Of a DNA stretch of 64,000 nucleotides, positions 1 through 64,000 are shown one piece after another. Below the pieces are notes generated by a model. The model worked only from the letters and a program-made list of their open reading frames with translations, was not told where the DNA came from and made no database searches. Origin of the DNA: an uncultured Acidobacteriaceae bacterium. Lineage in GTDB: Bacteria; Acidobacteriota; Terriglobia; Terriglobales; Acidobacteriaceae. Made by a program: the position numbers and the translations under genes. The stretch covers positions 24,689-88,688 of the forward strand of contig CAWKDJ010000010.1 of the NCBI GenBank assembly GCA_963848325.1, in the 5' to 3' direction. Numbering within the stretch: position 1 is the first letter of the stretch; every line of letters begins with the position of its first letter.

Positions 1-143
1 CCAACTAACCTGTGGGCCGGAGAGATGGTGGTAAGCGTTGGCGTCCCATTCGCGGCTGCGCAATGGATTCTGTTCACGCAATTGATACCTGTGGTTTACG
101 CCCTGTCCAGATACGCGTTGACCCGTGGAAATCCCTGGCCGAT

Positions 144-1301
144 CTAAATCGCTGCCAGCGCCTGGTCGAGGTCGGCGATGATGTCGTCCACGTCCTCAAT
201 CCCCACCGAGAGCCGCACCATGCCGTCGGTAATTCCGATGGCTTTTCTTCCTTCTACACCGAGCGCGCCGTGGGTCATGGTTGCGGGGTGAGAAATCAGT
301 GTCTCGACTCCACCAAGCGATTCGCCCAGAGAGCAAACCCGCACCTTTCGGAGCATTTTATTGGCGTTCGAAAGCGATCCGGTCTCAAATGTGATCATCG
401 CGCCGAAGCCGGTCATCTGCTGCTTCGCCAATTTGTACTGCGGATGGTCGGGCAGTCCAGGATAGTAAACTTTCTTTACTTTCTTGTGACGCACAAGGAA
501 ATCGGCCACTTCACGCCCGCTACGGTCGTGTTGCTCCATGCGCACCGCTAGAGTCTTCACGCCGCGTAAAACCAGCCAGCACTCAAATGGCGAGAGAATC
601 GCGCCCGCAGCCTTCTGCACAAATCCCAGTTGCTCGGCCTGGTCGCGCCGCGTGCAGACAACAACCCCGCCCAGCCCGTCGCTGTGCCCGTTGAGAAACT
701 TGGTCGTAGAGTGGACGACCATGTCCGCCCCGAGCGCGATGGGCTGCTGGAAATACGGCGACATGAAGGTGTTGTCGACCACCAACTCAACATGCTTCCT
801 GCGGCAGAGATCGCTGATCGCGCTGATATCGCTGAGCGCCATCAGCGGATTGGTCGGCGTCTCGACATAGACCATGCGGGTAGAGGGCCGCAGCACGCGG
901 GTCACGTTGCGTACATCAGAGGTATCCACGTAAGTAAACTCGATGCCATAGCCGCTCAGAACTTGATTGAACAGCCGCGGCACGCCGCCGTAAAGATTGT
1001 GGCCGCAAACCACGTGATCGCCGGACTTGTACATGGTGCAAAGCGCGTTGATCGCCGCCATGCCGCTGGAGAAGACGCGCGCCGCCACGCCCCCCTCGAG
1101 CGCTGCCAGGTTCGTTTCCAGCCGGGTACGCGTGGGATTCGAGACGCGAGCGTACTCGTAGCCTTTGTTCTTGCCGATTTCCTGCTGAACGTAGGTCGAA
1201 GTCGCATAGATCGGAACGGTCACGGCGCCGGTTTCCGCGTCCGGCTCCTGACCGACATGTATGGCGCGGGTAGCGAAACCAAGATTGCGATGTCTGGGCA
1301 T
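144..1301 (-). CDS. PLP-dependent Cys/Met-metabolism enzyme (cystathionine gamma-synthase / gamma-lyase / O-succinylhomoserine sulfhydrylase family)
   Basis: 385-aa ORF. N-terminal 'TRAIHVGQEPD...GAVTVPIYATSTY' and the PLP-lysine motif 'STTKFLNGHSD' are typical of the transsulfuration PLP family. ATG start with the upstream gene 133 bp away on the same strand. Confidence 0.85.
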   Translation of the reverse strand: MPRHRNLGFATRAIHVGQEPDAETGAVTVPIYATSTYVQQEIGKNKGYEYARVSNPTRTRLETNLAALEGGVAARVFSSGMAAINALCTMYKSGDHVVCGHNLYGGVPRLFNQVLSGYGIEFTYVDTSDVRNVTRVLRPSTRMVYVETPTNPLMALSDISAISDLCRRKHVELVVDNTFMSPYFQQPIALGADMVVHSTTKFLNGHSDGLGGVVVCTRRDQAEQLGFVQKAAGAILSPFECWLVLRGVKTLAVRMEQHDRSGREVADFLVRHKKVKKVYYPGLPDHPQYKLAKQQMTGFGAMITFETGSLSNANKMLRKVRVCSLGESLGGVETLISHPATMTHGALGVEGRKAIGITDGMVRLSVGIEDVDDIIADLDQALAAI

Positions 1302-1434
1302 GATGTTTTGGAGTTATTTTGCGTTGAAGTGAACTTCTGCGGCCAAAGCACTACCTTACCATGAGAGGAGCAGGGCGATGCATGCCGCTCAGGACGACAT
1401 AGTTTCGGGGTCATTTGTGAGGCAAAGCGCTTCC

Positions 1435-2385
1435 CTAAATGCCGCCCTCAAAAATCTTCTTCGACAAATACCGTTCGGCGGAATCGGGAATCATGGTCGC
1501 AACGCGCTTGCCTGGGCCCAAGCGTTTGGCTACTTGGACAGCGGCAAAAACGTTGGCACCGGCGCTCGATCCGCCTAACACGCCTTCCTGTGCGGCAAGT
1601 TTTTTTACCATGCCGAAAGCATCGACATCGGTAACCATCAATACTTCGTCACAAACCGAGGGATCGAAGTTCTTCGGCATGAAACTCGCTCCAATGCCCT
1701 CAACTTTGTGCTTGCCAGCTTTTCCGCCTCCCAGGATCGATCCTTCGGGCTCGACCGCAAACGCAAGAACCTTGGGCAGGTGGTCTTTCATGTATCGTGC
1801 GATCCCGGTAAATGTCCCCGCGGTTCCCGCCCCAATCACGATGGCGTCAACTCGTCCCTCCATTTGTTCGAAGATTTCGGCAGCTGTGGTTTCGTAGTGG
1901 TAATCAGGGTTGGCGGGGTTTTCGAACTGCGACGCCATGAACGCGTTGCTGTCGCGGGCCGTGAGATCCTTTGCTCGATTAATGGCGCCTTGCATGCCCT
2001 CGCCGTCTGGAGTGCGGGTGACCTCGGCCCCGAGGGCCCGCATAATAATGACCTTCTCCTCGGAAAAACGCTCCGGCACGAACAACGCCACTTTGTAACC
2101 ACGGTTCACACCGATCAGGGCTAGACCGATGCCGGTATTGCCGGCGGTCGCCTCAACGATCGTCCCGCCGGGTTTGAGCCGGCCATCTTTCTCAGCCCGG
2201 CGAATGATCCCGATCGCGGCGCGGTCTTTCACGCTTCCGCCGGGGTTCAGGTATTCGAGCTTGGCGTAGACTTCGGCTGCGCCAACCGGCACAACGCGCT
2301 TAAGCCGAAGCATGGGGGTTTCTCCGACGAGTTGAGTGATATCGTCGGAAACTTTCAGGCGGGTAGGCTCAATAGTTTTCTGCAC
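1435..2385 (-). CDS. cysK: cysteine synthase / O-acetylserine sulfhydrylase family (CysK/CysM/MccA-like, PLP fold type II)
   Basis: Motifs 'GETPMLRL', 'LNPGGSVKDRAA', 'EATAGNTGIGLA' and C-terminal 'GGSSAGANV' align with CysK. The six-frame ORF extends to 2652, but that extension crosses the island boundary at 2424 and is not CysK-like. I placed the start at GTG 2385, which gives an 'MQKTIEPTRLKVSDDITQLVGETPMLRL' N-terminus matching E. coli CysK. An ATG at 2313 with a GGAGA Shine-Dalgarno is the alternative. Confidence 0.75.
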   Translation of the reverse strand: MQKTIEPTRLKVSDDITQLVGETPMLRLKRVVPVGAAEVYAKLEYLNPGGSVKDRAAIGIIRRAEKDGRLKPGGTIVEATAGNTGIGLALIGVNRGYKVALFVPERFSEEKVIIMRALGAEVTRTPDGEGMQGAINRAKDLTARDSNAFMASQFENPANPDYHYETTAAEIFEQMEGRVDAIVIGAGTAGTFTGIARYMKDHLPKVLAFAVEPEGSILGGGKAGKHKVEGIGASFMPKNFDPSVCDEVLMVTDVDAFGMVKKLAAQEGVLGGSSAGANVFAAVQVAKRLGPGKRVATMIPDSAERYLSKKIFEGGI

Positions 2386-2423
2386 ATTACAGGTTACGGA
2401 AGCCGGGTGGAAGGCGTCAATTG

Positions 2424-2453
2424 CACCAAAGTTTGGGTAGTGGTTCAGTTTGA
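2424..2453. repeat. left terminal inverted repeat of the 3.2-kb island (caccaaagtttgggtagtggttcagtttgaa)
   Basis: The reverse complement of 5633-5663 matches 26 of 28 positions (one mismatch, one 1-nt indel). Each copy contains the near-palindrome CCAAAGTTTGG. Confidence 0.6.
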
Positions 2454-2500
2454 AATTCCACAGGCTAGCATTCGGCTTCGGCCTGTGGGAAACTGTCGGC

Positions 2501-2710
2501 ATGGCAAACAAACCCAAGATGTACGTCATCAAGAGGGACGCGAGCGGCAACGCGATTTCCGGCAATTGCTCTACGTGTGGACGGCTCTTCCTGTTTGAAG
2601 ATACGCCAGAAGGCAGACGGATAGAAAAAGCCTTCGAGACGCATGAATGCAAGCGGCTGGACGAAAGCCAGAACGCCTTGCGCGTCGTGAGAGAAGCTAC
2701 CGAGGACTAA
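2501..2710 (+). CDS. small hypothetical Cys/His-containing protein (69 aa from ATG 2501; ORF track starts at 2450)
   Basis: Open frame just inside the left inverted repeat: 'MANKPKMYVIKRDASGNAISGNCSTCGRLF...ETHECKRL'. No clear Shine-Dalgarno. Convergent with the phage-like gene, with a 4-bp overlap of stops. Confidence 0.3.
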   Translation: MANKPKMYVIKRDASGNAISGNCSTCGRLFLFEDTPEGRRIEKAFETHECKRLDESQNALRVVREATED

Positions 2711-3732
2711 TCAGCAGCTTTTATCGTTGGTAAGTAAAGCCTCAGTTGCACTGGGGATTTACCGTACATCTCGGCCATTTTGTCGCGCAATTCCCGCATT
2801 GTCTGGCAGGTCTTAGCGACACCAATTAACGTGAAAATGTGCTGGACCAGCCTCCGCAAGCCGTACTGCTCCGTCAGCCATTGATGCCAATTTCGTCCCT
2901 TTTGCGGATGTGGTTTATTGTCCTTCAACCACTTGCAAACATCGGCGTCTAGGTACGAATAAACAAGCTCCGTAACTAGAATCCCCCAGTATTTCGGTCG
3001 TTGAGTCACTGTACCTTTCCAATTTGTCAGCCTAGCAAATTCTATCCAAAGCTCTTGCGGGAAGGTGCTTTCCCAGTCTCGCATTTCCTCCGCCAAGTAA
3101 GCCTTTAACTTCACGCGCAATGCATCAACCGCCCTGTCGTACTGGTATCCGGTTGCTTCATCAATAAGCGCATCCAGCCCGACCTTCGCGCAAGCTGCCA
3201 GAAGAAAACTTGCACGCATGGCCATTTGCTTTTGACGGTCAGTGAGCCTGACCGCATTACCCGTGAGACTGGCTTCCATCGCGGTGACGAACCCACGCCA
3301 TACCTCGATTGCAAGATCGGCTGGCAGACCTTTAACGTCGCGCTCGAGTCCCTCTACTTCCGGCAACGAAAAGGCCACCATTCCCTCGAGCACCATGTCT
3401 ATGTTAATAAAGGGTTTAAGGGATGAAACCCCAAGATATTTCTCGAGGTCACCACCGCCTTTGATTCCTGTCAGAGATTCGGTATATGCAGTTCTCCCGA
3501 TTACGCGCTGCCCGGTGTCCAGCACATAGCAAGGAATCTCCGAACCGACCAGAGGGAGTACACCTTTGTAAAGCGCGGTCGGAAGTTTATGTTCTGGCAA
3601 TCGAACTAACTTGCCCTTCCGGTTCTTCCATCTGGCCGATGCAGCCTTTGAAGCTCGAGCACTCCGCTGTTCCGGCGTCATCGACTCCGCTAGAACAATA
3701 GCTCCTTTTGCCTTCCCGGTAACTTCTTCCAT
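2707..3732 (-). CDS. phage-associated protein of unknown function (possibly P63C/antirepressor-like; unverified)
   Basis: 341-aa ORF with ATG at 3732 preceded by an AGTGAGG Shine-Dalgarno. Lower-GC composition. The N-terminal basic stretch 'SARASKAASARWKNRKG' is typical of phage proteins. The P63C assignment is from memory, not from a search. Confidence 0.6.
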   Translation of the reverse strand: MEEVTGKAKGAIVLAESMTPEQRSARASKAASARWKNRKGKLVRLPEHKLPTALYKGVLPLVGSEIPCYVLDTGQRVIGRTAYTESLTGIKGGGDLEKYLGVSSLKPFINIDMVLEGMVAFSLPEVEGLERDVKGLPADLAIEVWRGFVTAMEASLTGNAVRLTDRQKQMAMRASFLLAACAKVGLDALIDEATGYQYDRAVDALRVKLKAYLAEEMRDWESTFPQELWIEFARLTNWKGTVTQRPKYWGILVTELVYSYLDADVCKWLKDNKPHPQKGRNWHQWLTEQYGLRRLVQHIFTLIGVAKTCQTMRELRDKMAEMYGKSPVQLRLYLPTIKAAD

Positions 3733-3762
3733 AGAGCCTCACTTTCTATCCCTATACTTGCA

Positions 3763-4665
3763 TTTTATGCTTGCATTGTCAATAGAATACTGCTAGCATC
3801 CATGCATCATGAATCGGCTTGCTACCGACAAACGCACCGCAGTAATCGCCGCCCTAATCGAAGGCACCTCGATTAACGCCACTTGCCGCATGACAGGCAC
3901 CGCCAAGAACACAGTCTTGAAACTCCTCAAGGAGATCGGTTGCGCGTGCGCCGCATATCACAATGCCCACGTCCGCAATCTCCGCGTTCGCCGGGTTCAA
4001 GCCGATGAGATTTGGAGCTTTGTATATGGCAAAGATAAGAACCTAACGCTCGAGCAAGTCCAGAGCGGCTTGGGAAGCGTCTGGACGTGGAAGGCGATTG
4101 ATGCCGACACGAAGCTGGTTATCTCGTACACAATCGGAGATCGTGGAGCGGATACAGCGAAAGCCTTCATGCAGGACATTGCTTCGCGGGTCATCAATCG
4201 GATTCAACTAACCACAGACGGCCATCGCGTCTACGCCGACGCAGTCGAAGATGCGTTCGGCTCTGAGATCGACTATGCGATGCTGGTTAAAATCTACGGT
4301 GCATCGAACGAAAATCCCGAATCGCGCTACAGCCCCGCAACCTGCATCGGATGCCGCACTGGAGTTCTCGCAGGAAACCCCGACCCAGACCACATCTCTA
4401 CTTCATTTGTGGAGCGCAGCAATTTATCAATGAGAATGGGGATGCGCCGATTCACCCGCTTAACAAACGGGTTCAGCAGGAAAGTGGAGAACCACGGTCA
4501 CATGGTTGCGCTGTACTTCATGCACTTCAACTTCTGCCGGGTGCACAAAACCCTTCGAGTTACCCCAGCAATGGAAGCAGGGATAGCAGACCATGTGTGG
4601 ACGATTGATGAACTTTTATTTCTGCTCGACAGGAAGCCCCAGTCTGATTCGCATGGCGGGTAGCG
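3763..4665 (+). mobile_element. IS1-family insertion sequence (~903 bp) flanked by a 9-bp direct repeat ATACTTGCA (3754-3762 and 4666-4674)
   Basis: The exact 9-mer direct repeat brackets the transposase ORF. A 9-bp target-site duplication is characteristic of IS1. Removing the element in silico restores a TAG stop for the ImmA gene and a 19-bp Shine-Dalgarno-containing spacer before the downstream gene. I could not recognise terminal inverted repeats. Confidence 0.45.
3809..4663 (+). CDS. IS1-family DDE transposase (single-ORF type)
   Basis: 284 aa with an N-terminal HTH-like region. The C-terminal block 'FVERSNLSMRMGMRRFTRLTNGFSRKVENHGHMVALYFMHFNFCRVHKTLRVTPAMEAGI' is the conserved signature of IS1-type transposases (family assignment from memory). 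Confidence 0.75.
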   Translation: MNRLATDKRTAVIAALIEGTSINATCRMTGTAKNTVLKLLKEIGCACAAYHNAHVRNLRVRRVQADEIWSFVYGKDKNLTLEQVQSGLGSVWTWKAIDADTKLVISYTIGDRGADTAKAFMQDIASRVINRIQLTTDGHRVYADAVEDAFGSEIDYAMLVKIYGASNENPESRYSPATCIGCRTGVLAGNPDPDHISTSFVERSNLSMRMGMRRFTRLTNGFSRKVENHGHMVALYFMHFNFCRVHKTLRVTPAMEAGIADHVWTIDELLFLLDRKPQSDSHGG

Positions 4666-5128
4666 ATACTTGCAGACGAGCAGCTAAGCTCTCTGGATCG
4701 CGGATGCCAGCGTCTAGCAGCTGCTTAATCAGCGGAAGAGGCATAAGAATGTCCGCAGCAAGCCGATTGGCAGCGGTTTCCTCCTTGCTGGTCAATCCGC
4801 TTCTGTACATAGCGTCGTCGATCAGGTCTCCGCTTTCGAGTTTGCGGCGATGAAGAATGAAATGAGCAATCTCGTGAGCTACAGTAAATCTTTGACGGAC
4901 AAGAGAGTGGGATTCATTAACGGCAATACTGAATCCGGTAGTTGGACCGCCATTCATCGGATCGCGAAAAATCTTCCCAGACACCGAGTCAGGGAGAGAT
5001 TTTTTCCATACGTTTACACCGAGATCACTGGCAATCGCTACGACATCCACGGGAGCTTGGCGTTGATACTTGGCAATGATCTGACCAGGCGTCAAAACTT
5101 CAACTGGATTTTCCGTCGTCGCGGGCAT
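4616..5128 (-). CDS. ImmA/IrrE-family (COG2856) zinc metallopeptidase
   Basis: HExxH motif 'HEIAHFILH' in a ~170-aa protein. ATG at 5128 with an AGGGGAG Shine-Dalgarno. The last ~16 codons (SLPAMRIRLGLPVEQK) are read from inside the IS. The pre-insertion reading ends ...ARLQV-TAG. Confidence 0.8.
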   Translation of the reverse strand: MPATTENPVEVLTPGQIIAKYQRQAPVDVVAIASDLGVNVWKKSLPDSVSGKIFRDPMNGGPTTGFSIAVNESHSLVRQRFTVAHEIAHFILHRRKLESGDLIDDAMYRSGLTSKEETAANRLAADILMPLPLIKQLLDAGIRDPESLAARLQVSLPAMRIRLGLPVEQK

Positions 5129-5522
5129 CCTTACTCCCCTCTCCCGGATACTTTGCAATAGGCGTCGCTTGCTGATCCACTGATTCCAAGGGCGTTTCCA
5201 CGATACCCCCTTGTACACCATGTTTTGATGCGGTTTCAACTACCTTCGGTTCAGGGGCGGTTACCACCTGATTTCTGACCTGATCCAAGAAATCTGCCTG
5301 ATCCCGTAACCGCTGCATTGTCTTAAGCATATCGGCTGCATCAGGATATTTCTTGAGGGCTTCCTTCATGGCCTCGTCAACCCGCTTTGCAGCGGTTTCC
5401 TTCAGGGAGTCTCGAAGGCCGACGTATCCCCAGATGGCTAATGCCGCAATTCCAAGAGTGACCACTGCTAGCATAACGGCGAGCGCCGTTAGAATTATTG
5501 TAATGGCACCTTCAAAGGACAT
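5100..5522 (-). CDS. small membrane-anchored coiled-coil protein (one N-terminal TM helix, charged helical C-terminus)
   Basis: 'MSFEGAITIILTALAVMLAVVTLGIAALAIWGYV' followed by a K/E/D-rich helix. Overlaps the ImmA start by 29 nt on the same strand. The start is uncertain (ATG at 5522 or GTG at 5564). No Shine-Dalgarno seen. Confidence 0.5.
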   Translation of the reverse strand: MSFEGAITIILTALAVMLAVVTLGIAALAIWGYVGLRDSLKETAAKRVDEAMKEALKKYPDAADMLKTMQRLRDQADFLDQVRNQVVTAPEPKVVETASKHGVQGGIVETPLESVDQQATPIAKYPGEGSKDARDDGKSS

Positions 5523-5632
5523 GTGCTGGACAGCATTCGCGGCATGATAGAGTCGTTCACACACGCGAAGAAACCATACACCCTAGTGAGCCGCGAGGGC
5601 AATCGGATGCCCACTCTTGCGTGGGGGCAACC

Positions 5633-5663
5633 TTCAAACTGAACCACTACCAAAGTTTGGGGG
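5633..5663. repeat. right terminal inverted repeat of the island (ttcaaactgaaccactaccaaagtttggggg)
   Basis: Reverse complement matches 2424-2453. It lies 12 bp downstream of the VWA stop codon. Confidence 0.6.
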
Positions 5664-5674
5664 CAATAATCGCT

Positions 5675-6826
5675 CTACTGTGAATTCTCCTGGCCCGGGA
5701 AGTAGCCGGTACGAGTGCGCACGGTCAGGTTCTTATATCCCTTGGCACGGGCTTCCACGCGGATGGTGCGGTATCCGCCGACGCTGCGCGGTGTGGTCGG
5801 CTTGTAGCCGAGAGTGTATTGGCTGCGAATATCGTGGGCAATTTTGCTGCTGATCTCATCCACTTCGTCCAGTGTCCTGGGGAAAAAAGCGATTCCTCCC
5901 GTCCGCTGCGCGAGAGTCTCAAGCGCCCGGTGCGCCCGCCGGGCGCGTTCTTCGCCCAGCAGACCGATGGTATACACCGTCGGCCCGTTTTCCTGCTGCA
6001 GGCGCTGAACGGCTTCCTCCAGCGTCTCGCGGCTGGTGTTGTCTTCACCATCGGTAACCACGAACAGAACTTTTCTCTGCAGCCGCGCCTGCTTTTTCTC
6101 GTAATCGGCCGAAGCCACGATCGCGTCGTAAAGGGCCGTTCCTCCGCGGGCTTCGACTTTTTCCAGCGCCGATTTCAATAAGCTGATTTTGTCAGTGAAG
6201 GACTGGTCGAGATAGTACTCGTCATTAAAGTTGACCACGAACACCTGATCTTGCGGATTGCTCGAGCGGACGAGATTGAGCGCGGCCTTGTTGACCTTGT
6301 CGCGCTTTTCACGCATGGAACCGGAGTTGTCGATCACAATGCCCATCGCCACGGGAATGTCTTCGTGACGAAATGAGCTGATGGTCTGCTCCTTGTTGTC
6401 TTCGAATACCGTGAACGCGCTCTTGTCGAGGTTGATTACCAAGCGATTGTTCTTGGTGTCGAGAACGGTGGCGTGCAAGACCACTTCGGAGACTTCTTTC
6501 TTGAAAACGAAAACCCCATTGTCATTGGCCGGAGCTTGTTCCTGAGGCGGCTGATTCTGGCCCGGCTGGGCCTGCCCCGCTTGTCCCTGGTCCTGCGGCC
6601 GGCTCGGCGCGGGAGTAGTACCATTTTGGGGCGCAGTTTGCGGCGCGGGCTGCGACGGCGGAGTTAAAGGTTGATTTGGCGGAACGCTGCTCGCAGGCGC
6701 GCCAGACTGGCCCGCCGCTGGCGGAGGCGCGGTGTTCTGCGGCGCACTTGCTCCCTGCACCGCCGTTCCTGCACAAATTAAGAAAAAGCAAAGCAGCGCG
6801 AGAAGAGGTTCATTCCGAAGGCGCAT
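5675..6826 (-). CDS. secreted VWA-domain protein (vWFA-related Acidobacterial family)
   Basis: Signal peptide, a P/Q/A-rich linker, the MIDAS motif 'DNSGSM' and a C-terminal beta-sandwich region. Paralogous to the next gene. Confidence 0.85.
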   Translation of the reverse strand: MRLRNEPLLALLCFFLICAGTAVQGASAPQNTAPPPAAGQSGAPASSVPPNQPLTPPSQPAPQTAPQNGTTPAPSRPQDQGQAGQAQPGQNQPPQEQAPANDNGVFVFKKEVSEVVLHATVLDTKNNRLVINLDKSAFTVFEDNKEQTISSFRHEDIPVAMGIVIDNSGSMREKRDKVNKAALNLVRSSNPQDQVFVVNFNDEYYLDQSFTDKISLLKSALEKVEARGGTALYDAIVASADYEKKQARLQRKVLFVVTDGEDNTSRETLEEAVQRLQQENGPTVYTIGLLGEERARRAHRALETLAQRTGGIAFFPRTLDEVDEISSKIAHDIRSQYTLGYKPTTPRSVGGYRTIRVEARAKGYKNLTVRTRTGYFPGQENSQ

Positions 6827-7925
6827 AGTATCCGGTCTTGGCGTACACCCGCAGTGGCGGCAGTCCTTTGGGCGGAAGTAACTTCACCCTTATCTTACGC
6901 CATCTGCCATCGTGCCCAGGGTGCTTTGGACGGTAACCGATCACATATTGGTTCCGCAATTCGATGCCAATTTTGGTGGCAACGTCAGCCAAGTCGTTAG
7001 GATTATCTATGGTAAAAGCCCGCCCGCCGGTGAGCTCGGTAATGTCGCTGAGCAACCCCGGCCCCAGGCGTTCTTCTTCCGTGGGGAAATAGTGGTCGTA
7101 GATGCCGATGGCGTAGATCAGCACGTCGGCCTCTTTGACCCGCGACTTGATCTCGCCTTCGGTATAGCGGCTGTGATTATCGCCGCCGTCGGAGATGATC
7201 AGCAGCGCCTTCTTGGTGTACTTCGCCTGCCGCATTTTGCTGATGCCCAGGTAAATCGCATCCAGCAACGCGGTACGCCCTTTGGGCACGGTGTAGACCA
7301 GCTTACCTTGAATGTCTTCCACCGACGAGGTAAAGTCGGAAACTTCTTCGGGCCGGTCGGCGAAGGCGATCATGAAAAACTCGTCCTGCGGATTGGCGGT
7401 CTTGAAGAACTCGCTTACCGCCTCTCGCGCCCGTTCAATTTTGCTGCTCATGCTCCCGCTCATATCGAAAATTACACCGATCGAGACGGGAGCATCTTCG
7501 CTGGAGAACGTTTTGACTTCCTGCGCTTCCTTGTCTTCGAACACCTGGAAGTTATCTTTGTCGAGTCCGGTGACCAGGCGGTTCATGGGATCGGTAATCG
7601 TCACCGGAACCAGCACAAGACTCACATCCACTTTCATCGGCTTGGTGTGGGTGCGAAGCGAGGGATCGACGGTGTCCATGATATCCGGCTTGGCGGGCGG
7701 CGCCACGCGCGGAGAAATGTGCACATCATCGACGGAAACCTGTGCGATTGCGTGTTGAGGCCCGCAGACTAAAACCATGGTAAACAGGAATGCGAGCGCC
7801 GAGACGCAAGGCGCGAAACGCACAGAATTTCTCCAAGTCCGGGAAGGGCTTGAGCCGAGACCACAAATGATCTGGGGGCGGGATGACCCGCGCCCGAAGC
7901 GGGTCATAAGTACCTCAACTGGCAT
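6810..7925 (-). CDS. secreted VWA-domain protein, paralog of 5675-6826
   Basis: MIDAS motif 'FDMSGSM' and the same architecture. The start may be an internal Met (for example 7907). There is a 17-bp overlap with the downstream paralog. Confidence 0.8.
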   Translation of the reverse strand: MPVEVLMTRFGRGSSRPQIICGLGSSPSRTWRNSVRFAPCVSALAFLFTMVLVCGPQHAIAQVSVDDVHISPRVAPPAKPDIMDTVDPSLRTHTKPMKVDVSLVLVPVTITDPMNRLVTGLDKDNFQVFEDKEAQEVKTFSSEDAPVSIGVIFDMSGSMSSKIERAREAVSEFFKTANPQDEFFMIAFADRPEEVSDFTSSVEDIQGKLVYTVPKGRTALLDAIYLGISKMRQAKYTKKALLIISDGGDNHSRYTEGEIKSRVKEADVLIYAIGIYDHYFPTEEERLGPGLLSDITELTGGRAFTIDNPNDLADVATKIGIELRNQYVIGYRPKHPGHDGRWRKIRVKLLPPKGLPPLRVYAKTGYYAPSE

Positions 7926-8251
7926 GATCGTACCACAGGTTTTGCCCGAGCCAAGGCATTTTTCGCAAGTGGCCGCCCTCGAATGCCCTTCTATGGGATT
8001 CTGATGATTGCGCCCCAGAGAACAGTTGTCAGATCCTTGTCAAAATTGTGTTGGCCGCGCATTTGGTTGGAAGCGAGCCGTCCATGGTTACATCCGAAGC
8101 CGCCTTCCCGCGCTCTGCGGCTGGTTTTTGTATGCTCACAATTCAAGAAGTTCTCCCCTGTGCCCGGGAGAATTCCCCGTCGGGCTGGTGAAACTCCGCA
8201 ACCTGGGTGGGGTCCTTCGACTCCGGGTTACATGGGCCTCTAGAGGCCGCT

Positions 8252-9733
8252 TCACCCTCCGCTCCTTGCTTTCTCCGCCGCCCGCAGTACCGCCTGCGCT
8301 TTGTTCATGCACTCCTGAAATTCTCTCTCCGGATCGGAATCGGCCACAATCCCCGCGCCTGCCTGCAAATAGGCATGCTTGCCTTTCATCAGCAGGGTGC
8401 GAATGGCGATGCAGGAATCGAGGTTTCCGGCAAAATCCGCGTAGAGCACCGACCCTCCGTAGATTCCACGCCGCACCGGTTCCAATTCTTCAATGATCTG
8501 CATGGCGCGAACCTTCGGCGCCCCGGACAACGTTCCAGCCGGAAAACACGCGGCGAACGCATCTAGCGCATCCAGCCCTTCGCGCAGTTTTCCTTCGAGC
8601 GCCGACACAATGTGCATGACGTGCGAATAGCGCTCGACATACATCAAGTCACGGAGCTTGACCGAACCATATTCGCTGACCCGCCCCAAATCGTTGCGGC
8701 CCAGATCGACCAGCATGACGTGCTCCGCGCGTTCTTTTTCATCGGCAAGCATGGCTTTTTCCAGCTTCTCATCTTCACCCTCGTCGCGGCCGCGCGGGTG
8801 AGTCCCGGCAATCGGGCGATATTCCAGCTTGCGCTCCGAAACCCGCACCAGCATTTCTGGGGATGAGCCCAGCACATGCACATCTCCCATGCGGAGAAAG
8901 TACATATAGGGTGACGGATTCACCGTGCGCAACGCGCGGTAGATGTCGAACGGTTTGGCCTGCGGCGTGAAATCGAGTCGCTGAGAAAGTACGACCTGAA
9001 AAATATCGCCGGCGGCGATGTACTCGCGGCAACGCTCCACAGATTTCAGAAACCGTTCATGACTTGTGGCAGCGTGAGCCTTTAACTTTCCCTTAGATCG
9101 GCTCGCCGCTCTTCGCCAGGCACTGTTCCGCACTCCCGATTCCAGCTTCTTCTCCAGGCGCTCGATGTCGGCCACGGCCCGGTCATAGGCACGCCGCGGA
9201 TTTTCATCCCTGACATCGGCGCTGGCAATAATGTGGATCTGGTGCAGCAGGTGATCGAAAACCAGCAGGCGGTCGAAGAACATCAGCACGCAATCGGGGA
9301 GAGAAAGATCGTCTTTCGCATGTTCGCCGATCCGCTCAAACTGGCGGACCGCGTCGTAAGCGAAGTATCCGACCGCACCCGCGGTAAATGGCGGCAATCC
9401 TGCAAAGGTCGCCGGACGATGTTCCCGAAGTAACTCTTTCAGCACGGGTAAGACGCTGCCTTGCTGCCGCTCAACCCGCTTGCCGCGATGCAAAGCGATC
9501 TCCTGGCCGCGAGTTTCCACCCACATGTAGGGCTTTGCGCCCAGAAACGTATACCGTCCGATTCGCTCGCCCCGCTCGACCGACTCCAGTAGAAAGGCCT
9601 GCGCCTCATCCTCGGCTACGGCCAGAAAGGCTGAGACTGGGGTTAGCAGGTCGGCCATCACCGACTTGACCACTGGAACTAGCGTGGCCTGCCGGGCGAG
9701 GCTGGCAAATTCTTTATAATCAGGGCGAAGCAT
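8252..9733 (-). CDS. trpE: anthranilate synthase component I
   Basis: 493 aa with the N-terminal 'LLESVERGERIGRYTFLG' signature and the chorismate-binding C-terminal 'GAGIVADSDPEREFQE'. Confidence 0.85.
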   Translation of the reverse strand: MLRPDYKEFASLARQATLVPVVKSVMADLLTPVSAFLAVAEDEAQAFLLESVERGERIGRYTFLGAKPYMWVETRGQEIALHRGKRVERQQGSVLPVLKELLREHRPATFAGLPPFTAGAVGYFAYDAVRQFERIGEHAKDDLSLPDCVLMFFDRLLVFDHLLHQIHIIASADVRDENPRRAYDRAVADIERLEKKLESGVRNSAWRRAASRSKGKLKAHAATSHERFLKSVERCREYIAAGDIFQVVLSQRLDFTPQAKPFDIYRALRTVNPSPYMYFLRMGDVHVLGSSPEMLVRVSERKLEYRPIAGTHPRGRDEGEDEKLEKAMLADEKERAEHVMLVDLGRNDLGRVSEYGSVKLRDLMYVERYSHVMHIVSALEGKLREGLDALDAFAACFPAGTLSGAPKVRAMQIIEELEPVRRGIYGGSVLYADFAGNLDSCIAIRTLLMKGKHAYLQAGAGIVADSDPEREFQECMNKAQAVLRAAEKARSGG

Positions 9734-9917
9734 GAGATTGAGGCCGTGCTCCCGTAATTCGTGCTCATTCTATCGGGATTTGTGAAAGGCTGCCGGCCCA
9801 AGCCACTGACCAAAAATGATCGCGGTTTACAAACTATCGTAACGCTTAGGCGGTTGACTGATCATCTAACAGGCTGCAAGATGGCTGTTTAGGTAGAAAT
9901 CCGTCTCTGAGGAATGT

Positions 9918-10760
9918 ATGCGGATCAAGTTCTGGGGGGTTCGCGGCTCAACGCCTTCACCCCAGCCGGAGAACATGCGCTATGGAGGCAATACCTCCTG
10001 CGTGGAAGTGTCGATCGGAGACCAGATGTATGTCTTCGACTGCGGCACCGGGTTCCGAATGCTTGGCCAGGCGCTGCGCCGGCAGTCGAACGGACATCCT
10101 ATATCCGCCCACGTTTTCGTCTCGCATTTTCATTGGGACCACATTCAAGGCCTGCCTTTTTTTGGCCCGCTCTACGACAACCCGGAGAACCGTTTTCAGT
10201 TTCATTGCTCCAGCCGGACTCGCCGGCTGAAGCAAGTGCTCGAAGAGCAGATGGCCGCGCCGTTTTTTCCTGTGGGTTTGAACCAGATGCGGGCCCGCCA
10301 GGATTTTTATGATCTGGAAGAAGGCAGCGTCGATCTGGGTAACGTTAAGTTACAGGCCAAGTGGCTGAACCACCCCCAGGGATGCATGGGATTCCGGCTC
10401 GAAAGCAAAGACGGCATTTTCGTCTACGCGACCGACAACGAGCCGGGCGACGAGACTTTCGACAAGAACGTGCGCGCGCTCGCGGCCGGGGCCGACGTGC
10501 TCGTATACGACGCGCAGTACTTGCCCGAGGAGTATGAAGCCCTGCGCCGCGGCTGGGGACACAGTCACTGGCGCGAAGCGGTCAATATCGTGATGGAAAG
10601 CGGCGCCAAAGAATTGGTCTTATTTCATCACGATCCCGATCACGACGATGCCTGTATCGACCGGGTGCTCAAAGAGGCACGGAACTACTATCCTCGCGTT
10701 ACGGCGGCTGCCGAAGGCATGCAGATCGAAATACCGGTTCGCCGTGCTGCGGTACGGTAA
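9918..10760 (+). CDS. MBL-fold metallo-hydrolase
   Basis: 'HFHWDH' HxHxDH motif. GAGGAA Shine-Dalgarno before the ATG. 280 aa. Confidence 0.8.
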   Translation: MRIKFWGVRGSTPSPQPENMRYGGNTSCVEVSIGDQMYVFDCGTGFRMLGQALRRQSNGHPISAHVFVSHFHWDHIQGLPFFGPLYDNPENRFQFHCSSRTRRLKQVLEEQMAAPFFPVGLNQMRARQDFYDLEEGSVDLGNVKLQAKWLNHPQGCMGFRLESKDGIFVYATDNEPGDETFDKNVRALAAGADVLVYDAQYLPEEYEALRRGWGHSHWREAVNIVMESGAKELVLFHHDPDHDDACIDRVLKEARNYYPRVTAAAEGMQIEIPVRRAAVR

Positions 10761-10873
10761 GGCCTACTACTTTCCTGAAACGGTTTAACGCTTTCTTCTC
10801 TCTCGGCATCTGGGAATCGTTACAATTAACTGGAGTCGCTCAGTCCGGTTCGAGTCATCTTGAAAGGTCTATC

Positions 10874-11753
10874 GTGATGCCGCTTGCAGCAGCATGGCCC
10901 CGAGTGTCGGTGATTTCGGTCATCGACATTCTGCTGGTTGCAATCATTATTTACGAGTTACTGGCATTGATCCGCGGGACACGCGCCGCACTCATGCTGG
11001 TGGGAATCGCTGCGCTGGTGATCGCCTTCTACGTGGCGCGGCTGGGCGAACTCACCACGCTGAATTGGGTCATCTCCACTCTGCTGCCCTACACGGTTTT
11101 CGCGTTGATCGTGGTCTTCGCGCCTGAGATTCGACTCGCCCTGACCAGACTTGGCCGCAGGCTCTCCCTGACTCGAGGCTCGGCCTCTGAAGACGCGTAT
11201 GACGATATAGTCCTGGCCGCAAATCTCTTTTGCCAGAACCAGACCGGCGCGCTGATGGTAATTGAAGGGGAAATCGGCTTGCGGACCTACATCGAAAGCG
11301 GCGTGCCTCTCGATGCGAAACTTTCTTACGATTTGCTCGCCAGCATTTTCCGCCCGAGCGCTCCCTTGCACGACGGCGCTGTGATCATTCAGAAAGATCG
11401 CATTGCGGCTGCGGCATGCTTCCTGCCATTGTCGATGAATCCCGTGCTCTCTACCCAATTGGGGCACCCGCCATCGGGCAGGAATTGGAGTCACCGAAGA
11501 GACCGACGCCATCGCCGTTATCGTGTCTGAGGAAACTGGCAGCATCAGCCTGGCACTCGGCGGAAAAATCGAGCGTGACCTGACCGTCGATGAATTGCGA
11601 GAGCGGCTTGGCCAACTCTTGCGGCGCTGGGTCCCTCCGGTTACTTTGCCCACCGCCATCACTAACGGGGCGGATTCCTCGGAATCGATAGAGTCGCACC
11701 GGACCATGTCGCGCACGGCCGACACGCGCGTCAATCAGGGGGCCGACCGCTAA
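10874..11753 (+). CDS. cdaA: diadenylate cyclase CdaA (DisA_N), interrupted by a +1 frameshift in a GGGG run at 11461-11464
   Basis: N-terminal 3 TM helices, then 'GALMVIEGE', 'LHDGAVII'. After the frameshift the next frame reads '[31 protein letters not shown]', the canonical DGA/RHR region. Deleting one G restores a ~293-aa protein. Confidence 0.8.
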
Positions 11754-11756
11754 CCT

Positions 11757-12428
11757 ATGCGCGACTTCTTTCGGCGCTTCGTGCTCCACAACCTTGGCTT
11801 GAAACTGATTTCGCTTGCCCTGGCTGTCGGACTGTGGCTGGCGGTTTATCGCGAACCGCTCTCAGAGGTCGCGATCGACACCGTGATCGAGTTCGAGAAC
11901 ATGCCGGCAAATCTCGAAATCAGCGCAGAGAGCATTCCCAAGGCGGAGGTCCGGCTTCGCGGCCCGCAGCGGGTCGTGCGCCGTCTGCAGGCGTCGGAAG
12001 TCTACGCGGAAATCAACCTCGAAACCGTAAGGCCCGGCGACCGGACTTATGACCTGACGGCGCAGGAGATTCATCACCCGCAGGAATTGGAAGTCGTACA
12101 GGTCGTGCCCAGCCAGATTCACCTTTCGTTCGACACTCGGATCACTCGCCAAGTGCCGGTACGTCCGCGAGTCATTGGGACTTTCGCGACCGGTTATCAG
12201 ATCGGCCACATCCAAATCGATCCGCCGAACATCACGATCATTGGCCCCAAGAAGCGAATCGAAGCGGTGGAAGCGGCCACCACCGATCCTATCGATGTGA
12301 CTGGCGCAATCAGCCGCGTCACCTTTACGCGTCATGCGTACGTTTCCGATCCGCTGATTCAAGCCACAAGTTCCGATCCGGTGCACATCACAGTTATTAT
12401 GGAGAACGCCGCCACTCATGGGCACTAG
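11757..12428 (+). CDS. cdaR: CdaA regulatory protein CdaR (YbbR-like domains)
   Basis: Single N-terminal TM helix followed by YbbR-like repeats. Sits in the conserved position between cdaA and glmM. Confidence 0.75.
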   Translation: MRDFFRRFVLHNLGLKLISLALAVGLWLAVYREPLSEVAIDTVIEFENMPANLEISAESIPKAEVRLRGPQRVVRRLQASEVYAEINLETVRPGDRTYDLTAQEIHHPQELEVVQVVPSQIHLSFDTRITRQVPVRPRVIGTFATGYQIGHIQIDPPNITIIGPKKRIEAVEAATTDPIDVTGAISRVTFTRHAYVSDPLIQATSSDPVHITVIMENAATHGH

Positions 12429-13818
12429 CACACGATCTGCAATGACTTCTGCCTCACGACAACTTTTTGGTACCGATGGAATTCGAGGCGTGGCCGGCGA
12501 ATTCCCTTTGACCGCCGAAAGCACGTTTTGCATTGGCCGGGCCTTGGGACATGATTTACTCCGAACTCAGCCGCGGCCAAGCGTGGTGATTGGCCAGGAC
12601 ACGCGCGAATCCAGCTGCTGGATCGCCGACCGGGTCATGCTTGGACTTTCCTCCTGCGGCTGCGAGGTGCACAGCGCGGGCGTAATTACAACGCCGGGCG
12701 TTGCGTATCTTGCCCGCTCGCGGAAGTACGCGGCTGGCGTGGTGATTTCGGCGTCTCACAATCCCTGGATCGACAACGGCATTAAAGTCTTCTCCGGCGA
12801 CGGCTACAAACTGCCCGACGCTCACGAACTGGCAATTGAGAAAGAAATCTTTTCGCTGCTGGGGAATAGTCAGACGAACGGATCTACGCCTGCAAAGCCT
12901 GCTGCCAGTCTTCCAGGCGAAGCCAGTCTACGGCGCGACTACATCGAGTGGCTTGCACACAGCGTGAAAGGCGATTTGAGCCGCTTGCGCGTGCTCGTCG
13001 ATTGCGCCAACGGGGCGGCGACCGCGGAAGCGCCGGAGTTGTTCAAGGAATGCCGCGTTCAAGCGACATTTCTGAACGCCTCACCCGATGGTAAGAACAT
13101 CAATAAAAATGCGGGTGCGCTGCATCCGGAAGTGGTGGCAAAGGCGGTTGCGGAAAGCTCCGGCAAATTCGACCTCGGAGTCACATTTGACGGCGATGCC
13201 GACCGCGCGCTCTTCAGCGATGCGAACGGCCGCGTCGTCAACGGAGACGCTGTACTGCTGCTCACCGCCCGCGATTTTCAATCGCGCGGCATCTTGACGG
13301 GATCGACCGTGGTCGCAACCACCATGTCGAATATGGGTCTGGAAATTGCTCTGCGCAAGAGCGGCATTCGCATGTTGCGGGCAAATGTCGGCGACAAATA
13401 TGTTCTGGAAGAGATGCTGAAGACCGGCGCAGTTCTTGGCGGAGAGCAATCCGGGCACATCATCTTTCGCGACGGCGACGCCACCACTGGCGATGGACTC
13501 CTCACCGCTCTGCGCGTCATGGAAATTATGGCCCGAAGCGGCAAGCCGCTGGCCGAGTTGATCGGCGACCTGAAAGTTTTTCCTCAGACCATCCAGAACA
13601 TTCGCGTGCGCGAGAAAGTTCCGTTTGCGCGAGTGCCGGAAATCCAGCGATCAATCGAGGCCGCCGAGCGCGAACTTGATGGCAACGGCCGCGTGGTGGT
13701 GCGCTATTCGGGAACCGAGGCGCTGGCGCGCGTAATGATCGAAGCCGAGTCGGAAGAAAAGATGAACGCCCTCGCCGCCAGCATTTCGGGCGCAATCAAG
13801 AGCGCGCTGGGCGCGTGA
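12418..13818 (+). CDS. glmM: phosphoglucosamine mutase
   Basis: 'GTDGIRG' and the active-site 'SASHNPWIDNGIKVF' motif. The alternative start is ATG 12442. Confidence 0.9.
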   Translation: MGTSTRSAMTSASRQLFGTDGIRGVAGEFPLTAESTFCIGRALGHDLLRTQPRPSVVIGQDTRESSCWIADRVMLGLSSCGCEVHSAGVITTPGVAYLARSRKYAAGVVISASHNPWIDNGIKVFSGDGYKLPDAHELAIEKEIFSLLGNSQTNGSTPAKPAASLPGEASLRRDYIEWLAHSVKGDLSRLRVLVDCANGAATAEAPELFKECRVQATFLNASPDGKNINKNAGALHPEVVAKAVAESSGKFDLGVTFDGDADRALFSDANGRVVNGDAVLLLTARDFQSRGILTGSTVVATTMSNMGLEIALRKSGIRMLRANVGDKYVLEEMLKTGAVLGGEQSGHIIFRDGDATTGDGLLTALRVMEIMARSGKPLAELIGDLKVFPQTIQNIRVREKVPFARVPEIQRSIEAAERELDGNGRVVVRYSGTEALARVMIEAESEEKMNALAASISGAIKSALGA

Positions 13819-13862
13819 AACTCACCTTTGTCACCGGCGACCAAGCAGGCGCTACAGAAGTT

Positions 13863-13960
13863 TTGTCATTTCGAGCGGAGCAAGATTGGCCGCTCGCGCG
13901 ATGCTCAACATTGTCATTTCGAGCGGAGTATGATTGGCCGCTGGCGGCCAATCTGCGAAG
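13863..13960. repeat. two tandem copies of a ~33-48 bp unit (TTGTCATTTCGAGCGGAG[C/T]A[A/T]GATTGGCCGCT...). The second copy ends in a perfect 10-bp-arm palindrome GATTGGCCGC-TG-GCGGCCAATC (13931-13952)
   Basis: Direct inspection: 31 of 33 identity over the shared core. Lies immediately downstream of the glmM stop. Confidence 0.5.
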
Positions 13961-14509
13961 TCGAGAAACCTGCTGTTGTTAACTCGCAGAACGCTCTGTA
14001 TCTATGCGCAATTTCCTCAATAACTTCGCGGCACTCTGGAACCTCCTGCTGCTCGGCGCCACTTTTGCCACCCTTGGCGCCTTCATCTATTGGTTCGTCC
14101 TGCGCCGGATCTGGAGGGCGAGAAGAATTGCGGGAGTTCGCGACCGGCGAATGCTCAGAGAAGCGGCGGAGCGTGAAGTTGAACGCCGCTGAATCAAAAC
14201 CTGCTTGACACCACGCCACCCCCGGGATGCTGTAGCGAACCGGGCCCGAATTTTAGTTCTGGAGGTTCCTCTGTGCGCGCCCGTTCGCCGCTTCTCCCCT
14301 TGTTTTTTCTGTCTCACCAATTCATCGTGCACCTGCAGTGTCATCTTTGATTGCAACCGGCGGGCCAGGCCGATCAGCGGCGGGTGATCGAGTTCTATGG
14401 CAAGCAGGTTCTGCCTAAGGTCAAATCGGCTTGAGATTCGCTCGCGGAATTTCCAGCGGACCACGCAACCTCGAGGAAAAGTCTGCGCTCTAAGCGGCAG
14501 GAGGTACGA

Positions 14510-14723
14510 CATGCCTGCCATGAAACAATCGAGTCGTCGCAAGTTCAGCAAGGGCGCATCGAAAACCGTTGCTAGCGCCATGCGCCGCAAGAAACATGGC
14601 ACTCTGCGTTCCGGGAAAAGCGGCCACGGCGGAAAAGTAAAGAGCCGCAAGCAAGCTATTGCCATCGGACTTTCCGAAGCGCGAAAAGAGGGTGCGAAAG
14701 TTCCAAAGAAAAAAGCGGCATAG
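14510..14723 (+). CDS. small highly basic protein (71 aa), function unknown
   Basis: ATG preceded by a GGAGG Shine-Dalgarno. Sequence 'MPAMKQSSRRKFSKGASKTV...GKVKSRKQAIAIGLSEARKEGAKVPKKKAA'. Confidence 0.5.
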
Positions 14724-14791
14724 CGTCCCTCGGTCAGACTCTGCGCTCATTTGACAGATCGCGCGCCGCCGATTGTGATTGAGGAACCGCT

Positions 14792-16132
14792 ATGGACGCG
14801 AAGCGCACTGTCATTGTGATTGGCGCGGGAATCTCCGGATTGGCCGCCGCGTCGAAACTGGCTGACTCCGGAGTGCGCGTATCGATGCTCGAAGCCCGCA
14901 CCCGGATTGGCGGGCGCATCTTCACGACCTACGACTCGACCGGCCATGCCGTCGAGTTGGGAGCGGAGTTCATTCACGGCATGCCGCCGGAAATATGGCT
15001 GCCGCTGCAGAACGCGAATGTCACAATCTCTGAAGTGGACGGTGAAAGCTGGTGCGTAACGGACGCGCTTAGGCCGTGCCAGTTCTTTTCGCAAATCGAA
15101 TCCATCCTCAGCAAAATGGACGACTCACAACCCGATGAATCGTTCCTCTCGTTTCTCGAGCGGGAGTTTCCGAATCGCAACAATGATCCAGTGATGCAGG
15201 AAGCGAAGCGGCGCGCTGCAGGCTATGTGTCGGGATTTAACGCCGCCGATCCGAATCTGGTTGGAGTTCACTGGCTGGTCGAGGGCATGCGCGCGGAACA
15301 AGAAATCGATGGAGAGCGCGTCTCTCGGGCGAAGGGCGGATACGAAACGCTGATCGAACTTTTTCGCCAGCGGCTCGCAAAGTCAGATGTAACGGTCCGC
15401 GCCGGAACCGTGGTCGAGCGGGTGCAGTGGAAAGCCGGCAGTGTCGAGGTCTCGGCCCGCGATGCGGAAGGCTCTGTGGCTCTTAACGCCGAGCGCGTGC
15501 TGATCACGTTGCCGCTAGCCGTGCTGCAAGCGCCGGTTGGACAAGCGGGCGCCGTAGCGTTCGTTCCGTCTCTGCCCAAAGAAAAAGCCGGGGCACTCGA
15601 CAAATTAGAAATGGGAAAAGTCATCCGCGTGGTTCTGCGCTTTCGGCAGCGGTTCTGGGACACGATCTCTCCGCCGTCAACCAACGAAAGTCTTTCCGGA
15701 ATGAGTTTTCTTTTATCGCAGGACGAATGGTTCCCAACCTGGTGGACAACAATGCCAGAGAAATTGCCGATCATCACCGGCTGGGCGCCATTCCAGTGCG
15801 CGGAGAAACTTTCTGGCCAGGATTATGGTTTGGTTGTGCAGCAGAGCTTGCAGACACTCGCAAAATTGCTTGGCGAAGATGCTGGCAAGCTTGAAAACCA
15901 GTTAGAAGCTGCCTATTTTCACGATTGGCAGTCGGACCCGTTCTCGCGCGGCGCGTACAGCTATGGAAAAGTAGGCAGCGCTGGCGCACAGCGAGATCTC
16001 GGCGCGCCCATCCAAAATACGTTGTTCTTCGCCGGAGAAGCTACCGACATTACCGGACACAACGGAACCGTGCATGGCGCCATCGCCAGCGGCCATCGCG
16101 CGGCCGACGAAATCCTACAGAGTTTCCGCTAA
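14792..16132 (+). CDS. FAD-dependent amine oxidase-family oxidoreductase
   Basis: N-terminal Rossmann '[14 protein letters not shown]' and the C-terminal flavin-amine-oxidase motif 'FFAGEAT'. Confidence 0.8.
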
Positions 16133-16272
16133 GAAAACACGGCAAAGAACTGCTCCATCGGCCCCGGCCTCAGGCAACACTGGCCCCTCAGTTCGCACCT
16201 AATCCCCGATTTCGATTCTGTCCCAGAAACAAATCTGAAGAGGCTTCGCCAGAACTAGCTTCCGAAACAAAT

Positions 16273-18438
16273 ATGGTGATTCAAACTCAACCCATTGTTT
16301 GGCCGGGGAAACCGTATCCGCTGGGCGCTCACTGGGACGGCGAAGGAGTGAATTTCGCCCTGTTCTCCGAGCATGCCGAACGAGTCGAACTGTGCATCTT
16401 CGACAAGAACGGACATCGCGAATTGCACTGCGTGAACGTCACCGAGCAAACCGATCAAGTTTGGCATTGCTATTTGCCGGAAGCGCGGCCGGGACTGATC
16501 TATGGCTATCGCGTCAGCGGGCCGTACGAGCCCAACAAGGGCCTGCGTTTCAATCATCACAAGCTACTGCTCGATCCTTACGCGAAGCAAATTGTCGGCG
16601 ATTTGAAGTGGAGCGATTCGCACTTCAGCTACCGCATCGGGCACAAGCAGGCGGACTTGTCGTTCGACCGGCGCGACAGCGCTCCGGGAATGATCAAGTC
16701 GATGGTGATCGATCCGGCTTTTACCTGGGGAAGCGACCAACCGCCGCGCACTCCCTGGCACAAGAGCATCATCTACGAGACCCACGTGAAAGGCTTCACC
16801 ATTCAGCACCCCCAAATCCCGACACAGTTGCGCGGAACCTATGCCGGGTTGGCGACCGCTCCGGTGATCGACTATCTGCTGAAGCTCGGCATCACCGCAG
16901 TCGAGCTGATGCCGGTGCACTATTTCATCGACGACCGCACGTTGGTCGAGAAGGGACTGCGGAATTATTGGGGATATAACTCGATCGGCTTTTTTGCACC
17001 GGCATCGCGGTACCTGGCTACGGGATCGATCAGCGAATTCAAAACCATGGTAAAGACCCTGCATTCCGCGGGGATCGAAGTTATCCTCGATGTGGTTTAC
17101 AACCACACGGCGGAAGGAAATCAGCTTGGGCCGACGCTGTCGTTCCGCGGCATCGATAACCCCGTCTATTACCGGACGGTTGCCGACAATCCGCGCTGTT
17201 ATATGGATTACACCGGCACGGGAAACACGCTGAATATGCGGCATCCGCGAGTGCTGCAGCTGATCATGGACAGCCTGCGTTACTGGGTGCTCGACATGCA
17301 CGTTGATGGCTTCCGCTTCGATCTGGCCGCAACCTTGGCGCGTGAGCTGCACGAAGTCGACAAGCTGGGCGCGTTTCTCGACATCATCCATCAGGACCCG
17401 GTCTTGTCGCAGGTCAAGCTGATTGCCGAGCCATGGGACCTGGGCGAAGGCGGATATCAGGTGGGAAAATTTCCCGTCGGATGGGCGGAATGGAACGATC
17501 GCTACCGCGATGTGGTGCGCTCCTATTGGAAGGGCGACGGCGGACAAATTGGAGAACTCGCATATCGCATCACCGGATCGAGCGATCTCTATGAGCGCAG
17601 CGGCCGGCGGCCATACGCCAGCGTCAACTTCGTGACCGCGCATGACGGTTTTACGCTACAGGACCTGGTGAGCTACAACCAGAAGCACAACGAGGCCAAC
17701 GGCGAAGAAAACCGCGACGGCACCGACAACAATCACAGCTGGAATTGTGGGGCGGAGGGCCCGACCGACGATCCCGCCGTCAATGCGCTAAGGGCGCAGC
17801 AGAAGCGCAATTTCATGGCGACCCTGCTGCTTTCGCAAGGCGTTCCCATGCTGCTCGCGGGCGATGCCATCGGGCATACTCAGAACGGAAACAACAACGC
17901 CTATTGCCAGGACAATGAGATCAGCTGGATCAACTGGAACAAATCGGCCGCCGACCGGGAACTGATGTCGCTGGTGCAAAAAGCGATTGGGTTGCGCAAG
18001 AACCACCCGGTTTTCCGCCGCAGGAATTTCTTTCTTGGACGGGCGATCAAAGGCGCGGGCATCAAGGACATTCTCTGGCTGCGGCCGGACGGCGCGGAAA
18101 TGACCGATGACGAGTGGAACCAGGAGCACGCCAGGACCCTGGGCATGTTTCTTTCCGGATCGGCGGTTGATGAAGTGGATGAGCGCGGCCAAGCGATAAC
18201 CGACGATAACTTTTTGCTGCTGATGAACGCGCACCACGAAGAAGTACCATTTCAGTTGCCGACCGCAGCTTCGGAGATGCGCTGGATCGCGCTGATTGAC
18301 ACCTCTTGTCAAACCTCACGCAGTCCGGGGATGCAGTACGAGTCGGGAATGCCGTACCCGCTGCAGGCGCGCTCGCTTGCCGTGTTGGTGGAACGGCAAC
18401 GTGACCAGATCCGCCAAGACCGCCGGCATGAAACGTAG
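16273..18438 (+). CDS. glgX: glycogen debranching enzyme GlgX (GH13)
   Basis: 'YNHT', 'GFRFDLA' and 'EPWD' GH13 catalytic regions. Start taken at ATG 16273. The ORF upstream of that is a non-coding read-in. Confidence 0.85.
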
Positions 18439-20257
18439 CCACTCCATGCCCTTTGGGGCACAGGTACAGAAAGACGGCAGTGTTCGCTTTCGGCTGTGGG
18501 CGCCGAAAGCGGAGCGCGTCGAGCTTCGCCTCGAGGATCACGAGCAGCGGACAATCGCGCTCAAAAGTGCCGGGCACGGATGGTTCGAGCTGGTTACCCC
18601 AGAAGCGCACGCCGGCTCGCACTACCGTTTTCGCATTGATGAAAAAAGCGAAGTTCCCGATCCCGCGTCACGCTTTCAACCTTACGACGTTCACGGGCCC
18701 AGCGAAGTCGTCGATCCTCGCGGTTTTGAATGGAAGGACGACTGGTGGCATGGACGTCCGTGGGAAGAAGCGGTGATCTATGAGCTTCACGTCGGAGCTT
18801 TTTCGTCAGAAGGCTCGTTCGCAGCGGTGGAGCGCAAACTCGAGTATCTGCGCGATGCGGGAGTCACCGCGATCGAACTTATGCCTGTGGCGGATTTTCC
18901 CGGTTCACGAAATTGGGGTTACGACGGCGTTCTGCCTTTTGCGCCAGATAGTTCTTATGGGCGTCCGGAGGAGATCAAGCAATTGGTGCAGGCCGCTCAC
19001 GCGCAAGGATTGATGATTCTGCTCGACGTCGTTTACAACCACTTTGGCCCTGAAGGCAATTATCTGCGTCTCTACTCGCCGCAATTTTTCACCGACCGCT
19101 ATCACACGCCGTGGGGCGAAGCCATCAACTTTGACGGCCCGGAAAACCGCGTGGTGCGCGATTTTTTCATTCACAATGCACTCTATTGGCTGGAGGAGTA
19201 CAACTTCGACGGTCTTCGCCTGGATGCTGTCCATGCCATTGTCGATGACTCGAAGCCGGACATTCTTACCGAACTGGTGGAGGTAGTGCGCGAGCGATTT
19301 CCTGGCGACCGGCACATTCATCTCATCCTTGAAAACGGAGACAATGGGGCACGTTATTTGCGCCGCGATCAGGGGCGCCATGCGGTCCTGTACAACGCGC
19401 AGTGGAACGACGACATTCATCATGCATCGCACGTCCTGATTACGGGTGAATCGGACGGCTACTACAGCGACTACACGCGGCAGCCGGTGCAGCAATTGGG
19501 ACGCTGCCTGGCCGAAGGGTTCGCGTTTCAAGGGGAGTACTCGCAGTTTCACGGCGCGACTCGCGGCGAACCCAGCGCCGGGTTGCCTCCCTGCGCGTTC
19601 GTTTCTTTCTTGCAGAATCACGACCAGGTGGGAAATCGCGCATTCGGAGAAAGGATTCTGCAGCTAGCATCGCCGGCAGCAGTAAGAGTTGCACTGGAAA
19701 TCTTGTTGCTCGCCCCTGCACCGCCATTGCTTTTTATGGGCGAAGAATTCGGCGCGAAAACGCCATTCCTTTTCTTTTGCGACTTCCAAGGCGACTTAGC
19801 TAGAGCGGTGACTGAAGGACGCAGAGACGAGTTCTCGCGCTTTGCCAAGTTCAGTACGCCGGAAATGCGCGACCACATTCCCGATCCCAACGCCGAAGCG
19901 ACATTTCTTCAGTCAAAACTGGACTGGAAAAGCCTGGAAGACGAGTCTGCGAAAATCTGGCTGCGGTTTTATCGCGAATTGCTTTCGCTCCGGCGGCGGG
20001 TGATCGTTCCTTTGCTGCGAGGGACGATTCGCGGTGAATTTCACGCCGGCAAGGGCCGCGGTCTTTCGGTGGATTGGGTGCTCGCGAACGGAAAACGGCT
20101 GCAACTCAGCGCCAACCTTGGGCCTGAAGAAATCGCACTGAGCATGGGGCATTCTGGCGCCCCGTTTTATTGCAGCAACCATGAAACCACGGCTGCGTTT
20201 GAACAAGGCAAGTTGCCACCCTGGTCGGTGGTGTGGTCTCGGGCACGGATAAGCTGA
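18428..20257 (+). CDS. treZ: malto-oligosyltrehalose trehalohydrolase TreZ
   Basis: N-terminal E-set domain ('[13 protein letters not shown]'), GH13 core '[14 protein letters not shown]', '[10 protein letters not shown]'. Overlaps the glgX end by 11 nt. Confidence 0.85.
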
Positions 20258-20409
20258 CAGCTTTCCTACAGTATTTTTACCAAGCGCCTGCGGTAATCGC
20301 CTGATGGGGTCTGCACGAAATTGCAAATTAAGGTGAATCGGGAATCTACCACTGGCGGGCTGCACAGTGGCCGCGGCCTGTTCCTGAACCATCCAACCCC
20401 ACAACATTT

Positions 20410-23271
20410 ATGGCGGGCGTGCCCCAAATACGGACGGCGACCTATCGCTTGCAGCTGAATCGCACGTTTACTTTCCGCGACGCGGCCGTGATCGTTCCTT
20501 ACCTCTCTGCTCTCGGAATCAGCCATTGCTATGTCTCACCCTATCTGCGGGCGCGACCCGGCAGCATGCATGGCTACGACATCATCGACCATAACTCGCT
20601 GAACCCGGAGATTGGCAGCCCAGAAGACTACGAATGCTTTGTTGCGGAACTTCGCCGCCACGGCATGGGACAAATCCTTGACATTGTTCCCAACCACATG
20701 GGGGTCATGGGAAGTGACAACTCGTGGTGGCTCGATGTTCTGGAAAACGGACAGGCGTCGGAATACGCCGACTTTTTCGACATCGACTGGGACCCGATTA
20801 AAGACGAATTACAAGGGAAAGTTCTCATCCCCATTCTCGCCGATCAGTATGGCAACGAACTGGAGAAAGGTGAACTGAAACTGGTGTTCGATGTTGAGCG
20901 CGGGGAATTCAGCGTTCAATACCATCAGCACCGCTTTCCCATCGACCCCGCGGAGTATCCCCGGATCCTCGGATTTCAACTCGACCAACTGAAAGAAAAG
21001 CTTGGCGCGACCGGCGAAGATTTTCTCGAACTGCAAAGTATTGTGACGGCATTCAGCCATCTTCCGGCGCGGCGCGGATTGAGTCCGCAGCAGCGAGCGG
21101 AGCGCAACCGCGAAAAAGACGTACAGAAACGGCGGCTGGCGGGGCTGTGCGCGCGATCGCCCGAAACCAGGGATTTTCTGATTGCAAATGTGCAGACCCT
21201 CAACGGAAAGCCGGACGATCCTGCCAGCTTCGATAATCTGCATGAACTGATCAAAGCGCAGGCGTACCGATTGGCGCAATGGCGGGTGGCGGCGGACGAC
21301 ATCAATTACCGCCGCTTTTTCGACATAAACGAGCTCGCGGCGCTGTGCATGGAAAACGAAAATGTCTTTTGCAAGACGCACCGTTTCGTTCTTGATCTGG
21401 TGGGCCAGGGAAAAGTGGATGGGCTGCGCATCGACCATCCGGATGGACTGTATGACCCGACGAAATATTTCCAGCAGTTGACCGAAAAACTTCGCACGGA
21501 GCTTGAACCACAGGGCCGGCAGGCCTACGTGATCGCGGAAAAAATCCTGACCGGGAAAGAGCAGCTGCGAAAAGACTGGCCGATCCAGGGAACAACCGGT
21601 TATGAATTCGCCAATTTGGTTAACGGTCTCTTCGTCGACTCGAGCGCCACCGACAAAATGGAGCGGATTTACCGGTCGTTCACCGGCAGAACAACAGAAT
21701 TGTCCGATTTGGTTTACGGCTGCAAAAAACAGATTCTCAAAGTCGTGCTGGCCAGTGAACTGAATGTGCTGGCGAACCTGCTCAGCCGGATTGCGCTGTC
21801 GAACCGCCATACCTGCGACTTCACCCTGAACAGTCTGCGAAGCGCCCTAGGAGAAATTATTGCCAGCTTCCCGGTTTATCGGACTTATGTGAGCAGCGCG
21901 GAGGTTTCCCCGGACGACCGCCGCTATGTGGAACAAGCGGTAGCCGCAGGACGAAGACGAAGCACCGCTGCCGACCTGACGGTTTTTGATTTCATCCAGC
22001 GCGTTCTGCTGATCGAGGTCAACGGCACGCAGAATGGCTGGTACAAGCGGGCAGTCACTCGCTTCGCCATGAAGTTCCAACAAGTGACCGCTGCTGTCAT
22101 GGCAAAGGGAGTGGAAGACACCGCGTTTTATCGATATTACCGGCTGGTTTCCTTGAATGAAGTTGGCGGCAATCCGAGCAAGTTTGGCGTCCCGCCGGAG
22201 GAGTTCCACCGCGCAAATCAAGAGCGGCTGGCTTGTTGGCCGGATTCGATGCTGGCTTCATCAACTCATGACTCCAAGCGATCGGAAGATGTGCGAGCTC
22301 GGATCAATGTCATCACTGAGATTCCCGCTCTATGGCGGCTGCGCTTGCGGCGCTGGCGCGACTGGAATCGGAAAAAGAAACAAGTCATCGAGGCGACTGC
22401 CGCGCCTTCGCGAAACGATGAGTATCTTCTTTATCAGACGCTGATTGGAGTATGGCCCGACGAAGCGCTCGATGATGCTGGTTGGAATGAGTTTGTACGA
22501 CGCGTGAACCATTACATGTTGAAAGCCGCGCGAGAAGCCAAAGAATATACCAGCTGGGCGAATACAAACTCTGAATACGAAGGCGCGCTGTCGGGATTTG
22601 TGCGCGCGATTTTGGAGCGCGGCGGAAAGAATCTGTTCCTGACAGATTTCGAGGACTTTCAACGTTATACTGCGCGCATCGGCTGGCTCAACGGTCTATC
22701 GCAATGTCTGCTGAAACTGACGTCGCCGGGAGTACCCGACATTTATCAGGGGAACGAAATTTGGCAGTTCAATCTGGTCGATCCAGACAACCGGCGGCCG
22801 GTGGATTACGAGCAGCGAAAAACACTTTTGGCGGAATTGCCAAATTTCACCGGCTCAGAAGTATTGAACGATGGCCGGGCCAAACTGTTTCTCACCGCGA
22901 AAACATTGGGCCTCAGAAAAATGTATCCAGCCCTGTTTCAGAAGGGCCGCTATTTTCCGCTTACGCCAAGCGGGCCGATGGCCAAACACGTCATCGCCTT
23001 TGGGAGAGAATGCCAAGGGCGGTCACTGATCGTCGCGGTCCCCCGACTATGCGCAGGATTACTAAATGAAAATCTGACGATTCACCCCGAGGAGTTCTGG
23101 CAAGATACCGTCCTTGAAATTCCAGCCTCGAACACTACCTGTTATCACAATATTCTCACGGGAGAGTGCATTGCGGCGGGACGCGATGTGAGAAACATAG
23201 CAGTCACGAAGTTGTTTCACCACTTCCCTGTGGCGCTGCTGCTGAGCGAACCGATAACAATCGATGAATGA
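20410..23271 (+). CDS. treY: malto-oligosyltrehalose synthase TreY
   Basis: 953 aa with 'YRLQLN', 'SPYLRARPGSMHGYDIIDH', 'DIVPNHMG' TreY signatures. Confidence 0.85.
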   Translation: MAGVPQIRTATYRLQLNRTFTFRDAAVIVPYLSALGISHCYVSPYLRARPGSMHGYDIIDHNSLNPEIGSPEDYECFVAELRRHGMGQILDIVPNHMGVMGSDNSWWLDVLENGQASEYADFFDIDWDPIKDELQGKVLIPILADQYGNELEKGELKLVFDVERGEFSVQYHQHRFPIDPAEYPRILGFQLDQLKEKLGATGEDFLELQSIVTAFSHLPARRGLSPQQRAERNREKDVQKRRLAGLCARSPETRDFLIANVQTLNGKPDDPASFDNLHELIKAQAYRLAQWRVAADDINYRRFFDINELAALCMENENVFCKTHRFVLDLVGQGKVDGLRIDHPDGLYDPTKYFQQLTEKLRTELEPQGRQAYVIAEKILTGKEQLRKDWPIQGTTGYEFANLVNGLFVDSSATDKMERIYRSFTGRTTELSDLVYGCKKQILKVVLASELNVLANLLSRIALSNRHTCDFTLNSLRSALGEIIASFPVYRTYVSSAEVSPDDRRYVEQAVAAGRRRSTAADLTVFDFIQRVLLIEVNGTQNGWYKRAVTRFAMKFQQVTAAVMAKGVEDTAFYRYYRLVSLNEVGGNPSKFGVPPEEFHRANQERLACWPDSMLASSTHDSKRSEDVRARINVITEIPALWRLRLRRWRDWNRKKKQVIEATAAPSRNDEYLLYQTLIGVWPDEALDDAGWNEFVRRVNHYMLKAAREAKEYTSWANTNSEYEGALSGFVRAILERGGKNLFLTDFEDFQRYTARIGWLNGLSQCLLKLTSPGVPDIYQGNEIWQFNLVDPDNRRPVDYEQRKTLLAELPNFTGSEVLNDGRAKLFLTAKTLGLRKMYPALFQKGRYFPLTPSGPMAKHVIAFGRECQGRSLIVAVPRLCAGLLNENLTIHPEEFWQDTVLEIPASNTTCYHNILTGECIAAGRDVRNIAVTKLFHHFPVALLLSEPITIDE

Positions 23272-23554
23272 CGCATGCGTTGGAACCAGCGAAGGTGACA
23301 GCTTGCTTTCCAACCAAGGATTGCCGGGAGAACTCACTACAGAAAGTAACGCGGGCGACTAAGGGCCGCACCGGATGGCTGGCAGCGGCGAGGTCACTTA
23401 TTCTCGCAGAGTGATTTCGCCCTCAAGAATCCTCCACCCAGGCAGGCGCCGTCTGAAAAGATAGCGTCTGCCTCTCGCCTTTTTCGAATCTCCAACAAAC
23501 AAGATAGGCCGGTGACGCGTTCCACGGAAAAGTTCCACCAGTGCTTGCGGCAAA

Positions 23555-25159
23555 TCACGGAGCAGAGGCTTTGACGGCGAATTGCTGTCCGGTCACCGGC
23601 GTGAGAAACGGAATGACATAAGACTTGATGTTTACCGGCCCAGCGGCGCTCGCCTCCACCCACAGGTTGTATTTGAAATCTCCGCGGCTGAATGCCTCGT
23701 CGCTCAACCGAAAAGTGACCATTTGATTGGCAGAATTGTGCAGTGAAACCTGTCCTGCAGCTTCGTTCCTGAGAATCAGAAGAATCTCCCCGCTGTGCTT
23801 TTCGGTTCTGTCTTTCGCTCCGGAATTTTCTTCCTGATCTTCACGCTCTCGGCCTGGATCGCGTTCTTGCTGGGGAAGCTGGAACGCGGGAATAAATCGG
23901 CGGGCACTGGCGAGATTGGTCGGCGGAAAATTCCCCGACCGCCAGGCCGCGTCGGGGATGTCGCTCGGGCCGGCGAAACTTGCGGAAACGATCAGGAAGT
24001 CGCCAGCTTTCAACTCGCGTCCGTTGCCCTGGATGCTCAACTCACCAATCGTGACCGGAAGCGCGATCAGATTCGGCCCTTCCTGCAAGAACAAGGGCCG
24101 TGCCCCAGGCAGGACATCGTCGGGAACGCTCAGGTAAAGCGCGCCCGTGGTTTCGGCCACGATTGCCGCAGGACAGTTCATCGAAAGCTGCAAATATCTT
24201 GTGGCTGTCGCCACCGAACGATCCTCCGACCAGGCAAAGCTCGCCCTTCATGCACAGCACCGGCGCTTGAAAGAGGTTTGAGGCGCCATGAGATTTTGCC
24301 TGGCGCCCCAGAACAGGCAGCATCGCGGAAACGGAATGTTCCGGGTCGACCGATTGCTGAAGCGTGATTCTAAGCTGCGCTCGTTTGCGTGGAATGATGA
24401 AAGTAATCGGGCCATCGGCTGGTTGCGCCGTTTCCCCTTCCACCTCAACTTGCAGACTGGACAACTGCAGCGCTCCGAATTCTGAGGGAACGGTAAAATG
24501 CACGACTTGAATTCCCGGCACATCCGTGAAGTTCTTCGCGTCAGCCACTACGGTGCCAGACACTCGCTCACCAGGACGAAGTTGCGCTGGCAATAACAAA
24601 CCGATGTCCGGCAGCGTTGCAAGGTTCGAGTGGACAAACTGCGCGTGGCCAGTGCTTAGTCTTTTTCGCGCCCCTTCGAGATTCTTCATCACTTCTTCAT
24701 AGGTGAATTTTGGGCCCTGCTCACTTCCGCCACCACTTTCTTCTTCCCCGGCGGGACAAGCGACGGATCGATATTTTTGAAACTGGGCGTTCCAGTCAGC
24801 ACAACGATAGACCCCAGTCCGAGGATCGTGCGTCAGCTTATGTCCGTCGACTTGTTTGCCTGACTGATCGAAAACCTGAATGAACTCACCGATGAAATTC
24901 GTGCTCTCGTCGTAGGTGTGTCTCACAATCTTCTGGGCCTTGCCTCCGGGCCAATATGTGGTGTCGGTTTGCTGGGGCCCGTAATGGCCGCGAACATATT
25001 CGTAATCGGATTTCTGTTGAATGCCGCCGTCTGGCAGCCAACGGTGCGCATTTCGGTGACTTTGCCGGCTGCATTGTAGTCGGTCTCGATCCGTCCCCCA
25101 ACTCCGTTCTTTTCAACTACAGTCCGCTGGGCGAACGCAATTACGGAGAGCGTGACCAT
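23555..25159 (-). CDS. secreted protein of unknown function, read across three frames (at least 2 frameshifts near 24930-24990 and 24050-24210)
   Basis: Signal peptide 'MVTLSVIAFAQRT'. Three consecutive same-strand ORFs in shifted frames without intervening stops. Confidence 0.45.
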
Positions 25160-25376
25160 GGCGAATAGTATGATCGCGTGAGATTTGCAGATCGATATAC
25201 GCAGCTTAGGTTGGAGGTGCTGTCTGCTGGGCAAGCTAGTAGTCTACCGCACTGCCGGATACTGATCCACGACTCAATAGACTACGGACCATCAGCTTTC
25301 ATTCATACTTTCATCTGTTAACTACGGCAATCTGAGAAGGTAAGTGAAACGAGGGGCGGTTTTGGCCATCCCTTAT

Positions 25377-26739
25377 TTATTTATCCAGAACCCGCTGCTT
25401 GCCAATGTCGATGCCCAACTGCTCTGCTTTTTTGTACAAGTGGCTCCGTTCCAGTCCAAGAGCTTTGGCAGCATTCGTGATATGAAAATTCTGCCGCCGC
25501 AATTCTGCCAGGATAGTTTCGCGTTCAAATTCCTGCACCCGGTCGGCCAACGGCCCTGTGCTCTCCGAGCGAGACTCGCCGGCAGGCAAGGCCGACTGGA
25601 CTGTGCTTGACGAGACCTGATCATTTTCCGCAAGCAGCATCAAGCGTTCCACCATGTTGCGCAGTTCCCTTACATTCCCAAGCCACGGAGATTCGGTCAA
25701 CAGGCGAATTGCCTCGGGAGAGAAGGAAATGAGCTTCCAGTTGTTCTGGGCACAAATCTGGCGCGAGAAATGTTCGATCAAGACCGGGATGTCATCGCGG
25801 CGTTCGCGCAACGGCGGCAGTAAGATCGGGAAGACATACACGCGATGAAAGAGGTCTTGCCGAAACTTTCCTTCGCGCAGCAGAACTTCGAGGTCGCGAT
25901 GGGTCGCGACGAGCACGCGGGCATTCACGGCAATGGGCTTGTCGCCGCCAATACGCTCAATCTCGTTTTCTTCCAGGACGCGAAGCAGCTTGGCCTGCAT
26001 GGCGAGCGGCATATCGCCGATCTCATCGAGAAAAATCGTGCCGCCTTCGGCCTGCTCGAACTTGCCCTTATGGCGACCCGCTGCGCCGGTGAATGATCCC
26101 TTTTCGTGCCCGAAAAGCTCCGATTCGATGAGTTCGGCTGGAACTGCGGCGCAGTTCAGAGTGATAAATGGCCCGTTCGCCCGTGGACTGCGCTCGTGCA
26201 ACGCACGGGCAATGAGTTCCTTGCCCGTCCCAGTTTCGCCCAGGATGCACACTCGCGATTCGCTGGCTGCAACCCGCTCCACCTGGGCCATGATTTTTTT
26301 CATGGCGTCGCTGACCCAAACAATTTCGTGCTTGCCGAGACGCTGTTTGAGATTGCGATTCTCCGCCTCCAGGCGCTGGAGTTTGAGTGCGTTCTCCACC
26401 GTGAGCAGCAGCCGGTCGGTCGAAATCGGTTTCTCCAGAAAATCGAGCGCGCCGAGCTGCGTGGCACGCACCGCCATCTCGATGTGGGCCTGTCCCGACA
26501 TCATTACAATCGGAATCTTCACTTGCTGTGATCTCAGGTCTCTCGAGAAAAGAAAGGCCATCTTTCCCGGGCATGACCACGTCGGAGAAGATCAGATCGA
26601 ACTCTTGCGACTTTGCCAGCTCCAGCGCCTTGGCTGCATTGTCACAAATGGTTACTTCGTGCCCGGCCAGCCGGAAGGCGCGAGAAAGCGACGCCAGGGT
26701 ATTGGCTTCGTCATCGACGACGAGAATGTTGGCTCTCAA
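25377..26739 (-). CDS. sigma-54-dependent response regulator (NtrC family), frameshift near 26536-26550
   Basis: The REC domain 'ILVVDDEANTL...DLIFSDVVMPGKDGL' continues in a second frame as 'RDLRSQQVKIPIVMMSGQ', then AAA+ 'GETGTGKE', 'ESELFGHEKGSFTGA' and a C-terminal HTH. The shift falls in a T-rich run. Confidence 0.8.
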
Positions 26740-26760
26740 TGGCAGACTTTTTCTTGGCGG

Positions 26761-28575
26761 CTATGATTGAAACGTAGAAGGGGCCGTCTCCGTCTGAATT
26801 TTGTCCACGTTCCGCGGTAGTTCGATCAAAAACGTCGTTCCCTCGCCCGGCTTGCTGCTAACTGAAATTTTTCCACCGTGATCAGTGACAACTGACTGCA
26901 CAATCGCCAATCCTAGTCCGGTTCCTTGCTTCTTAGTGGTGTAATAAGGAGTGAAAAGATGATCGCATTCTTCCGGCGTCAATCCGGTTCCGGTGTCGGA
27001 GACGTTCAGGAAGGCGCGTCCACCTTCTTGCCGAGTGCTCAACGTGAGCGTGCCCCCATTCGGCATCGCATCGATCGCGTTCAAGATCAAATTTGAGATC
27101 GCGCGGTGCAAAAGCTCCGGGTCCGCAGCAATCGGATCGAGCGGCGAAGCCAGCTCCAGTCTACATTGGATCGGCGGGCGTTTTTCCGCGCTCAACTGGG
27201 GCGCAAACAAGCGCGCGGCTTCCTGCACCACCTCGTTTAACTGCACTTCCTGAAACTGCGGCTGCGGCATTTTGGAAAAATCGCTGAAGCGCGAGACGAT
27301 CGCCTTCAGGTTATTGATCTCCGCCAGGAGAGTCGACGCGCTTTCGCGAAACGTCTCCTCGAATTGCTCCGGACTCTGCTGCCGCGCGCGCAACAGATTT
27401 TCGACCGTCAACTGTAGAGGAAAGAGCGGATTTTTCAGTTCGTGCGCCAAACGCCTGGCGAGTTCCCGCCACGCTGCCACTCGCTCCGTTTGCACCAATC
27501 GTTCTTTTTGGCCAAGCAGCTCGCGAGTCATCTGATTGAACGATTCCGCCAACTCTGCCAGTTCATCGTGGGAGGCCACGGTGACTTGCGCGTTCCAGTT
27601 GCCTGCGGCAACCTCGCGCGCGGCCTCGGCCAACTGTTCGACGGGGCGAGTCACTCGCGAAGAAGCCCAGCCGCTGACCGCGAACGCCAGCAGCATCCCG
27701 ATAGCAGAGGAAGCTAGCGCAGCAAAACGAATCTGTTGTCGGAGTTCGACATAAGAACGCCGTGAACTCGCCACCAGCAAAATACCGATGACCTGGCGAT
27801 TCACCCCCATAAGAGGAATCGCGTCCACGGTTTCATCCTCAGCCGGGTTTAAGGACCAGTGGACCAACTCAGCAGTCTCTGTTCCCTGCTGCTGTACGGA
27901 TTGAATCAGCGGCGTAAGCAGAGCTGCATGGGCGACCGGGCCGCTGGCAGAAATCAGAAATTCCGCAGAAAACACTGGCGCGAGATTCTGATAAAAAAAC
28001 GCTCTCATGCCCGCGGGAGGATCGAGGCTGGCGACGAAATCGCTATCGATCTTCCGGCCACCGATCACGTAGAGTTCGGAGTTGTCACTGGGTACCTTGC
28101 GAACCGCACTCAGCGACAAAGCCGTGCCATCGGGCAGCTGCTCCTGGATGAGGAAGGGCGCGTTCTGCATGGTGCTAAATGGAATGGTCTTTTTGTATCC
28201 AAATTTTGCCGGCCATTGCGCGGAAGAAATAATGATGCCATCGTGGTCGATGAATTCCAGGAAGTCGAGTTGCTGGGCTTCGGCAATAGTTTTGGCCTCG
28301 TCGAGGTACGCGGCATAGTCGGGAGGCCCCTGGCTTACGCCAGCGGCCATGCGAGCGGCTGCTTCGCTTTTCGCTATGTTCTCGACACGGCGGGCAACGT
28401 CCTCTCCGCGGCGGTCAAACTCACGGCGAAACTGCGCCACCAGAGCGGTGGTGCGTTGCTCGTCCGCTGTTTCGAACGATCGCCGGGCCAAAGCTGAAAC
28501 CACCCACGCTACTGTCGCTACGCAGAGGAAGACTGTTGCCACCAACACCAGCAAAAGCTTGCGACGGAACTTCAT
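26761..28575 (-). CDS. sensor histidine kinase (periplasmic sensor, HAMP, HisKA, HATPase_c)
   Basis: Two TM helices, 'HELKNPL' H-box, 'DTGTGL' G-box. ATGA overlap with the solute-binding protein gene. Confidence 0.85.
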   Translation of the reverse strand: MKFRRKLLLVLVATVFLCVATVAWVVSALARRSFETADEQRTTALVAQFRREFDRRGEDVARRVENIAKSEAAARMAAGVSQGPPDYAAYLDEAKTIAEAQQLDFLEFIDHDGIIISSAQWPAKFGYKKTIPFSTMQNAPFLIQEQLPDGTALSLSAVRKVPSDNSELYVIGGRKIDSDFVASLDPPAGMRAFFYQNLAPVFSAEFLISASGPVAHAALLTPLIQSVQQQGTETAELVHWSLNPAEDETVDAIPLMGVNRQVIGILLVASSRRSYVELRQQIRFAALASSAIGMLLAFAVSGWASSRVTRPVEQLAEAAREVAAGNWNAQVTVASHDELAELAESFNQMTRELLGQKERLVQTERVAAWRELARRLAHELKNPLFPLQLTVENLLRARQQSPEQFEETFRESASTLLAEINNLKAIVSRFSDFSKMPQPQFQEVQLNEVVQEAARLFAPQLSAEKRPPIQCRLELASPLDPIAADPELLHRAISNLILNAIDAMPNGGTLTLSTRQEGGRAFLNVSDTGTGLTPEECDHLFTPYYTTKKQGTGLGLAIVQSVVTDHGGKISVSSKPGEGTTFLIELPRNVDKIQTETAPSTFQS

Positions 28576-29932
28576 GGCTTCGCCGCCCCTAGCCAGATGT
28601 CGGGCAATTTCCAGCTTCCATCATGCGTGTCCTGCCAGTCCCTAACCGTTTTAGACACCGCCCAGGCCGTTCGCAGATAAAGCAGCGGAATCACGCGCCC
28701 CGATGTCACGATCGATGACTCCGCCTGGTATAAAGCGTCGGCGGAGTCGCCAGAGAAATTAGGCGGCGGAAGGCCGAGCGATCTGGCGAGTTCCACCAGC
28801 GCAACCCGCGGATCGAGCGACTCGAGTGGAATTCGCACCAGGCGAATGTCGGGATTGCCCTGATTGCCGAGTTGCAAGCGAAGGCCGGCGTCGCCCGCAT
28901 TGAGCGCAATTCGCTCGGCGATCACGTGGGCGAGCGGATCGCTCGGGTCGAAATCGAGATTCCACAACGCAGCTTGTGGCACCTCGGCCCGCAACTGCTG
29001 GGCGCGAGTCAGATCGGCATTGACGGCGAACAGAAAACCGTATCCCGTCAGCCAATCCGGCAACAACCCGCCGGCAGGCTCACCTCCGCCCTGCAGGACG
29101 ACCCGATTCAGCAGCGCCCGATCGATGCTGAGCGAAAGCGCCTGCCGTTGTTTCGCCTCTTCGGGCGTTTGAACCTCGCGAGTGAAGAGCAAAGCAACTA
29201 ATTCGATCGGTGCCGATGGACGCAGTTGCCGCGCTTCACTGGAGTGGTGAGCCTGGCCGCGAGAACTTCAATGAGCTGCGATTGACCGAGATCATACGCA
29301 ATCGTCTGCTCACGACAATTCTTGCCCATTTGGATTTCGACCGAATCGAGAAATGGACGCCCGCCCCAGTAATCATCGCGCGCCGAGAGAACAAGTCTTT
29401 TTTCGTCCCACTCAGTGATCACAAACGAGCCCGTGCCAATCGGCTTGCCAGCATCGACTTTCGCGATGCTATTGCGCGGCAAGGCCAGTTCGGCGGGCAG
29501 GTCAGGCGAGGGTGTATCCAACTGAATAACGATTGCAGTATCGGACGAAGTGACCTTCCAACTCGGGTTCACTCTGCGCAACGAGGCAGCGACAGCTTCC
29601 GGCGTCATCGGACTTTGATCGGAAAATCGGACGCCCGGTCGCAACACGAACTGCCATCGCCGATTGCCTGGATCCGACTGCCACGAGATCGCCAAGGCCG
29701 GTCGCGGTTGGCCGCGGTCGTCCAACGCTACCAGCGTGTCGAAGATGAGCGCAAAAATGTTGCGCGAAGCGAGCGTGTATGACCGATTGCTCTCCGACGG
29801 ATCGACCGTGCTGATGCTTTCAGCTGTTTCAATGTGCAGAGTTCCGCCGTAGTGCGGGCGCGTCGCCGCTACCGCCGAGCCAGCCATCAGCAGACTACTG
29901 ATTGCAATCGATTGAAAGCTTGTAAGCTTCAT
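28572..29932 (-). CDS. family-5 solute-binding protein (SBP_bac_5, peptide/nickel-binding fold), frameshift near 29195
   Basis: Signal peptide 'MKLTSFQSIAISSLLMAGSAVAA', then N- and C-terminal halves in two frames. Confidence 0.7.
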
Positions 29933-31114
29933 ATTTGCCTGTTTCGACGTTGCGCGAGATCGCCATCGCGCTGCCAGACTCTGTGTCGCTCCACAAAGCG
30001 GTAATGGGGCCAAGAAATTCCACGGCGGCACTGACCGGGACTGGATCGCGATCCGGAATTTCGAAAGCCTTCACATTATCGGCGGGACCAGCTTCGTTCG
30101 ATGTGACCAGAAGTTGCCAGCCGGCGCCGCAACCGCTTCGCAAGCTGGCAACGTTGCTGCCCCAGCCCAACGGAGTAAAAGCGCGGTTTGAAACACCATC
30201 CAGCAGGTGCACTTGACCATCGACGGAGGCGAAAGCCCACAGCGTATATTTTTCTCGCGGCATCGAAGCTGCAGAATAAAACGCCGGCGCGATAGTTTGT
30301 TTTTGGATTCCCGGCGAAAGTGCTCCGGTAAAGAAATTTCTGGTTGACGAGAAAAAGGCATTGAGCCCGTCGGCGTCTCCCGTCAGTGGCCAGGGATCGT
30401 CCGAATCGTTGCAGCTCACACTCAACGGTACAGCGGCACCGCTGCGGCAATACACTCCGGGCAAATAGGCGTCAAACAGATGGTCTTTGCGAAGCAACAA
30501 TCGACCGCGCAGATCGCGTGGCCAAGGTCGAACGTGGACCAGCGGCAGCACTTGCTCGAGTTGCCAATGATCGTTTTGCAGGCGGTTGAGAATAATCTGC
30601 TCCGGTTCAAGCACGATCATGGTCGGCGGATTGCTATTGACCACCGCCAAATCGAGGATGCGATTTTCATCGCTCCACAACAGCGCCTTGTGAATGGAGA
30701 GCGGAGTGGAAGAACGCAAAGGCGCAGGCCCGCCCGCTCCCGGCAGAGAAACCATCGCGATTTTGATTTCGTTAGTTCCCTGATCGGCATCTCGGCGACC
30801 CATAGATAGTTCCGCAGATTTTCGGAAAGCGTGATCTGCACGGTTGCGACGGCTTGATCCGAGGTCGCAGGCTGTATACCGAGGGCGTTGAGTTCAGTCA
30901 GCAGCCGTCGGCGAATGTCCTCTACTTCAGACGACTTCAGAGAAGAACGATTGACGACCGTGACCGAAACCGCGCCCGGGCCGGTGATAGAAGAAATCTT
31001 CCGCGCCAACTCATCGCTCGGCGCTTGCCAATCTCTCGCTCGGGAGACGCTCGCGAACAGCAACACCAACATTACGCACGAAGCCGCTCGCCGGACCCCA
31101 ACTGAAATTCGCAT
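29895..31114 (-). CDS. secreted hypothetical protein, frameshift near 30775
   Basis: Signal peptide 'MRISVGVRRAASCVMLVLLFASVS'. Continues in a second frame with no stop in between. Confidence 0.45.
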
Positions 31115-31261
31115 CGCGGGAATGCGCGCATTATAAACCGGATTGGGGCGGCCGCTGCTCACGGATTCGGTTCTCCCTGTCGGACTCTGCCAACCGTTCT
31201 CAGGTTGAGCTGTGGCGCGGACAAGAGTTGAACCTAGGTTCGCGCCACAGCCCCTGACTCG

Positions 31262-32740
31262 CTACTTGGCTTCGTTGTCTTCCGCCTGACTGCCGTGGTT
31301 GGCCATGCTCATGCTTCGCAGAACGTCATTGGCGAAGAAAAACTTTCCATCTGACGGCACCATCATGATCTGCAGCTTGTCAGACAGCCGCTCGGCGACA
31401 ATTTTGTTGATCAGCAGCGGATTCTGTTTCAGAATCACGCCTTCTTTCTCCATGCGTTCGGCATCGGCGGATGCAGTCACGCGGATGCGTTCGGCTTCAG
31501 CTGTCGCCAGCAGTTTGCGCCGCTCGGTCTCAGCCTTGCTGTCGATGACTTTGGCTTCCGCCTCTGCTTCGGCATTTTTCACTGTCGCTTCCTTACGCGC
31601 TTCGGCCTCGAGTTTCGATTGCTCAATCTGCTTCTGCTTCAGCGGCAGGGTGTATTGCATGGCGTCGGCTTCGGCTTTCGCCTGAAGCACCCGCACCTGT
31701 GCCTGGCCTTCCGCTGCTTTCACTTGCTGCGCTTTGGTGGCTTCCGCTTCCAGTTCTGAAATTCTCACCTGCTTGGCCTGGATTTCGGTCTGCACTCCCA
31801 TTTGATCGTTCTCCTGCTCCTTCAGCAGCAGCTTTTCCAGCCCCTTGGCGTACTCCGGCGGGAGCTGGATGTCACGAAGCATGACTTCCTTCACCAGGAT
31901 GCCATCGGCCGCGAGTCGCCTGCTAATTTCGTCCGACGCACGCTGGCGGGCCTCTTCCCGCTTGCTGGCAAACACCTCACGCACCGTGTAATTGGGAACA
32001 AGTTCGCGCCAGGAACTGGCCACGACGGCGGGCACGATTTCCTTTTCCACCGGCAGCGGCAAATTGCTCTGAATATGGTCGAGCCGCCTGGGATCAAGCC
32101 GGTAGCGCACAGTGATCGCCAGTCCCAGAGTGAGCCCCTCTTTGGCCTGCACGTTCAGCGGCTCGAATTTCTTCGCCGCTCCAGTGTTGCCGTCTTCAGT
32201 GGCGCCGGTAGTGAAGAGCTGATCGCGCGTGTCGAAGAGGGAGACATTTTCCGCCAGCGGCACTACGAAATGCGCCCCGGGATAAAGCGTTCCGGGAAGG
32301 GTGCCGCTCGTCTGACTGACAGCCACTCCAGCCATTCCGCTCGGCACCACTACAATGCCGAGGGCAAGCAGAATTGGTCCCCATGCGAGCATCGCCAAAG
32401 CTAATGAGATTCGCCAGCGCAACTGCGGCGCGGGCAAGATTGCTTGTCCACCTGCGGCGAGCACTGCTTTGTAGTGCCACTCGCGGCGAAGATCGTAAAT
32501 CAGAATTCCCACAGCGGCGGCCATCATGGCCAAACCGCCAAAGATCAACATGTATTTCAGAAACAGCATACCTGCCTCCTTGCGCCTCAACGTTTTTGTT
32601 CGGTCAGTGACTCGCACTGCTTGCCGCGCGAACAACGGGACGAGCACTTTCCCGAAGATAAGTTCTTCGGTCAGCAAGGCGATAGCGAGCGAAAAGCTCA
32701 TTCCTGCCAGCACAGTGATCAATGTCATCAGAGCTTCCAT
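31262..32740 (-). CDS. SPFH/band-7 (flotillin/prohibitin-like) membrane protein with a long coiled coil
   Basis: SPFH core then an A/E/K-rich heptad region. The start may be internal, at 'MLFLKYML'. Confidence 0.8.
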   Translation of the reverse strand: MEALMTLITVLAGMSFSLAIALLTEELIFGKVLVPLFARQAVRVTDRTKTLRRKEAGMLFLKYMLIFGGLAMMAAAVGILIYDLRREWHYKAVLAAGGQAILPAPQLRWRISLALAMLAWGPILLALGIVVVPSGMAGVAVSQTSGTLPGTLYPGAHFVVPLAENVSLFDTRDQLFTTGATEDGNTGAAKKFEPLNVQAKEGLTLGLAITVRYRLDPRRLDHIQSNLPLPVEKEIVPAVVASSWRELVPNYTVREVFASKREEARQRASDEISRRLAADGILVKEVMLRDIQLPPEYAKGLEKLLLKEQENDQMGVQTEIQAKQVRISELEAEATKAQQVKAAEGQAQVRVLQAKAEADAMQYTLPLKQKQIEQSKLEAEARKEATVKNAEAEAEAKVIDSKAETERRKLLATAEAERIRVTASADAERMEKEGVILKQNPLLINKIVAERLSDKLQIMMVPSDGKFFFANDVLRSMSMANHGSQAEDNEAK

Positions 32741-32995
32741 CGCACTTGCCTCCCGCCGCCGTTCGCCGGCACTTATGCAAATGGCAAGTGGAGGGCCAAA
32801 CGAAAATGATTGAGTAACAGTCGTTTACTGGGTCCGAGCGTCGAAATGAACGTGTCAGGCAAGCCACAACGTGTGCGGTTGGACACATAGAAATGAAAAC
32901 CGTTGGAAATAACTCAAGCCGAATCAGCAGCGCGCTCACGGCGTGCGGCTTGCTTGGAAAGCTTCCAGCTGCGATTGCAGCAGGAGGTGAAAGAC

Positions 32996-33868
32996 ATGAA
33001 AAAACTGAATTGCTTCAACTTTGCAGGAAACAACGGCGGCTTGCGGCTGGGCCACGCTCCCTGGATCGGCGGTATCTCAGGTTTGTTGATCGGATCTTTG
33101 CTCGCCGTGGGCTGCTCTAAACAAAAGAATCCACAACCCACAAGCACGGAAATGCAAGTTCCTACCAATCAAGCGGTGCTCAACCAGCCTGTCGTGCCGG
33201 CTCCGGTAGCAGCGGCCGAACTCACTCCGCCGCTGACTACCAAGAAAGTTGTGCATAAGAAGCCGTCCACCGTCGCATATAAAGATGATAGCTACGGAGT
33301 TTCGTTTCGCTATCCGCGGATCGCCGCTTTGAAAAAGGGCGGCACCAACGATGACGACTCCACTGACTTCGCCCAACCCGGTGGAGTGACCACCGTCTCG
33401 GTCGAACTGCCGAAAGGCTTGTACCCCAATAGCGACCTGACGTCGGCGTTCTTCCGCGTGAATGTCAACCATGAACTGACGGAAGCCGACTGCGCTCAAT
33501 TTGCTTTGCCTCAGGTGGTAGCTTCTGAAAAAGCGGCAGTTCAGCCTTCGAAAATGGAGATGGGAACACTGGAATTGCAAGAGATTGAGGACATCTCCGG
33601 CGAAGACGCGAAGCAGACGGACACCAAGTATTACCACCTCTACCAGAACAAGTCGTGTTACGAATTCGCTCTCGGAATGTCCACGGAAAGTCCTGGCGAT
33701 GACGAAACAATCCGGCCGGTGAGCCGTGAAAAGGTCTTCCGGCGACTGGAAACGATTCTGGCGACGGTGAAAATCAAGCCGCAAACTGCGACAAAAGTTG
33801 CATCAACCGATGTAACCGCAGCGCCAGCGCAAACCGTTCCAGCTGTAGCCGACGGCGCAAACAAGTAA
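32996..33868 (+). CDS. membrane-anchored/lipoprotein-like hypothetical protein
   Basis: 'MKKLNCFNFAG...LLIGSLLAVGCSKQ' lipobox-like N-terminus. Confidence 0.5.
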   Translation: MKKLNCFNFAGNNGGLRLGHAPWIGGISGLLIGSLLAVGCSKQKNPQPTSTEMQVPTNQAVLNQPVVPAPVAAAELTPPLTTKKVVHKKPSTVAYKDDSYGVSFRYPRIAALKKGGTNDDDSTDFAQPGGVTTVSVELPKGLYPNSDLTSAFFRVNVNHELTEADCAQFALPQVVASEKAAVQPSKMEMGTLELQEIEDISGEDAKQTDTKYYHLYQNKSCYEFALGMSTESPGDDETIRPVSREKVFRRLETILATVKIKPQTATKVASTDVTAAPAQTVPAVADGANK

Positions 33869-33919
33869 GCACCGATCAAAATCAGGGCCGCGTGTTAAGC
33901 GCGGCCCGTTTTGCATTCG

Positions 33920-36100
33920 TTACTTGAACGTCAATGCCAGCGCCTCCCGGGCGACCTCTTGGGGATTCCGCCGAATCGCCGCTGCCTGCGGCCCGATTTC
34001 TTTCTCCATTTCCTTGATCTGGCGGGTCACGGGATGCCCGTCGCTCGACCCAGAAGGCATCGAACCCTCAGCCTTGAGCAGACTCGCATACACGAACTTC
34101 GGCGCGAAATGAGCGGCACGCAGGAACGAGGCGAACAGATACCAGTCGACAGTTTCGCTGTGCCGGCCCTTGAGTCCGGCATCCAGGCGTAATGCCGTTT
34201 GATACAGCCGCAACGCGTTTGCTGCATGACCCTCTTGGGCCTCGAGCCCTGCCTGCGCGACTGCCGCGAAACTCTGCAACTTGTCTTCCTGGGTTCGCTC
34301 TGCCAGAGTGCCCGCCATGACGTAGTATCGCAGCGCTTGATCCGGATGTTTGGCACGGCGGTCGCAATCGGCCAGCTTCAAAATCACCGTGATCAGTCCC
34401 GCCGCCGGCGGCCGTTCGGAGACCGGTTGCTGCGCCACTTTGGTCAGAAAGGCCTGATAGTGCGTGATCGCGCCTTCGAGGTTCCGTCGCTGATCCAGTG
34501 CTGCGGCCAGGTAAAGGTCGGCAACCACCTGGGATGGATCAAGCTGCAAAGCTTTTTCCCAATTTTGCTCGGCTTCGTCAGGGTGACCGAATTGCTGCGC
34601 CAGCAGGCCATGATTGATCAATAACGTCGCATCTTTCGGCGAGAGTTTAAGCCAGTTGCCGGTGAGTTCATAAGCCTGGTCCAGTTTTTTCTGTTCTGTG
34701 AGATACAAAAGAAAAGCCTCACGCGGCGCTGGATCGGCAGGGTTTGCGCGGATCGCATATTCCCAGGCGGTGACTGAATCTTCGGGTTTCCCCTCCTGCA
34801 ACGCTTCGCGGGCCAGGCGCGTCTGCAATGGCGTGTCGTAGGGGACGAGGGAAGCGGCGCGCTGCAGAGCCGTAAGATCGGTTTGGTGCAGCGCGAAATA
34901 GTAATGCACCTGGTCAACTCCAGCCCACACCAGCAAGGCAATCGCTGCCGAGCCGCGCAAGATCCTCGCAGCCCGGTTTCGTCCTGCCATCCAAAACAGG
35001 ATTTCGGCCGCACGATTTCGCGCCCGGACCGTCTCGCGCTCGATTCGTGTCCTGGAGTTCACTAGCAGCCCGGCGATTCTTCCATCGCGCAACTTCCAGA
35101 TCGCCCCGTCCAGAATGAAGTGATGGATGTTTACCAGGGCGGTGAAAATCAGGAAGCTGCGCGTGAAATCGAAGTGGAATACCACGCTCGAGAGCCAGGG
35201 GCCGGGAACAAATAGCGCGATGCCACCCGCTATAAGAAGACCGAAATACGCGAACGGCCGCCACGTTTTCGAGCTAGACATGGCTTCGCGTTTCGCGTAA
35301 TAACTCGTGACCCATAAATATTGTGCCGAGTGCATCACTGCCAGAACACCGGTGCTATAGCGGCTTTGTGGGACCCGGAACCGCTCCACGAGCGAAAGCA
35401 AGGTCGGCAACAAAAACCAAACGCATTGCGTCGAAAACAGCGTGAGCGAGGGAACTAACTGCCGAACCCGGGCACCAGAAACCAGCCGCCACAAACCAAA
35501 GCCGGAACAAACCACGAACCCAATAGCAAGAATGATCTGCGCCCACGCACTAAAGGCCGGTGGAATGTCCAATGAAATGAACAGAGGATCGGTGGATGGC
35601 CCGGTGTGGAAGTTGAGAAATAGAATTGCATAGGAAATGAGAAATGCGGCATAGATCGCACGCTGCTCGACTTTCGACGGCTGAATTCCCGCCCGGCGCG
35701 CAAACATCATAAAGAGCCCGTAATTTTGTCCGCTGTAGTGCCAGGGGCTGGCGGTCAGGTATAAGGTGAAGATCCACGGCAGCGACTGCACCCACAGATG
35801 CGATAACACCACCGTCAGTGCGACCAGCAACGTGATGTGGACCGTAAAAATCCGGTATTTCTGAAAATCCTCCTCCCGGTGATAGGCGCGGTGGAGGGTC
35901 GCCATGTAATGCGGATAATTAAAGAAGAGCGCGAGAAAATAAAAGACCGTCGACCACGTCAGCGTGCTGGCCGCAGTGGACACATAAGCCAGCCCCATCA
36001 GCGGGAGTGACCAGGCCCCGCAGCCTACAATCAAGTCGAGCCACGGACGATAGATCCAGATCGACCCATTAACGCTCGGATTATGTTTTGTTGAGGACAA
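33920..36100 (-). CDS. polytopic membrane protein with C-terminal TPR repeats
   Basis: About 400 aa of multi-TM region followed by about 300 aa of TPR-like helices. Confidence 0.75.
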   Translation of the reverse strand: MSSTKHNPSVNGSIWIYRPWLDLIVGCGAWSLPLMGLAYVSTAASTLTWSTVFYFLALFFNYPHYMATLHRAYHREEDFQKYRIFTVHITLLVALTVVLSHLWVQSLPWIFTLYLTASPWHYSGQNYGLFMMFARRAGIQPSKVEQRAIYAAFLISYAILFLNFHTGPSTDPLFISLDIPPAFSAWAQIILAIGFVVCSGFGLWRLVSGARVRQLVPSLTLFSTQCVWFLLPTLLSLVERFRVPQSRYSTGVLAVMHSAQYLWVTSYYAKREAMSSSKTWRPFAYFGLLIAGGIALFVPGPWLSSVVFHFDFTRSFLIFTALVNIHHFILDGAIWKLRDGRIAGLLVNSRTRIERETVRARNRAAEILFWMAGRNRAARILRGSAAIALLVWAGVDQVHYYFALHQTDLTALQRAASLVPYDTPLQTRLAREALQEGKPEDSVTAWEYAIRANPADPAPREAFLLYLTEQKKLDQAYELTGNWLKLSPKDATLLINHGLLAQQFGHPDEAEQNWEKALQLDPSQVVADLYLAAALDQRRNLEGAITHYQAFLTKVAQQPVSERPPAAGLITVILKLADCDRRAKHPDQALRYYVMAGTLAERTQEDKLQSFAAVAQAGLEAQEGHAANALRLYQTALRLDAGLKGRHSETVDWYLFASFLRAAHFAPKFVYASLLKAEGSMPSGSSDGHPVTRQIKEMEKEIGPQAAAIRRNPQEVAREALALTFK

Positions 36101-36382
36101 CGGCGAATCCCCTCACAACTTGGACCGATGGGAAGATTGTAGGTGCCCGCCAACACTGCTTCGATATGCCGGAAGTAACCTGAAACCCACTGGACAATCG
36201 TGGTGCGAGGCCATCGTCCGGAACTGGATCAGAGGAGCGGACAATTTTACAATTCCCTGCCCCGCAGCTTTCTTCTACTTGCTAGAATGGTGGGTTTGCC
36301 ACACTGCCATCAAGTAATCTGTCGCTTCCGGCACTCGTAAAGGAATTTGGTCGGTAATTTCTGTTCTCAAGGAGAACCGTTA

Positions 36383-39300
36383 ATGTCATCCGTCCGCAAT
36401 TGTGTTGCGTTCGTCCTCTTCTTCTGCGCCACCCTGACTTTCTCGCAGCAACTACAGGAAGGCCGGCTCATGCGCTTTCCTGACATCCGTGGCGACAAAA
36501 TCGCTTTTGTTTATGGCGGAGATATTTGGCTGGCTTCGGCCCAGGGCGGCGCAGCGCGCCGCATCACTACCGCTCCCGGCCGCGAGTTGTTTCCCAAGTT
36601 CTCGCCTGACGGCAAGTGGCTCGCCTTTACCGGACAGTACGACGGCAACTTCAATGTTTATGTCATGCCTTCCGATGGCGGCGGCCAGCCGCGCCAGCTC
36701 ACCTTTTGGCAGGGTGCCGAAAATCAGCTCAACGACCGCATGGGCATCCACAACCAAGTGATCACATGGACGCCGGACAGCAAACGTATCCTCTTTATAT
36801 CTCGCCGCGACGCCTCGAACGGCTGGATCAAGCGCCAATTTACCGTCTCGGTCGACGGCGGCTTGCCCGAGCCTTTGCCTCTCGACCAGGGCGGGCTGAC
36901 CTCGTTCAACGCCGACGGCACCAAAATCGCCTACAACCGCATCTTCCGCAACTTCCGTACCTGGAAGCGCTACACCGGCGGCCTGGCGCAGGACATTTAC
37001 ATCTACGACATCAAGAACAATATTTTCGAGCAGCAGATTCCGCACACCGACTACACCGATACCTTTCCCATGTGGCACGGCAACACCATCTACTTCACTT
37101 CCGATCGCGGCCCCGAACATCGCCTCAATATTTATTCCTACGACCTCGGTTCGAAGCAGATCGATCAACTCACCCACTACACCGACTTCGACGTGATGTG
37201 GCCGAGCCTGGGCGATTCTTCCATCATTTTTGAAAATGGCGGATATCTCTACGTGATGGATTTGTCCTCCCATCAAGCGACCAAACTCTCTATCACCTTG
37301 CCTGGCGAGCAGGACGCAGCCATGAAGCACTGGGCCAGCGTGAGCAAGCTCATCACTGATTTCGATATTTCGCCCGACGGCAAGCGCGCCGTCTTTGCCG
37401 CTCGCGGCAACGTCTACACCGTTCCTGCCAAAGATGGCCCGACCCGTAACCTCACGCACTCTCCGGGCAGCCGTGAGCAGAAAGTTGCCTGGTCGCCGGA
37501 TGGGCGCTGGATCGCCTACGTTTCCGACCGCACCGGCGAAGATGAGATTTACATCACGCCACAAGATGGCATGGGGAACATCGACCTGGGCAAAGCGCCC
37601 GAGGCCAAGGATAAAGACAAAGAGAAGGACAAGGATAAGGATAAAGATAAAGCAGCCGCCGACAACCAGCGCGGCAAGGACAAAGAACAGCAGATCACCA
37701 GCGGCTACAAGGGATTCAAGTTCGGCCCGCAGTGGTCACTACGACAGCAAGAAAATCGCATGGGCCGATAAGGACCTCAAACTCTGGTACATCGATATCG
37801 ACGACAAGAAGCCGGTTGAGGTCGATCGCGGCAAATATGCCGAAATCACGAATTATTCCTGGTCGCCCGACAATAAGTGGATCTGCTACGACAAGCAATT
37901 GCAAAGCGGCATCAGCGTCGTCTATCTATATTCGCTGTCTGACAAGAAAATCACCGCCGTTACCAGCGAACTCGCCAACAGCTACGGATCGCTCTTCGAT
38001 CCTGAAGGCAACTATCTTTATTTCCTCTCCGATCGCGACTTCAACGAAGTTCTCGGCAACATCGATTTTGAATTCGCCAATCCGAAAACCACGCGACCTT
38101 ATCTCGTGACCCTGAAGGCCGAGACGCCGTCCCCGTTCCCCGCGCTGAGCGACGAAGCCGCTGTCAAACGCGAAGCGCCCGCGCCGGAAGCCTCGGAGTC
38201 GGACAAGTCGAAGAAAGACGACGACAAGAAGAAGTCCGACGACAAGAAAAAGGAAGAAGCAAAGCCGGACGAGAAGAAAGAAGCCGCCGAACGTCGCGAA
38301 GAACTTTCGCATCGATCTCGACGGCTTGCAAAATCGCATCGTGGGATTGCCCGTGCCTCCCGCGAGCATTGTGAGCATTCTGCCCGCGAAAGGCTTTCTC
38401 TACTATCTGACCCAGCCGGTTCAAGGCCTTTCCGGCCCAATTCCCGGCGAAGAACCTGCGCTTCATTCCTACGATTTCAAGGAGCGCAAAGAGAAAACGG
38501 TGATCGAAGGCGTCGATCACTTCGCCATCTCCTTCGACGGCAGCAAGATTCTCTATCAGGCAAAGGGCCCGGTCTTCGGCATCATCGACGCCAAGGGCGA
38601 CGCCCCGAAGAAGCCGGGCGATGGCGCGTTGAACCTCGGCAATCTGCGCGCTGAAATCGATCCTCCGGCCGAGTGGAAGCAGATGTTTAACGAGGTCTAT
38701 CGGCAGGAGCGCGACTTCTTCTTTGAAGCCGCCATGAACGGCAACAACTGGGACGCCATTCGCGACAAGTACGCGCCGCTCGTTCCTTACGCCGCCAACC
38801 GCTACGACCTGACTTACATTCTCGGCGAGATGATCGGCGAACTTTCTAACTCGCACACTTATGTTGGTGGAGGCGACCAACCCGATCTCCATCCCGTGAA
38901 CGTAGGCTTGCTTGGCGTGGATTTCGAACTCGACGCCACCAGCGGCCTTTATCGTTTCAAGAAGATTTATCCCGGCCAGAACTGGGACCCGGCGCTGCGT
39001 TCGCCGCTCACCGAGCCGGGCATCAACGTAAAGGAAGGTGACTACCTGCTGGCAGTCAACGGACGGCCGCTGCACGCGCCGCAGGACCCCTACGAACTCT
39101 TCGTCAACACCGCCAATGAGACCACGGCCATCACCGTGAACTCGAAGCCCAGCGACGAAGGCGCTCGCACCGTGCCGGTGAAGCCAGTCTCGGACGAAGG
39201 CGCTCTGCGCGAATACAACATGGTGGAAACCAACCGCAAAAAAGTCGACGCCGCCACCGGAGGCAAGGTCGGTTACATCTACATCCCGGATATGGGCGAC

Positions 39301-39882
39301 GCCGGCCTGAACGCATTCGTCAAACAATTCTTCCCGCAGATTCGCAAGCAAGGCATGATCATCGACGTCCGCTACAACGGCGGAGGCTTCGTCGATCAAC
39401 TGATCTTCGAGCGGCTGCGGCGCATTCTGGTCGGCATGGGTTCGGCGCGAAACTGGGAGAGCAACACCACGCCTCCGATCGTATTCCACGGCTACATGGC
39501 CGCCATCACGAATCAATACGCTGCATCCGATGGTGACATCTTCAGTGAATTTTTCAAGGTCTACAAGCTGGGTCCGCTCATCGGCGAGCGCACATGGGGC
39601 GGAGTTCGCGGCATTCGCGGCGACCTTCCGCTGATGGATGGCGGTTATATCACGCGGCCTGAATTTGCCGAGTACGATCTCAACAGTAAATGGACGGTCG
39701 AGAACCACGGCGTCGCGCCCGATATCGAAGTGGACAATCGTCCCGATGACGTGGTGCGGGGAAAAGACGCGCAACTTGATCGCGCCATTCAGGAAGTGAT
39801 GAAGCAGATCGAGGCGAATCCACCGACGCTGCCGCAGCGGCCTCCGGATCTTCCGGCTTATCCGCCGGGCCCGGCAATGTAA
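36383..39882 (+). CDS. tricorn protease homolog (N-terminal beta-propellers + C-terminal S41 peptidase), two frameshifts (about 37740 and 38250-38295)
   Basis: AAGGAGAA Shine-Dalgarno before ATG 36383. 'WSPDGK' propeller repeats. C-terminal PDZ/S41 'TWGGVRG' region. Three consecutive frames without stops. Confidence 0.8.
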
Positions 39883-40018
39883 GGAGGAGAGAACCACGTA
39901 GACCCGGACGCCCTCGTCCGGGTGGGCGAGCAACGGCTCGCCGGAAATTGGAGCTTCGCTCCGCCAGGCGGACGAGGGCGTCCGCCCCTACGTAATTTCG
40001 GTAGAAAGGATTTACGCC

Positions 40019-40385
40019 ATGAACATGACTCCAACCTTCTCCGGCCGCATGGTCGCTCACAACATGGTCACCACGCAGTTCGAACTCGACGGATTCCGCG
40101 TCGTCCGCACCCTCGGCGTGGTGCGCGGCATTGTAGTTCGCTCGCGATCGATTTTCGGGACCATCGGCGCTGGATTGCAAACTCTGGTCGGCGGCAACAT
40201 CACTCTGCTTTCGAATTTGTGTGAGAAGACGCGCGCGGAAGCTTTCGACCTGATGCTGCAGCACGCCGCCGAACTCGGAGGCAACGCCGTCGTCGGCGCA
40301 CGCTACGACGCAACTGAAATCATGCAGAGCGTGACCGAAGTCCTGGCCTATGGGACCCGCAGTCTTCGTCGAGCCAATCCGATAA
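40019..40385 (+). CDS. YbjQ/UPF0145-family protein, C-terminus restored by removing one C from CCC at 40356-40358
   Basis: '[27 protein letters not shown]', then the +1 frame gives 'AVFVEPIR*', matching the family C-terminus. Confidence 0.6.
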
Positions 40386-40675
40386 TCCGACCCCTTGTCA
40401 TCCCGAGCCAGCCTCTTTTGCGCAGCGAGGAACCTGAGCGAGCCGCGCGAACGGTCACGTTTTCTGTGACCGCTGAACGCGCGCCTGGCTCGCTACCTTA
40501 TTAGTCGCCATTAGTCGCCGTTGTGAGAAGGAAGTCTCTCTTGACACCTTCTGTGACAACGACAATAATCCTCGCACTCGGCCAACTGCATGTTTGTCCC
40601 CCCTTGCAGCCAGCCGGGCCGGATCCCTGTCTCTCGCGTGTTGAGGCCGCGAATATTTCCGCACGGAGGTATTGA

Positions 40676-42091
40676 ATGACGAAGCTAAATGGACTGAGAA
40701 TTATTCCCGCCGTACTCTATCTCTGCCTCGCGACTACGATCACCACGAGCGCCCAAGGCTTCAAAACCCTGGTGAAATTTGACGGGACCGACGGGGGATG
40801 TCCGAATGGGGGCTTAGTGCAGGGCCGCGACGGCAGCCTCTACGGCGCAACTTATTGTAACGGAGCTGACGGCGAGGGCACGGTGTTTAGAATGACCCCT
40901 CGCGGCGTGATAACCACCCTTTATAGCTTCTGTTCCCAGTCCGGGTGCCCTGACGGTTATGGTGCCGCGTGCGGGACTGGCCCTCGGCACCGACGGAATC
41001 TTTTATGGAACGACGACCCAAACCGCGAATGTTGGCACAATCTTCAAGATCAACGTGAGGGGAGAGCTTACGACTATTTATCGATTTTGCTCCGTGAAGA
41101 ATTGCCCCGATGGCTACACTCCCTATGCGGGACTCGTCCAAGGTACAGATGGGAATCTTTACGGGGCAACAGAGTTTGGGGGAGTGCCCGAGGGAGCTTG
41201 CAATTTTGACGCCGGCTGCGGAACGATCTTCAAAATTAGTCCGGCGGGCAAACTGACCACGCTGCACAACTTCGAGGGGGGCGACGGTGCCAACCCTACT
41301 AGCACTCTGATCCTAGCTACTGACGGCCGATTCTACGGCACCGCGGGATCCTACGGAAATCCCCCATATGTGGGGACGGCATTCGCAATTACATCTCAGG
41401 GTGAATTTGCCACACTGCACAACTTTACTTCAGCGGAGGGCTATCCGAATGGGGTGATTCAAGGCAACGACGGCAGCTTCTATGGGAACCACATTCGAGG
41501 GCGGAATTGGCGGGGGTTCGGTGTTCCGGATGACGTTTGAAGGAACAGTGACGACCATCTACAGCTTTTGCGCGCAGGATGATTGTCTCGATGGCAGCCT
41601 TCCCAGCGACCAGCTAGTGCAGGCCACCGATGGGAATTTCTACGGCTCTACGCGCTTTGGGGGCAATTACGACCGTGGAACCATTTTCCAGCTCACGCCC
41701 GCCGGGATTCTTACCACCCTTCACAGCTTTTGTAACCCCCAATCTGGGTGCGGTGATGGTGCTTTACCCGAGGCCGGGTTGTCTCAGTCAACAAATCGGA
41801 CCGTTATACGGGACAACCAGCTACTTCGGTAGTTCGCTTGGAACGATTTTCGGGGTAAATATGGGTCTCGGCCGGTTCGTCTCCTTCGTTATGCCGGTCG
41901 GAGCTGTCGGGCGGTCAAGGTTTAACCGGCACGACCGCGGTGGCGATCAACGGCGTTCCCGCGAACTTCAAAGTCGTTTCCGATACATATCTGACCGCAA
42001 CCGTTCCCCCCGGCGCTACCAGCGGCTACGTCACCGTCACCACGCCCATCGGCGTGCTAACCAGCAACGTGCCGTTCCGGGTGATCAAGTA
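40676..42091 (+). pseudogene. decayed paralog of the secreted beta-propeller-repeat (GloVer-like) + IPT/TIG protein family
   Basis: Intact GGAGG Shine-Dalgarno, ATG and signal peptide. The repeats 'DGxLYGTT..GG..GT[IV]F[KR][IL]T..G.LTTL[YH]SF' are spread over four or five frames (shifts near 40975, 41488, 41795 and 41905). The 41905 lesion includes a ~17-bp deletion relative to the paralogs. Confidence 0.7.
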
Positions 42092-42128
42092 AATTTGCAG
42101 AAATTTTGAAAGATGAAAGAGGCATGCC

Positions 42129-43547
42129 GTGACAAAACTTAGCTTCTGCAAAACGACACTAGCAATCATCATTCTGGCCGCCTTAAGCTCACTTGGCTTG
42201 CAGGCGCAGACCTTCACAACCCTGGCAGAATTCAACGGCAACAACGGCTTCGCTCCAGTGGGGAAGCTCGTTCAGGGCACAGACGGCAACCTCTACGGCT
42301 TTGCCGGTGCGAACGGAGCAGGTAACTCCGCCAACGGCACAATTTTCAAGGTCACACCCAGCGGCGTCTTGACCACTATTTACTCGTTCGGCGAACCTGT
42401 TGAAGGGGCGCTGACCTTGGCCAATGATGGAAATTTCTATGGGCCCCAATCCGGCAGTTTCGTGAATGGGGATTATGGAAGCGTCTTCAAACTGTCTCCT
42501 CAGGGCGATCTTACGACCCTGTACACGTTCTGCACGGTTCCGGGATGCCCGGACGGAGAGTATCCCGCCGGATTGACTCTGGCCAGCGACGGCAATTTCT
42601 ATGGGACAACCATTGGCCCCCCAGCCACCATTTTCAAAATCACGCCTGGGGGTCAGCTGACGACCCTCTACGTGTTCGAGAATACCGATGGGGACAACGC
42701 GCCATCGAGCGGCGTAATCGAGGCGAACGACGGGAACTTCTATGGCACCAACCTTTACGGAGGCCTTTCGTGCGGTTCCTTCGGCTGTGGCTATATTTTT
42801 GAGATCACGCCTGGGGGAGTCTTTAGCACCGTCTATGAATTTAGTGCCGCCCCCTACGCAGGCTTTCAGCCGCTTGCCGCCCTGGTGCAGGCGTCGGACA
42901 GCAGTTTCTACGGCTCGACGACATCCGGTGGATACCGCTGCACTTTCGATCAGCTCTGCGGCACACTGTTCCAAATGACCCGCGACGGAAAAGTATCAAC
43001 GGCCTTTTTCTTTGATCGGCTGACCACTGGGTATGATCCCAGAACCACGATGATCCAGGCCACAGACGGAAACCTTTACGGGACTACGTTGATAGGCGGT
43101 GCGAACGGTGGTTGGGGCACAATTTTCAATCTGACGCTTGGCCGGAGCTTCACGCCCTTACACACCTTCGACCTGACTGATGGCTCAGCGCCGAATGGCC
43201 TTATGCAAGCCACCAGCGGCATGTTTTATGGGACGACTGCTGAAGGAGGTATTTCGTCCTGCACCCGCAACGGTTGCGGCACCATCTTCAGCCTGAACAT
43301 GGGCTTGGAACCCTTCGTGTCATTCGTGGTTCGCGCCGGTAAGGTCGGTCAAACCGGCGGCATTCTCGGCCAGGGTTTCACTGGCACGACCAGCGTCGAG
43401 ATCAACGGCGTTCCCGCGAACTTCAAAGTTGTTTCAGACACGTATCTGACCGCCACCGTTCCGCCCGGCGCGACCACCGGCTACGTCACCGTCACCACGC
43501 CCAAGGGTGTGCTGACCAGCAATGTGCCGTTTCGCGTAATCAGGTAG
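42129..43547 (+). CDS. secreted beta-propeller tandem-repeat protein (GloVer/'choice-of-anchor'-like) with C-terminal IPT/TIG-like domain
   Basis: GTG start with an AAGAGG Shine-Dalgarno. Signal peptide. About 8 repeats of ~45 aa. C-terminal 'VGQTGGILGQGFTGTTSVEINGVPANFKVVSDTYLTATVPPGATTGYVTVTTP'. Confidence 0.8.
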   Translation: MTKLSFCKTTLAIIILAALSSLGLQAQTFTTLAEFNGNNGFAPVGKLVQGTDGNLYGFAGANGAGNSANGTIFKVTPSGVLTTIYSFGEPVEGALTLANDGNFYGPQSGSFVNGDYGSVFKLSPQGDLTTLYTFCTVPGCPDGEYPAGLTLASDGNFYGTTIGPPATIFKITPGGQLTTLYVFENTDGDNAPSSGVIEANDGNFYGTNLYGGLSCGSFGCGYIFEITPGGVFSTVYEFSAAPYAGFQPLAALVQASDSSFYGSTTSGGYRCTFDQLCGTLFQMTRDGKVSTAFFFDRLTTGYDPRTTMIQATDGNLYGTTLIGGANGGWGTIFNLTLGRSFTPLHTFDLTDGSAPNGLMQATSGMFYGTTAEGGISSCTRNGCGTIFSLNMGLEPFVSFVVRAGKVGQTGGILGQGFTGTTSVEINGVPANFKVVSDTYLTATVPPGATTGYVTVTTPKGVLTSNVPFRVIR

Positions 43548-43572
43548 AATGCGTGCTCCAGGAGGAGACCGC

Positions 43573-44976
43573 ATGTCCAAACTCAGCTTCAGAAGCCAGG
43601 TTTCACTGCTTGTATTGTTTGCGGCCAGCGTCGTGGCCGCGCCCGCGCAAACTTTCACCCGCTTGCACGTGTTCCTCGGCCCCGAGGGCGCCAATCCCTA
43701 CGTCGGGCTCACTCAGGGACGCGACGGAGATTTCTACGGCACCACGATCGACGGCGGGGCTTACGGTTCGGGCAACGTTTTCAGAATGGGTCCAGGCGGT
43801 GGGGTAACTTCGCTTTACGACTTCTGCGCGCAAGCCCTCTGCCCCGATGGGCAGTATCCCGATAGCGTGCTGGCGCTGGGCAACGACGGCAACTTCTATG
43901 GCACCACGCAAAACGGTGGCACCAACGGCGGCTATGGCACGGTGTTCAAAATTACGCGGGACGGCGTTCTGACCGTTCTGCATAGCTTCGACGCTGCCGA
44001 CGGCGCATCGCCTTACGGTTCGCTGGTGCTGGCGTCTGACGGCGCGTTCTACGGGACGACGAACGTAGGCGGAACTTACGGCGGCGGCAACGTTTTCAAA
44101 ATCACGCCCAGCGGAAATCTCACTACGCTGTACACATTCTGCTCGCAAGGCGGTTGCAGCGACGGGCAATACTCGGTCGGTTCGCTCATTCAGGCGAGCG
44201 ATGGCAATATTTACGGCACCACCCATGCCGGCGGCAACACTAGTTGCACCGACGGCTGCGGGACGATTTTCCGCATCACTCTGGGCGGCAACTTCGCCAC
44301 TTTGTATCGCTTTGATACCACCGACGGCGAATATCCTTACGGCGGAGTGGTGGAAGGCAGCGACGGCGCGCTTTACGGAACCACGGGCGGCGGGGGGACG
44401 GGCGGTTTCGGCACGGTTTTCCGCTTTGACGGCGGTAGCAAGCTGACGACCCTGCACAGTTTTCAGGGGAGCGATGGGGCCACGCCTTACGCGCTCATGT
44501 CCGCCAATGACGGAAATCTGTATGGCACGACTTCAACCGGCGGCAGCCGTTCGCGCGGCACCATTTTTGAAATTACGACCGCGGATGCTTTCACCACGTT
44601 GCATAACTTTACCGGACCCGACGGCGCGCTCATCTACGCCGGCCTGCTGCAAGCGACCAGCGGCGCGTTTTACGGCACGGCGTACTTTGGCGGACACGCC
44701 GACGATGGCAACGTCTTCAGCCTCAACAACGGATTGGGCCCGTTTGTGACGTTTGTCGTTCCGGCGGGCAAAGTCGGCCAAACCGGCGGCATTCTCGGCC
44801 AGGGATTGACCGGGACGTCGAGCGTCTCGATCAATGGGCTGCAAGCGGCGTTCCACGTCGTGTCAGACACTTATCTGACGGTCACGGTTCCGGCCGGAGC
44901 GAACACCGGCTTTGTGACTGTGATTACGCCCAATGCGGTGCTGACGAGTAATGTGCAGTTCAGGGTGATTCAGTAA
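43573..44976 (+). CDS. secreted beta-propeller tandem-repeat protein, paralog 3, with C-terminal IPT/TIG-like domain
   Basis: AGGAGG Shine-Dalgarno. Signal peptide 'MSKLSFRSQVSLLVLFAASVVAAPAQ'. Same repeat architecture. Confidence 0.8.
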   Translation: MSKLSFRSQVSLLVLFAASVVAAPAQTFTRLHVFLGPEGANPYVGLTQGRDGDFYGTTIDGGAYGSGNVFRMGPGGGVTSLYDFCAQALCPDGQYPDSVLALGNDGNFYGTTQNGGTNGGYGTVFKITRDGVLTVLHSFDAADGASPYGSLVLASDGAFYGTTNVGGTYGGGNVFKITPSGNLTTLYTFCSQGGCSDGQYSVGSLIQASDGNIYGTTHAGGNTSCTDGCGTIFRITLGGNFATLYRFDTTDGEYPYGGVVEGSDGALYGTTGGGGTGGFGTVFRFDGGSKLTTLHSFQGSDGATPYALMSANDGNLYGTTSTGGSRSRGTIFEITTADAFTTLHNFTGPDGALIYAGLLQATSGAFYGTAYFGGHADDGNVFSLNNGLGPFVTFVVPAGKVGQTGGILGQGLTGTSSVSINGLQAAFHVVSDTYLTVTVPAGANTGFVTVITPNAVLTSNVQFRVIQ

Positions 44977-45045
44977 GGAGTGAGAGCGCGTGGTGGCCTT
45001 CGCTCTTATCGAGGGCCACCTAGCAAACCACGAGTCACGCCACAC

Positions 45046-45687
45046 TCACTCCGACTCCCGCCCGCTCGCCCGACTCACTCCGTGGCTCACGGCATAAAGG
45101 ACGAGTTCCACCCGCGATGAAACCCCAACTTTATCGAAAATTCGAAACAGATATTTCTTGATGGTGTTTTCGCTGAGGCCAAGTTCGAGGGCAATGTCGC
45201 GATTGCTCATCCCTTCGGCAACCAGCGCGACCACTTCTTCCTCGCGGGCGGTGAGCAGTTTCATTCCCTCACTGTTCACCACGCGCAGGCCGGGCGTCAG
45301 CGTGAATGCTTCGAGCAGGTAGGCAAGCTGTTGGTTGCTCACCCAGATCTCTCCTTGATGAACCCGGTGAACGCACTTGCAGAGCAGGCGGAAGGAGGAA
45401 TCGGCAAGGCGGAACACTCCTCGGGCGCCGGAGCGGAAGGCATTGACCACGGGATCCGGGTCCGATTCCTGAAGCAGCAGCACCTTGGCAACCTGCGGAT
45501 GCGCAAGATGGAAGTTGCGCAGGACGTTGTCATCGTTGGTTTTTATGAGTGCAACGTCGATTGCCCCTTGGGCGATGGCGTCCGCCATGGCGTCGATATC
45601 AAGCGCGCAGGAGGTCACATGAAATTCCGGTCGGCGGCGCAGCGCTCCGACCAGCAGTTTGCAGTGCATGAAGTCTGAATCAGCCAC
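45046..45687 (-). CDS. LuxR/NarL-family response regulator (REC + HTH_LuxR)
   Basis: C-terminal 'LTAREEEVVALVAEGMSNRDIALELGLSENTIKKY'. REC-like 'ILVADSD...DVALIK'. No in-frame ATG near the REC start, so I took GTG 45687. Confidence 0.7.
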   Translation of the reverse strand: MADSDFMHCKLLVGALRRRPEFHVTSCALDIDAMADAIAQGAIDVALIKTNDDNVLRNFHLAHPQVAKVLLLQESDPDPVVNAFRSGARGVFRLADSSFRLLCKCVHRVHQGEIWVSNQQLAYLLEAFTLTPGLRVVNSEGMKLLTAREEEVVALVAEGMSNRDIALELGLSENTIKKYLFRIFDKVGVSSRVELVLYAVSHGVSRASGRESE

Positions 45688-46052
45688 CAGAATGCCGATT
45701 GGTTGCGGACTTACCGCCGGACGCGTTGCCCATAGATTCCCAGTGTGTAATCGCCAAGAATAACCCTCCCAGCTGTCTTTTTCTGTGACCGTTCGACATC
45801 GCCGAAAACCATATTCATGTGGAAAAGTTTTGGCTGCGCCCGCGTCCCGTTCCTGCACTCAATGGCAAGCGCTGCGTTTCGGGGTGTGAGGAGATGTTTT
45901 CCTCCTGAGGGCAGAAAATGCGGCAAGTCTACTTTGCTGAGCCCACGAAAGTAGTGCCCATCGCCATCAAGTGCTATCCACGCCGGTGGATCACCCTTTC
46001 CAAGTCTTGTGAGTGGCTGGGCTTCTGACTATTCTGCGCAGGTACTTGGAAA

Positions 46053-46808
46053 TTGAACCGCAGATCAATGACGCGCAAGCAAGCCATTTTCGTAGTGATT
46101 GTTCTCTGCTGCATAGGGCAGCGGAAGCTGGTGGTGGCCGCGTGCCAGGAGCAACAGCCTGAGACAACTGTTGCGCCAGCACAGACAGCAGACACCACAA
46201 AATCGGAAGCGGCGGACGGCAAACAGAGTCCAGCCCTGACGGGAGTGCGCCGTCCGCTCTACCGGTTGCGAAAAAGCGATGTGATGGACATTGATTTTGC
46301 TTTCTCTCCGCAGTTGGACCAGACGGTCACGGTGCAGCCGGATGGCTTTATACCGCTCAAGGGAGTGGACCCGGTTTACGCGGAAGGATCGACGGTGCCG
46401 GAGTTGCAGCGAGCCATTCGGCAGGCCTATGCCGGAGTTCTGCACGATCCGGTGGCCACGGTGCTGCTGAAAGATTTCGACAAACCTTATTTTATTGCGG
46501 CCGGCGAGCTTGGACACCCCGGCAAATACGAACTGCGCTCCGACACGACGGTAACGGAAGCAGTAGCGATTGCCGGGGGGTTCACGCCGCGTTCGAAGCA
46601 TTCCCAGGTTGTGCTGTTTCGTCGGATTTCTGACGACACCGTCGAATCTCATCTGCTCAACGTGAAAAACATGGTGAAGGCCGGCACCCTGGGCGAAGAC
46701 ATGCACTTGCGAACCGGCGATCTGTTGTTTGTTCCGCAAAACATGATGTCAAAGATCAGGCAGTTTCTGCCCGCATCCAGCCTTGGTCTCTATGCCAATC
46801 AATTTTAG
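46053..46808 (+). CDS. polysaccharide export protein (Wza-like, Poly_export + SLBB), lipoprotein
   Basis: Lipobox 'VVAAC'. Poly_export core 'YRLRKSDVMDIDF...TVQPDGFIPLKGV'. Confidence 0.8.
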   Translation: MNRRSMTRKQAIFVVIVLCCIGQRKLVVAACQEQQPETTVAPAQTADTTKSEAADGKQSPALTGVRRPLYRLRKSDVMDIDFAFSPQLDQTVTVQPDGFIPLKGVDPVYAEGSTVPELQRAIRQAYAGVLHDPVATVLLKDFDKPYFIAAGELGHPGKYELRSDTTVTEAVAIAGGFTPRSKHSQVVLFRRISDDTVESHLLNVKNMVKAGTLGEDMHLRTGDLLFVPQNMMSKIRQFLPASSLGLYANQF

Positions 46809-46871
46809 GGGGAATTAGCAGCTGCAACCGTTGATGGAAGCGTATGCATCGTCCGGCGAATTAGGATTGTT

Positions 46872-48395
46872 ATGGCAGAGAATCTCACCCTCGTCCCGAA
46901 GCCACCGCAGGAGCAGTCCCCGACTGTGCGAGATCTGTTGGCGGTTCTCTTCCGGCAGCCGCGCCTGGTGCTGATCTCCTTCGTCCTGACCTTCCTTGGC
47001 ATTTTTGTCTATGGACTGGTTTTCCCCCCTTATGAATCGGAGATGAAGGTTCTGCTGCGCCGCGGACGCGTCGATCCCGTGGTTACGCCGATTGGCAGCC
47101 AACCCGAATTCGAGCGCGAGGAAGTAACCGAAGAAGAAGTGAACTCGGAAGCCGAGTTGTTGCAGGACGATGAGATTCTCCGCACGGTGGTCCAGAACGC
47201 CGGCCTGATCTCAGATGGACAGTCATGGTTCTGGAACATGGTTGGGGACACTCCTGAGCGGCAACTGGCACGAGCGGTACGACGAACCCAAAAGCGGCTA
47301 ACGGTGGAAGCCGTGCGCAAAGCTGCTTTGATCACGGTAACTTATGGCTCTTCCGACGCCGAACGCGGACGCAAGGTCTTGCACGCGCTGGCTGACGCCT
47401 ACCTCGAGCGGCACCATCAGGTGCATCGCCCGTCGGGGGAATTCAGCTTCTTCGACCGGCAAGTGGAGCAGTCGCGCCACTCCCTGGAAGATGCCGAGCT
47501 TCGTCTGATGGCGTTCTCTCGCGATCAAGGTGTCATCTCCGCGGCCCAGGAGCGCGACATGGCGCTGCAAAAGCTCAACGAGGCCGACGCGGACGACCGG
47601 CAGACGCAAGTTGCGATCGCCGAGAACTTAGAGCGCATGCGCGCTTTGCAGGAGAAGCTCAATTCCCTGCCGGAACGGACCCTGACCCAGATTCGCAATT
47701 CCGACAATCCGCAACTACTGGAAAAAATGAAGAGCCGTTTGCTTGACCTCGAGCTTAAGCGGACAGACCTGCTCACGCAGTACGAGCCCACTTATCGATT
47801 AGTACAGGAAGTGGACCAGCAGATCGAGCAGACAAAGGCGGCGATCGCCGGCGAAGAACAGGCTCCTGTCCGCGACCAGGCAAGCGATCTGGAACCAAAC
47901 CACGAATGGGCTAAGTCTGAATTGGTGAAAGCCGAGGTCCAAGCCGTCGCCATGGCCGCGCACGCGCGAGCGGAGTCTTCCCTCTTAATTCATTACCGCG
48001 AAACTGCACATGAACTGAGTGACCGCGCTACCCAACAAGAAGTTCTTCTCCAACAGCTGAAAGAGACGGAAGACAAGTACTTGCTGTACGTCAATAAGCG
48101 CGAAGAGGCGCGGGTTGGCGACGCATTAGACCAGGGCGGAATTCTGAACGTCGCGATTGCGGAACAACCTGTTGTTCCCGCGCTGGCCAAGATTTCTCCC
48201 ATCGGCTTTGGATTGATCGGGCTCGGCTGCGCTGGCGTTTTCAGCATCGGGCTTGCGTTTGTCACCGACTACCTGAATCCAGCATTCCGCACACCGGACG
48301 AAGTCATCGCGTACTTGCATGCTCCGGTGCTGGCTTCGCTTCCGCGCGGAAGCGGCACTCACCTGGACGATTTCCAGCCGGGAGAGACCGAATGA
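46872..48395 (+). CDS. polysaccharide co-polymerase (Wzz/GumC-like chain-length determinant) without a kinase domain
   Basis: N-terminal TM, a long coiled-coil periplasmic region, and a C-terminal TM 'IGFGLIGLGCAGVFSIGLAFV'. Confidence 0.8.
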   Translation: MAENLTLVPKPPQEQSPTVRDLLAVLFRQPRLVLISFVLTFLGIFVYGLVFPPYESEMKVLLRRGRVDPVVTPIGSQPEFEREEVTEEEVNSEAELLQDDEILRTVVQNAGLISDGQSWFWNMVGDTPERQLARAVRRTQKRLTVEAVRKAALITVTYGSSDAERGRKVLHALADAYLERHHQVHRPSGEFSFFDRQVEQSRHSLEDAELRLMAFSRDQGVISAAQERDMALQKLNEADADDRQTQVAIAENLERMRALQEKLNSLPERTLTQIRNSDNPQLLEKMKSRLLDLELKRTDLLTQYEPTYRLVQEVDQQIEQTKAAIAGEEQAPVRDQASDLEPNHEWAKSELVKAEVQAVAMAAHARAESSLLIHYRETAHELSDRATQQEVLLQQLKETEDKYLLYVNKREEARVGDALDQGGILNVAIAEQPVVPALAKISPIGFGLIGLGCAGVFSIGLAFVTDYLNPAFRTPDEVIAYLHAPVLASLPRGSGTHLDDFQPGETE

Positions 48396-49120
48396 GCACC
48401 TTCATCCGTCTCATGCCCCAGGCTTTCGAGGGCGAAACCGCCGAGGCAACGGCCAAACCGCAACCGCAAGAAGTCGCAGCGTCCAGGCCGGTTGTACGGG
48501 AGATGGAGTCGTTCGCCGATGAGCAGATCGCCGGGCTGGTGCGGCAAGTTTATCTCACAGGTGCGAAGCCGGCGCGACAAGTTGTGTTCAGCGCTGTCGA
48601 CCGGGAAACGAAAATCTCTGGTCTTTGCCAAAGAATCGCGGGAGCGTTGAGCGAGCAGGCATCCGGCACAACCTGTTGGTTGAATGCGAACTTTCAGAAT
48701 CGAGACTCGCAGCTCGCCGAAGCCCGCCGGTTTCAGGCCGGAGACGATCTGAAACGGTTCGGCGGCCTGCGCGATGCCTCACAGCAACTTTCCAACCAGC
48801 TTTGGTGCATGCCTGCTGAAGTTTTCCTGGGGGAAGGTAATGGATTATCCGCAACCTGGTTGCGCGCGCGCCTGGCTGAATTGCGCCTGGAATTTGACCA
48901 CGTGGTGATTCAAGGCTCTACCTGCGGAGCAACCAATCAAGACTCCCTACTCGCCGGCGTGTGTGACGGGATGGTTTTGGTTCTGGAGGCGAATGTCACG
49001 CGCCGGGTCTCAGCGCGAAAAGTCAAAGAAACGTTGGATGCGGCCCATGTGCGGCTTTTGGGCACCGTCCTCAGCGAGCGCAGATTCCCGATTCCGCATG
49101 CGATTTACAAGCGGGTATAA
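48392..49120 (+). CDS. degenerate BY-kinase-like P-loop protein (Walker A replaced by 'SAVDRETKIS', no C-terminal Tyr cluster)
   Basis: ATGA overlap with the PCP gene. Sits where the CpsD/Wzc kinase would be and shows that fold's layout, but the catalytic motifs are eroded. Confidence 0.55.
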   Translation: MSTFIRLMPQAFEGETAEATAKPQPQEVAASRPVVREMESFADEQIAGLVRQVYLTGAKPARQVVFSAVDRETKISGLCQRIAGALSEQASGTTCWLNANFQNRDSQLAEARRFQAGDDLKRFGGLRDASQQLSNQLWCMPAEVFLGEGNGLSATWLRARLAELRLEFDHVVIQGSTCGATNQDSLLAGVCDGMVLVLEANVTRRVSARKVKETLDAAHVRLLGTVLSERRFPIPHAIYKRV

Positions 49121-49137
49121 GGACAAGGTGAATTCAG

Positions 49138-50749
49138 GTGGCAACCGCAATCTTCGACAATTACCCGCCGGATGGGCGAAATAGGTTTCCTTCGCGATTA
49201 ATTCCCGGCGCACACGCGTTCAACGGAGCACTGCCTCGCCGAAAAGCGGCCTCCGCAGCTATTGAAGCGAAAATATGGGAGTGGCCGGGAGACCTCTTCC
49301 GCCCACCCCGGCTTTCATTGTGGCGAAGGATCTTCGCCGCGGTGTTGCCGCAGCCCGCGACTCGAAATCTGCGGCTGGGGTTGGCGATGGCTGTAGTTAG
49401 CGACTTCTTCATCATTCTTGTCAGCTTTCTGACGTGCGGCATCTGTTTCGCATTTTTCCGTTCTTCCCCGCTCTCGTATTCCGCAATTTTTCCACGCGCC
49501 GGTCTCAGCACGCTACTTTTATATGGCACAGTCTTCACTTTATTGGGGTATTCCGAACGTCTTTATCAGCCGGAAACGATTCGGTCGCCGTCTCGAGAAT
49601 GCTCGCTTCTTGCCAAGGTAGCTGCCTGGTCGACGGCGATGGTGGTCGCGATCTTTGCAGTTTCCATGACCCCTGAGGTGCCCGGTTCTTAACCTGGCCG
49701 CCAGTGCTCCCCTCAGCTGCCTGCTCATGCTTGGAGCCAGGTATTGGCGTCGCAGATCGTGGAGAACAAGTAGAGCCGGAAGTCACGTCAGGAACGTGCT
49801 GATTATCGGGGCTGGAAAAGTGGGCCGCGACCTGGCTCAGCGCTTGCAGCAGGACCATCCGCGACAACGAATCGTTCGCGGATTTCTCGATGACGAGTTT
49901 CCGACCGGTGGCGATATTCACGGCTGCATCGCCGATCTGGCCCGCGTCTCGCGCCATCACTTCGTGGATGAAATCATCCTTGCCATCCTCCCGCATTCTC
50001 AGGCGGCAAAGCGAGTAATTTCCGAGGCGCGGCGCAACCGGATTGACGTAAAAATTGTGCCTGACCTACTGGGGTTTGATCCGGCCGGGGTCTCATTCGA
50101 AAACGTCAACGGCATTCCCCTGCTCACTCTTTGTGAAGAACCGGTGCCAACGGTGGGCCTGCTATTCAAGCGGACAGTAGACGTGATCCTGTCCACATCC
50201 GCATTGGTACTCTTTGCTCCGCTCTTCGGAGTGATTGCCATTGCGATCAAACTGGACTCGCGAGGAGCGGTGCTCTATCGCGCAACGAGATTGGGCCGTA
50301 AGGGTCAACGTTTCGAATGCTGCAAGTTCCGCACAATGGTCGCCAATGCCGACGCGATCAAAGAAACACTTCGCGCTCTGAACGAACGGCAAGGCGCGTT
50401 CTTCAAAATCTCCAACGATCCGCGAGTCACCCCAGTCGGCCGGATCCTCCGCCGCTACAGTCTCGACGAATTGCCCCAGCTTTGGAACGTTCTTCGCGGC
50501 GAGATGAGTTTGGTCGGTCCGCGGCCCCATCCGCTGGACGACTTCGAGCGATATCGAGTGGAAGATTTGCAGCGCCTGGAGATCACGCCCGGGTTAACGG
50601 GATTATGGCAGGTCATGGCACGGCGCGATCCGTCATTCGAACGCGGAATGATGCTCGACCGCGATTACATCGGCCGCTGGAGTCTCTGGATGGACTTCAA
50701 GATCATGTGCCGGACAGTGGCCGTCGTGTTGCGCGGAGAGGGAACATAG
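49138..50749 (+). CDS. initiating polyprenyl-phosphate sugar phosphotransferase (WcaJ/EpsL 'bacterial sugar transferase' family), frameshift near 49690
   Basis: TM N-terminus in frame 1. The C-terminal catalytic domain 'VLYRATRLGRKGQRFECCKFRTM...LPQLWNVLRGEMSLVGPRP' is in frame 2. Confidence 0.8.
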
Positions 50750-50751
50750 CG

Positions 50752-52076
50752 ATGCCGGCGATCGAACAAACCGCGCCACGAAGTCTTGCCTGCGATTTGG
50801 TCGCTGGGACGATCTTAAGCGGATTTCGCCCCCTTCAAGCAATGATCGCCGCCCCGCCAATTTTGTTCATGGCGGTCATGGGATTGATGCTTTTTCATCC
50901 TCCTGACTACCGTTTCCCCCCCTATGACCGGATTGCGTTTCTGTTGCTGACGTTCATCGTCGGCTTGCGCACCTGCATTCTGAGAAAACGGGTGGTGGTT
51001 GGCGGGCCCGTGACCTGGCCCATGCTTGGGCTGGTCGTGCTGGCACTCGGCGGAGTTTTGGCCCAGCCCTACGATCCCGAAACCTGGAGCATGTTTGCCG
51101 CCAAATGGTTCTTGCCATTCGCCCTGTTTGCATTGGCCGGCCATATATTCGACAGTTCGTCGTCTCTACGGCAATTCGAAGTTTTCTCCCTGATCGTGCT
51201 CGGGTATCTGGGTCTAATCGCGATTTTTTTCCTGATCGGCACCAAACAGTTGATCTTTCCGCGTTACATTTTGGATGAAGGTCTGGGCATCCATTCGACC
51301 GCGCGCGCGGACCTTTTCTACAGGCGGTTGCCAACGGAGTAGCACTCAACATTCTGGGATTGGTCGCCCTGGATTCATTCCGTCGAAAACGCCTGCGCAG
51401 TGTACTGGCTCTCCTTTTATTGGCCGGATTGCCGCTCGCGATTGTCGCCACCCGGACGCGAGCAGTCTGGCTATCGTTTGCAGCGTCGATTCTCGCCCTG
51501 TTGATGTTCAGTCCAAGCCGCCGCTTGCGCCGCGCTTGCCTGGCCACTGCTCTCGCGGGAATTTTGGCCGTTCTTCTTTTGGCTGCGTTTGGAGACGGGC
51601 ATCGGTCGTTGAGCGAGCGGCTCGAGGATAGCAGTCCGGTCAGGTTCCGCATGGCGGTCTACGAAGCCGGATGGGAGATGTTCCAAAAGAAACCGCTAAC
51701 TGGATGGGACGCCAAGGCAATGCAGGCCGAGCTTGCCAGCCGCATCAGCGAATTTCACCAGGAGCAGTATTACTTCCACAACACTTTCCTTGAGGTTTTG
51801 GTGCAGTACGGGGTAATCGGATTGGCTCTCTATGTCTGGTTGGTCGTGGACCTCTTTCGCATTGGACGACTGCTACCTGGCGCCGCCGAACCGGCCGGGA
51901 ATTTTCTCGACCTGCGGTTCCGTACAGTTTGGCCAGTAATCCTGATGGTCTACGTCGTCAACAGCATGTTTGTGGTGATGAATTATCAGTTCGTCAACGG
52001 TTTTCTGTTTACCATGGCGGGAATGCTGGCGGCGCAAAATCGCAAGCATTGTGGAGAGCAGAATGCCGTCCGCTGA
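50752..52076 (+). CDS. O-antigen ligase / Wzy-like polymerase family membrane protein, frameshift near 51330
   Basis: Multi-TM with the Wzy_C-like 'HNTFLEVLVQYGVIGL'. ATG 50752 lies 2 nt after the sugar transferase stop. Confidence 0.7.
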
Positions 52077-53439
52077 AACTACCTTGCCCCAACCATGCTC
52101 TGCCAAAGCAGAGGCCGTCCTGCGTCCAGAAAGTAGCGCTGCGATCTCCAGCCAAACCATGCGTGGAGGCGTTTACCTGGCGGCGCGATATGGCCTGGGC
52201 GTGCTGGTCAGCATCGCAAACATGCTGGTTATGACCTGGTGGATCGGCCCACACGCTTACGGATTATTCGTTTCAGCCATTGGCATTGCGGCGTTTCTCG
52301 CGACCCTCGCCCGGCTGGGAATCGACACGTATCTGGTACGAACTGAGAGAGCCCAGACGCCCGGATATACGGGACAGCCGCAACCCTCATTTTGGCCGCG
52401 TCCCTGGTGTTGGCCGTCGCGGGCGCAGCGGCGACACCATTGTTGGTTCGCTGGTTCGGTAATCGGGAATTTGTTTTTCCGTATCTCATCTTGCTCCTGA
52501 CGATCCCCGTGACCGGGCTCACCGGCGTGCCCATGGCACGACTCGAGCGCGCGTTGGATTTTCAGCGGATTGCCGCCATCGAACTCTGCAGCCAGTTTGC
52601 CGGACTGGTCATGGCAGCTTTGCTGGCATGGCGGCACGCCCAAGTGTGGGCGCCGGTCATGGGCCAGGTTGCCTGGCAGGTATGCACATTGCTTGCGGTG
52701 CTCGCCTCTGCGCCCCAACTGTGGCGGCTTCGCTTCAATCGGGAAGAAGCACGCAAGATGCTTGCCTACGGCATGAGCCTGACCACTTCGCTGCGCACCT
52801 GGCAGTTGCGGACCTTGGTGAATCCCCTGCTAGTTGGCCGATTTGCGGGGGCTGAAGCCGTGGCGTTCGTGGCCCTTGCCATCCGCATTGCGGAAGCGCT
52901 CGGCACCTTCCGGCTGGCCGCGGGCAGAATGGCGATCGCGGCGCTCGCTCGATTGCAGGCCGTCGCACCGAGTTTCGCAAGGCGCTCGAACAGGCACTCT
53001 ACTTGCAGGTCATTACGCTAGGCCGCTCCTATGCGCCTTTGCTCTGTGCGGCCCATTCATCGTCCGGCACTTCATCGGCGTGCGCTGGATGCCGAGCCTG
53101 GCCATCTATCCATTCGTCGCCGCCGGCGTTCTAGTCAACTCCATTTACAACCTGCAGGCTTCAGCTCTGTTTGTCATCGGAAAATCGCGCGTTGTCACGA
53201 AAGCTTACACCGCCCATGTTCTGATACTCGCTCTGACTACCATTTTTTTTGTGCCGAAGATCGGCATCGCCGGTTACGGCTGGGCTGAACTGGCCGCTTG
53301 TGCCTCTTATCTCGTCATCCATGCAGGTCTCGCGCGCGACTTGACGATCTCCTATCGCAGGCTCATTCCCTGGATGGGCGCCTTCGCCAGTTGCCTGCTG
53401 GTGGCTTCCAGGTTCCGTTTAACTGGTCTGGTGGGGTGA
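52063..53439 (+). CDS. Wzx-like polysaccharide flippase (Polysacc_synt/MOP family), at least 2-3 frameshifts (about 52370, 52975, 53045)
   Basis: GGAGAG Shine-Dalgarno. 12-TM-like hydrophobic profile spread over three frames with no stops between. Confidence 0.65.
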
Positions 53440-53452
53440 GGCGCACTTCGCT

Positions 53453-54727
53453 ATGCCAGCTATCGCATATCTCGCGAATTTGTTTCCCGCCGCCAGCGAA
53501 GGCTATGTAATTGATGAAATTCGCGAACTGCGCCAGCGCGGAATCACGGTTGTCCCTTGCAGCGTGAGGCGAGCGGCACCGCAACTCGATCCTGCCCTCA
53601 AACCGTGGATCAACGGCACCATTTATCTTTACCCGCTTCGACTGAACATACTGTTGGCGGCGACGTGGTTGTGCATCGCCAAGTTGGGAGTGTTGAAGCC
53701 ATTTCTTGCCCGCCTGCTGCTCCAAGGAAGTGAATGGCCGCTCCAGCGGGCGCGGGCGCTTGCTCACACTCTGCTCGGTGTTTACTACGCGGTCTTGTTG
53801 CGGCGGTTTGATCTGAGCCATATTCACGTGCATCACGGCTATTTCGGATCGTGGGTCGCGATGGTCGCCGCGAAGCTCCTTGGCGTTCCGTTCAGCGTTA
53901 CGTTGCATGGATCGGACGTGCTGTTGCATCCCGCATATCTCGGCATCAAGCTGGAACATTGCCAATTTTGTCGCACGATTTCCGATTTCAACCGTCAGCA
54001 CATCCTCAATTGTTATCCAAACGTTGATCCTCACAAAATTGTGGTCCAGAGACTCGGAGTGGATTGCACCGAGAACTGCCCTCCCGCATTGCAGGAAAAA
54101 CACGCTCCGTCCTCATTCGTCATCTTTTCCGCGGGACGGCTGCATCGGGTCAAGGACCACGAGTTTCTTGTCCGTGCGTGTCGCGAATTGAAAAGACGTG
54201 GCGTGAAATTCAGCTGTCGAATCGCCGGCGAAGGCCCGGAACAGCAATCGCTGGAACGTTTGATTCGCAACCTCGGGCTGCAAAGCGAAGTCCAGTTGCT
54301 TGGCGAAGTCCTTCACGCGCAAATGCCCGCTTACTACGAGATGGCGGATCTCGTCGTCCTTACCAGCCGGAGCGAAGGCATTCCCCTGGTGCTGATGGAA
54401 GCGATGGCACAGGGCAAGGTGGTGCTCGCACCGGCCATCACCGGCATTCCGGAGCTGATCAGCCACGCAGAAACAGGCTTCCTCTACCGCCCGGAGTCGC
54501 TCGATGATTTCGTGGCAAAGGTAGAAATGATCCGTGACACGCGCGCAACCCTCGGTCAACTACGGCATGCAGCGCGCAAGCAGGTAGTCGAACATTTCAA
54601 TCGACAAACCAACCTGGCAGCATTCTGCGACCACCTGATCACGCGACTGCAACCCGGCCCGCCGCACGAATTGAAAGAAACGCCCAGCCAGCGAGAAATT
54701 TCCTATGAAAATCCTGTTTTGCAATAA
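53453..54727 (+). CDS. GT4-family glycosyltransferase
   Basis: 'EGIPLVLMEAMAQGKVVLAPAITGIPELI' GT-B C-terminal motif. Intact. Confidence 0.85.
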   Translation: MPAIAYLANLFPAASEGYVIDEIRELRQRGITVVPCSVRRAAPQLDPALKPWINGTIYLYPLRLNILLAATWLCIAKLGVLKPFLARLLLQGSEWPLQRARALAHTLLGVYYAVLLRRFDLSHIHVHHGYFGSWVAMVAAKLLGVPFSVTLHGSDVLLHPAYLGIKLEHCQFCRTISDFNRQHILNCYPNVDPHKIVVQRLGVDCTENCPPALQEKHAPSSFVIFSAGRLHRVKDHEFLVRACRELKRRGVKFSCRIAGEGPEQQSLERLIRNLGLQSEVQLLGEVLHAQMPAYYEMADLVVLTSRSEGIPLVLMEAMAQGKVVLAPAITGIPELISHAETGFLYRPESLDDFVAKVEMIRDTRATLGQLRHAARKQVVEHFNRQTNLAAFCDHLITRLQPGPPHELKETPSQREISYENPVLQ

Positions 54728-55935
54728 GTACAACTTTCCCTTCAGCGGCACCGAAGTTTATCTCTTCGAACTGATGGGCCTTTTGCGTTCACGTGGACAC
54801 GAAGTGGCTCTGTTCTCCATGGCCGACCCTCGCGGCGAAGCCACGCCCTTCGACGCGCACTTTGTTCCTCACGTTGACTTCAAAGATTCGACTGCGAGCT
54901 GGACCACGCGGGTCAAACTCGCAGCCCATGCCGTCTATTCAACGGATGCAAGAGGACGACTGCGGGCCCTGCTCACGACATTCCAACCGGACATTGCGCA
55001 CGTTCGCAACATTTATCACCACTTGTCGCCGTCTATTTTGTGGGAGTTGAAGGCACAGGGTATACCTGTGCTGTACCATCTCAACGATTTCAAGCTGCTC
55101 TGCCCTGCCTATAACCTGGTGACCAACGGGCGAGCCTGCGAAAAACCGTGTACGGGAAAGTTTTGGAAGGTCCGCACACAAGGCTGCTACGAAGGGGCGG
55201 CAAGCACGGCGGCGGTTCTGGCGGCCGAGGCTTTCTTCCACCATTGGATGGGAACTTACCGGAAATGCCTGGATCACATTCTCACGCCCAGCCAGTTCGC
55301 GAAACATTTCTTAGCAGAACACGGTTTCGACGGTCACAAGATTTCCGTTCTGCCTCATTTTCAGAACTTGCCTGCCTCGTCGCCGCCCCCTGTTGCCGAG
55401 GACGCGCCGATTCTCTACTTCGGCCGGCTGTCGCACGAAAAAGGTGTAGCCGACCTCATCCATGCGATGCGCGCATTGCCGCAAGTCCGGCTGCAAATTG
55501 CCGGGCGTGGACCGCAGCAGGGTGAACTCGAGCGTCTGGTCAAAATTCTGAATTTGCAGAACGTCGAGTTCCTCGGCCATTTATCAGGTGAGGCTTTGGA
55601 GCAGGCAATCGCGACTTCGCGCTTCACCGTTTTGCCTTCGCATGCCTACGAAACCTTGGGCAAGAGCATCCTCGAGTCCTACGCCTGGGAACGCCCGGTT
55701 GTAGCGTCCGATTTAGGCTCGCGCCGCGAGTTGGTGCCGTCCAAACGAAACCGGACTTCTGTATGAACCCGGAAATGTCGAGCAATTGGCGAAAGCGATT
55801 TCTATCCTGGCCGAGCAGCCCCAACTCGCGGCGGAGATGGGCAAGGCCGGGCGGAAGTTCGTCGAAGCAAATCACAACCCGGAAAAGCATTATGCGCAAC
55901 TGCTGCGGCTTTACCAGCAGATGACCGGGCACGCC
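54705..55935 (+). CDS. GT4-family glycosyltransferase, frameshift at the AAA run at 55749-55751. The 3' end is ambiguous
   Basis: 'YETLGKSILESYAWERPVVASDLGSRRELVPS', then the next frame reads 'ETGLLYEPGNVEQLAKAISILAEQPQLAAEMGKAGRKFVEANH'. There is no stop before the next GT in that frame. Confidence 0.65.
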
Positions 55936-57132
55936 TGCAGTCGTTCACGCCGTCAGCCAGTGCGGGTTGCCTTTATCGGCGGGCGCGGCGTCATCTCGAA
56001 GTACAGCGGAATTGAAGCGTATTACGAAGAAGCCGGCCGCGAACTCTCAGCCCTGAACTATCAGGTCACCATTTACTGCCGAAACTACTTCACTCCGCCG
56101 ATCACCAAGCACAAGGGGATGCGGCTGGTGCGGCTGCCGACTCTCCGCTCGAAACATTTTGAAACCGTGATTCACACTCTGCTGAGCACGCTGCACGTAA
56201 TGTTCAGCTCGAACGACATCGTGCATTACCACGCGCTCGGTCCGGCGCTGTTTTCTTTCCTACCCCGTCTCGCCGGGAAGAAGACGATCGTTACCGTGCA
56301 AGGCCTCGATTGGCAGCGCAAAAAATGGGGACGCCTCGCTGCCTTCACGTTGCGCCTGGGCGAAATGGCCGCGGCGCGGCTGCCGAACTCGACCATGGTC
56401 GTCTCGAAAACTTTGCAGAAGTATTTCCGCCAACGCTATGGCATCGACGCGGCTTACATTCCAAACGGCGCCGTGCTTCGTGAGCGGAGCAGCCCTGCGT
56501 CTCTTCCTAAGTGGGGACTCGACGCCGGCAAGTACGCCCTCTTCCTTGGTCGCTTCTCGCCCGAGAAGAATTGCCACTTGCTGATCGAGGCATTTGAAAA
56601 CCTCCAAACTCCGGCCAAGCTGCTGCTGGCTGGCGGATCAAGCCACACGGACTCTTACGCTGCCAACCTGCGGCGACACGAAAGCGGCCAAATTCACTTT
56701 CTCGACTGGCTCTCTGGCGATGCCTTGAACGAAGCTCTGACCAACGCCGCACTATTTGTCTTGCCCTCCGATCTCGAAGGGCTATCGCTGGCGCTGCTGG
56801 ACGCAATGGGTGCCGGCGTCTGCGTCCTGACGAGTGACATTCCGGAAAACCGCGAAGTCGTGGATGGCGCGGGCTTCACGTTTCGCGCCGGCGACGTGGA
56901 TGACCTGTCCCGGGTGATGAATCGCCTGCTGGCCGATCCTGAAATCCGTGCCGCTGCCGGGCGTAGCGCGCGCGATCTGATTCGAGAACATTATCTCTGG
57001 CCGAACATTGCTGGCCAGATCGCTCAGGTATATGAAGAGGTGCTAGGCCGTCCGGCAATGGGTGTTTCTAAAATGAAATCGAAAGCCACTTCGGCCGATG
57101 CAATCGCTGGGAAATCCAAGCGCGTGGCCTAG
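55921..57132 (+). CDS. GT4-family glycosyltransferase (the start is ATG 55921 or GTG 55960)
   Basis: 'RVAFIGGRGVISKYSGIEAYYEE' N-terminal GT-B motif. C-terminal 'EGLSLALLDAMGAGVCVLTSDIPENREVV'. Confidence 0.75.
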   Translation: MTGHACSRSRRQPVRVAFIGGRGVISKYSGIEAYYEEAGRELSALNYQVTIYCRNYFTPPITKHKGMRLVRLPTLRSKHFETVIHTLLSTLHVMFSSNDIVHYHALGPALFSFLPRLAGKKTIVTVQGLDWQRKKWGRLAAFTLRLGEMAAARLPNSTMVVSKTLQKYFRQRYGIDAAYIPNGAVLRERSSPASLPKWGLDAGKYALFLGRFSPEKNCHLLIEAFENLQTPAKLLLAGGSSHTDSYAANLRRHESGQIHFLDWLSGDALNEALTNAALFVLPSDLEGLSLALLDAMGAGVCVLTSDIPENREVVDGAGFTFRAGDVDDLSRVMNRLLADPEIRAAAGRSARDLIREHYLWPNIAGQIAQVYEEVLGRPAMGVSKMKSKATSADAIAGKSKRVA

Positions 57133-57154
57133 GTGAAACGCAAAGGGGGATCGC

Positions 57155-58476
57155 TCAATTGGTTCGCAGCCAAGGCCAGTGCACCTGCACCGTTCGCGAT
57201 TCCCAGAGCACGTAGACGATCAGCAACAGCATTTCCGGCTCGATCAAATGCTTGTATCTCGCGTATGGGCTCACAATGTAATAAGGCAGCGGATAGATCA
57301 GCAAGAAACACGCCAGCAGGTACGCCGCCGGCTTGCCCCGCTGATACGTCAGCCATAATCCTGCAAAGGCGAACGCAGCTTGAAGGAAATAATTCATGTG
57401 CCGCGAGATGTTGAAGTCGTAACCGGCAACGATTGAGGCCTGCGGCGGAGAAATCCAGAAATATAAGGCCCGCTTCAGCGTGAACTGCAAGAACCTGCCT
57501 GGATGCTCGCGAATAAACTGCCGCGCCTGCTGGCCTTTGTCGGCCATAAAACGCGCCTCGCCCATCTCGTGAAACTTCTCCATCGCCCGGCGGTCGTTGG
57601 CGGGATGTTCCTCGCGGTGCCGAGAAGCCGGCCGACTCTTCGTTATTCGACATGTAAAGTTCGAGCGGCAGATTGTCACGAACAAAAATAAACTTGCCGA
57701 ACACGCGATAGTTGCGCACCAGCCACGGACTCACCACGGCAAAGGCAATGCCAACGCACAACACCGAACTCACCAGCCAGGCGGAGCGATTCGGCGCACG
57801 ATATAGCAGCCACAGTAGCGAACACACGAACATTGTAGTTAGCGAAGGATTGGTAAGAATGATCAATCCCCACAGCAGACCGAACTTAACCCAGCGGGCG
57901 CGGGCCGGACCCTCAGCCAACTCAAGCGTCCAGAGCAAAGCCAAGCTGAGCAGGAAAGCGCTCAGGCTGGTGTCATACACTACGCGCACTGGCCAATAAA
58001 TAAGGTAGGGAAAAACCGCCCAGGTCCCACGCGGCCGCGCGAGCTACGCCAAGCCCATAAATCTTTTCGCCGATGCGGTAAACCGTCCAGCAAGTCAGCG
58101 CGCCGAAAACGCTGTTAAATGCCAGAATCATCCACGCCGAAGTCGCGCTGTACACCCCGAATACTCTGAAAATGCCAGCGAGGATGTAGGTATAAACGGG
58201 AGGCATCCAGGCAGTCGGGCCGCCAGGAAGATCGGTCGGCGAACTGAAACCGCCGCCAGTGGCAATCGACCGCGCGATGCGGCCAATCTCCCAGGCAAAC
58301 TGGAAGTGATCGCCACGCGGTGTGATGCGGTAGGTGTGCCCGACGGTGATGACCGCAAGCCGGAGCAGCAGCGCGACAAGCAGGATAAACCAGATCGAAC
58401 GTCTCAGCGGCCGGCGGACTTCCGAAATCCCGGATGCATCCTCGTTCGCCAGTCCGCTCTCGATCCGCCCATTCAT
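57155..58476 (-). CDS. GT39/ArnT-PMT-family (GT-C) membrane glycosyltransferase, 2 frameshifts (about 57980 and 57650)
   Basis: Polytopic N-terminus 'WFILLVALLLRLAVITVGHTYRITPRGDHFQFAWEIGR...' continued in two further frames. Confidence 0.6.
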
Positions 58477-58595
58477 CGAGCCGACTATAGCACGGCCAAA
58501 CTGAATGCACGCCGCGCCGCAATCCTCCCGGCTTGCAAGTGAGGAGGAGCGGAACGCACTTCTCTATCGCCAGCGTTAATCTTTTTAAGAAATTG

Positions 58596-59383
58596 TTATT
58601 CCTGCCGCCAGATAGCGAGACCGCTATTACCTAGAGAGAGCGCACCCAAGCCAGCACCGATCAAGGCCTGACTCTCGTTGGGTTGGTCAGGGTCGCGACC
58701 GCTGGCCGGTGTAATATTGGCTGCCTCGCCCGCAGCGATCGGCTTGTCCGCGTCCGTCTCATACGCGTAGCCGGTCATGACGCGCCTGTGCAGTAGCTGC
58801 TAACATTCAGGCGCGCCCATCCATAGTGTGTGGCTCCGTCGATGAGAAACTTGAAGCCGAGATATCGACGGGTGGCTCCGAGCCAGGGCCAGAGCCCCCC
58901 CTGCTCGCCACCCTGGGTGTTATTACCAAAAGCGGAGAAATCTGCCATCATCTGCTTACCCGCCTGAAACGCAGCCTCGGGACCGATGAGTGCTCGTGGG
59001 GCGAGGGCAGCCGCCCAGGCGCGTCCTTTCACTACAGCGGACTCCACCATGTTTGAGGGTTGAGCTCCGATTGCATACACACGGCGGTACAACAAAAATG
59101 TTCCCTCCAGAGGCTTGGTTCTAGGACGCAAATTCCTGTAGGTGTAGTAATAGCTGATCTGAAAATCCACAATTCCATCGTGGTTGAGGTCGATGTTCAA
59201 AACCGTATTGGCGTTTATATGTTTGTGCACCGGCGTGTACAACACTTCTGCCTCAGCCGGTTGGGTGAGTGCCAAGACCCCGACGCCGGCTGCTGTCGCC
59301 GCAGTCGTGTATGCATTTAGAAGGCGCTGCAGTGAGTGGGAGACCTTCTTTGGGCTGGGTGAGAGAGAGGCAGACAAGTTCAT
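58596..59383 (-). CDS. secreted protein with a possible PEP-CTERM-like C-terminal sorting signal, frameshift near 58778
   Basis: N-terminal signal peptide. The C-terminus is '...PDQPNESQALIGAGLGALSLGNSGLAIWRQE*' (a Pro/acidic motif, then a hydrophobic helix, then a short polar tail). Confidence 0.4.
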
Positions 59384-59553
59384 AGCATGACTCCATCTGA
59401 AAAAACGTATGGCATCTTTTTAGTCCAGACGGGGCAGGATGTCAGTGACGCTTGTGGCGTGGTTCTGTGACGGGGAACAGGCTGGCCGCTCGCCGGGCGC
59501 GAGTCACGAGAAGCGACTGAGTCGGAAGTGGGGAGGGCTGCAGCCGGTACTGT

Positions 59554-60141
59554 TTACCGGTTCAAGTCCGCCGCCAGCATGTTGGCTTTGTTCGCAAGAT
59601 TGTAAGCGCGCTCCACGTCGCCGCTGCTTGCCGCAGCCCTGGCCTCGTCCATGTAACTTCGGATTTGCTTCACTGTTACCTCTTGGCTGGCATTGAGGCC
59701 GCGAACCGCAACATCTTTCAGGTTGTTGTCTGCTGCGTCGAGCAACCGATTCGTTTCCTCGATGCGCGAGGCCTGCTTCTGGTCTTCGGCCGAAGAAATC
59801 GCAACCGTCGGCTGACCGCTGCCGCCGTCGCGCACCACCTTCTTGCTGGGACCGTCGTCGTGCGGCTTTTGAGCGCTGTGCGCTTGGGGCTTTTTCTTGG
59901 CTGGTTTCGAAGCGGTGGCCTTGCAATCTGATTTAGCGTTTGATCCGGATTGTGACGTGTCTGGACGTTGCATGTCCGAACAAGGTTGGGAGGATTTCTG
60001 TTGCTGGTTACCCGTGGTCGAACTTGGCTGGGCACTCTGCGCCGGGCCGGACTGCCCGGCATTCGGGCCCGCTTGAGACGACCAACCCATTTGCGCGGGA
60101 AGCAGGCAAAGAGCGGCGACAACGATTCTGGCCAGAGTCAT
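59554..60141 (-). CDS. secreted low-complexity protein with C-terminal helical domain
   Basis: 'MTLARIVVAALCLLPAQ' signal peptide, then a Q/S/K-rich region. Confidence 0.5.
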   Translation of the reverse strand: MTLARIVVAALCLLPAQMGWSSQAGPNAGQSGPAQSAQPSSTTGNQQQKSSQPCSDMQRPDTSQSGSNAKSDCKATASKPAKKKPQAHSAQKPHDDGPSKKVVRDGGSGQPTVAISSAEDQKQASRIEETNRLLDAADNNLKDVAVRGLNASQEVTVKQIRSYMDEARAAASSGDVERAYNLANKANMLAADLNR

Positions 60142-60211
60142 AGTAGTAGCTCGACTAATGCTTTCGTAGGATTGCCTACATTCTATGTCAAAGGCCCAGC
60201 AGTTGCGCCGT

Positions 60212-62095
60212 TCAGCCTCGCGGCGATCCCAAGGCTTGGACAACAGGCCGGCCGCTTCCATTTGCTTCTTCTTTCGGCTCCGCCACTGGCAGGCGCAACC
60301 GAAACGTCGTCCCTCCCCCCTCGACCGATTCAAAATCGATTGAGCCATAATGCCATTGCATTACCTGGTAAGTCTGCGCCAAGCCGATGCCGCTGCCGTC
60401 TCTTTTTGTCGAGAAATAAAGTTCGAAGATTTTCTCCTGCACATCGGCGGGAATCCCTCCGCCGTGGTCCTGAATCTCCGCCACCACCGTGTCCTCTTCG
60501 CGATGGGCGGAGATCGCCAGTTTTCCGCCATCGGGCATGGCCTGAATTCCATTGAGCACAACATTGAAGATCGCCAGCTTCATGGAATCGATGTCCGCCC
60601 GCACGCGCAGCGGTTCCGGCGCAAGCTCGCGTGCAATTTCAACCCCGCGTTGCTCTGCCTCGGGAGAAGCCAGAAGAATGACTTCATCGAGCAATCCCCG
60701 CAGGTCGATTTCTTCCACGTGCAGGTCGCGCGGACGGGTGAAATCCACCAGAATCTGCACCACGCGGTCCAGGCGATGAATCTCGCTGTCGATGATGTCC
60801 ATGTGGCGGCGCGCGTCGGGATCGCTCTGCTGCAACTTGCTGCGCAGGAGTTGCAGGTGCAGAACGATTGCATTGATTGGATTTTTTACTTCGTGCGCCA
60901 CGCCTCGTGTGAGCCGTCCGCTGGCAGACATGCGGCGCGACAGTTCGATTTCATCTTCGATCCTGCGCGCCGATTCCGTGTCGCGCAGCGTGAGCAGGGC
61001 GCCAATCGGCGTCCCCCGCTCCTGGATGAAGTCAAGCGAAACTTGCGCGTGCTCACCATTCCACACTTCCACCTCGCGCTGGTCGACCGCTTGCCGGTTC
61101 TTGAAACCTTCAAGCACCAGCGCGCCCAGGCTTGTGTCGGGGGAAAAAATGTCTCTTACGTTGCGCCCCAACAGTTCGCCGCGCGGCCGCCGCAGAAATT
61201 GCTCGACCGATGCGCTGACCAGAACAACTTGCGCCTCGCGGGTAAAGAGCATCAGGCCATCCTGCAAATTGGCCATGATTTGATCGACGTTGTCTTTCAA
61301 CGCCGAGAAAATCTCCTTGGCATCGCGCACCTGACGGCCGAGGTCGGCGATCTTCAGACTGATCAGCCCGTATTCGTCGTGCGCGGCCTGGTCTTGTTCC
61401 AGGCTTTCTCCCGCGCTGGCGCTGTCCAGCGTCCGGTTCAGCTGTTTCAATGGCGCAAATGCGATGTGGGAAAGCCCAGCCGCAAGCAACAGCGAGAGAA
61501 AGATTGCGGTACAGGAAAATGCAAATGCGTGCCGCAGCTTGGGAGTAACATCGTCGCGAATAAAGACGGTCGAAAGACCAAGCCGCACGCTGCCGAACGG
61601 CACTCCATTCAAATTCAGCGGCAGGCTGAATTCGTAAACCGTCGGCGGGTTGTAGACCATCTTCAACTGCTGTCGAAAACCGGCCTTCTGCAGGGTTGCA
61701 AAGTCGGGCCGCGGGCTCACCACTTTGCCCACCATGTCCGGGTTGCTGTGAAGGATCGCCTGCCCGTTCACATCTACGATGGAGACGTCGTAGATATAGT
61801 GCCAACTGCCGACCACGGAGTCGACAAGATTATTAAGGTCGGTATCGGTCGAAAGATAGTAGGCTACCGCGCGCCGCACCGCTTGCGGATCGTTCGTATT
61901 CACCCGGGTGCTGGTGAGGTCGGGAATCGCACTGTTGGCCAGCGAGGCAAGTTGAGAAGTAAGAAAGTAAGCGGTGTCGTAGCCGGACTTGACCTGTTGC
62001 CGCAGGGCCTGGGAAACGTAGATGTAGGAGAAGTACGAAACCAGACACGCCACCATCAAAGTGATGGAAAGCACGATCTGGGTCTTACGCCGCAT
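60212..62095 (-). CDS. sensor histidine kinase (2 TM + periplasmic domain, PAS, HisKA, HATPase_c)
   Basis: 'HEVKNPINAI' H-box and 'GGGIPADVQEKIFELYFSTKRDGSGIGLA' G-box. Confidence 0.85.
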   Translation of the reverse strand: MRRKTQIVLSITLMVACLVSYFSYIYVSQALRQQVKSGYDTAYFLTSQLASLANSAIPDLTSTRVNTNDPQAVRRAVAYYLSTDTDLNNLVDSVVGSWHYIYDVSIVDVNGQAILHSNPDMVGKVVSPRPDFATLQKAGFRQQLKMVYNPPTVYEFSLPLNLNGVPFGSVRLGLSTVFIRDDVTPKLRHAFAFSCTAIFLSLLLAAGLSHIAFAPLKQLNRTLDSASAGESLEQDQAAHDEYGLISLKIADLGRQVRDAKEIFSALKDNVDQIMANLQDGLMLFTREAQVVLVSASVEQFLRRPRGELLGRNVRDIFSPDTSLGALVLEGFKNRQAVDQREVEVWNGEHAQVSLDFIQERGTPIGALLTLRDTESARRIEDEIELSRRMSASGRLTRGVAHEVKNPINAIVLHLQLLRSKLQQSDPDARRHMDIIDSEIHRLDRVVQILVDFTRPRDLHVEEIDLRGLLDEVILLASPEAEQRGVEIARELAPEPLRVRADIDSMKLAIFNVVLNGIQAMPDGGKLAISAHREEDTVVAEIQDHGGGIPADVQEKIFELYFSTKRDGSGIGLAQTYQVMQWHYGSIDFESVEGGGTTFRLRLPVAEPKEEANGSGRPVVQALGSPRG

Positions 62096-62112
62096 AGATC
62101 AATGAGAGTGGC

Positions 62113-63507
62113 TCACTCCGGAGGTTCGTCCTTATCGGCCTCGGCGCTGCCATATTCCTTCAACTTATTATGAAGCGTCTTCAGGCTAATCCCGAGGATT
62201 TCCGCCGCCCGTGTCTTATTATTGTTGGTCGATTCCAGCGTCTTCAAAATCAGCAACTTCTCGGCTTCGCGAACGGTTGTACCCACGCCCAGGTGAACGG
62301 CATCCGGATCCTGCGCTGAGCTTCGCGCCGAGGAACGTCCGAAATCCGGCGGCAAATGCTTCGTCTCAATCACTCCGCCGTCACATACAATGACCGCCCG
62401 CTCCAGCGTGTTGCGCAATTCCCTCACATTTCCCGGCCAGGAGTAACCTTGAAACACATTCGCAACCGCCTCGCTGACCGCCGCAATTTTGCGGCCGTGT
62501 TTGGCGTTCATATCTTTGAGCAGCAACTCCACCAGCGCGGGAATATCGTCTTTATGCTCGCGCAAGGGCGGCATTTGGATATTGAATACATTCAACCGGT
62601 AGTAAAGATCGTTTCGTAGCTCACCGCGCGCCACCGCCTCTTCCGGCACTTTATTCGTGGCTGCCAGGACTCGCACATCCACGGTGGTTTCGACTTTGCT
62701 TCCCAGTCGCCGTAGCTTGCGGTCTTCCAGCACGCGCAATAGCTTCGCCTGGGTCGCGACCGGCATTTCGCCGATTTCGTCGAGCAGCAGCGTCCCGCCC
62801 TCCGCCAATTCGAAGCAGCCCGTACGGCGTTCGAGAGCGCCGGTGAAAGCTCCCTTTTCGTGGCCAAAAATTTCGCTCTCAATCAATGTCTCCGGGATGG
62901 CGGCGCAATTGATCGGAACGAAAGGCTTGTTGCGCCGCGGACTGAGTTCATGGATGGTGCGCGCCACTAACTCTTTCCCCGTCCCGCTGGCGCCGGTGAT
63001 TAAGACTGAAGCCGTGCTGGGCGCGACCAGTTCGGTGAGGCGAAAAATCTCCTGCATTTTGGCCGAGCTTCCCACCAAACTCCCCAGCGACCCCCCGTCC
63101 CGCAGCTTGCGGCGCATCACCTCTTTGTCGACTTTGTCGTGGTGGCGCTCCGTAGCATTTTGCAAAATCGTGCGCAGCCGGTCGGTATCGATCGGTTTTG
63201 TAATGTAATCGTAGGCACCGATGCGCATAGCTTCTACCGCGCTGTCGATCGTTCCTTGCGCGGTGACTACGATCACGGCGAGGGTCCCGCTGTCACCCGC
63301 GATCTTTTTCAGCAGTTCCATTCCATCCATGCGCGGCATTTTTAAGTCGGTCACTACCACAGAGGGCGACCAACCCGTCACTTTTTCGTAGCCCTCGACG
63401 CCGTCGCGAGCGGTTTCGGCGCGATACCCCCAAGAGGAAATGATTTCGGCCAAACCCGTACGCGCGTTCTCTTCGTCTTCTACGATAAGTATTTTTTCCT
63501 GGCTCAT
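62113..63507 (-). CDS. sigma-54-dependent response regulator (NtrC/AtoC family)
   Basis: REC 'ILIVEDEENARTGL', AAA+ 'GASGTGKE', 'ESEIFGHEKGAFTGA', C-terminal Fis-type HTH. Confidence 0.85.
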   Translation of the reverse strand: MSQEKILIVEDEENARTGLAEIISSWGYRAETARDGVEGYEKVTGWSPSVVVTDLKMPRMDGMELLKKIAGDSGTLAVIVVTAQGTIDSAVEAMRIGAYDYITKPIDTDRLRTILQNATERHHDKVDKEVMRRKLRDGGSLGSLVGSSAKMQEIFRLTELVAPSTASVLITGASGTGKELVARTIHELSPRRNKPFVPINCAAIPETLIESEIFGHEKGAFTGALERRTGCFELAEGGTLLLDEIGEMPVATQAKLLRVLEDRKLRRLGSKVETTVDVRVLAATNKVPEEAVARGELRNDLYYRLNVFNIQMPPLREHKDDIPALVELLLKDMNAKHGRKIAAVSEAVANVFQGYSWPGNVRELRNTLERAVIVCDGGVIETKHLPPDFGRSSARSSAQDPDAVHLGVGTTVREAEKLLILKTLESTNNNKTRAAEILGISLKTLHNKLKEYGSAEADKDEPPE

Positions 63508-63782
63508 GCCCTCGCTCAGTAATTCAGGTTCGGCATTGCATCGCCGCGCGCAAAAAACAGTGTACCTTGCCGGTCAGGGTCGAGGCGGAGTGTCAATCTG
63601 AGACTGCCGGTTAGCGAAAACTGGACGGAATTGTGTCGTGCCGAGTATCATGTTCTACGCCGCTATCATCAAAAGCCGACCTGCAGTTTTTCAGCAGGGT
63701 TTGTAGAGGTTTTTCCATGCCATGGGTTCCCAGTCTGTAAAACGCGCATGGACATTTTAGCTGACAAGCTGTTTGGAGGAGA

Positions 63783-64000
63783 CATGCCAGGTTACTGGAA
63801 GAAAAGTATTGGGCGTGTGCTTACGCCTAGTTGCTTGCTCATTTTGACTGTGCTTGTGCTCTCTGCAGGCGTCTTCGCCCAGGACGAAGAGACTCCCAAG
63901 TACGAAATCTTTGCCGGATATCAGTGGCTGCACCCCGGCGCGACCATCCCCGCCCCGGGCAGCAATCCCAACGCTCCCACACCTTTCACTCTTCGAGATA
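63783..64000 (+). CDS. partial: secreted/outer-membrane protein (5' end only)
   Basis: GGAGGAG Shine-Dalgarno. Signal peptide 'LLILTVLVLSAGVFAQ'. 'YEIFAGYQW' is suggestive of an OMP beta-barrel N-terminus. Confidence 0.45.

Follow-up and report, generated by a model that had tools for sequence, protein, structure and literature searches.

Insertion sequences of the IS1 family have terminal repeats that start with the consensus GGnnnTG; subgroups with a single-ORF transposase are said to exist, and one ISfinder subgroup (ISMhu11) reaches about 4.6 kb. IS1A is 768 bp long and has only the two-frame InsA/InsAB' organisation, with a -1 frameshift and an N-terminal zinc finger; its repeats begin with GGTGATG and GGTAATG, and a 9-bp target duplication was found in the IS1A copy used for comparison. 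The transposons of the Tn3 family, which have far larger transposases of another family, generate a target duplication of 5 bp. Tn3-family unit transposons with toxin-antitoxin passengers have been reviewed (PMC9330008). IS derivatives carrying passenger genes are defined by the ISfinder group as transporter IS (hereafter referred to as tIS; PMC3129680, PMC9330008, PMC7986276), an example from another family being the IS6 element ISDsp3, with one hypothetical passenger (PMC7986276). The IS6/IS26 elements are characterised by an IS6-type DDE domain, a length of 0.7-0.9 kb, a 14-bp repeat and an 8-bp duplication (PMC7986276).

We analysed a 64,000-nucleotide stretch of DNA from an uncultured Acidobacteriaceae bacterium (the window), in which positions 2436-5651 (3216 bp) very probably constitute a single, apparently intact tIS, or small unit transposon, of the IS1 family (Table 1). 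The element is bounded by perfect 19-bp terminal inverted repeats, GGTAGTGGTTCAGTTTGAA, and a perfect direct repeat of 8 bp, AAAGTTTG, adjoins these on the outside. The repeat search returned inverted arms at 2420-2454 and 5633-5667 (35 nt, 86% complementary), and the 17-nt core of the repeat occurs exactly twice in the 64 kb at up to three mismatches, versus 0.08 occurrences expected, with no additional copy at up to five mismatches. The original prediction that inverted repeats bound the segment was therefore correct, with the 19-bp pair as their core and the left arm ending at 2454 rather than 2453, and the core, found only twice in 64 kb, does not behave as the generic genome-wide palindrome that would have spoken against it. 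By contrast, the claim that no target-site duplication flanks the repeats was wrong, and the "mini-palindrome" described within them corresponds to the duplication joined to the GG/CC repeat tips. Likewise, the 12-mer CCAAAGTTTGGG, present on the plus strand at both borders (2426-2437 and 5650-5661), was resolved by comparison with relatives into AAAGTTTG plus these tips. The GGTAGTG tip of the left repeat is kept in relatives spanning several phyla. The GC content of the element is 52.2%, versus 57.3% for the rest of the window, and is the lowest among 304 sliding 3216-bp windows; the low-GC island predicted earlier thus held in direction but not in size, as the flanking 300-bp windows have 54-65% GC rather than 60-68%. 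A smaller IS nested within the element was also considered and rejected: its sole candidate repeat (3812-3830 and 4750-4768, 17/19 matches) is at the level of presumably chance pairs and lies inside two ORFs.

Table 1. Coordinates of the element, its genes and flanking features, counted from the first nucleotide of the window.
Feature	Position	Strand	Evidence
-35-like TTGACG of the conserved cysK promoter (flank, outside the element)	2415..2420	-	7 nt from the duplication
Left target-site duplication, AAAGTTTG	2428..2435	none	Identical 8-mer directly outside both repeat tips
IRL, left terminal inverted repeat, GGTAGTGGTTCAGTTTGAA	2436..2454	+	19/19 match to the reverse complement of 5633-5651
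Subterminal hairpin, TTCCACAGGC...GCCTGTGGGAA	2456..2491	+	Separates IRL from the small ORF; kept in the close clade
Small ORF, 69 aa from ATG, next to IRL	2501..2710	+	Counterparts in relatives
Passenger slot 1: P63C-domain protein, 341 aa	2707..3732	-	ORF listing, profile searches
IS1-family DDE transposase, 284 aa, intact	3809..4663	+	Pfam DDE_Tnp_IS1, NCBIfam transpos_IS1
Passenger slot 2: ImmA/IrrE M78 metallopeptidase, 170 aa, HEIAH motif	4616..5128	-	Pfam, PADLOC, PDB
Passenger slot 2: membrane-anchored protein, 140 aa	5100..5522	-	ORF listing; 3' end overlaps the ImmA start
Sigma-54-like motif, TGGGCATCCGATTGC (GG-N10-GC)	5599..5613	-	39 nt inside the right tip, facing inward
IRR, right terminal inverted repeat	5633..5651	-	Perfect reverse complement of IRL
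Right target-site duplication, AAAGTTTG	5652..5659	none	Identical 8-mer directly outside the repeat tip

The transposase is encoded by a single ORF, with no frameshift, and begins with an HTH-like region. It matched the Pfam model DDE_Tnp_IS1 (PF03400) with 39 bits (cut-off 24.1), and its best NCBIfam match was transpos_IS1, with 65.8 bits, under the cut-off of 100 for that model. At least 8000 homologues were retrieved at E <= 1e-10, and all the source-named homologues among the 120 best were labelled "IS1 family transposase" (JGI, NCBI). D66, D137 and the E202-R203-x-N205 stretch were invariant across 68 relatives, D66, D137 and E202 being the putative catalytic residues. The motif around the glutamate, ER-x-N-x3-R, aligns with that of IS1A InsB; the BLASTP alignment with this protein covers only 40 residues. 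A PDB sequence search with the transposase gave no useful matches, and look-up of the exact transposase returned only a 1.5-kb Logan contig identical to window positions 3430-4944, with no new context. The element shares with IS1A the DDE_Tnp_IS1-type catalytic domain, short repeats starting with GGT..TG (GGTAGTG here) and a short target duplication of fixed length (8 bp here), but it differs from IS1A in being longer, in having a single-ORF transposase and in its additional genes, namely a separate small ORF that no profile links to InsA, and four passenger or accessory genes. Given the single-ORF subgroups mentioned above, the missing InsA/InsAB' organisation does not exclude membership of the IS1 family, and the transposase is a distant IS1 relative. 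Assignment to IS6/IS26, or to an unnamed intermediate family, which would imply obligatory cointegrate formation, appears unlikely. The 8-bp duplication is a hallmark of IS6 (PMC7986276), the element ends begin with GG, like those of IS26, and a sub-threshold IS6/IS240 match was present, together with weak matches to PF13610 (24.6 bits, under the cut-off of 27) and to the NCBIfam IS6 model (25 bits, cut-off 125). However, the IS1 models scored clearly better, the glutamate motif aligns with IS1A InsB, and the transposase is longer than the 213-254 aa given for IS6 transposases (PMC7986276); at 3.2 kb and with sub-threshold profiles, the element has only the 8-bp duplication in common with the IS6/IS26 description.

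We examined 80 loci with a transposase homologue and found 54 at which the GGTAGTG... repeat pair, with its members 1.8-5.3 kb apart, surrounds the homologous transposase, giving 55 elements with that of the window. The 8-bp duplication was perfect in 50 of these 55 elements, every sequence and site being different, and had one mismatch in the other five. Three close relatives (L170, L171 and L173), with 82-88% DNA identity to nt 222-2190 of the element, are found at three other loci that differ in genomic context; each is a unit of the small ORF, the P63C gene and the transposase, bounded by the repeat pair and by a perfect 8-bp duplication of its own. The same family includes MITE-like 192-bp repeat pairs (L166-L168) and decayed copies (L083 and L162). 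The lineage is commonest in soil Acidobacteriota, and further members come from assemblies classified as Verrucomicrobiota, Patescibacteria, Nitrospiraceae, Polyangiaceae, Limnocylindria and Caenimonas, a betaproteobacterium. Cargo among the relatives is highly variable: it occupies two positions, to the left and to the right of the transposase, and its turnover among close relatives is very high; it often matches toxin-antitoxin or phage-defence families, including YhaV, HigB, Fic/Doc, SocA and HTH_3.

These features are consistent with a tIS: IS-type ends and a duplication enclose the transposase and unrelated genes (P63C, membrane protein and ImmA, between IRL and IRR), and the whole unit, including cargo, has been transposed, as seen at the three other loci and from the empty orthologous loci. 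The tIS examples that we found described are from other families, and differ from this element in its two cargo positions with high turnover. Like the Tn3-family unit transposons, the element is non-composite and, through its relatives, associated with toxin-antitoxin passengers, but it is much smaller, has no resolvase or res site and generates a duplication of 8 bp. It is an ordinary kind of mobile element.

The insertion lies where it was originally placed, between the 3' end of the VWA gene and the cysK promoter. It disrupts no gene, being located in the spacer, at 7 nt upstream from the -35 box of cysK. Orthologous VWA-cysK spacers share the conserved sequence TTGACGCC-N15-TA(A/C)CCT, and the metagenomic orthologous loci of sufficient length keep the gene order VWA2-VWA-cysK-CGS. 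Among 25 spacers measured, 11 were 147-420 bp long, without the island, at orthologous loci of related Acidobacteria, and 14 were 576-2821 bp long. The spacer of the window is 3361 bp, or 137 bp after subtraction of the element and one copy of the duplication, and the reconstructed empty junction, CCCCCAAACTTTGGTGCAATTGACGCC, matches orthologues such as L104 (CCCCCCTTTGGTGCATTGACGC). An exact-protein look-up with the cysK product, which might have led to an empty allele, gave no record. The empty site sought by the original prediction exists in relatives, and the converse situation, in which relatives would carry the same genes here without the repeats, was not observed, the genes being absent from this locus. 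The insertion may uncouple cysK from upstream regulatory sequence.

Of the explanations initially offered for the repeats, that of transposon terminal repeats was the right one: they terminate an autonomous DDE transposon whose target duplication measures 8 bp. The long inverted repeats bounding the segment and the adjoining promoter would also suit an invertible switch, in which a site-specific invertase flips the 3.2-kb segment, but this reading is effectively refuted: no serine or tyrosine recombinase was found in or beside the segment (ORF listing, Pfam, NCBIfam), a direct duplication of the insertion type flanks the repeats, the same repeat pair with its duplication is present at more than 50 unrelated sites, and the whole segment is missing from orthologous loci. 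Mobile insertion cassettes and MITEs have ends without a transposase gene, whereas here an intact ORF lies inside; the repeats and duplication are perfect, and the full-length IS1-family transposase, with its conserved D/D/E residues, retains every residue that is invariant in the 68 relatives. The proposal of a non-autonomous element, or of a decayed relic unable to move alone, is therefore very improbable, even though MITE-like pairs and decayed copies exist in the family and the activity of the window copy is putative. Virtually no weight can be given to a remnant of a phage or integrative element with CCAAAGTTTGGG as its att core, into which an IS would have inserted later, the boundary repeats not being IS ends. 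The 12-bp direct repeat at both borders and the phage-typical P63C and ImmA genes would fit such a remnant, but there is no integrase, the 12-mer breaks down into duplication and tips, the relatives share the tips but each has a different duplicated sequence, and no separate, closer repeat pair around the transposase exceeds chance level. The description of the segment as a phage/mobile-like island was accurate in spirit, but the segment is one unit transposon rather than a phage remnant containing an IS.

In the preferred reading, that of an IS1-family tIS, the element's own DDE transposase would recognise the two 19-bp repeats, cut at their GG tips and join the ends to target DNA opened by cuts staggered by 8 bp. 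The AAAGTTTG duplication would result from repair at these staggered cuts. The small protein, the P63C protein and the membrane-protein and ImmA/IrrE-peptidase pair would accordingly move as one unit, presumably by a cut-and-paste or a replicative pathway, and the intactness of the element suggests that it may be currently active. The genome annotation can be corrected to a single 3216-bp mobile unit with exact ends.

All five ORFs originally reported (small Cys-containing, "phage-like" P63C, IS transposase, ImmA/M78 peptidase and membrane protein) are present. The P63C-domain protein has DNA-binding-like folds; a PDB sequence search with it gave no useful matches, and the parts of the literature consulted contain only incidental mentions of the domain. 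The peptidase matched PF06114 (2.7e-19), PADLOC capP (9e-27), CapP in the PDB (7t5t, 1.5e-5) and IrrE. It resembles the peptidases of the ImmA/ImmR and CapP/CapH pairs in being an M78 metallopeptidase with an HExxH motif, akin to CapP and IrrE, and in its translational coupling to a partner encoded upstream. In place of an XRE-family HTH repressor acting as the protease substrate, however, the adjacent partner is a membrane-anchored protein (about 140 aa) without an HTH match, and no CBASS or other effector adjoins the peptidase. The N-terminal hydrophobic stretch of this partner was read by eye as one TM helix, and the protein had no family match above threshold in Pfam, NCBIfam, PHROG or PADLOC. 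At five other loci (L162-L165 and L168) an ImmA homologue follows this same partner, which can be read in L166 as an ORF that had not been called. The cargo of the window contains a capP-like component only, with no recognised defence system. The passengers may be addiction, defence or regulatory modules favouring retention of the element.

In the literature searched, no IS1-family element is described as having such an architecture or as carrying defence genes. Tentatively, and with considerable doubt, the relatives may be seen as an undescribed, widespread IS1-family "cargo shuttle" lineage, with a fixed architecture and slots rich in defence and toxin-antitoxin genes, in which P63C and the TM-ImmA pair would be uncharacterised defence or addiction modules. 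The order may be IRL, small protein, slot 1, transposase, slot 2, sigma-54-like motif and IRR, with slots that may turn over fast and often hold SoFic, HEC-06/09, PD-Lambda-2, RmrA, GmrSD or dCTP-deaminase-like genes. Many passengers of the family match toxin-antitoxin or candidate anti-phage families, whereas others, such as P63C and TM-ImmA, are uncharacterised. New defence or addiction modules could be sought in the family through guilt by association, and the family could illustrate how defence genes spread on vehicles the size of an IS. The GGTAGTG... repeat pair with its 8-bp duplication provides a cheap, sequence-defined marker for the limits of small cargo that has moved recently in uncultured bacteria of soil.

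The middle of the small ORF varies (C-x2-C...H-x-C in this element), whereas its tail, DESQNALRVVREATED, is conserved, and the ORF has a counterpart at the same end in 40 of the 54 related elements having both ends. It is considered protein-coding because synonymous exceed nonsynonymous pairwise differences in the tail codons (1042 versus 415; 21 elements). The ORF had no matches in Pfam, NCBIfam, PHROG or PADLOC; an InsA analogue was considered and discarded, as profile support was lacking and relatives do not share the Cys/His pattern. With its hypervariable domain and conserved tail, this end-proximal protein could confer specificity on transposition or on the cargo, or regulate either of them. 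A sigma-70 promoter scan of the element gave no hits, and the Rfam and tRNA scans found nothing. The left-end hairpin is not a family-wide structure, as it is confined to the close clade and absent from distant clades; its predicted folding energies range from -11.6 to -24.5 kcal/mol in the close clade (-21.1 in the window). The sigma-54-like motif was dropped as a general cargo promoter, the adjacent cargo often reading outward; TGG-N8-(T/G)TGC is present in about 20-25 of the 55 relatives, mostly 37-38 or 47-48 nt from the right end.

The inverted repeat predicted to bound the segment was borne out by a repeat search, which returned 35-nt arms at 2420-2454 and 5633-5667, with 86% complementarity. 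Comparison with relatives made it possible to parse the border sequence into a 19-bp terminal repeat (IRL on the left, IRR on the right) and an 8-bp target-site duplication (TSD), and the element therefore extends over positions 2436-5651 (3216 bp). By the same comparison, the “mini-palindrome” CCAAAGTTTGG reported in each arm resolves into TSD and repeat tips. Nor can the view that no target duplication is evident be upheld: CCAAAGTTTGGG is present on both sides (2426-2437 and 5650-5661), as a direct repeat on the + strand. The perfect 17-mer repeat core, TAGTGGTTCAGTTTGAA, has exactly two copies in the 64-kb window at up to three mismatches (0.08 expected); no further copy at up to five mismatches and no second transposase copy were found in the window. 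The GC content of the element (52.2%) is the lowest among 304 sliding 3216-bp windows, consistent in direction with the low-GC island originally described, but the contrast with the rest of the window (57.3%) is far below that claimed.

Features of the element, its borders and the related two-gene pairs (positions in the window unless a locus is given)
Feature	Position	Strand	Description
cysK promoter region	2340-2427	-	TTGACGCC-N15-TA(A/C)CCTGTA(G/A)(A/T)GTGCA
TSD	2428-2435 and 5652-5659		8-mer AAAGTTTG
IRL	2436-2454		19 bp GGTAGTGGTTCAGTTTGAA; reverse complement at 5633-5651 (IRR)
Small ORF, 69 aa	2501-2710	+	No family match in any library searched
Hypervariable cassette (small-ORF middle)	2509-2656		Element nt 74-221
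P63C-domain protein, 341 aa	2707-3732	-	PF10546 1.2e-22; phrog_2384 2.9e-76, full-length
Transposase, 284 aa	3809-4663	+	Pfam DDE_Tnp_IS1 39 bits (cut-off 24.1)
ImmA/IrrE M78 peptidase, 170 aa	4616-5128	-	HEIAH motif; PF06114 2.7e-19; PADLOC capP 9e-27
Membrane-anchored protein (TM), 140 aa	5100-5522	-	3' end overlaps ImmA start; no family above threshold
Sigma-54-like motif	5599-5613	-	TGG-N8-(T/G)TGC (GG-N10-GC), inward-facing
TM+ImmA pair	L164:4107-5007; L166-L168:4155-4995; L162:443-1343		

A transposase search over one genome per species yielded 80 loci, mostly from Acidobacteriota (Terriglobales, Sulfotelmatobacter, Acidiferrales), the remainder being assigned to Verrucomicrobiota, Patescibacteria, Nitrospiraceae, Polyangiaceae, Limnocylindria and Caenimonas. 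At 54 of the 80 loci, and in the window, the transposase is preceded by a GGTAGTG... 19-mer and followed by the reverse complement of that 19-mer, with a spacing of 1.8-5.3 kb. A perfect 8-base match, differing in sequence from locus to locus, was found outside both tips in 50 of these 55 elements; the remaining five have an 8-bp TSD with one mismatch. Given that the chance of one such match is about 1 in 65,000, this result settles the element ends and the TSD length.

At least 8000 transposase homologues were found in protein databases at E <= 1e-10, and, among the 120 best matches listed, the entries named by their source (JGI, NCBI) read “IS1 family transposase”. Residues D66, D137 and E202-R203-x-N205 show no variation among 68 relatives. 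The best NCBIfam match is transpos_IS1 (65.8 bits, under its cut-off of 100), and the IS6/IS240 and IS1595 matches are weaker, all being sub-threshold. An annotated copy of IS1A (Enterobacteriaceae), type member of the IS1 family, has the ends GGTGATG... and ...CATTACC and a 9-bp TSD (TGAAATCGT), and the BLASTP alignment of its InsB with the window transposase covers only 40 residues, around ER-x-N-L-x2-R. The window element is a distant member of the IS1 family. Assignment to IS6 instead, towards which the 8-bp TSD and the weak profile matches point, is a minor possibility.

The evidence fits a single reading, in which the element is an autonomous IS1-family transposon with passenger genes, inserted by a putative staggered 8-bp cleavage of its target. 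In the terminology of ISfinder, such an element is a transporter IS (PMC3129680, PMC9330008, PMC7986276). An invertible switch, a non-autonomous element and an att site were also considered, and each failed a test that defines membership of its class; ORF listing and profile, tRNA and Rfam scans revealed no integrase, invertase, tRNA or Rfam family in the element. Insertion sequences with passengers are known, and public databases already assign the transposase to the IS1 family. In the literature searched, no account of the architecture or cargo spectrum of this lineage was found, which is weak evidence of absence.

The unit has transposed as a whole, and its target site was formerly empty. 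Three close relatives (L170, L171, L173), with 82-88% DNA identity to element nt 222-2190 (small-ORF tail, P63C and transposase), occupy genomic surroundings unrelated to one another; all three have the repeat pair, and each has a perfect TSD of its own (cacgtagc, cgtccggc and ccacttcc). A metagenome search with the flanking VWA protein yielded 80 orthologous loci, and the order VWA2-VWA-cysK-CGS is kept in those long enough to show it. Among the 25 VWA-cysK spacers measured, 11 are 147-420 bp long and 14 are 576-2821 bp; the 3361-bp spacer of the window is reduced to 137 bp by subtraction of the element and one TSD copy. The reconstructed empty junction, ATTGCACCAAAGTTTGGGGGCAAT (...ATTGCCCCCAAACTTTGGTGCAATTGACGCC...), is continuous with sequence of orthologues (for example L104, CCCCCCTTTGGTGCATTGACGC, and L087, GCCCTTTGGTGCGATTGACGCC). 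No gene is interrupted, and the insertion point lies 7 nt upstream of the conserved -35-like TTGACG of cysK.

The cysK promoter region is strongly conserved across orthologous loci of 75-86% protein identity, as are about 12 nt upstream of the -35 box, within which the insertion lies. An independent decayed relative (L083:1977-3010), found inside an orthologous VWA-cysK spacer in another metagenome, sits 8 nt upstream of that box; it has repeats GGTACTGTCTTGAGA and GGCAGTGTCTTAAAC and TSD AGCTGGTC, and retains only a 40-aa C-terminal transposase fragment and one ORF. These two insertions (n = 2) may reflect a preferred target position. Many orthologous loci (L086, L094-L096, L098, L108, L122, L144, L146, L147 and L158) carry an extra 0.7-2.8 kb in this spacer, unrelated to the IS family of the element and partly common to several loci; genes seem to have been gained here repeatedly.

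The common order in the elements is IRL, small ORF (starting at about nt 65), cargo slot 1, transposase, cargo slot 2 and IRR; in one clade, the small ORF is at the opposite end, also reading inward. Its tail carries the conserved motif D(E/A)SQxAxR(V/I)VREAT, and the tail codons of 21 elements display 1042 synonymous versus 415 nonsynonymous pairwise differences, an excess indicating that the small ORF is a real protein. Its middle is wholly different even between elements whose identity is about 82-88% towards the cargo and 85-91% in the short left end: homology to element nt 74-221 was undetectable in the three close relatives. This hypervariable cassette, seen across these relatives and L001-L017, sits between the conserved left end and the conserved 14-17-codon tail and is of at least two unrelated types (C-x2-C...H-x-C and VGD...Y.V SH3-like). 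Small ORFs of distant clades (e.g. L051:5121-5378, L062, L075) bear the motif KNPAAVALGRLGGLKGGKARAxxLSxxxRxxIAxxAAxxRW, and P63C proteins begin with the same motif, ...LSPEQRxxxAxKAAxARW (residues 18-36 in the window protein); the two clustered together because of this shared module.

The sigma-54-like motif is present in about 20-25 of the 55 elements, in most cases 37-38 or 47-48 nt in from the end that lies away from the small ORF (R-type ends of L001-L003, L007-L010, L012-L015, L019, L044, L049, L051, L055, L061 and others). In the window it precedes the TM-ImmA operon, and the adjacent cargo reads outward in other elements; it may be a promoter, an antisense promoter or a protein-binding site.

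The cargo survey covered 128 ORFs from 54 related elements. Pfam matches were to HTH_3 (11), P63C (6), SDH-type protease, DUF3467 and NYN (5 each), Fic and YhaV toxin (4 each), M78 (3), SocA/Panacea (2), and GmrSD, dCTP-deaminase-like and HigB (1 each), and PADLOC matches to SoFic (5, best 3e-100), HEC-09 and PD-Lambda-2_B (5 each), RmrA and PDC-S04 (4 each), capP and capH (2 each) and HEC-06 (1, 1e-170). Toxin-antitoxin and candidate defence genes are thus frequent among the passengers. A more novel reading, judged less likely than not, takes the lineage for a widespread “shuttle” of defence and toxin-antitoxin genes whose small protein is hypervariable.

The window M78 peptidase also matches IrrE and CapP (PDB 7t5t); its TM partner has an N-terminal hydrophobic stretch that, read by eye, forms one putative transmembrane helix. 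The TM+ImmA pair was not seen in the 80 genome loci of the transposase scan; beyond these, the two genes are conserved together as a translationally coupled module, in which the M78 peptidase lacks the usual XRE-type partner. In a sister element that has decayed (L162/L163; 78% DNA identity), the pair is found in the order IR, TM, ImmA and transposase 3' fragment, and the pair stands alone among ordinary chromosomal genes, outside any IS, in L164 and L166-L168.

L166-L168 carry a MITE-like family-repeat pair of 192 bp that has no coding capacity (7892-8083; GGTAGTGGTGCAGTTTCAG ... TTCAAACAGCACCACTACC), apparently a non-autonomous derivative of the IS family to which the element belongs. Transposase relatives were found on six contigs of a viral collection, and L176:4315-6824 (IMG/VR, classed as viral) shares its 2510-bp length, repeat and TSD (cagaaatg) with L061:5315-7824, from a Patescibacteria MAG. 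A 5.3-kb unit (L065:1517-6831) combines two distinct transposase genes with outer repeats that are not identical and a single perfect 8-bp TSD, and second repeat pairs or abutting ends lie beside full elements at L074:6894-7590 and L040:7633-7678; tandem or nested insertions that move together may account for these complex arrangements.

Follow-up and report, generated by a model that had tools for sequence, protein, structure and literature searches.

The window (the 64,000-nucleotide stretch of a contig from an uncultured Acidobacteriaceae bacterium that we analyzed) very probably carries, at positions 2436-5651, a single intact transporter insertion sequence (transporter IS) of 3216 bp from the IS1 family, as judged from its sequence. 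The element has 19-bp terminal inverted repeats (GGTAGTGGnnCAGTTTGAA). The left repeat (2436-2454, GGTAGTGGTTCAGTTTGAA) has just one other copy in the window, where no chance matches are expected. That copy is its partner at the right end (5633-5651, TTCAAACTGAACCACTACC, the reverse complement of 2436-2454). Immediately outside the repeats lies an 8-bp target-site duplication, AAAGTTTG, at 2428-2435 and again at 5652-5659. Between the repeats are genes for a membrane protein, an ImmA/IrrE-type peptidase (ImmA), a transposase, and a 341-amino-acid protein with a P63C domain, along with a fifth small ORF. The sequence-only reading had placed the first four ORFs as they appear in the ORF list, but it interpreted them as a three-gene operon (membrane protein, ImmA, 341-amino-acid protein) that was disrupted by an IS.

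The insertion site can be reconstructed. If the element and one copy of AAAGTTTG are removed, then ATTGCACC-AAAGTTTG-GGGGCAAT is restored, which forms an imperfect palindrome shortly after the stop of a VWA gene at 5675. The flanking genes are of the housekeeping type, with the VWA gene on one side and a cysteine-synthase-like gene on the other. The GC content is 0.51-0.53 over 2500-5500, versus 0.56-0.60 outside, which agrees with the earlier view that the region is acquired DNA. The lower GC content would also fit a decayed immunity region from a prophage or integrative element, with ImmA as the anti-repressor protease, P63C as an antirepressor, and the repressor gene lost; and both ImmA and P63C are typical of phages and integrative elements. 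Nevertheless, we consider this explanation extremely improbable. The island is only 3.2 kb, with precise transposon ends and a target duplication, and it contains no integrase, att-type repeat, tRNA, or further phage genes. Also, we did not find any close relatives of ImmA in viral contigs.

The same repeats flank 58 non-redundant complete relatives from many phyla, and the 8-bp duplication is perfect in 47 of these. (The family members were drawn from genomes that were sampled for P63C and from metagenomes that were sampled for the transposase.) Units with this repeat, 8-bp duplications, and the same family of transposase are 1.7-6.2 kb long. A scan of metagenomes identified more than 590 transposase loci, and species-representative genomes contain 509 P63C loci. 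The relatives have a common layout, which consists of a repeat, a small ORF, a first cargo position (slot 1), the gene for an IS1-family DDE transposase, a second cargo position (slot 2), and the other repeat. The transposase gene lies between the two cargo positions in every family member, irrespective of what the cargo is, and DNA homology to the relatives breaks off precisely at the boundaries of this gene. Homology with the element L001 ends at the 3' end of the transposase gene. In a close relative, L100, whose transposase gene is 84.5% identical at the DNA level, homology is limited to 2436-2725 and 3860-4614.

These comparisons bear on the idea that an ordinary IS of about 0.87 kb inserted between ImmA and the 341-amino-acid gene, thereby interrupting an ancestral operon of the membrane, ImmA, and P63C genes. 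The three genes are indeed all on the minus strand and in order, the transposase is on the opposite strand between them, and a GTGAGG stretch that resembles a ribosome-binding site precedes the ATG of the P63C gene. But we searched for repeats or a target duplication around the transposase gene alone and found none. The 19-bp junction with a Shine-Dalgarno sequence that the sequence-only reading obtained by removing a discrete IS rests on an assumed boundary, because the only bracketing repeats (2436-2454 and 5633-5651) enclose all four genes. Furthermore, the 76 bp between the start codons of the transposase and P63C genes is part of a block that is conserved in all close relatives, and this divergent pair, with a spacer of 72-92 bp, is kept in relatives where the position of ImmA is empty or holds NYN. 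Finally, ImmA and P63C are not found together elsewhere (see below). Overall, a split operon seems very improbable. A transposase between accessory genes resembles an operon that was hit by an IS, yet all of it is one transposon; this corrects a trap for annotation.

The small ORF adjoins the left repeat (2501-2710 on the plus strand) and encodes 69 amino acids from the ATG at 2501, with a zinc-ribbon-like part (CxxC...HxC) and a C-terminal DESQNALRVVREATED motif. It did not match any family in Pfam. In about two thirds of the 58 elements, a small ORF starts around 66 nt from the same end. The small ORFs of the family have the motif RPRDxNQLAxxIVxEAT, with a KGG/ARW tail in most. The window's small-ORF stretch is 90% identical to L100 at the DNA level. 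The family also includes non-autonomous derivatives. One of these, L181, is a 1087-bp unit with a repeat, the membrane gene, ImmA, a stub of the transposase, a second repeat, and its own target duplication (GCAGGCCG); another is the 192-bp repeat pair in L093. Unlike these, the window's copy is autonomous and keeps a full-length transposase gene.

The transposase gene (3809-4663 on the plus strand) encodes a DDE protein of 284 amino acids. It scores 39 bits against DDE_Tnp_IS1 from Pfam (PF03400; the cut-off is 24.1). Against the IS1 model from NCBIfam (NF033558), it scores 65.8 bits, which is under the cut-off of 100, so this transposase is a distant member of the family. D66, D137, and E202 are conserved across 18 relatives, as is the motif ERxNLxxRMxxRRxTRLTNxFSKK, and PGAP names the cultured relatives at 53% identity "IS1 family transposase." The family's transposases are encoded by a single uninterrupted ORF (274-284 amino acids) with only an N-terminal HTH, instead of the classical insA/insB' layout with its -1 frameshift, so the window's transposase presumably fits only the single-ORF subgroups of IS1. 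(The last ~10 codons of the window's gene extend beyond the usual stop and into the 3' end of the ImmA gene.) We expect that the transposase recognizes the 19-bp terminal repeats so that the entire 3.2-kb segment moves. Every insertion would then produce an 8-bp target duplication, and the present copy would have landed in the small palindrome between the VWA and cysteine-synthase-like genes.

The P63C gene occupies slot 1 (2707-3732 on the minus strand). Residues 209-295 of the protein match P63C from Pfam (PF10546; 1.2e-22, or 80.8 bits with a cut-off of 26.1), and residues 2-334 match phrog_2384 (2.9e-76). It models as DNA-binding, and we predict that it is probably a sequence-specific binder. 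The P63C and transposase genes diverge from a control region (3733-3808) that has three operator-like sites: TGCTAGCA at 3798-3791, TGCAAGCA at 3775-3768, and a degenerate TGCAAGTA at 3762-3755. These sites are conserved in an alignment of the relatives. A scan with the sigma-70 consensus did not identify a promoter in this region. The operator-like sites (TGCWAGCA) travel with P63C: using the strict motif, at least two sites are present upstream of 17 of 90 P63C genes, as compared to 0.3% of random windows, and there are none upstream of 73 transposase genes from elements without a detected P63C. The P63C protein probably autoregulates via these sites, in the 76-bp region that it shares with the promoter side of the transposase gene.

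Could P63C be a required accessory factor of the transposase (a regulator or a target selector) instead of a passenger? There are IS families with a second transposition gene. The short control region that lies between P63C and the transposase is common to both genes and has conserved operator-like sites, P63C looks like a DNA-binding protein, and this transposase adjoins the gene in about half of the 80 genomic P63C loci. However, an accessory role seems unlikely. Among 52 transposase-sampled loci with at least 1.2 kb of sequence upstream of the transposase, 49 have no detectable P63C. Loci that lack P63C and have both ends on the contig keep the same repeats and, mostly, the 8-bp duplications. 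L100 has Fic/DOC at slot 1 in place of P63C. The operator-like motif tracks P63C and not the transposase. And lambdoid phages carry full-length P63C genes with no transposase; in three of the four phage-type regions that we examined, the P63C gene lies directly after a gene for a cI-type repressor. We therefore favor P63C as a passenger. In the literature that we searched, we did not find a tested function for any member of the P63C family. The family is widespread in phages, and the operator-like site is a direct handle for testing what it does.

Slot 2 holds the genes for the membrane protein and ImmA. The membrane protein (5100-5519 on the minus strand; 139 amino acids) has one N-terminal membrane helix, a helical or coiled-coil middle, and an acidic tail, and profile searches did not place it in any family above threshold. 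(The ORF as read is 5564-5100, but the start is probably the ATG at 5519 because the homologues begin with MSFES.) ImmA (4616-5128 on the minus strand; 170 amino acids) is a stand-alone ImmA/IrrE (M78) zinc peptidase with HEIAH and E..AN..AADILMP motifs. (The ORF as read is 5239-4616, but the real start is the ATG at 5128.) The 170-amino-acid protein matches the database protein P0121 exactly. It is similar to Peptidase_M78 from Pfam (PF06114; 2.7e-19) and to the capP profile from PADLOC (9e-27), and it has 1268 homologues of about 170 amino acids. The two genes share 29 nt (5100-5128), and a GGAG...AAGG stretch precedes the ATG of ImmA. This bears out the earlier suggestion that the peptidase is translationally coupled to a coiled-coil protein with a single transmembrane segment.

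This pair is not specific to the window. Using the window's ImmA and five of its homologues as starting points, we reached 12 other loci, in seven distinct contexts, in which the ImmA homologue always follows a membrane-protein homologue. These upstream proteins are 67-83% identical to the window's membrane protein on other contigs and 33-40% identical in the more distant cases. As the sequence-only reading had stated, ImmA has no HTH partner gene: we did not find a stand-alone HTH/XRE ORF (HTH_3) in the element or adjoining it. PADLOC did not identify capH, CBASS, or any other of its proteins, or any complete known defense system. In relatives, the same cargo slot contains Panacea, Abi_2, or RES-Xre modules. 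This context suggests a toxin-antitoxin or abortive-infection role for the membrane/ImmA pair, and we consider the pair to be a fair candidate for an uncharacterized module of the toxin-antitoxin or defense type. A cytoplasmic ImmA peptidase would most likely target the tail that its membrane partner extends into the cytoplasm, and not an HTH repressor, so that the two proteins would form either a two-part switch or a toxin and its antidote. With this pair, the idea that an M78 peptidase works without a repressor partner can be put to the test.

The usual target of an M78 peptidase is a DNA-binding partner, as is established for ImmR/ImmA and CapH/CapP. P63C is probably DNA-binding and autoregulated, and there is no HTH gene, so ImmA might instead cleave the P63C protein as a substitute for the missing XRE repressor. 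We consider it quite unlikely that the two passengers are functionally coupled in this way. With an HMM from 120 ImmA homologues, we did not find an M78 gene in any of 87 other P63C loci, so among these the combination is unique to the window. In at least five other contexts, the membrane/ImmA pair is kept whole where P63C is absent, and the constant partner of ImmA, to which it is coupled by the overlap, is the membrane protein. The sequence-only reading had named a lack of co-occurrence of the three genes elsewhere as a result that would refute it, and this is the result that we obtained. Its proposal of a candidate defense or regulatory module holds up for the membrane/ImmA pair but not for a link between ImmA and P63C.

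We propose that each passenger was gained in its own event and that the two were never an operon. The slot-2 cassette is read inward from the right end, converging on the transposase gene. Across elements, slot 1 contains P63C, Fic/DOC, a fusion of HTH and M78, or an SDH protease, and slot 2 in relatives contains NYN, SocA_Panacea, DUF3800, Abi_2, a proteasome-like protein, or RES+Xre (identifications that come from around 20 proteins). The passengers seem to come from a pool in which toxin-antitoxin and abortive-infection types dominate, and they probably favor retention of the element, either by addiction or by defense against phages. More tentatively, and with doubt about the picture as a whole, a large IS1-related family of mini-transposons, which is not described in the literature that we found, may shuttle single toxin-antitoxin or defense modules between phyla; the family's small protein may function in transposition or its control; and the ImmA-type peptidase and membrane protein may form a new module that acts as a switch, either for addiction or triggered by phages. 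Should a full census bear out the cargo pattern, small IS1-type elements would be carriers of defense and addiction genes alongside Tn7-like transposons, integrons, and prophage hot spots. Because the elements are small (2-6 kb) and have clean ends, their cargo is easily delimited, so new small defense or toxin-antitoxin modules should be easy to discover.

How does the element compare to known systems? The ends of IS1-family elements begin with GGnnnTG, and their target duplications are 8-9 bp. Similarly, the window's element and its 58 relatives have ends that begin with GGTAGTGG (GGTAGTG) and 8-bp duplications, and the DDE transposase has the IS1 profile and signature. It differs in being a single ORF with an HTH, without the InsA zinc finger or a frameshift. 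One IS1 subgroup in ISfinder, ISMhu11, has sizes of up to 4.6 kb. Transporter ISs have passenger genes inside the inverted repeats that are moved along with the element (PMC3129680, PMC7986276, PMC9330008). The window's element is of this kind, as its repeats enclose the genes for P63C, the membrane protein, and ImmA, and the cargo differs among close relatives. Unlike those elements, this family has two cargo positions flanking the transposase and a conserved small ORF beside one end, and its cargo looks like toxin-antitoxin or abortive-infection genes, not resistance genes. We did not find a published description of this group in the literature that we searched, so the element is a transporter IS, which is a kind already known, in a form for which we found no description. 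L181 and the 192-bp pair in L093 resemble mobile insertion cassettes or MITEs, while the window's copy has a full-length transposase gene.

Among the passengers, ImmA resembles the peptidases of ImmR/ImmA from ICEBs1 (COG2856-XRE) and of CapH/CapP in being a small M78 zinc peptidase with HEXXH. It differs in lacking both an XRE/HTH partner and an effector operon, of CBASS or any other kind, and its constant neighbor is the single-pass membrane protein; therefore, cleavage of a repressor is not its likely mode of action. The P63C genes of lambdoid phages (933W L0095, ST104 orf23, and ORF58 of Erwinia phage Midgardsormr38) belong to the same full-length family (24-51% identity, with both PF10546 and phrog_2384). 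Where they follow the cI-type repressor gene, they occupy the position of lambda's rexAB. In 933W, the P63C gene is in the nin region, while the window's P63C rides in a transposon. Finally, Tn7-like transposons have cargo that is rich in defense genes (PMC8649781). The two are alike in that the variable cargo is mostly genes for defense, toxin-antitoxin systems, or conflict between mobile elements. However, the transposases are unrelated (one IS1-type DDE protein here versus TnsABCD), and the members of the window's family are tiny, with one or two small modules each and no target-selector genes.

The sequence-only reading of this region was of a three-gene operon, encoding a membrane protein, an ImmA-type M78 zinc peptidase, and a 341-aa protein, that had been disrupted by an insertion sequence (IS). 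The genes are real, as the ORF list, Pfam, the match to phrog_2384, and the starts of homologues agree. The first two genes are indeed coupled, and neither the ORF list nor Pfam gives an HTH gene in the island. The disruption itself, however, has to be given up: the transposase gene has no ends of its own, and terminal repeats and a duplication bound the whole island. We found that the island is a clean instance of a transporter IS of IS1 type, one that is widespread and has two exchangeable passengers.

On the reverse strand, the ORF for the membrane protein (5564..5100; 154 aa as listed) encodes a single N-terminal hydrophobic helix, the ImmA ORF (5239..4616) matches Peptidase_M78 in Pfam (2.7e-19), and the 341-aa ORF (3732..2707) has a P63C domain (1.2e-22) and matches phrog_2384 over its full length (2.9e-76). 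Judging from the starts of homologues, the true start of the membrane protein is ATG 5519 (139 aa) and that of ImmA is ATG 5128 (170 aa; the database protein P0121 is identical), and these two genes overlap by 29 nt. Between the ImmA and 341-aa ORFs, on the opposite strand, lies the transposase ORF (3809..4663; 284 aa), which matches DDE_Tnp_IS1 in Pfam and the NCBIfam IS1 model. This ORF extends about ten codons beyond the stop of its homologues (...ELLFLLD), and the 48 nt at its 3' end (4616-4663) also belong to the 3' end of the ImmA gene, which converges on it; the cargo junction coincides exactly with the normal transposase stop. The GC content is 0.51-0.53 within 2500-5500, versus 0.56-0.60 in the surroundings. 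Rfam found no RNA element in 2200-5900, a scan for the sigma-70 consensus found no promoter, and the number of terminators was at chance level.

We then examined the ends. A repeat search found no credible inverted repeats bracketing the transposase gene alone, and no duplication. One candidate pair of IS ends, an inverted match between 3812-3830 and 4750-4768 (19 nt, 89%), was rejected because it would remove the start codon of the transposase. The peptide N-R-L-A-(T/A)-D is encoded by each of the two segments, on one strand at the transposase start and on the other within ImmA, and the match is very likely due to chance. Another repeat pair (2420-2454 and 5633-5667) encloses the whole island, and its core is unique within the 64-kb window. 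Taken whole, this 35-nt inverted repeat could pass for one long terminal repeat, or for a hairpin of that length, but comparison with relatives splits it into three parts: a 19-bp terminal inverted repeat (GGTAGTGGTTCAGTTTGAA; 2436-2454 and 5633-5651), an 8-bp direct duplication (AAAGTTTG; 2428-2435 and 5652-5659), and a palindromic target site. In length it measures 3216 bp, this element, which lies between a VWA gene, whose stop is at 5675, and a cysteine-synthase-like gene.

The reconstructed target (ATTGCACCAAAGTTTGGGGGCAAT; 2420-2435 plus 5652-5667) is an imperfect palindrome, 16 nt past the VWA stop, and may be the terminator of the VWA gene. The insertion parts the VWA gene from the cysteine-synthase-like gene, which is downstream on the same strand. 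(As listed, the latter is a 405-aa ORF (1435-2652, reverse strand) that starts at a TTG within the transposon and crosses the terminal repeat. Its true start must be below 2428, and the N-terminal extension is an artefact of the ORF finder.)

Relatives of the element can be found through the P63C protein, which has over 2771 homologues (60-95% identity) in several phyla. All eight of the contigs from three of these homologues have a divergent IS1-type transposase gene 72-77 bp from the P63C start, as in the window, and in five of the eight, a NYN gene is at the position of the window's ImmA. DNA homology between the window and the P63C-homologue loci runs from 4612 to 2633 and ends exactly at the transposase's 3' end, and the units are bounded by the window's terminal repeat. 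Scanning species-representative genomes gave 509 P63C loci. Among the 80 that we fetched, about half have an element-type transposase adjoining P63C, in one of two orientations, and many have the repeat pair and perfect 8-bp duplications. Neither tblastn nor an HMM of 120 ImmA homologues found an M78 gene in any of these P63C elements, so, by the refuting condition set with the sequence-only reading, the proposal that the three genes form one module does not stand. (The sole match among the P63C loci is weak and lies outside the element, at the locus L025.)

We also searched with the transposase. In an alignment of 18 transposases, the DDE triad (D66, D137, and E202) and an IS1-type signature (ERxNLxxRMxxRRxTRLTNxFSKK) are kept. 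A metagenome scan with this alignment gave at least 594 confirmed loci, in which the same terminal repeats and 8-bp duplications recur. A P63C gene went undetected in 49 of the 52 transposase loci with enough upstream sequence. In one relative, L100, the end and small-ORF segment is 90% identical to the window's DNA, the transposase gene is 84.5% identical, and a Fic/DOC gene is at the position of P63C. The homology breaks at 2725/3860 and at 4614 in the window; these are the slot borders. Since L100 has Fic/DOC between homologous core segments, P63C is cargo. The alternative, that P63C is a core gene of the element, is rejected on the transposase-based sample and this comparison.

Pooling the P63C and transposase samples and removing redundancy left 58 complete elements. 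All of them follow a single plan: repeat, small ORF, slot 1, transposase, slot 2, repeat. Perfect 8-bp duplications flank 47 of them. According to Pfam, slot 1 holds P63C, Fic/DOC, a fusion of HTH_3 and Peptidase_M78, or a ClpP-like SDH protease; slot 2 holds NYN, SocA_Panacea (with a partner ORF), DUF3800, Abi_2/HEPN, or a proteasome-like protein. A relative on a plasmid of the cultured Acidiphilium multivorum (NZ_CP041717; L185:3501-5221), whose transposase is annotated by PGAP as "IS1 family transposase", has an annotated RES toxin and MbcA/ParS/Xre antitoxin in slot 2, after the transposase.

Besides the transposase, the small ORF is the only conserved gene of the family. In the window it is at 2501-2710 on the forward strand; its 69-aa product contains a CxxC...HxC part and the C-terminal sequence DESQNALRVVREATED. 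Among the 58 elements, about two thirds have such an ORF, with a start about 66 nt from the same end and an inward direction, usually with an N-terminal RPRDxNQLAxxIVxEAT and a KGG...ARW tail; it matches no Pfam family. The N terminus of the P63C protein (KGAIVLAESMTPEQRSARASKAASARW; residues 1-45, 3600-3732) resembles that tail (KGG...LTPEQRSEIAKKAAxARW), which is found in the small ORFs of L036, L071, L111, and other loci. It seems that P63C and the small ORFs share a short basic module, or that one has been shuffled between them.

The other passenger is the pair formed by the membrane protein and ImmA. For the latter there are 1268 homologues, about 170 aa in length. From five of these and the window's ImmA we obtained 12 loci, representing seven distinct contexts. 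Every one of the 12 has a homologue of the membrane protein directly upstream of ImmA (67-83% identity in closer loci and 33-40% in distant ones). These contexts initially resembled free islets amid housekeeping genes, which would make the pair a free-standing cassette unrelated to the transposon. But apart from the window's, five of six contexts proved, in tblastn and repeat searches, to have traces of the transposon: a terminal repeat just upstream of the membrane gene, a transposase stub after ImmA, or both. In L089/90 and L091/92, the last 30-90 codons of the transposase directly follow ImmA, and L181/182 have both the repeat and the stub. In L093-95, neither is beside the pair, and a 192-bp repeat pair at a distance of about 3 kb is the sole trace. 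In L183/L184, these searches detected no trace.

L181 contains a 1087-bp unit (L181:3541-4627, also in L182) that comprises the repeat, the membrane gene, ImmA, the last ~40 transposase codons, and the repeat. A perfect 8-bp duplication (GCAGGCCG) flanks this unit, whose neighbours are sugar-metabolism genes. From its sequence, this is evidently a non-autonomous, transposase-less cassette that was itself moved. Together with the traces in the other contexts, it implies that the pair is a long-standing passenger of the transposon lineage, kept intact without P63C.

Two other loci deserve mention. The 192-bp unit (L093:8392-8583, also in L094 and L095) is MITE-like, with the element's terminal repeats at both ends, a long internal hairpin-like palindrome, no ORF, and flanks that are duplicated in part only. 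L180 (Logan contig ERR11523672_3522778) was compared with 3809-5750: it is 100% identical over the VWA end, the terminal repeat, the membrane gene, and ImmA, and its 284-aa transposase has only 86% protein identity to the window's. Either its transposase has recombined, in a strain variant, or several copies were assembled into a chimera.

What might the pair do? Both HEIAH and the customary E..AN..A..LMP motif are in the translated ImmA. In the membrane protein, the helix is followed by positive residues; judging from this, the protein's helical and acidic tail would be cytoplasmic and within the reach of ImmA. PADLOC identified no defence system, only matches to capP (9e-27) and RmrA-type peptidase profiles, and a search of viral contigs found no close relatives of ImmA. 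The pair is a reasonable candidate for an uncharacterised toxin-antitoxin or defence system.

M78 domains also occur in slot 1. According to Pfam, the slot-1 protein of L135 (3268-4455) is a fusion of an XRE-type HTH and an M78 peptidase domain, and that of L186 (2262-3449) is annotated as "XRE family transcriptional regulator". Those of L147 (3266-4408), L171 (1791-2930), and L175 (1286-2365) are grouped with them solely by size and N-terminal sequence. All five proteins have 360-395 aa, and each has a partner ORF of 160-205 aa beside it. Given these proteins and the window's stand-alone ImmA, the M78 peptidases that entered this family of transposons are of at least two unrelated kinds, an HTH fusion and the membrane-paired ImmA.

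For P63C, the literature gave nothing useful about function. No solved structure is related to it by sequence, and its AF2 model is moderate (pLDDT 72.8, pTM 0.46). The 76-bp spacer between P63C and the transposase contains three TGCWAGCA-type sites, which are conserved among relatives. At least two strict TGCWAGCA sites are upstream of 17 of 90 P63C genes, versus 0.3% of random windows. (The 17 include 11 of the 12 P63C genes with at least 71% identity, several without a nearby transposase, and that of phage ST104.) Even the 7-mer is absent from all 73 transposase upstream regions from elements without a detected P63C, so the motif travels with P63C. This would fit autoregulation by a putative sequence-specific binder.

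Full-length relatives of P63C are in 61 phage records. In Erwinia phage Midgardsormr38, an E. coli phage-plasmid, and Salmonella phage ST104, P63C directly follows a cI-type repressor gene on the same strand (the lambdoid regions are L096:3183-4882, L097:3238-4900, and L099:2593-4526). In lambda, this position is occupied by rexAB, which hints that P63C is expressed in lysogens. In 933W, P63C is in the nin region. Both sites are accessory-gene positions.

Overall, we are quite confident that the element has the structure and mode of movement of an IS1-type transporter IS; the functions of its cargo we can only infer. The term transporter IS denotes a defined class of ISs that have passenger genes within their repeats (PMC3129680, PMC7986276, PMC9330008). 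The element has the testable traits of IS1, except that it lacks the classical two-ORF frameshift layout. Our literature searches turned up no description of an IS1-type group that has this plan or this cargo, and gave nothing useful about ISMhu11 or about IS1 elements that carry passenger genes. An IS1 subgroup in ISfinder reaches 4.6 kb, so we do not claim a new family. Unlike ImmR/ImmA and CapH/CapP, the window's ImmA lacks the HTH partner that defines those systems. The nearest conceptual parallel is the defence-rich cargo of Tn7-like elements (PMC8649781).

Follow-up and report, generated by a model that had tools for sequence, protein, structure and literature searches.

About 70% of nanopore consensus errors have been found in Dcm CCWGG motifs (Wick, Judd & Holt 2019, PMC6591954); the errors that persist after polishing gather in a 5-bp NNWNN palindrome whose cytosine modification is foreign to the basecalling model, a fraction of the motif sites fails and the errors differ between assemblies. 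Methylation-induced errors are still present with R10.4.1 (PMC11610573), and the "ambiguous positions" described for R10.4.1/Kit 14 (Lohde et al. 2024, PMC11610573) are strain-specific, motif-linked miscalls of native DNA that do not affect all sites and consist almost entirely of A/G or C/T exchanges, the methylation errors being mainly purine/purine or pyrimidine/pyrimidine exchanges and not indels. PCR or demodified DNA, newer models and masking have been recommended as cures for such miscalls (PMC11610573). Indels in runs are the classic nanopore consensus error (Sereika et al. 2022, PMC9262707); homopolymer-length indels of long-read consensus appear as single-base frameshifts that fragment ORFs and are cured by polishing.

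The frameshifts in the window (the whole 64-kb stretch of DNA that was analysed) resemble the Dcm errors in their gathering at an NNWNN palindrome, in the failure of a fraction of the motif sites, in their differences between assemblies and, as we interpret them, in a cytosine modification foreign to the basecalling model. They differ in that the motif is GGWCC, the organism is an uncultured acidobacterium and we infer both the modification and the platform. With the Kit 14 positions they share the motif-linked, partial and strain-specific character, whereas the window errors are 1-2-nt indels, some with a neighbouring substitution. Like homopolymer-length indels they are single-base frameshifts that break ORFs, but the window lesions show no preference for runs and leave long runs untouched.

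Extent of the frameshifts and recovery of the reading frames

The frameshifts are present in the sequence as single-site indels. Between positions 11,461 and 58,778, 23 lesions (16 insertions and 7 deletions, all of 1-2 nt) were placed in 15 of about 47 genes. One lesion each was found in cdaA, ybjQ and the genes for an NtrC-type regulator, an SBP_bac_5 solute-binding protein, a 422-aa secreted protein, a GerE/LuxR regulator, a sugar transferase, Wzy, a GT4 and a PEP-CTERM-like protein, and several in the genes for a 558-aa secreted protein (2), a tricorn protease (2), a PMT_2/GT39-like protein (2), Wzx (3) and a GloVer-like repeat protein (4). The initial annotation had described pervasive frameshifts in about 20 genes; every gene that it named is affected, and the count has become 23 lesions in 15 genes.

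The lesions were placed from split Pfam domains, collinear tblastn HSPs in different frames, frameshift-aware alignment against the ORFs of relatives, DNA alignment to close relatives, and the full-length ORFs and domains regained after editing. Homolog ORFs were taken from GTDB genomes, the best of which matched at 74% protein identity. In order of position the lesions are:

A: 11461-11465, plus strand, cdaA; one extra base, GGACC to GGCACC or GGG to GGGG
V: 24173-24177, minus strand, 558-aa secreted protein; one extra base, no obvious GGWCC
T: 25035-25036, minus strand, 558-aa secreted protein; two extra bases, presumably GGTCC to GGCTGCC
B: 26539-26543, minus strand, receiver domain of the NtrC-type regulator; one extra base, GGACC to GAGACC
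C: 29255-29258, minus strand, SBP_bac_5 solute-binding protein; one base lost, GGWCC to GGCC
D: 30785-30789, minus strand, 422-aa secreted protein; one base lost, no GGWCC
E: 37737-37742, plus strand, tricorn protease; one extra base, GGTCC to GGTCAC
F: 38290-38293, plus strand, tricorn protease; one extra base, GAA[C]GTC, no GGWCC
G: 40353-40358, plus strand, ybjQ C-terminus; one extra base at GGACC(C), giving a false 40-aa tail
H: 40962-40965, plus strand, GloVer-like repeat protein; extra G, GGTCC to GGTGCC
I: 41484-41488, plus strand, GloVer-like repeat protein; one extra base, GGACC to GGAACC or GGGACC
J1: 41795-41798, plus strand, GloVer-like repeat protein; one extra base immediately 5' of an intact GGACC
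J2: 41903-41907, plus strand, GloVer-like repeat protein; one extra base, no GGWCC
S: 45724-45729, minus strand, N-terminus of the GerE/LuxR regulator; GGTCC to GTTGCC, absent from the initial annotation
K: 49678-49681, plus strand, sugar transferase; extra G, GGTCC to GGTGCC
L: 51294-51297, plus strand, Wzy; one base lost, GGACC to GACC
M: 52343-52352, plus strand, Wzx; one base lost at a presumed GGGACC
N: 52958-52961, plus strand, Wzx; one base lost, GGNCC to GGCC
O: 53020-53024, plus strand, Wzx; one base lost, GGACC to GGCC
P: 55735-55738, plus strand, first module of a double GT4; extra G, GGTCC to GGTGCC
Q: 57616-57620, minus strand, PMT_2/GT39-like protein; one extra base, GGACC to GGCACC on the coding strand
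R: 58024-58028, minus strand, PMT_2/GT39-like protein; one extra base, GGACC to GGGACC
U: 58774-58778, minus strand, PEP-CTERM-like protein; one base lost, GGACC to GACC

In cdaA the DAC domain was split over two frames (5-84 and 81-118; 74.9 and 48.7 bits) and became one match after editing (5-118 of 119, 135.8 bits), and 14 cluster relatives read a common 14-residue stretch through the site. The Response_reg domain of the NtrC-type regulator (1-63 and 60-110, with frameshift-aware alignment placing lesion B at 26541) was restored to a single match of 1-110 of 111, and the SBP_bac_5 domain (2-162 and 215-276, lesion C aligned to 29257) to 2-277. The two lesions in the 558-aa secreted protein correspond to a 1-nt gap against L168 at 24175 (V) and a 2-nt gap at 25036 (T), where the underlying motif is only presumed because L168 has GGCCC; the repaired protein reached 98-100% coverage against homologs of 540-570 aa. 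Collinear HSPs change between frames -1 and -3 at lesion D, which was aligned to 30787. For the tricorn protease the HSPs stop at 37738 in frame 2 and resume at 37743 in frame 3, in agreement with the alignment (E), and seven homologs place lesion F at 38292, where P0005 reads KEAAE followed by VAKNF and matches the window on both sides.

Relatives of ybjQ with 121 aa align only up to 40357, and editing of lesion G recovered the C-terminal end (12 residues). In the GloVer-like repeat protein lesion H is marked by frame 2 to frame 3 HSP pairs (n = 8), with a motif candidate at 40964 that restores ...CPDGYGPRAGLALGTDG, and alignment gave 41484 for lesion I (six homolog segments), 41797 for J1 (unbroken motif at 41798) and 41903-41906 for J2. 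Lesion S is a 1-nt gap against L165 at 45728, and the edited ORF of 250 aa equals that of L165. At lesion K, L165 has GGT-CC with an uninterrupted gene, and 31 homolog HSP pairs change from frame 1 to frame 2. Homolog HSP pairs numbered 57 for lesion L (aligned to 51295) and 52 for lesion P (55737-55740). The three Wzx lesions were aligned to 52345 (M), 52959 (N) and 53021 (O), and the two in the PMT_2/GT39-like gene to 57617 (Q) and 58026 (R), the PMT_2 domain (3-158 of 160) being found only once the gene was repaired. Lesion U was placed from a frame switch in the translation and a motif candidate at 58775/6, and the edited ORF has 262 aa. Among the exact positions given in the initial annotation, 11461-11465, 40356 and 41484-41488 were right, and an extra A in AAA at 55749 was wrong, since homologs and the second assembly L166 (see below) put that lesion at 55736, where GGT[G]CC has gained a G.

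After 24 single-base edits, 15/15 genes were uninterrupted, had the length of their homologs and contained no in-frame stop, and the Pfam matches became single and full-length, including Polysacc_synt_3 at 6-291. Identity to homologs was as high after each lesion as before it (81/86/86% in the tricorn protease, for instance), and no nonsense mutation was found among the 23 lesions. The lesions were over-dispersed, with zero in the first 11.4 kb and in 12-24 kb (index of dispersion 1.85, p = 0.02), and the genes at both ends of the window (1-11.4 kb and 59-64 kb) look intact. Two further candidates were rejected: a frame change from 3 to 1 at 50737-50762, which is the overlapping upstream gene seen out of frame in stop-to-stop ORFs, and the overlap of 4616-5239 with 5100-5582, which represents two separate genes, one for an M78 peptidase and one for a 160-aa protein.

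Sequence context of the lesions

The longest run touching a lesion was 1, 2, 3 or 4 nt at 3, 12, 7 and 1 sites, respectively, compared with background run lengths of 15, 54, 22 and 6.5%, plus about 2.5% for runs of at least 5 nt. Only 8/23 lesions touched a run of at least 3 nt, which equals the background (about 31%). The window has 169 runs of at least 5 nt (41 of which are at least 6 nt), and none of these lay within 5 nt of a lesion. Given the definition of a homopolymer error as a base gained or lost in a run of three or more identical bases (PMC6591954), the lesions do not behave as homopolymer-length errors. The description of several lesions as located at homopolymers was literally true, but no more so than expected by chance.

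GGWCC ranked first among the 32 palindromic 5-mers. A GGWCC one indel away was present within ±4 nt of 10/16 insertions (background 4.9%, p = 4.8e-10) and of 5/7 deletions (background 18%, p = 3e-3), and the association accounts for 15-19 of the 23 lesions. The change GGTCC to GGTGCC (equal to GGACC to GGCACC) recurs at H, K, P and Q with direct confirmation at K and P, and at lesion A the change GGACC to GGCACC is likelier than the frame-equivalent GGG to GGGG. Lesions D, F, J2 and V are without GGWCC, and M and S fit only with an additional substitution. A second motif for the lesions without GGWCC was sought and dropped; GACGTC at lesion F is possible but is a single case. As detection sees frame-breaking errors only, substitutions are under-counted.

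The window also contains 69 intact GGWCC sites, so that failure at the motif is only partial. The observed/expected ratio of GGWCC was 0.60 in the window and 0.68 in the corrected window compared with 0.61-1.11 (median 0.83) in relatives, and this depletion was kept as weak support only, the window being at the edge of and not outside the range of relatives; CCWGG was not depleted (0.98). No DNA methyltransferase domain was found among the Pfam matches of the 64-kb window.

Comparison with other assemblies

L166, from another assembly of the same population, is 99.1% identical to the window over 52231-57075 (4.85 kb); the two differ by 20 mismatches and by 19 gap openings that make up 23 gap columns. 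None of the four window lesions in the overlap (M, N, O and P) is common to L166, although the two read sets are possibly not independent. N and P are absent from L166, which has the additional base at N and lacks the extra G at P, and at M and O both assemblies are wrong in opposite directions, L166 having two more bases at each site (GGCACC at O). At least 13 other gaps break the frame in L166 alone, at sites that are intact in the window. Among the columns that differ between the two assemblies 16/43 were located at most 6 nt from a GGWCC, compared with 2.8% of all columns, and only 2/8 GGWCC sites were identical in both. The contig name of L166 is Flye-style; it was probably obtained with the same error-prone technology as the window and is not a high-accuracy reference. 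Close GTDB relatives include many Nanopore-only MAGs, which were made with Flye and one round of Medaka (PMC12313526).

Contigs of a sister species (run ERR12035941, 86-92% identity) were gapless at the extra bases of the window at 45728, 49680, 24175 and 25036. Two k=31 de Bruijn Logan contigs (run ERR11523672) were 99.95-100% identical to the window, and 3/4 of their ends lay within 4-10 nt of GGWCC sites, lesion K included; contig L170 ends 4 nt before this lesion. The use of the Logan contigs L169, L170 and L171 as a read-out of the true allele was dropped, as all end short of every lesion.

Cause of the frameshifts and consequences

The frameshifts are very probably consensus errors of a long-read metagenome assembly that are concentrated at GGWCC, a pattern that fits modification-linked miscalling. 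The platform was most probably Oxford Nanopore, and DNA modification is the likely cause of the errors at GGWCC. The organism would modify GGWCC, a site of the SinI/AvaII type, and the changed pore signal would lead the basecaller or polisher to add, lose or swap a base a few nt from the motif; the wrong length would win the consensus at about 1 in 5 motif sites and, within a gene, would give a broken ORF. Against this explanation speak the substitution character of the published R10.4.1 errors, the four lesions without GGWCC and the two that need a further substitution, the intact motif sites, the uneven spread of the lesions, the absence of a DNA methyltransferase from the window, a GGWCC depletion at the edge of the range of relatives and the probable common technology of L166. 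A more specific reading, that the GGWCC errors are the footprint of an epigenetic mark in an uncultured Sulfotelmatobacter-like acidobacterium which could be non-canonical or bulky and not plain 5mC or 4mC, is unlikely; such a mark was considered because the miscalls are indels and not the A/G or C/T swaps of ordinary methylation.

The mechanism proposed in the initial annotation, an assembly prone to indels in general, with miscalled homopolymer lengths and lesions that are extra bases in runs, is quite improbable. It agrees with the known behaviour of nanopore consensus (PMC9262707) and with lesions that can be written as a run plus one (GGG to GGGG at 11461, CC to CCC at 40356 and GG to GGG at 58026), but run lengths at the lesions follow the background, long runs are untouched, 7 lesions are deletions, other insertions fall between unlike bases (GAA[C]GTC, GGT[G]CC and TCA[C]TAC) and most lesions coincide with GGWCC. 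The other part of that proposal, that assembly or consensus errors and not pseudogenes are involved, was borne out. Given the proportion of interrupted genes in the deposited sequence and the accessory nature of several of them (exopolysaccharide or secreted-protein genes), genuine pseudogenisation in a decaying genome or one under relaxed selection might be considered, but the broken genes are without nonsense mutations, truncating deletions or IS insertions, conservation is undiminished downstream of each lesion, and cdaA, the tricorn protease and two-component regulators are affected. Moreover, the cdaA cluster is full length in 14/15 of the members listed, the nearly identical L166 has other lesions instead, and the sister-species contigs are gapless at four further sites. 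We regard this explanation as very improbable.

Equally improbable is real motif-targeted mutagenesis or population heterogeneity, with GGWCC acting as an indel hot spot, for instance through self-restriction and error-prone end joining. Motif-specific lesions that are not the same in two assemblies of one population would be expected from it, and the breaks of the Logan contigs at the motif resemble those at genuine polymorphisms. However, the consensus would need to carry a rare broken allele at 23 sites, conserved genes included, and the insertions, deletions and neighbouring substitutions seen at M and O in the two assemblies resemble signal ambiguity and not a defined mutation; a known artefact explains everything without new biology. 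Restoration of the frames in vivo by programmed ribosomal frameshifting or transcriptional slippage, which nothing beyond the frame changes themselves suggests, has a negligible probability, since the 23 sites mix +1, +2 and -1 shifts within conserved domain cores and have no slippery heptamer in common, and the orthologs of more than 100 relatives are single ORFs. A conserved frameshift with a slippery site was looked for in the orthologs and none was seen.

With modification-linked consensus error as the preferred explanation, about one third of the window genes are publicly mis-annotated as fragments, and the whole 278-kb contig and the MAG are presumably affected likewise. The gene calls of the public record are truncated fragments, as had been anticipated for any ORF-based annotation of this DNA, with cdaA at 217 aa, a tricorn fragment of 462 aa and ybjQ at 161 aa among them; the errors pass into any inference on pangenomes, pseudogenes or metabolism that is drawn from the record. 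Because the errors sit at the motif, homopolymer-aware polishing would not cure them, whereas re-basecalling with a methylation-aware model, polishing with short reads or a correction at GGWCC guided by homology would work. The phenomenon is an ordinary artefact, yet useful as a diagnostic, and the distribution of the errors may indicate which site a DNA-modification system of an uncultured lineage recognises.

Frame-breaking indels in the window

Reading frames were examined with a six-frame codon-usage scan, self-trained on the window, and then with a Pfam search of the translations, one frame at a time. The scan gave many same-strand frame jumps in coding potential without an intergenic gap. 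In the Pfam search the DAC domain of cdaA was split between frame +2 (profile positions 5-84) and frame +3 (81-118), Response_reg of the NtrC-type regulator (1-63 and 60-110) and SBP_bac_5 (2-162 and 215-276) were each recovered in two pieces, the N-terminal, middle and C-terminal parts of the tricorn protease were spread over three frames, and the pieces of Wzy, Wzx and GT4 fell in differing frames. For placement of the lesions (frame-breaking indels), ORFs of related DNA (two contigs at tricorn homologs, 80 metagenome loci at the intact GT4 and 80 genome loci at TreY) were compared with the window by tblastn, each junction was aligned with a purpose-written frameshift-aware protein-to-DNA dynamic programme, and DNA alignments of close relatives were added. 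The best identity among the tricorn-protease homologs, several of which are named Candidatus Sulfotelmatobacter, was 86%.

In total, homology and DNA alignment identified 23 lesions between positions 11,461 and 58,778, affecting 15 of about 47 genes: 16 insertions (one of 2 nt) and seven 1-nt deletions. They showed some clustering (dispersion index 1.85, p = 0.02), and no broken genes were found in 1-11.4 kb or 59-64 kb, where the Pfam matches were full-length. The initial annotation was essentially right that frameshifts are pervasive, and its exact sites at 11461, 40356 and about 41488 hold; the frameshifted genes it put at about 20 number 15, and they include one that it did not list, encoding a GerE/LuxR regulator (45728). 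The lesion that it placed at an AAA run at 55749 lies elsewhere: homologs, which read ...RELV followed by RPNETGLLYEP, place the shift at 55736-55740, and precisely G55736 is missing in L166, a sibling assembly of the same population. Because a K/D/E-rich low-complexity linker in the tricorn protease (38200-38290) varies in length across homologs, tblastn placement of the lesion there (F) was blurred, and it was fixed at 38292 via a homolog with an identical flank.

Repaired genes and other assemblies

With 24 single-base edits at the 23 sites, all 15 genes became uninterrupted, with lengths as in homologs and no in-frame stop codons left.

Lengths of repaired proteins and of their homologs
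cdaA: repaired 292 aa; homologs 278-294 aa
NtrC: repaired 453 aa; homolog 466 aa
SBP: repaired 486 aa; homolog 484 aa
tricorn: repaired 1177 aa; homologs 1127-1184 aa
GerE: repaired 250 aa; homolog 250 aa
sugar transferase: repaired 536 aa; homologs 531-537 aa
Wzx: repaired 463 aa; homologs 455-469 aa

Pfam matches of the repaired proteins were single and stronger, PMT_2 being detectable after repair only, and homolog identity downstream of each lesion was no lower than upstream. In a set of true pseudogenes, nonsense mutations and larger deletions would be expected as well.

L166 (ENA ERZ25039493 contig_134097, 4,852 bp) aligned to 52231-57075 with 99.1% identity, 20 substitutions and 19 gap openings. 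Lesions N (52959, in Wzx) and P (55736, in GT4) were not present in it; at the Wzx lesions M and O the window and L166 were each wrong, by differing lengths. At positions intact in the window, L166 had at least 13 frame-breaking gaps in 4.85 kb, many of them in its last 1 kb and several at GGWCC; of the two assemblies it contains more errors. Sister-species contigs of run ERR12035941 (86-92% identity) showed no gap opposite the extra bases at 45728, 49680, 24175 and 25036, and in the 90% cluster of cdaA 14/14 other listed members were full length, with a segment of 14 residues reading across the lesion. The repair test, conservation, the sibling assembly and the sister species all agree with the earlier proposal that the frameshifts are an artefact and not a biological feature. 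As had also been anticipated, ORF-based annotation inherits the errors: the public gene calls for the contig are truncated fragments. A tricorn fragment from a separate ENA assembly (P0261, 3045 bp) likewise ended out of frame, which suggests that related long-read contigs are affected by the same problem.

Once repaired, 54705-57132 forms one 808-aa ORF with two GT4 glycosyltransferase modules; the ORF is uninterrupted in two relatives (838 aa stop-to-stop in L008, and L072), which shows the fusion to be conserved rather than artefactual. A ~470-aa secreted repeat protein with FYGTT-type repeats is present as three tandem paralogs at 40676-44976; four lesions fall in the first, and the intact second and third have a weak, below-cutoff IPT/TIG match at the C-terminus.

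Association of the lesions with GGWCC

The mechanism put forward initially, extra bases in homopolymer runs, was dropped because a run-length control showed no effect. The longest run touching a lesion was 1, 2, 3 and 4 nt at 3, 12, 7 and 1 sites, respectively, indistinguishable from random 5-nt intervals (15%, 54%, 22% and 6.5%; longer, ~2.5%), and none of the 169 runs of ≥5 nt in the window (41 of them ≥6 nt) was within 5 nt of a lesion. The homopolymer mechanism is to be replaced by error linked to GGWCC, a SinI/AvaII-type recognition site.

The motif test used lesion positions from protein homology, which are independent of the motif, and allowed one compensating indel within ±4 nt. GGWCC was recreated at 10/16 insertions compared with 4.9% of random positions (p = 4.8×10−10) and at 5/7 deletions compared with 18% (p = 3×10−3). 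It ranked top among the 32 palindromic 5-mers (NNWNN/NNSNN) with 15/23 lesions; the set of the runner-up, GGSCC (9 lesions), overlaps that of GGWCC because GGCC sites are fixable to either motif. The signature GGTCC to GGTGCC (GGACC to GGCACC on the other strand) recurred at lesions H (GloVer-like, ~40964), K (sugar transferase, ~49680), P and Q (PMT_2/GT39-like, ~57617), and was confirmed directly at K by a sister-species contig (L165) and at P by L166; for the cdaA lesion (11461), which has two frame-equivalent readings, it is the likelier one. About 19/23 lesions were motif-associated once J1 (GloVer-like), M, S (the GerE/LuxR lesion) and T (558-aa secreted protein, 25036) were counted, which need an adjacent substitution or lie beside an intact motif. 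The association was absent at D (422-aa secreted protein), F, J2 (GloVer-like) and V (558-aa secreted protein, 24175). With 69 GGWCC sites intact, the failure rate is roughly one in five true sites.

At motif sites correct in the window, L166 had errors of the kinds seen in the window, such as GGTCC to GTTGCC, GGACC to GGCACC and partial motif deletions, and 16/43 columns differing between the two were ≤6 nt from GGWCC, compared with 2.8% among all columns. Logan contigs, each built from a single run by k=31 de Bruijn assembly (PMC12424806), also matched the window.

Logan contigs matching the window (99.95-100% identity)
11643-13496: L169, run ERR11523672
47827-49673: L170, run ERR11523672
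47968-49337: L171, run SRR29081463

For the two ERR11523672 contigs (99.95% and 100%), 3/4 ends lay at a distance of 4-10 nt from a GGWCC site, one end stopping 4 nt before lesion K; with an estimated ~3.6% of positions so near a motif or lesion, this gives p of roughly 2×10−4. The ends near the motif are one more hint: such a graph breaks at read disagreement and would not be interrupted by a clean, real indel. L171, from an SRA run unrelated to the other, shows the same strain there.

The lesions are best explained as motif-specific miscalling, in which a nanopore basecaller or polisher misreads modified DNA. The window would then be nanopore-derived, and GGWCC would be modified in this organism by a cognate enzyme; none is encoded within the 64-kb window. 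The GGWCC observed/expected ratio of 0.60, at the edge of the range in relatives (0.61-1.11) and not beyond it, is by itself weak evidence. Many close GTDB relatives are Nanopore-only MAGs assembled with Flye and one Medaka round (PMC12313526). Motif-specific miscalling is established for Dcm CCWGG sites, to which one benchmark traced about 70% of its consensus errors (PMC6591954). Motif-linked miscalling continues with R10.4.1 chemistry, where methylation errors are mostly substitutions (PMC11610573), whereas those in the window are indels, detection here seeing frame-breaking errors only. Run-aware polishing would leave GGWCC-linked errors uncured.

Intact regions and a lower-GC island

The glgX-treZ-treY trehalose-from-glycogen cluster (16.2-23.3 kb; CBM_48, alpha-amylase and DUF3459 domains) is intact, with no lesions in ~7 kb although 17.4-23.0 kb holds 8 intact GGWCC sites. 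The G+C content of the window, from an Acidobacteriota genome, is 54-59%. An island of lower GC (0.536) at 2707-5564, with a P63C-domain protein and the two genes below, probably represents a small remnant of a mobile element or prophage.

3809-4663, + strand: IS1-family transposase
4616-5239, - strand: IrrE/M78 peptidase

Follow-up and report, generated by a model that had tools for sequence, protein, structure and literature searches.

A tandem array of three GloVer-repeat proteins with C-terminal TIG domains, and the broken reading frame of its first copy

Introduction

Tandem-repeat proteins of the GloVer type are described in NCBIfam by the model TIGR03803 (Gloeo_Verruco), under the name "choice-of-anchor tandem repeat GloVer-containing protein". 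This is a very large group, in which at least 7999 relatives are found at E<1e-10, many of them 460-510 aa long, provided with the Pfam TIG domain (PF01833) and already named GloVer by NCBI or JGI. A GloVer + TIG architecture of 470-500 aa is very common in Terriglobia, and tandem pairs of such genes are found at other sites as well. No function of its members is described in the searched literature, and neither TIGR03803 nor Gloeo_Verruco is mentioned in any paper of it.

The solved structures that offer a comparison are those of bacterial seven-bladed propellers, namely virginiamycin B lyase (2z2n), Leptospira Lp49 (3bws), E. coli YncE (3vgz), the Photorhabdus PLL/PHL lectins and galactose oxidase/GlxA. 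With all of them identity is only 10-19%, and there is no demonstrable sharing of domain order, ligand or catalytic residues; in fact, no solved structure related to the proteins described below is detectable in the PDB by sequence or profile. As for gene order, the closest case is another Terriglobales genome (L085, JGI 3300021181), in which two adjacent GloVer+TIG genes (8218-9642 and 9668-11125) lie on the same strand, have near-identical TIG tails and are flanked by polysaccharide and sugar-nucleotide genes.

Here, we describe an array of three such genes in a 64,000-nt stretch of Acidobacteriaceae DNA (hereafter, the window), the genome being a Sulfotelmatobacter-like one of the Terriglobales (Acidobacteriota). 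With the L085 pair the array has in common the 25-nt spacer, which here separates its second and third genes. It differs from that pair, which consists of two copies, both intact, in a neighbourhood without ybjQ, tricorn or LuxR genes. The array is an unremarkable example of a large family that already has a name but no functional characterisation and, as it stands, the locus adds little to it. We consider it probable that the locus is a duplicated array of exported, non-catalytic binding propellers, of which the first copy is mostly broken by assembly and carries one gap that is probably real.

Layout of the Array and Its Expression Signals

Three paralogs lie side by side on the forward strand at positions 40676-44976 of the window, all of them encoding GloVer repeats followed by a C-terminal TIG domain. 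Together with a site upstream they are:

40541..40569, + strand: promoter-like site, TTGACA-17-AATAAT, matching the consensus at 11 of 12 positions, about 107 nt upstream of copy 1
40676..42092, + strand: copy 1, encoding a GloVer propeller and a TIG domain, its frame split into five pieces (tblastn frames 3, 1, 2, 3, 1)
42129..43547, + strand: copy 2, intact, 472 aa, GTG start, with a signal peptide, seven GloVer repeats and a TIG tail
43573..44976, + strand: copy 3, intact, 467 aa, ATG start, modelled as a seven-bladed propeller plus an Ig-like domain

The open reading frame of copy 3 opens at 43549, but its true start is the ATG at 43573; exactly this 467-aa product is on record, and an identical entry in the protein collection exists also for copy 2, whereas exact look-ups of both copies in the contig index gave no match. 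Each start is preceded, at 6-7 nt, by a Shine-Dalgarno sequence (GGAGG, AAGAGG and AGGAGG for copies 1-3, respectively) and all three N-termini, judged by eye, have the look of Sec signal peptides ending in AQ, so that the original prediction of three paralogs, each with a Shine-Dalgarno and a signal peptide, is confirmed. The three genes are probably co-transcribed, and the promoter-like site at 40541..40569 may drive the whole array; promoter-like sites in the region are no more numerous than in shuffled sequence.

GloVer Repeats, TIG Domain and Predicted Fold

The assignment to GloVer, already proposed from the sequence, was borne out by profile search: against a curated TIGR03803 cut-off of 44 bits, copy 2 scores 245 bits, copy 3 353 bits and copy 1, once its frame is repaired, 306 bits. 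Each protein contains seven matched stretches, that is, seven tandem units of the type LVQGxDGNLYGTT..GG..GTVFKITP.G.LTTLYSF, and thousands of Terriglobia proteins agree with these in both length and TIG tail. In repaired copy 1 the DGxxYG motifs fall at residues 52, 106, 158, 216, 265, 318 and 373, recurring about every 53 aa; this spacing and the seven modelled blades correct the earlier count of about eight repeats of roughly 45 aa.

An AlphaFold model of copy 3 (pLDDT 95, pTM 0.91) shows seven blades and an Ig-like domain, and as modelled the protein fits a seven-bladed beta-propeller, with seven four-stranded blades around a central axis. Residues 390-466 are predicted as 8-9 strands forming an Ig-like beta-sandwich (pLDDT 93-98). 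The C-terminal ~75 residues align to positions 2-83 of the 84 in the PF01833 model, nearly its full length, and precomputed PF01833 matches are common among homologues of the array proteins; the scores of the array copies, however, are borderline, lying only at the gathering threshold of 20.9 bits (21.0 for copy 3, 20.4 for copy 2, 20.1 and 22.5 for the L002 and L001 orthologues, respectively). Repaired copy 1, in which the first core TIG strand is missing, reaches 16.5 bits.

The proteins terminate at the last TIG strand (...NVPFRVIR/K/Q), and no PEP-CTERM, LPXTG, T9SS or other sorting-signal model matched the array copies at E<=0.01. The view that the C-terminus is an Ig-like TIG domain rather than a PEP-CTERM anchor therefore stands, and in this the copies differ from the "choice-of-anchor" group, which takes its name from a C-terminal sorting signal. 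Such a sorting or anchoring signal is not required by the TIGR03803 domain model.

The Disrupted Frame of Copy 1

Four lesions disrupt the frame of copy 1, each with a +1 shift:

40959..40962, + strand: lesion 1, one extra base (tatGgtg) near 40961, between CPDGY and VPRAGL
41483..41486, + strand: lesion 2, one extra g (tatGGGa) near 41484, inside FYG|TT
41796..41798, + strand: lesion 3, one extra base (aatCgga) near 41797, inside STN|GPLYGTT
41905..41912, + strand: lesion 4, junction at which 17 nt present in copies 2 and 3 and in two orthologues are missing

These include the deletion of about 17 bp at about 41905 that had been noticed among several lesions. The gap, whose junction reads GCTGTCGGGCGGTCAAGG, takes out QTGGIL, a conserved TIG beta-strand (E404-408) with the same spacer length in 67 of 68 homologues, and it can be read equally well as an 18-nt deletion plus one extra G. 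When four bases (40961, 41484, 41797 and 41909) are removed, copy 1 yields a 470-aa ORF without a stop. No convincing motif is shared by the insertion sites: TATGG is present at three and the others differ. Phase variation and programmed frameshifting were rejected, the lesions lying at four separate sites with no long homopolymer or slippery run.

Broken frames are not confined to the array. In the same window, single extra bases also interrupt cdaA, the tricorn protease gene (twice), the ybjQ-family gene, the LuxR gene and the priming glycosyltransferase gene, and the SBP and flippase genes are split by lesions located without base-level typing. The frameshift sites outside copy 1 include those at about 11450, 29195, 37745, 38283, 40355, 45728, 49680 and 52377. 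Most of these other shifts are +1 and none of the base-typed ones exceeds 1 nt, several more being placed only from split domain matches. The tricorn protease, whose best match among GTDB species representatives is 88%, shows how such breaks are distributed in the clade: they occur in 7 of 34 long-read-style MAGs with 'contig_' names, with up to 6 frame changes in this gene alone, vs none of 16 short-read assemblies. From its length and from this naming of contigs in relatives, we infer that the source contig too may be of long-read type. What look like multi-hit pseudogenes in this contig should not be taken at face value, given that cdaA, tricorn, ybjQ and the priming glycosyltransferase gene are hit by frameshifts of the same single-base kind.

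Nevertheless, lesions are unevenly spread, copy 1 having four in 1.4 kb vs roughly 9-11 in the other 62.6 kb (about 16-20 times the window average) and copies 2 and 3, though equally repetitive, having none. Such a distribution is not what a uniform error model would give, and some of the single-base lesions in copy 1 could therefore be real.

The sequence that remains shows no sign of relaxed constraint, because the repaired frame has no in-frame stops, its TIGR03803 score of 306 bits is higher than that of intact copy 2, dN/dS between copies 1 and 2 in the shared tail is 0.14 and the dN of copies 1 and 2 to copy 3 is equal (0.188 vs 0.189). The dN/dS of copies 2 and 3, a comparison suggested with the original prediction, was computed, but carries no information, synonymous sites being saturated (dS 1.65); in its place the pair formed by copy 3 and its L001 orthologue was used, giving 0.11. 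When repaired copy 1 was used as a protein query, either in full length or as residues 1-303, no orthologue exceeded ~58% identity, in a setting where the repeats inflate bit scores and short high-identity fragments may be out-ranked. For copy 2, protein searches of JGI data returned no close relative, and no second assembly of the same strain was found on record.

Two opposite explanations have to be weighed against these data. According to one, several independent lesions have built up in copy 1, making it a true pseudogene in a process of ongoing birth-and-death at the locus. The local density of frame-disrupting lesions, the loss of a conserved strand through the gap and the variation of copy number among relatives all argue for it; we nonetheless regard it as doubtful, given that conserved genes of the window are broken in the same manner and with the same +1 sign, and that the repaired copy is stop-free and as constrained as its intact neighbour by the measures given above.

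According to the other, all four lesions, the gap included, arose as artefacts of assembly or consensus calling in an error-prone long-read metagenome bin, and copy 1 is intact and expressed. This appears unlikely: a strand loss of 18 nt, in a spacer of nearly invariant length, is not a typical consensus error, no other base-typed lesion is longer than 1 nt and the equally repetitive copies 2 and 3 are lesion-free, even if frameshifts do spread over the whole window, related 'contig_' MAGs are affected in a similar way, the alternative reading of the gap again involves one extra G, and the gap sits in a paralogous stretch (85% identity) to which reads of copy 2 could mis-map.

The claim that copy 1 is "genuinely decaying" hence survives only in part: base-calling error does not readily account for the 17-nt gap, but the three single-base lesions resemble the background seen in conserved genes and there is no erosion. 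Real gene decay of copy 1 is not established. Most likely, the three single-base insertions are assembly errors, and the gap is probably a real and recent lesion; copy 1 would then be either a very young pseudogene or, which is less likely, intact in the organism.

Copy-Number Turnover and Homogenised Tails

The size of the array changes at this locus, and the turnover is real: the nearest relative (L002) has one GloVer copy, after ybjQ, three are present here, and a ~90% identical strain (L001, with ERR12035941 as its source) has a different extra GloVer gene of 394 aa. Gene-family turnover, which had been anticipated, is in this respect borne out. Copies 1 and 2 are unequally similar along their length, with 49-59% nucleotide identity in the propeller parts vs 85% in the TIG tail:

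41910..42089, + strand: TIG tail of copy 1, 151 of 177 nt identical to the tail of copy 2 at 43365-43544

From this pattern, the tail of copy 1 appears to be a tract of gene conversion or partial duplication, with the gap as its starting point.

Proposed Origin and Role of the Array

The reading preferred here, that of a duplicated array of exported binding propellers, can be outlined as follows. The array would have arisen through duplication, and gene conversion would have homogenised the TIG tails of its first two copies. The Sec signal peptides should direct export at least to the periplasm, where each product is expected to form a seven-bladed beta-propeller closed by an N-terminal strand and followed by one Ig-like TIG domain, with C-x4-C loops of the propeller probably forming disulfides and apparently no sorting tail, whether PEP-CTERM or another. 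These proteins would most likely act like propeller lectins, by binding an extracellular ligand (for example a glycan) without catalysis, and the paralogs may have diverged in ligand specificity. That they are instead enzymes, such as Vgb/SGL-type propeller lyases or lactonases acting on an extracellular substrate, is very improbable, since the weak Pfam Vgb_lyase match of repaired copy 1 (17.5 bits) is far under the cut-off of 50, and the family-conserved columns (Gly, Phe, Tyr, Pro, Thr etc.) are structural to the blades with no obvious catalytic set, despite the lactonases and DFPase among the Foldseek matches to the copy 3 model.

A more far-reaching version, which we put forward as a speculative and rather unlikely one, is that a real 17-nt deletion at the edge of the conversion tract has created a young pseudogene in a fast-turnover array of propeller lectins, kept by Terriglobia beside EPS loci, with a diversified propeller and a homogenised TIG tail. 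If it were true, GloVer+TIG proteins would constitute a large, unstudied matrix- or glycan-binding family of soil Acidobacteriota. For tests of binding function, a starting point is provided by the confident predicted model of a seven-bladed propeller with an Ig-like domain, together with the observation that the propeller diverges and the tail is homogenised.

Neighbouring Genes

The array is flanked by the following genes:

40019..40504, + strand: ybjQ-family gene, upstream of the array, with an extra base near 40355
45046..45858, - strand: gene of a LuxR/GerE-type regulator, transcribed towards copy 3 and away from the EPS export gene
46053..57132, + strand: Wzx/Wzy-type exopolysaccharide (EPS) cluster, several genes of which are frame-broken

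In the ybjQ-family gene the extra base alters the final 12 codons, with the ORF lengthened to 161 aa. The EPS cluster comprises an export protein, a chain-length determinant, a kinase-like protein, the priming transferase, a ligase/polymerase-like protein, a flippase and GT4 transferases. A PEP-CTERM/exosortase link of these genes was considered and rejected, XrtA-system equivalogs scoring far below their cut-offs and no exosortase being seen.

A LuxR-type regulator does lie beside the array, as had been noted: its product has a C-terminal GerE helix-turn-helix (PF00196, 59.8 bits vs a cut-off of 23.5) and its residues ~67-260 align with NCBIfam regulators of the NarL/MadR/CsgD type, all far below cut-offs, with no match to the receiver domain PF00072 (Response_reg) at E<=0.01. 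Relative to L001, the gene carries its single-base frameshift at 45728. Among relatives, it stays with the EPS cluster and not with the array.

Organization of the Array and Family Assignment

An ORF scan placed three neighboring paralogs on the plus strand between 40676 and 44976:

40676-42092, plus strand, copy 1, in five frame pieces (tblastn frames 3, 1, 2, 3, 1)
42129-43547, plus strand, copy 2, intact ORF of 472 aa
43549 (ORF opening; real start ATG 43573), plus strand, copy 3, intact, 467 aa

The ATG of copy 3 is preceded by AGGAGG 7 nt upstream, and the 467-aa product starting there is already on record in the protein database. Since the intergenic gaps measure only 36 and 25 nt, co-transcription of the array is likely; a strong sigma-70-like sequence, by consensus match only (11/12), is found at 40541-40569, upstream of copy 1. 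The three N-termini, judged by eye, combine a basic residue with a hydrophobic segment and an A-Q site, resembling Sec signal peptides.

All copies match TIGR03803, the NCBIfam “choice-of-anchor tandem repeat GloVer-containing protein” family, far above the cut-off of 44 bits (copy 2, 245; copy 3, 353; copy 1 with its frame repaired, 306), with seven repeats each. The tandem paralogs and the GloVer repeat named in the original prediction are thus confirmed, the family being already known, whereas the repeats, described as about 8 of 45 aa, are instead seven with a period of ~53 aa. The TIG-like C-terminus that had been proposed is matched by Pfam TIG, but only at the threshold of 20.9 bits (21.0 for copy 3, 20.4 for copy 2). 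No sorting-signal model matched the copies in a profile search and the proteins terminate at the last TIG strand, in agreement with the claimed lack of a PEP-CTERM anchor.

The GloVer+TIG family is very large and its architecture is common. Two full-length protein searches returned at least ~8000 relatives at E values under 1e-10 or 1e-20; the listed hits are mostly 460-510 aa long, many carry PF01833 and are named TIGR03803 or GloVer by JGI or NCBI, and the members listed come from Terriglobia, Terriglobales, Solibacter and Bryobacteraceae. A literature search found no paper mentioning TIGR03803.

Lesions in Copy 1

Comparison of the copy 1 DNA with its paralogs and with the consensus of the repeat revealed four lesions, each of which shifts the frame by +1:

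~40961, plus strand, one extra base between CPDGY and VPRAGL
~41484, plus strand, one extra g between FYG and TT
~41797, plus strand, one extra base between STN and GPLYGTT
~41905-41909, plus strand, 17-nt gap

Removal of four single bases (40961, 41484, 41797 and 41909) restores 1413 nt encoding a 470-aa ORF without internal stops. The fourth lesion, expected as a 17-bp deletion at about 41905 and indeed found there, is compatible with a deletion of 17 nt and equally with one of 18 nt accompanied by a further extra G. It takes out QTGGIL, equivalent to residues 403-408 of copy 3, where the model predicts a strand of the TIG sandwich (E404-408). Of 68 homologues with tails fitting the search pattern, 67 have exactly 9 residues in the spacer that includes this segment, and therefore the gap represents the loss of a core element rather than natural length variation.

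Frame Changes in the Window

The same kind of lesion recurs across the window in genes that are expected to be intact, and the changes are mostly +1:

~11450, cdaA, broken within the GTRHRA motif
~29195, split in an SBP_bac_5 gene
37745 and 38283 (approximate), tricorn protease, two non-homopolymer changes, both +1, against the intact 1156-aa orthologue of L002, the nearest relative
~40355, ybjQ, one extra base altering the last 12 codons
45728, LuxR gene, extra G relative to L001, a strain contig, putting the first 29 codons out of frame
49680, priming glycosyltransferase, extra G relative to L001, splitting it into ORFs 49138-49692 and 49727-50749
~51340, ligase/polymerase-like gene, N-terminal half missing in frame
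~52377 and probably ~53000, splits in a flippase

The SBP_bac_5, ligase/polymerase-like and flippase entries come from split or partial domain matches. This pattern points to indel errors in the assembly and not to biology. Among relatives, tricorn keeps one frame throughout in each of the 16 assemblies whose contigs are named in short-read style and is broken in 7 of 34 MAGs with “contig_” names (L004, L013, L029, L033, L041, L043 and L044; locus coordinates ~6000-11700), as many as six changes occurring in the gene of L044. Contig names and sizes suggest that the latter are long-read assemblies, and tricorn breakage in the public MAGs of this clade appears as a technology-linked artefact. 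One of the two tricorn frameshifts of the window falls at the end of a Lys/Asp/Glu-rich low-complexity linker (38180-38290), which is common to L002.

As the assembly is visibly error-prone, the claim that copy 1 is genuinely decaying is only partly supported: its frame is broken, but its single-base lesions are like those in conserved genes of the window and erosion is not detected. In fact, copy 1 scores above the intact copy 2 against the family model, its dN/dS to copy 2 is 0.14 in the shared tail, and its dN to copy 3 (0.188) matches that of copy 2 (0.189). Several observations favour some real damage nonetheless. Copy 1 bears four lesions per 1.4 kb, a density ~16-20-fold that of the window on average (some 9-11 in the other 62.6 kb), while copies 2 and 3, repetitive to the same degree, have none in 2.8 kb, and no other lesion of the window typed to the base exceeds 1 base. 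Moreover, the gap coincides precisely with the point at which copies 1 and 2 go from 49-59% to 85% identity (151/177 nt), and which marks one end of a tract of conversion or partial duplication. On balance, the 17-nt gap is likely to be a real and recent lesion, and the three single-base insertions are likely to be technical.

Turnover at the Locus

Gene turnover at this locus, proposed as birth-and-death, is supported, regardless of the status of copy 1, by comparison with L002 and L001. In L002, the nearest genome among species representatives (tricorn 88% identical), tricorn and ybjQ are followed by only one GloVer+TIG gene, which encodes 470 aa at 68% identity to copy 3, and then by unrelated genes, with neither the LuxR gene nor the EPS cluster downstream. 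In a genome scan of the other 79 tricorn loci, no GloVer match was found downstream of tricorn, and the only one within 10 kb was partial and lay at the extreme upstream end of L067. L001 (89-92% nt identity) carries a copy 3 orthologue, separated from the LuxR gene and the following EPS genes by a 2.07-kb insert (L001:1573-3642) with a fourth GloVer gene (394 aa, 281 bits), lacking the TIG tail, and a 241-aa gene matching no known family in a profile search. The copy 3 orthologues have a dN/dS of 0.11 at dS 0.40, indicating that copy 3 is under purifying selection.

Among the matches listed by name, the closest relative of copy 1 is P0190 (57%; two unnamed matches reach 58%), a lone gene of the L002 MAG (L082:10001-11467) flanked by sulfate-activation/HIT genes on one side and a NiFe-hydrogenase cluster on the other; paralogs are therefore scattered as well as arrayed. 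Such arrays are not unusual, since in another Terriglobales genome (L085:8218-11125) two GloVer+TIG genes likewise stand in tandem, 25 nt apart and almost identical in their C-terminal tails, among genes for sugar nucleotides and glycosyltransferases. Homogenisation of the TIG tails may occur throughout the family.

Predicted Structure and Proposed Role

The AlphaFold model of copy 3, built from a 110-sequence alignment, is confident (pLDDT 95, pTM 0.91) and predicts a signal-peptide helix, seven four-stranded blades and a beta-sandwich at residues ~390-466; from the strand pattern, residues 27-33 at the N-terminus seem to complete the last blade as its outer strand. The cysteine pairs 85/90, 190/195 and 225/229 (C-x4-C or C-x3-C) would fit disulfide-stapled loops of an exported protein. 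No PDB chain matched by sequence, either with copy 3 or with the 110-sequence profile. Foldseek matches of the model (TM 0.45-0.54) include designed Cake propellers, galactose oxidase/GlxA, likewise a propeller plus an Ig-like domain, and Photorhabdus PLL/PHL lectins. The model establishes the predicted fold, propeller plus beta-sandwich, and bears on fold only, not on function.

The array proteins would most likely work as exported, non-catalytic, lectin-like ligand-binding propellers with an Ig-like tail. We favor ligand binding because Gly, Phe, Tyr, Pro and Thr, as is usual in propeller blades, make up the family-conserved columns, because no enzyme family matched above threshold in the profile search, and because the paralogs diverge in the propeller. 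That they are Vgb-type enzymes is a minority alternative.

Neighboring Genes

Two features follow the array:

45046-45858, minus strand, LuxR-type gene
46053-57132, Wzx/Wzy-type EPS cluster, starting with a Wza-like export gene

The LuxR-type regulator reported beside the array was recovered with a GerE HTH (59.8 bits). Pfam detected no canonical receiver domain in it, and the part upstream of the HTH aligns weakly to NarL/CsgD-type regulators; it may be an atypical, non-phosphorylated receiver. The gene is convergent with copy 3 and divergent from the Wza-like gene. A putative role in regulating the EPS cluster fits this gene better than control of the array, because in L001 it still adjoins the EPS genes though two other genes part it from the array, and because it is absent at the single copy of L002. 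Elsewhere in the window (15925-20257, plus strand), two adjacent CBM48 + alpha-amylase-family genes, a first of 837 aa and a second of 653 aa that also carries DUF3459, look like a glycogen/trehalose pair of the GlgX/TreY/TreZ type.
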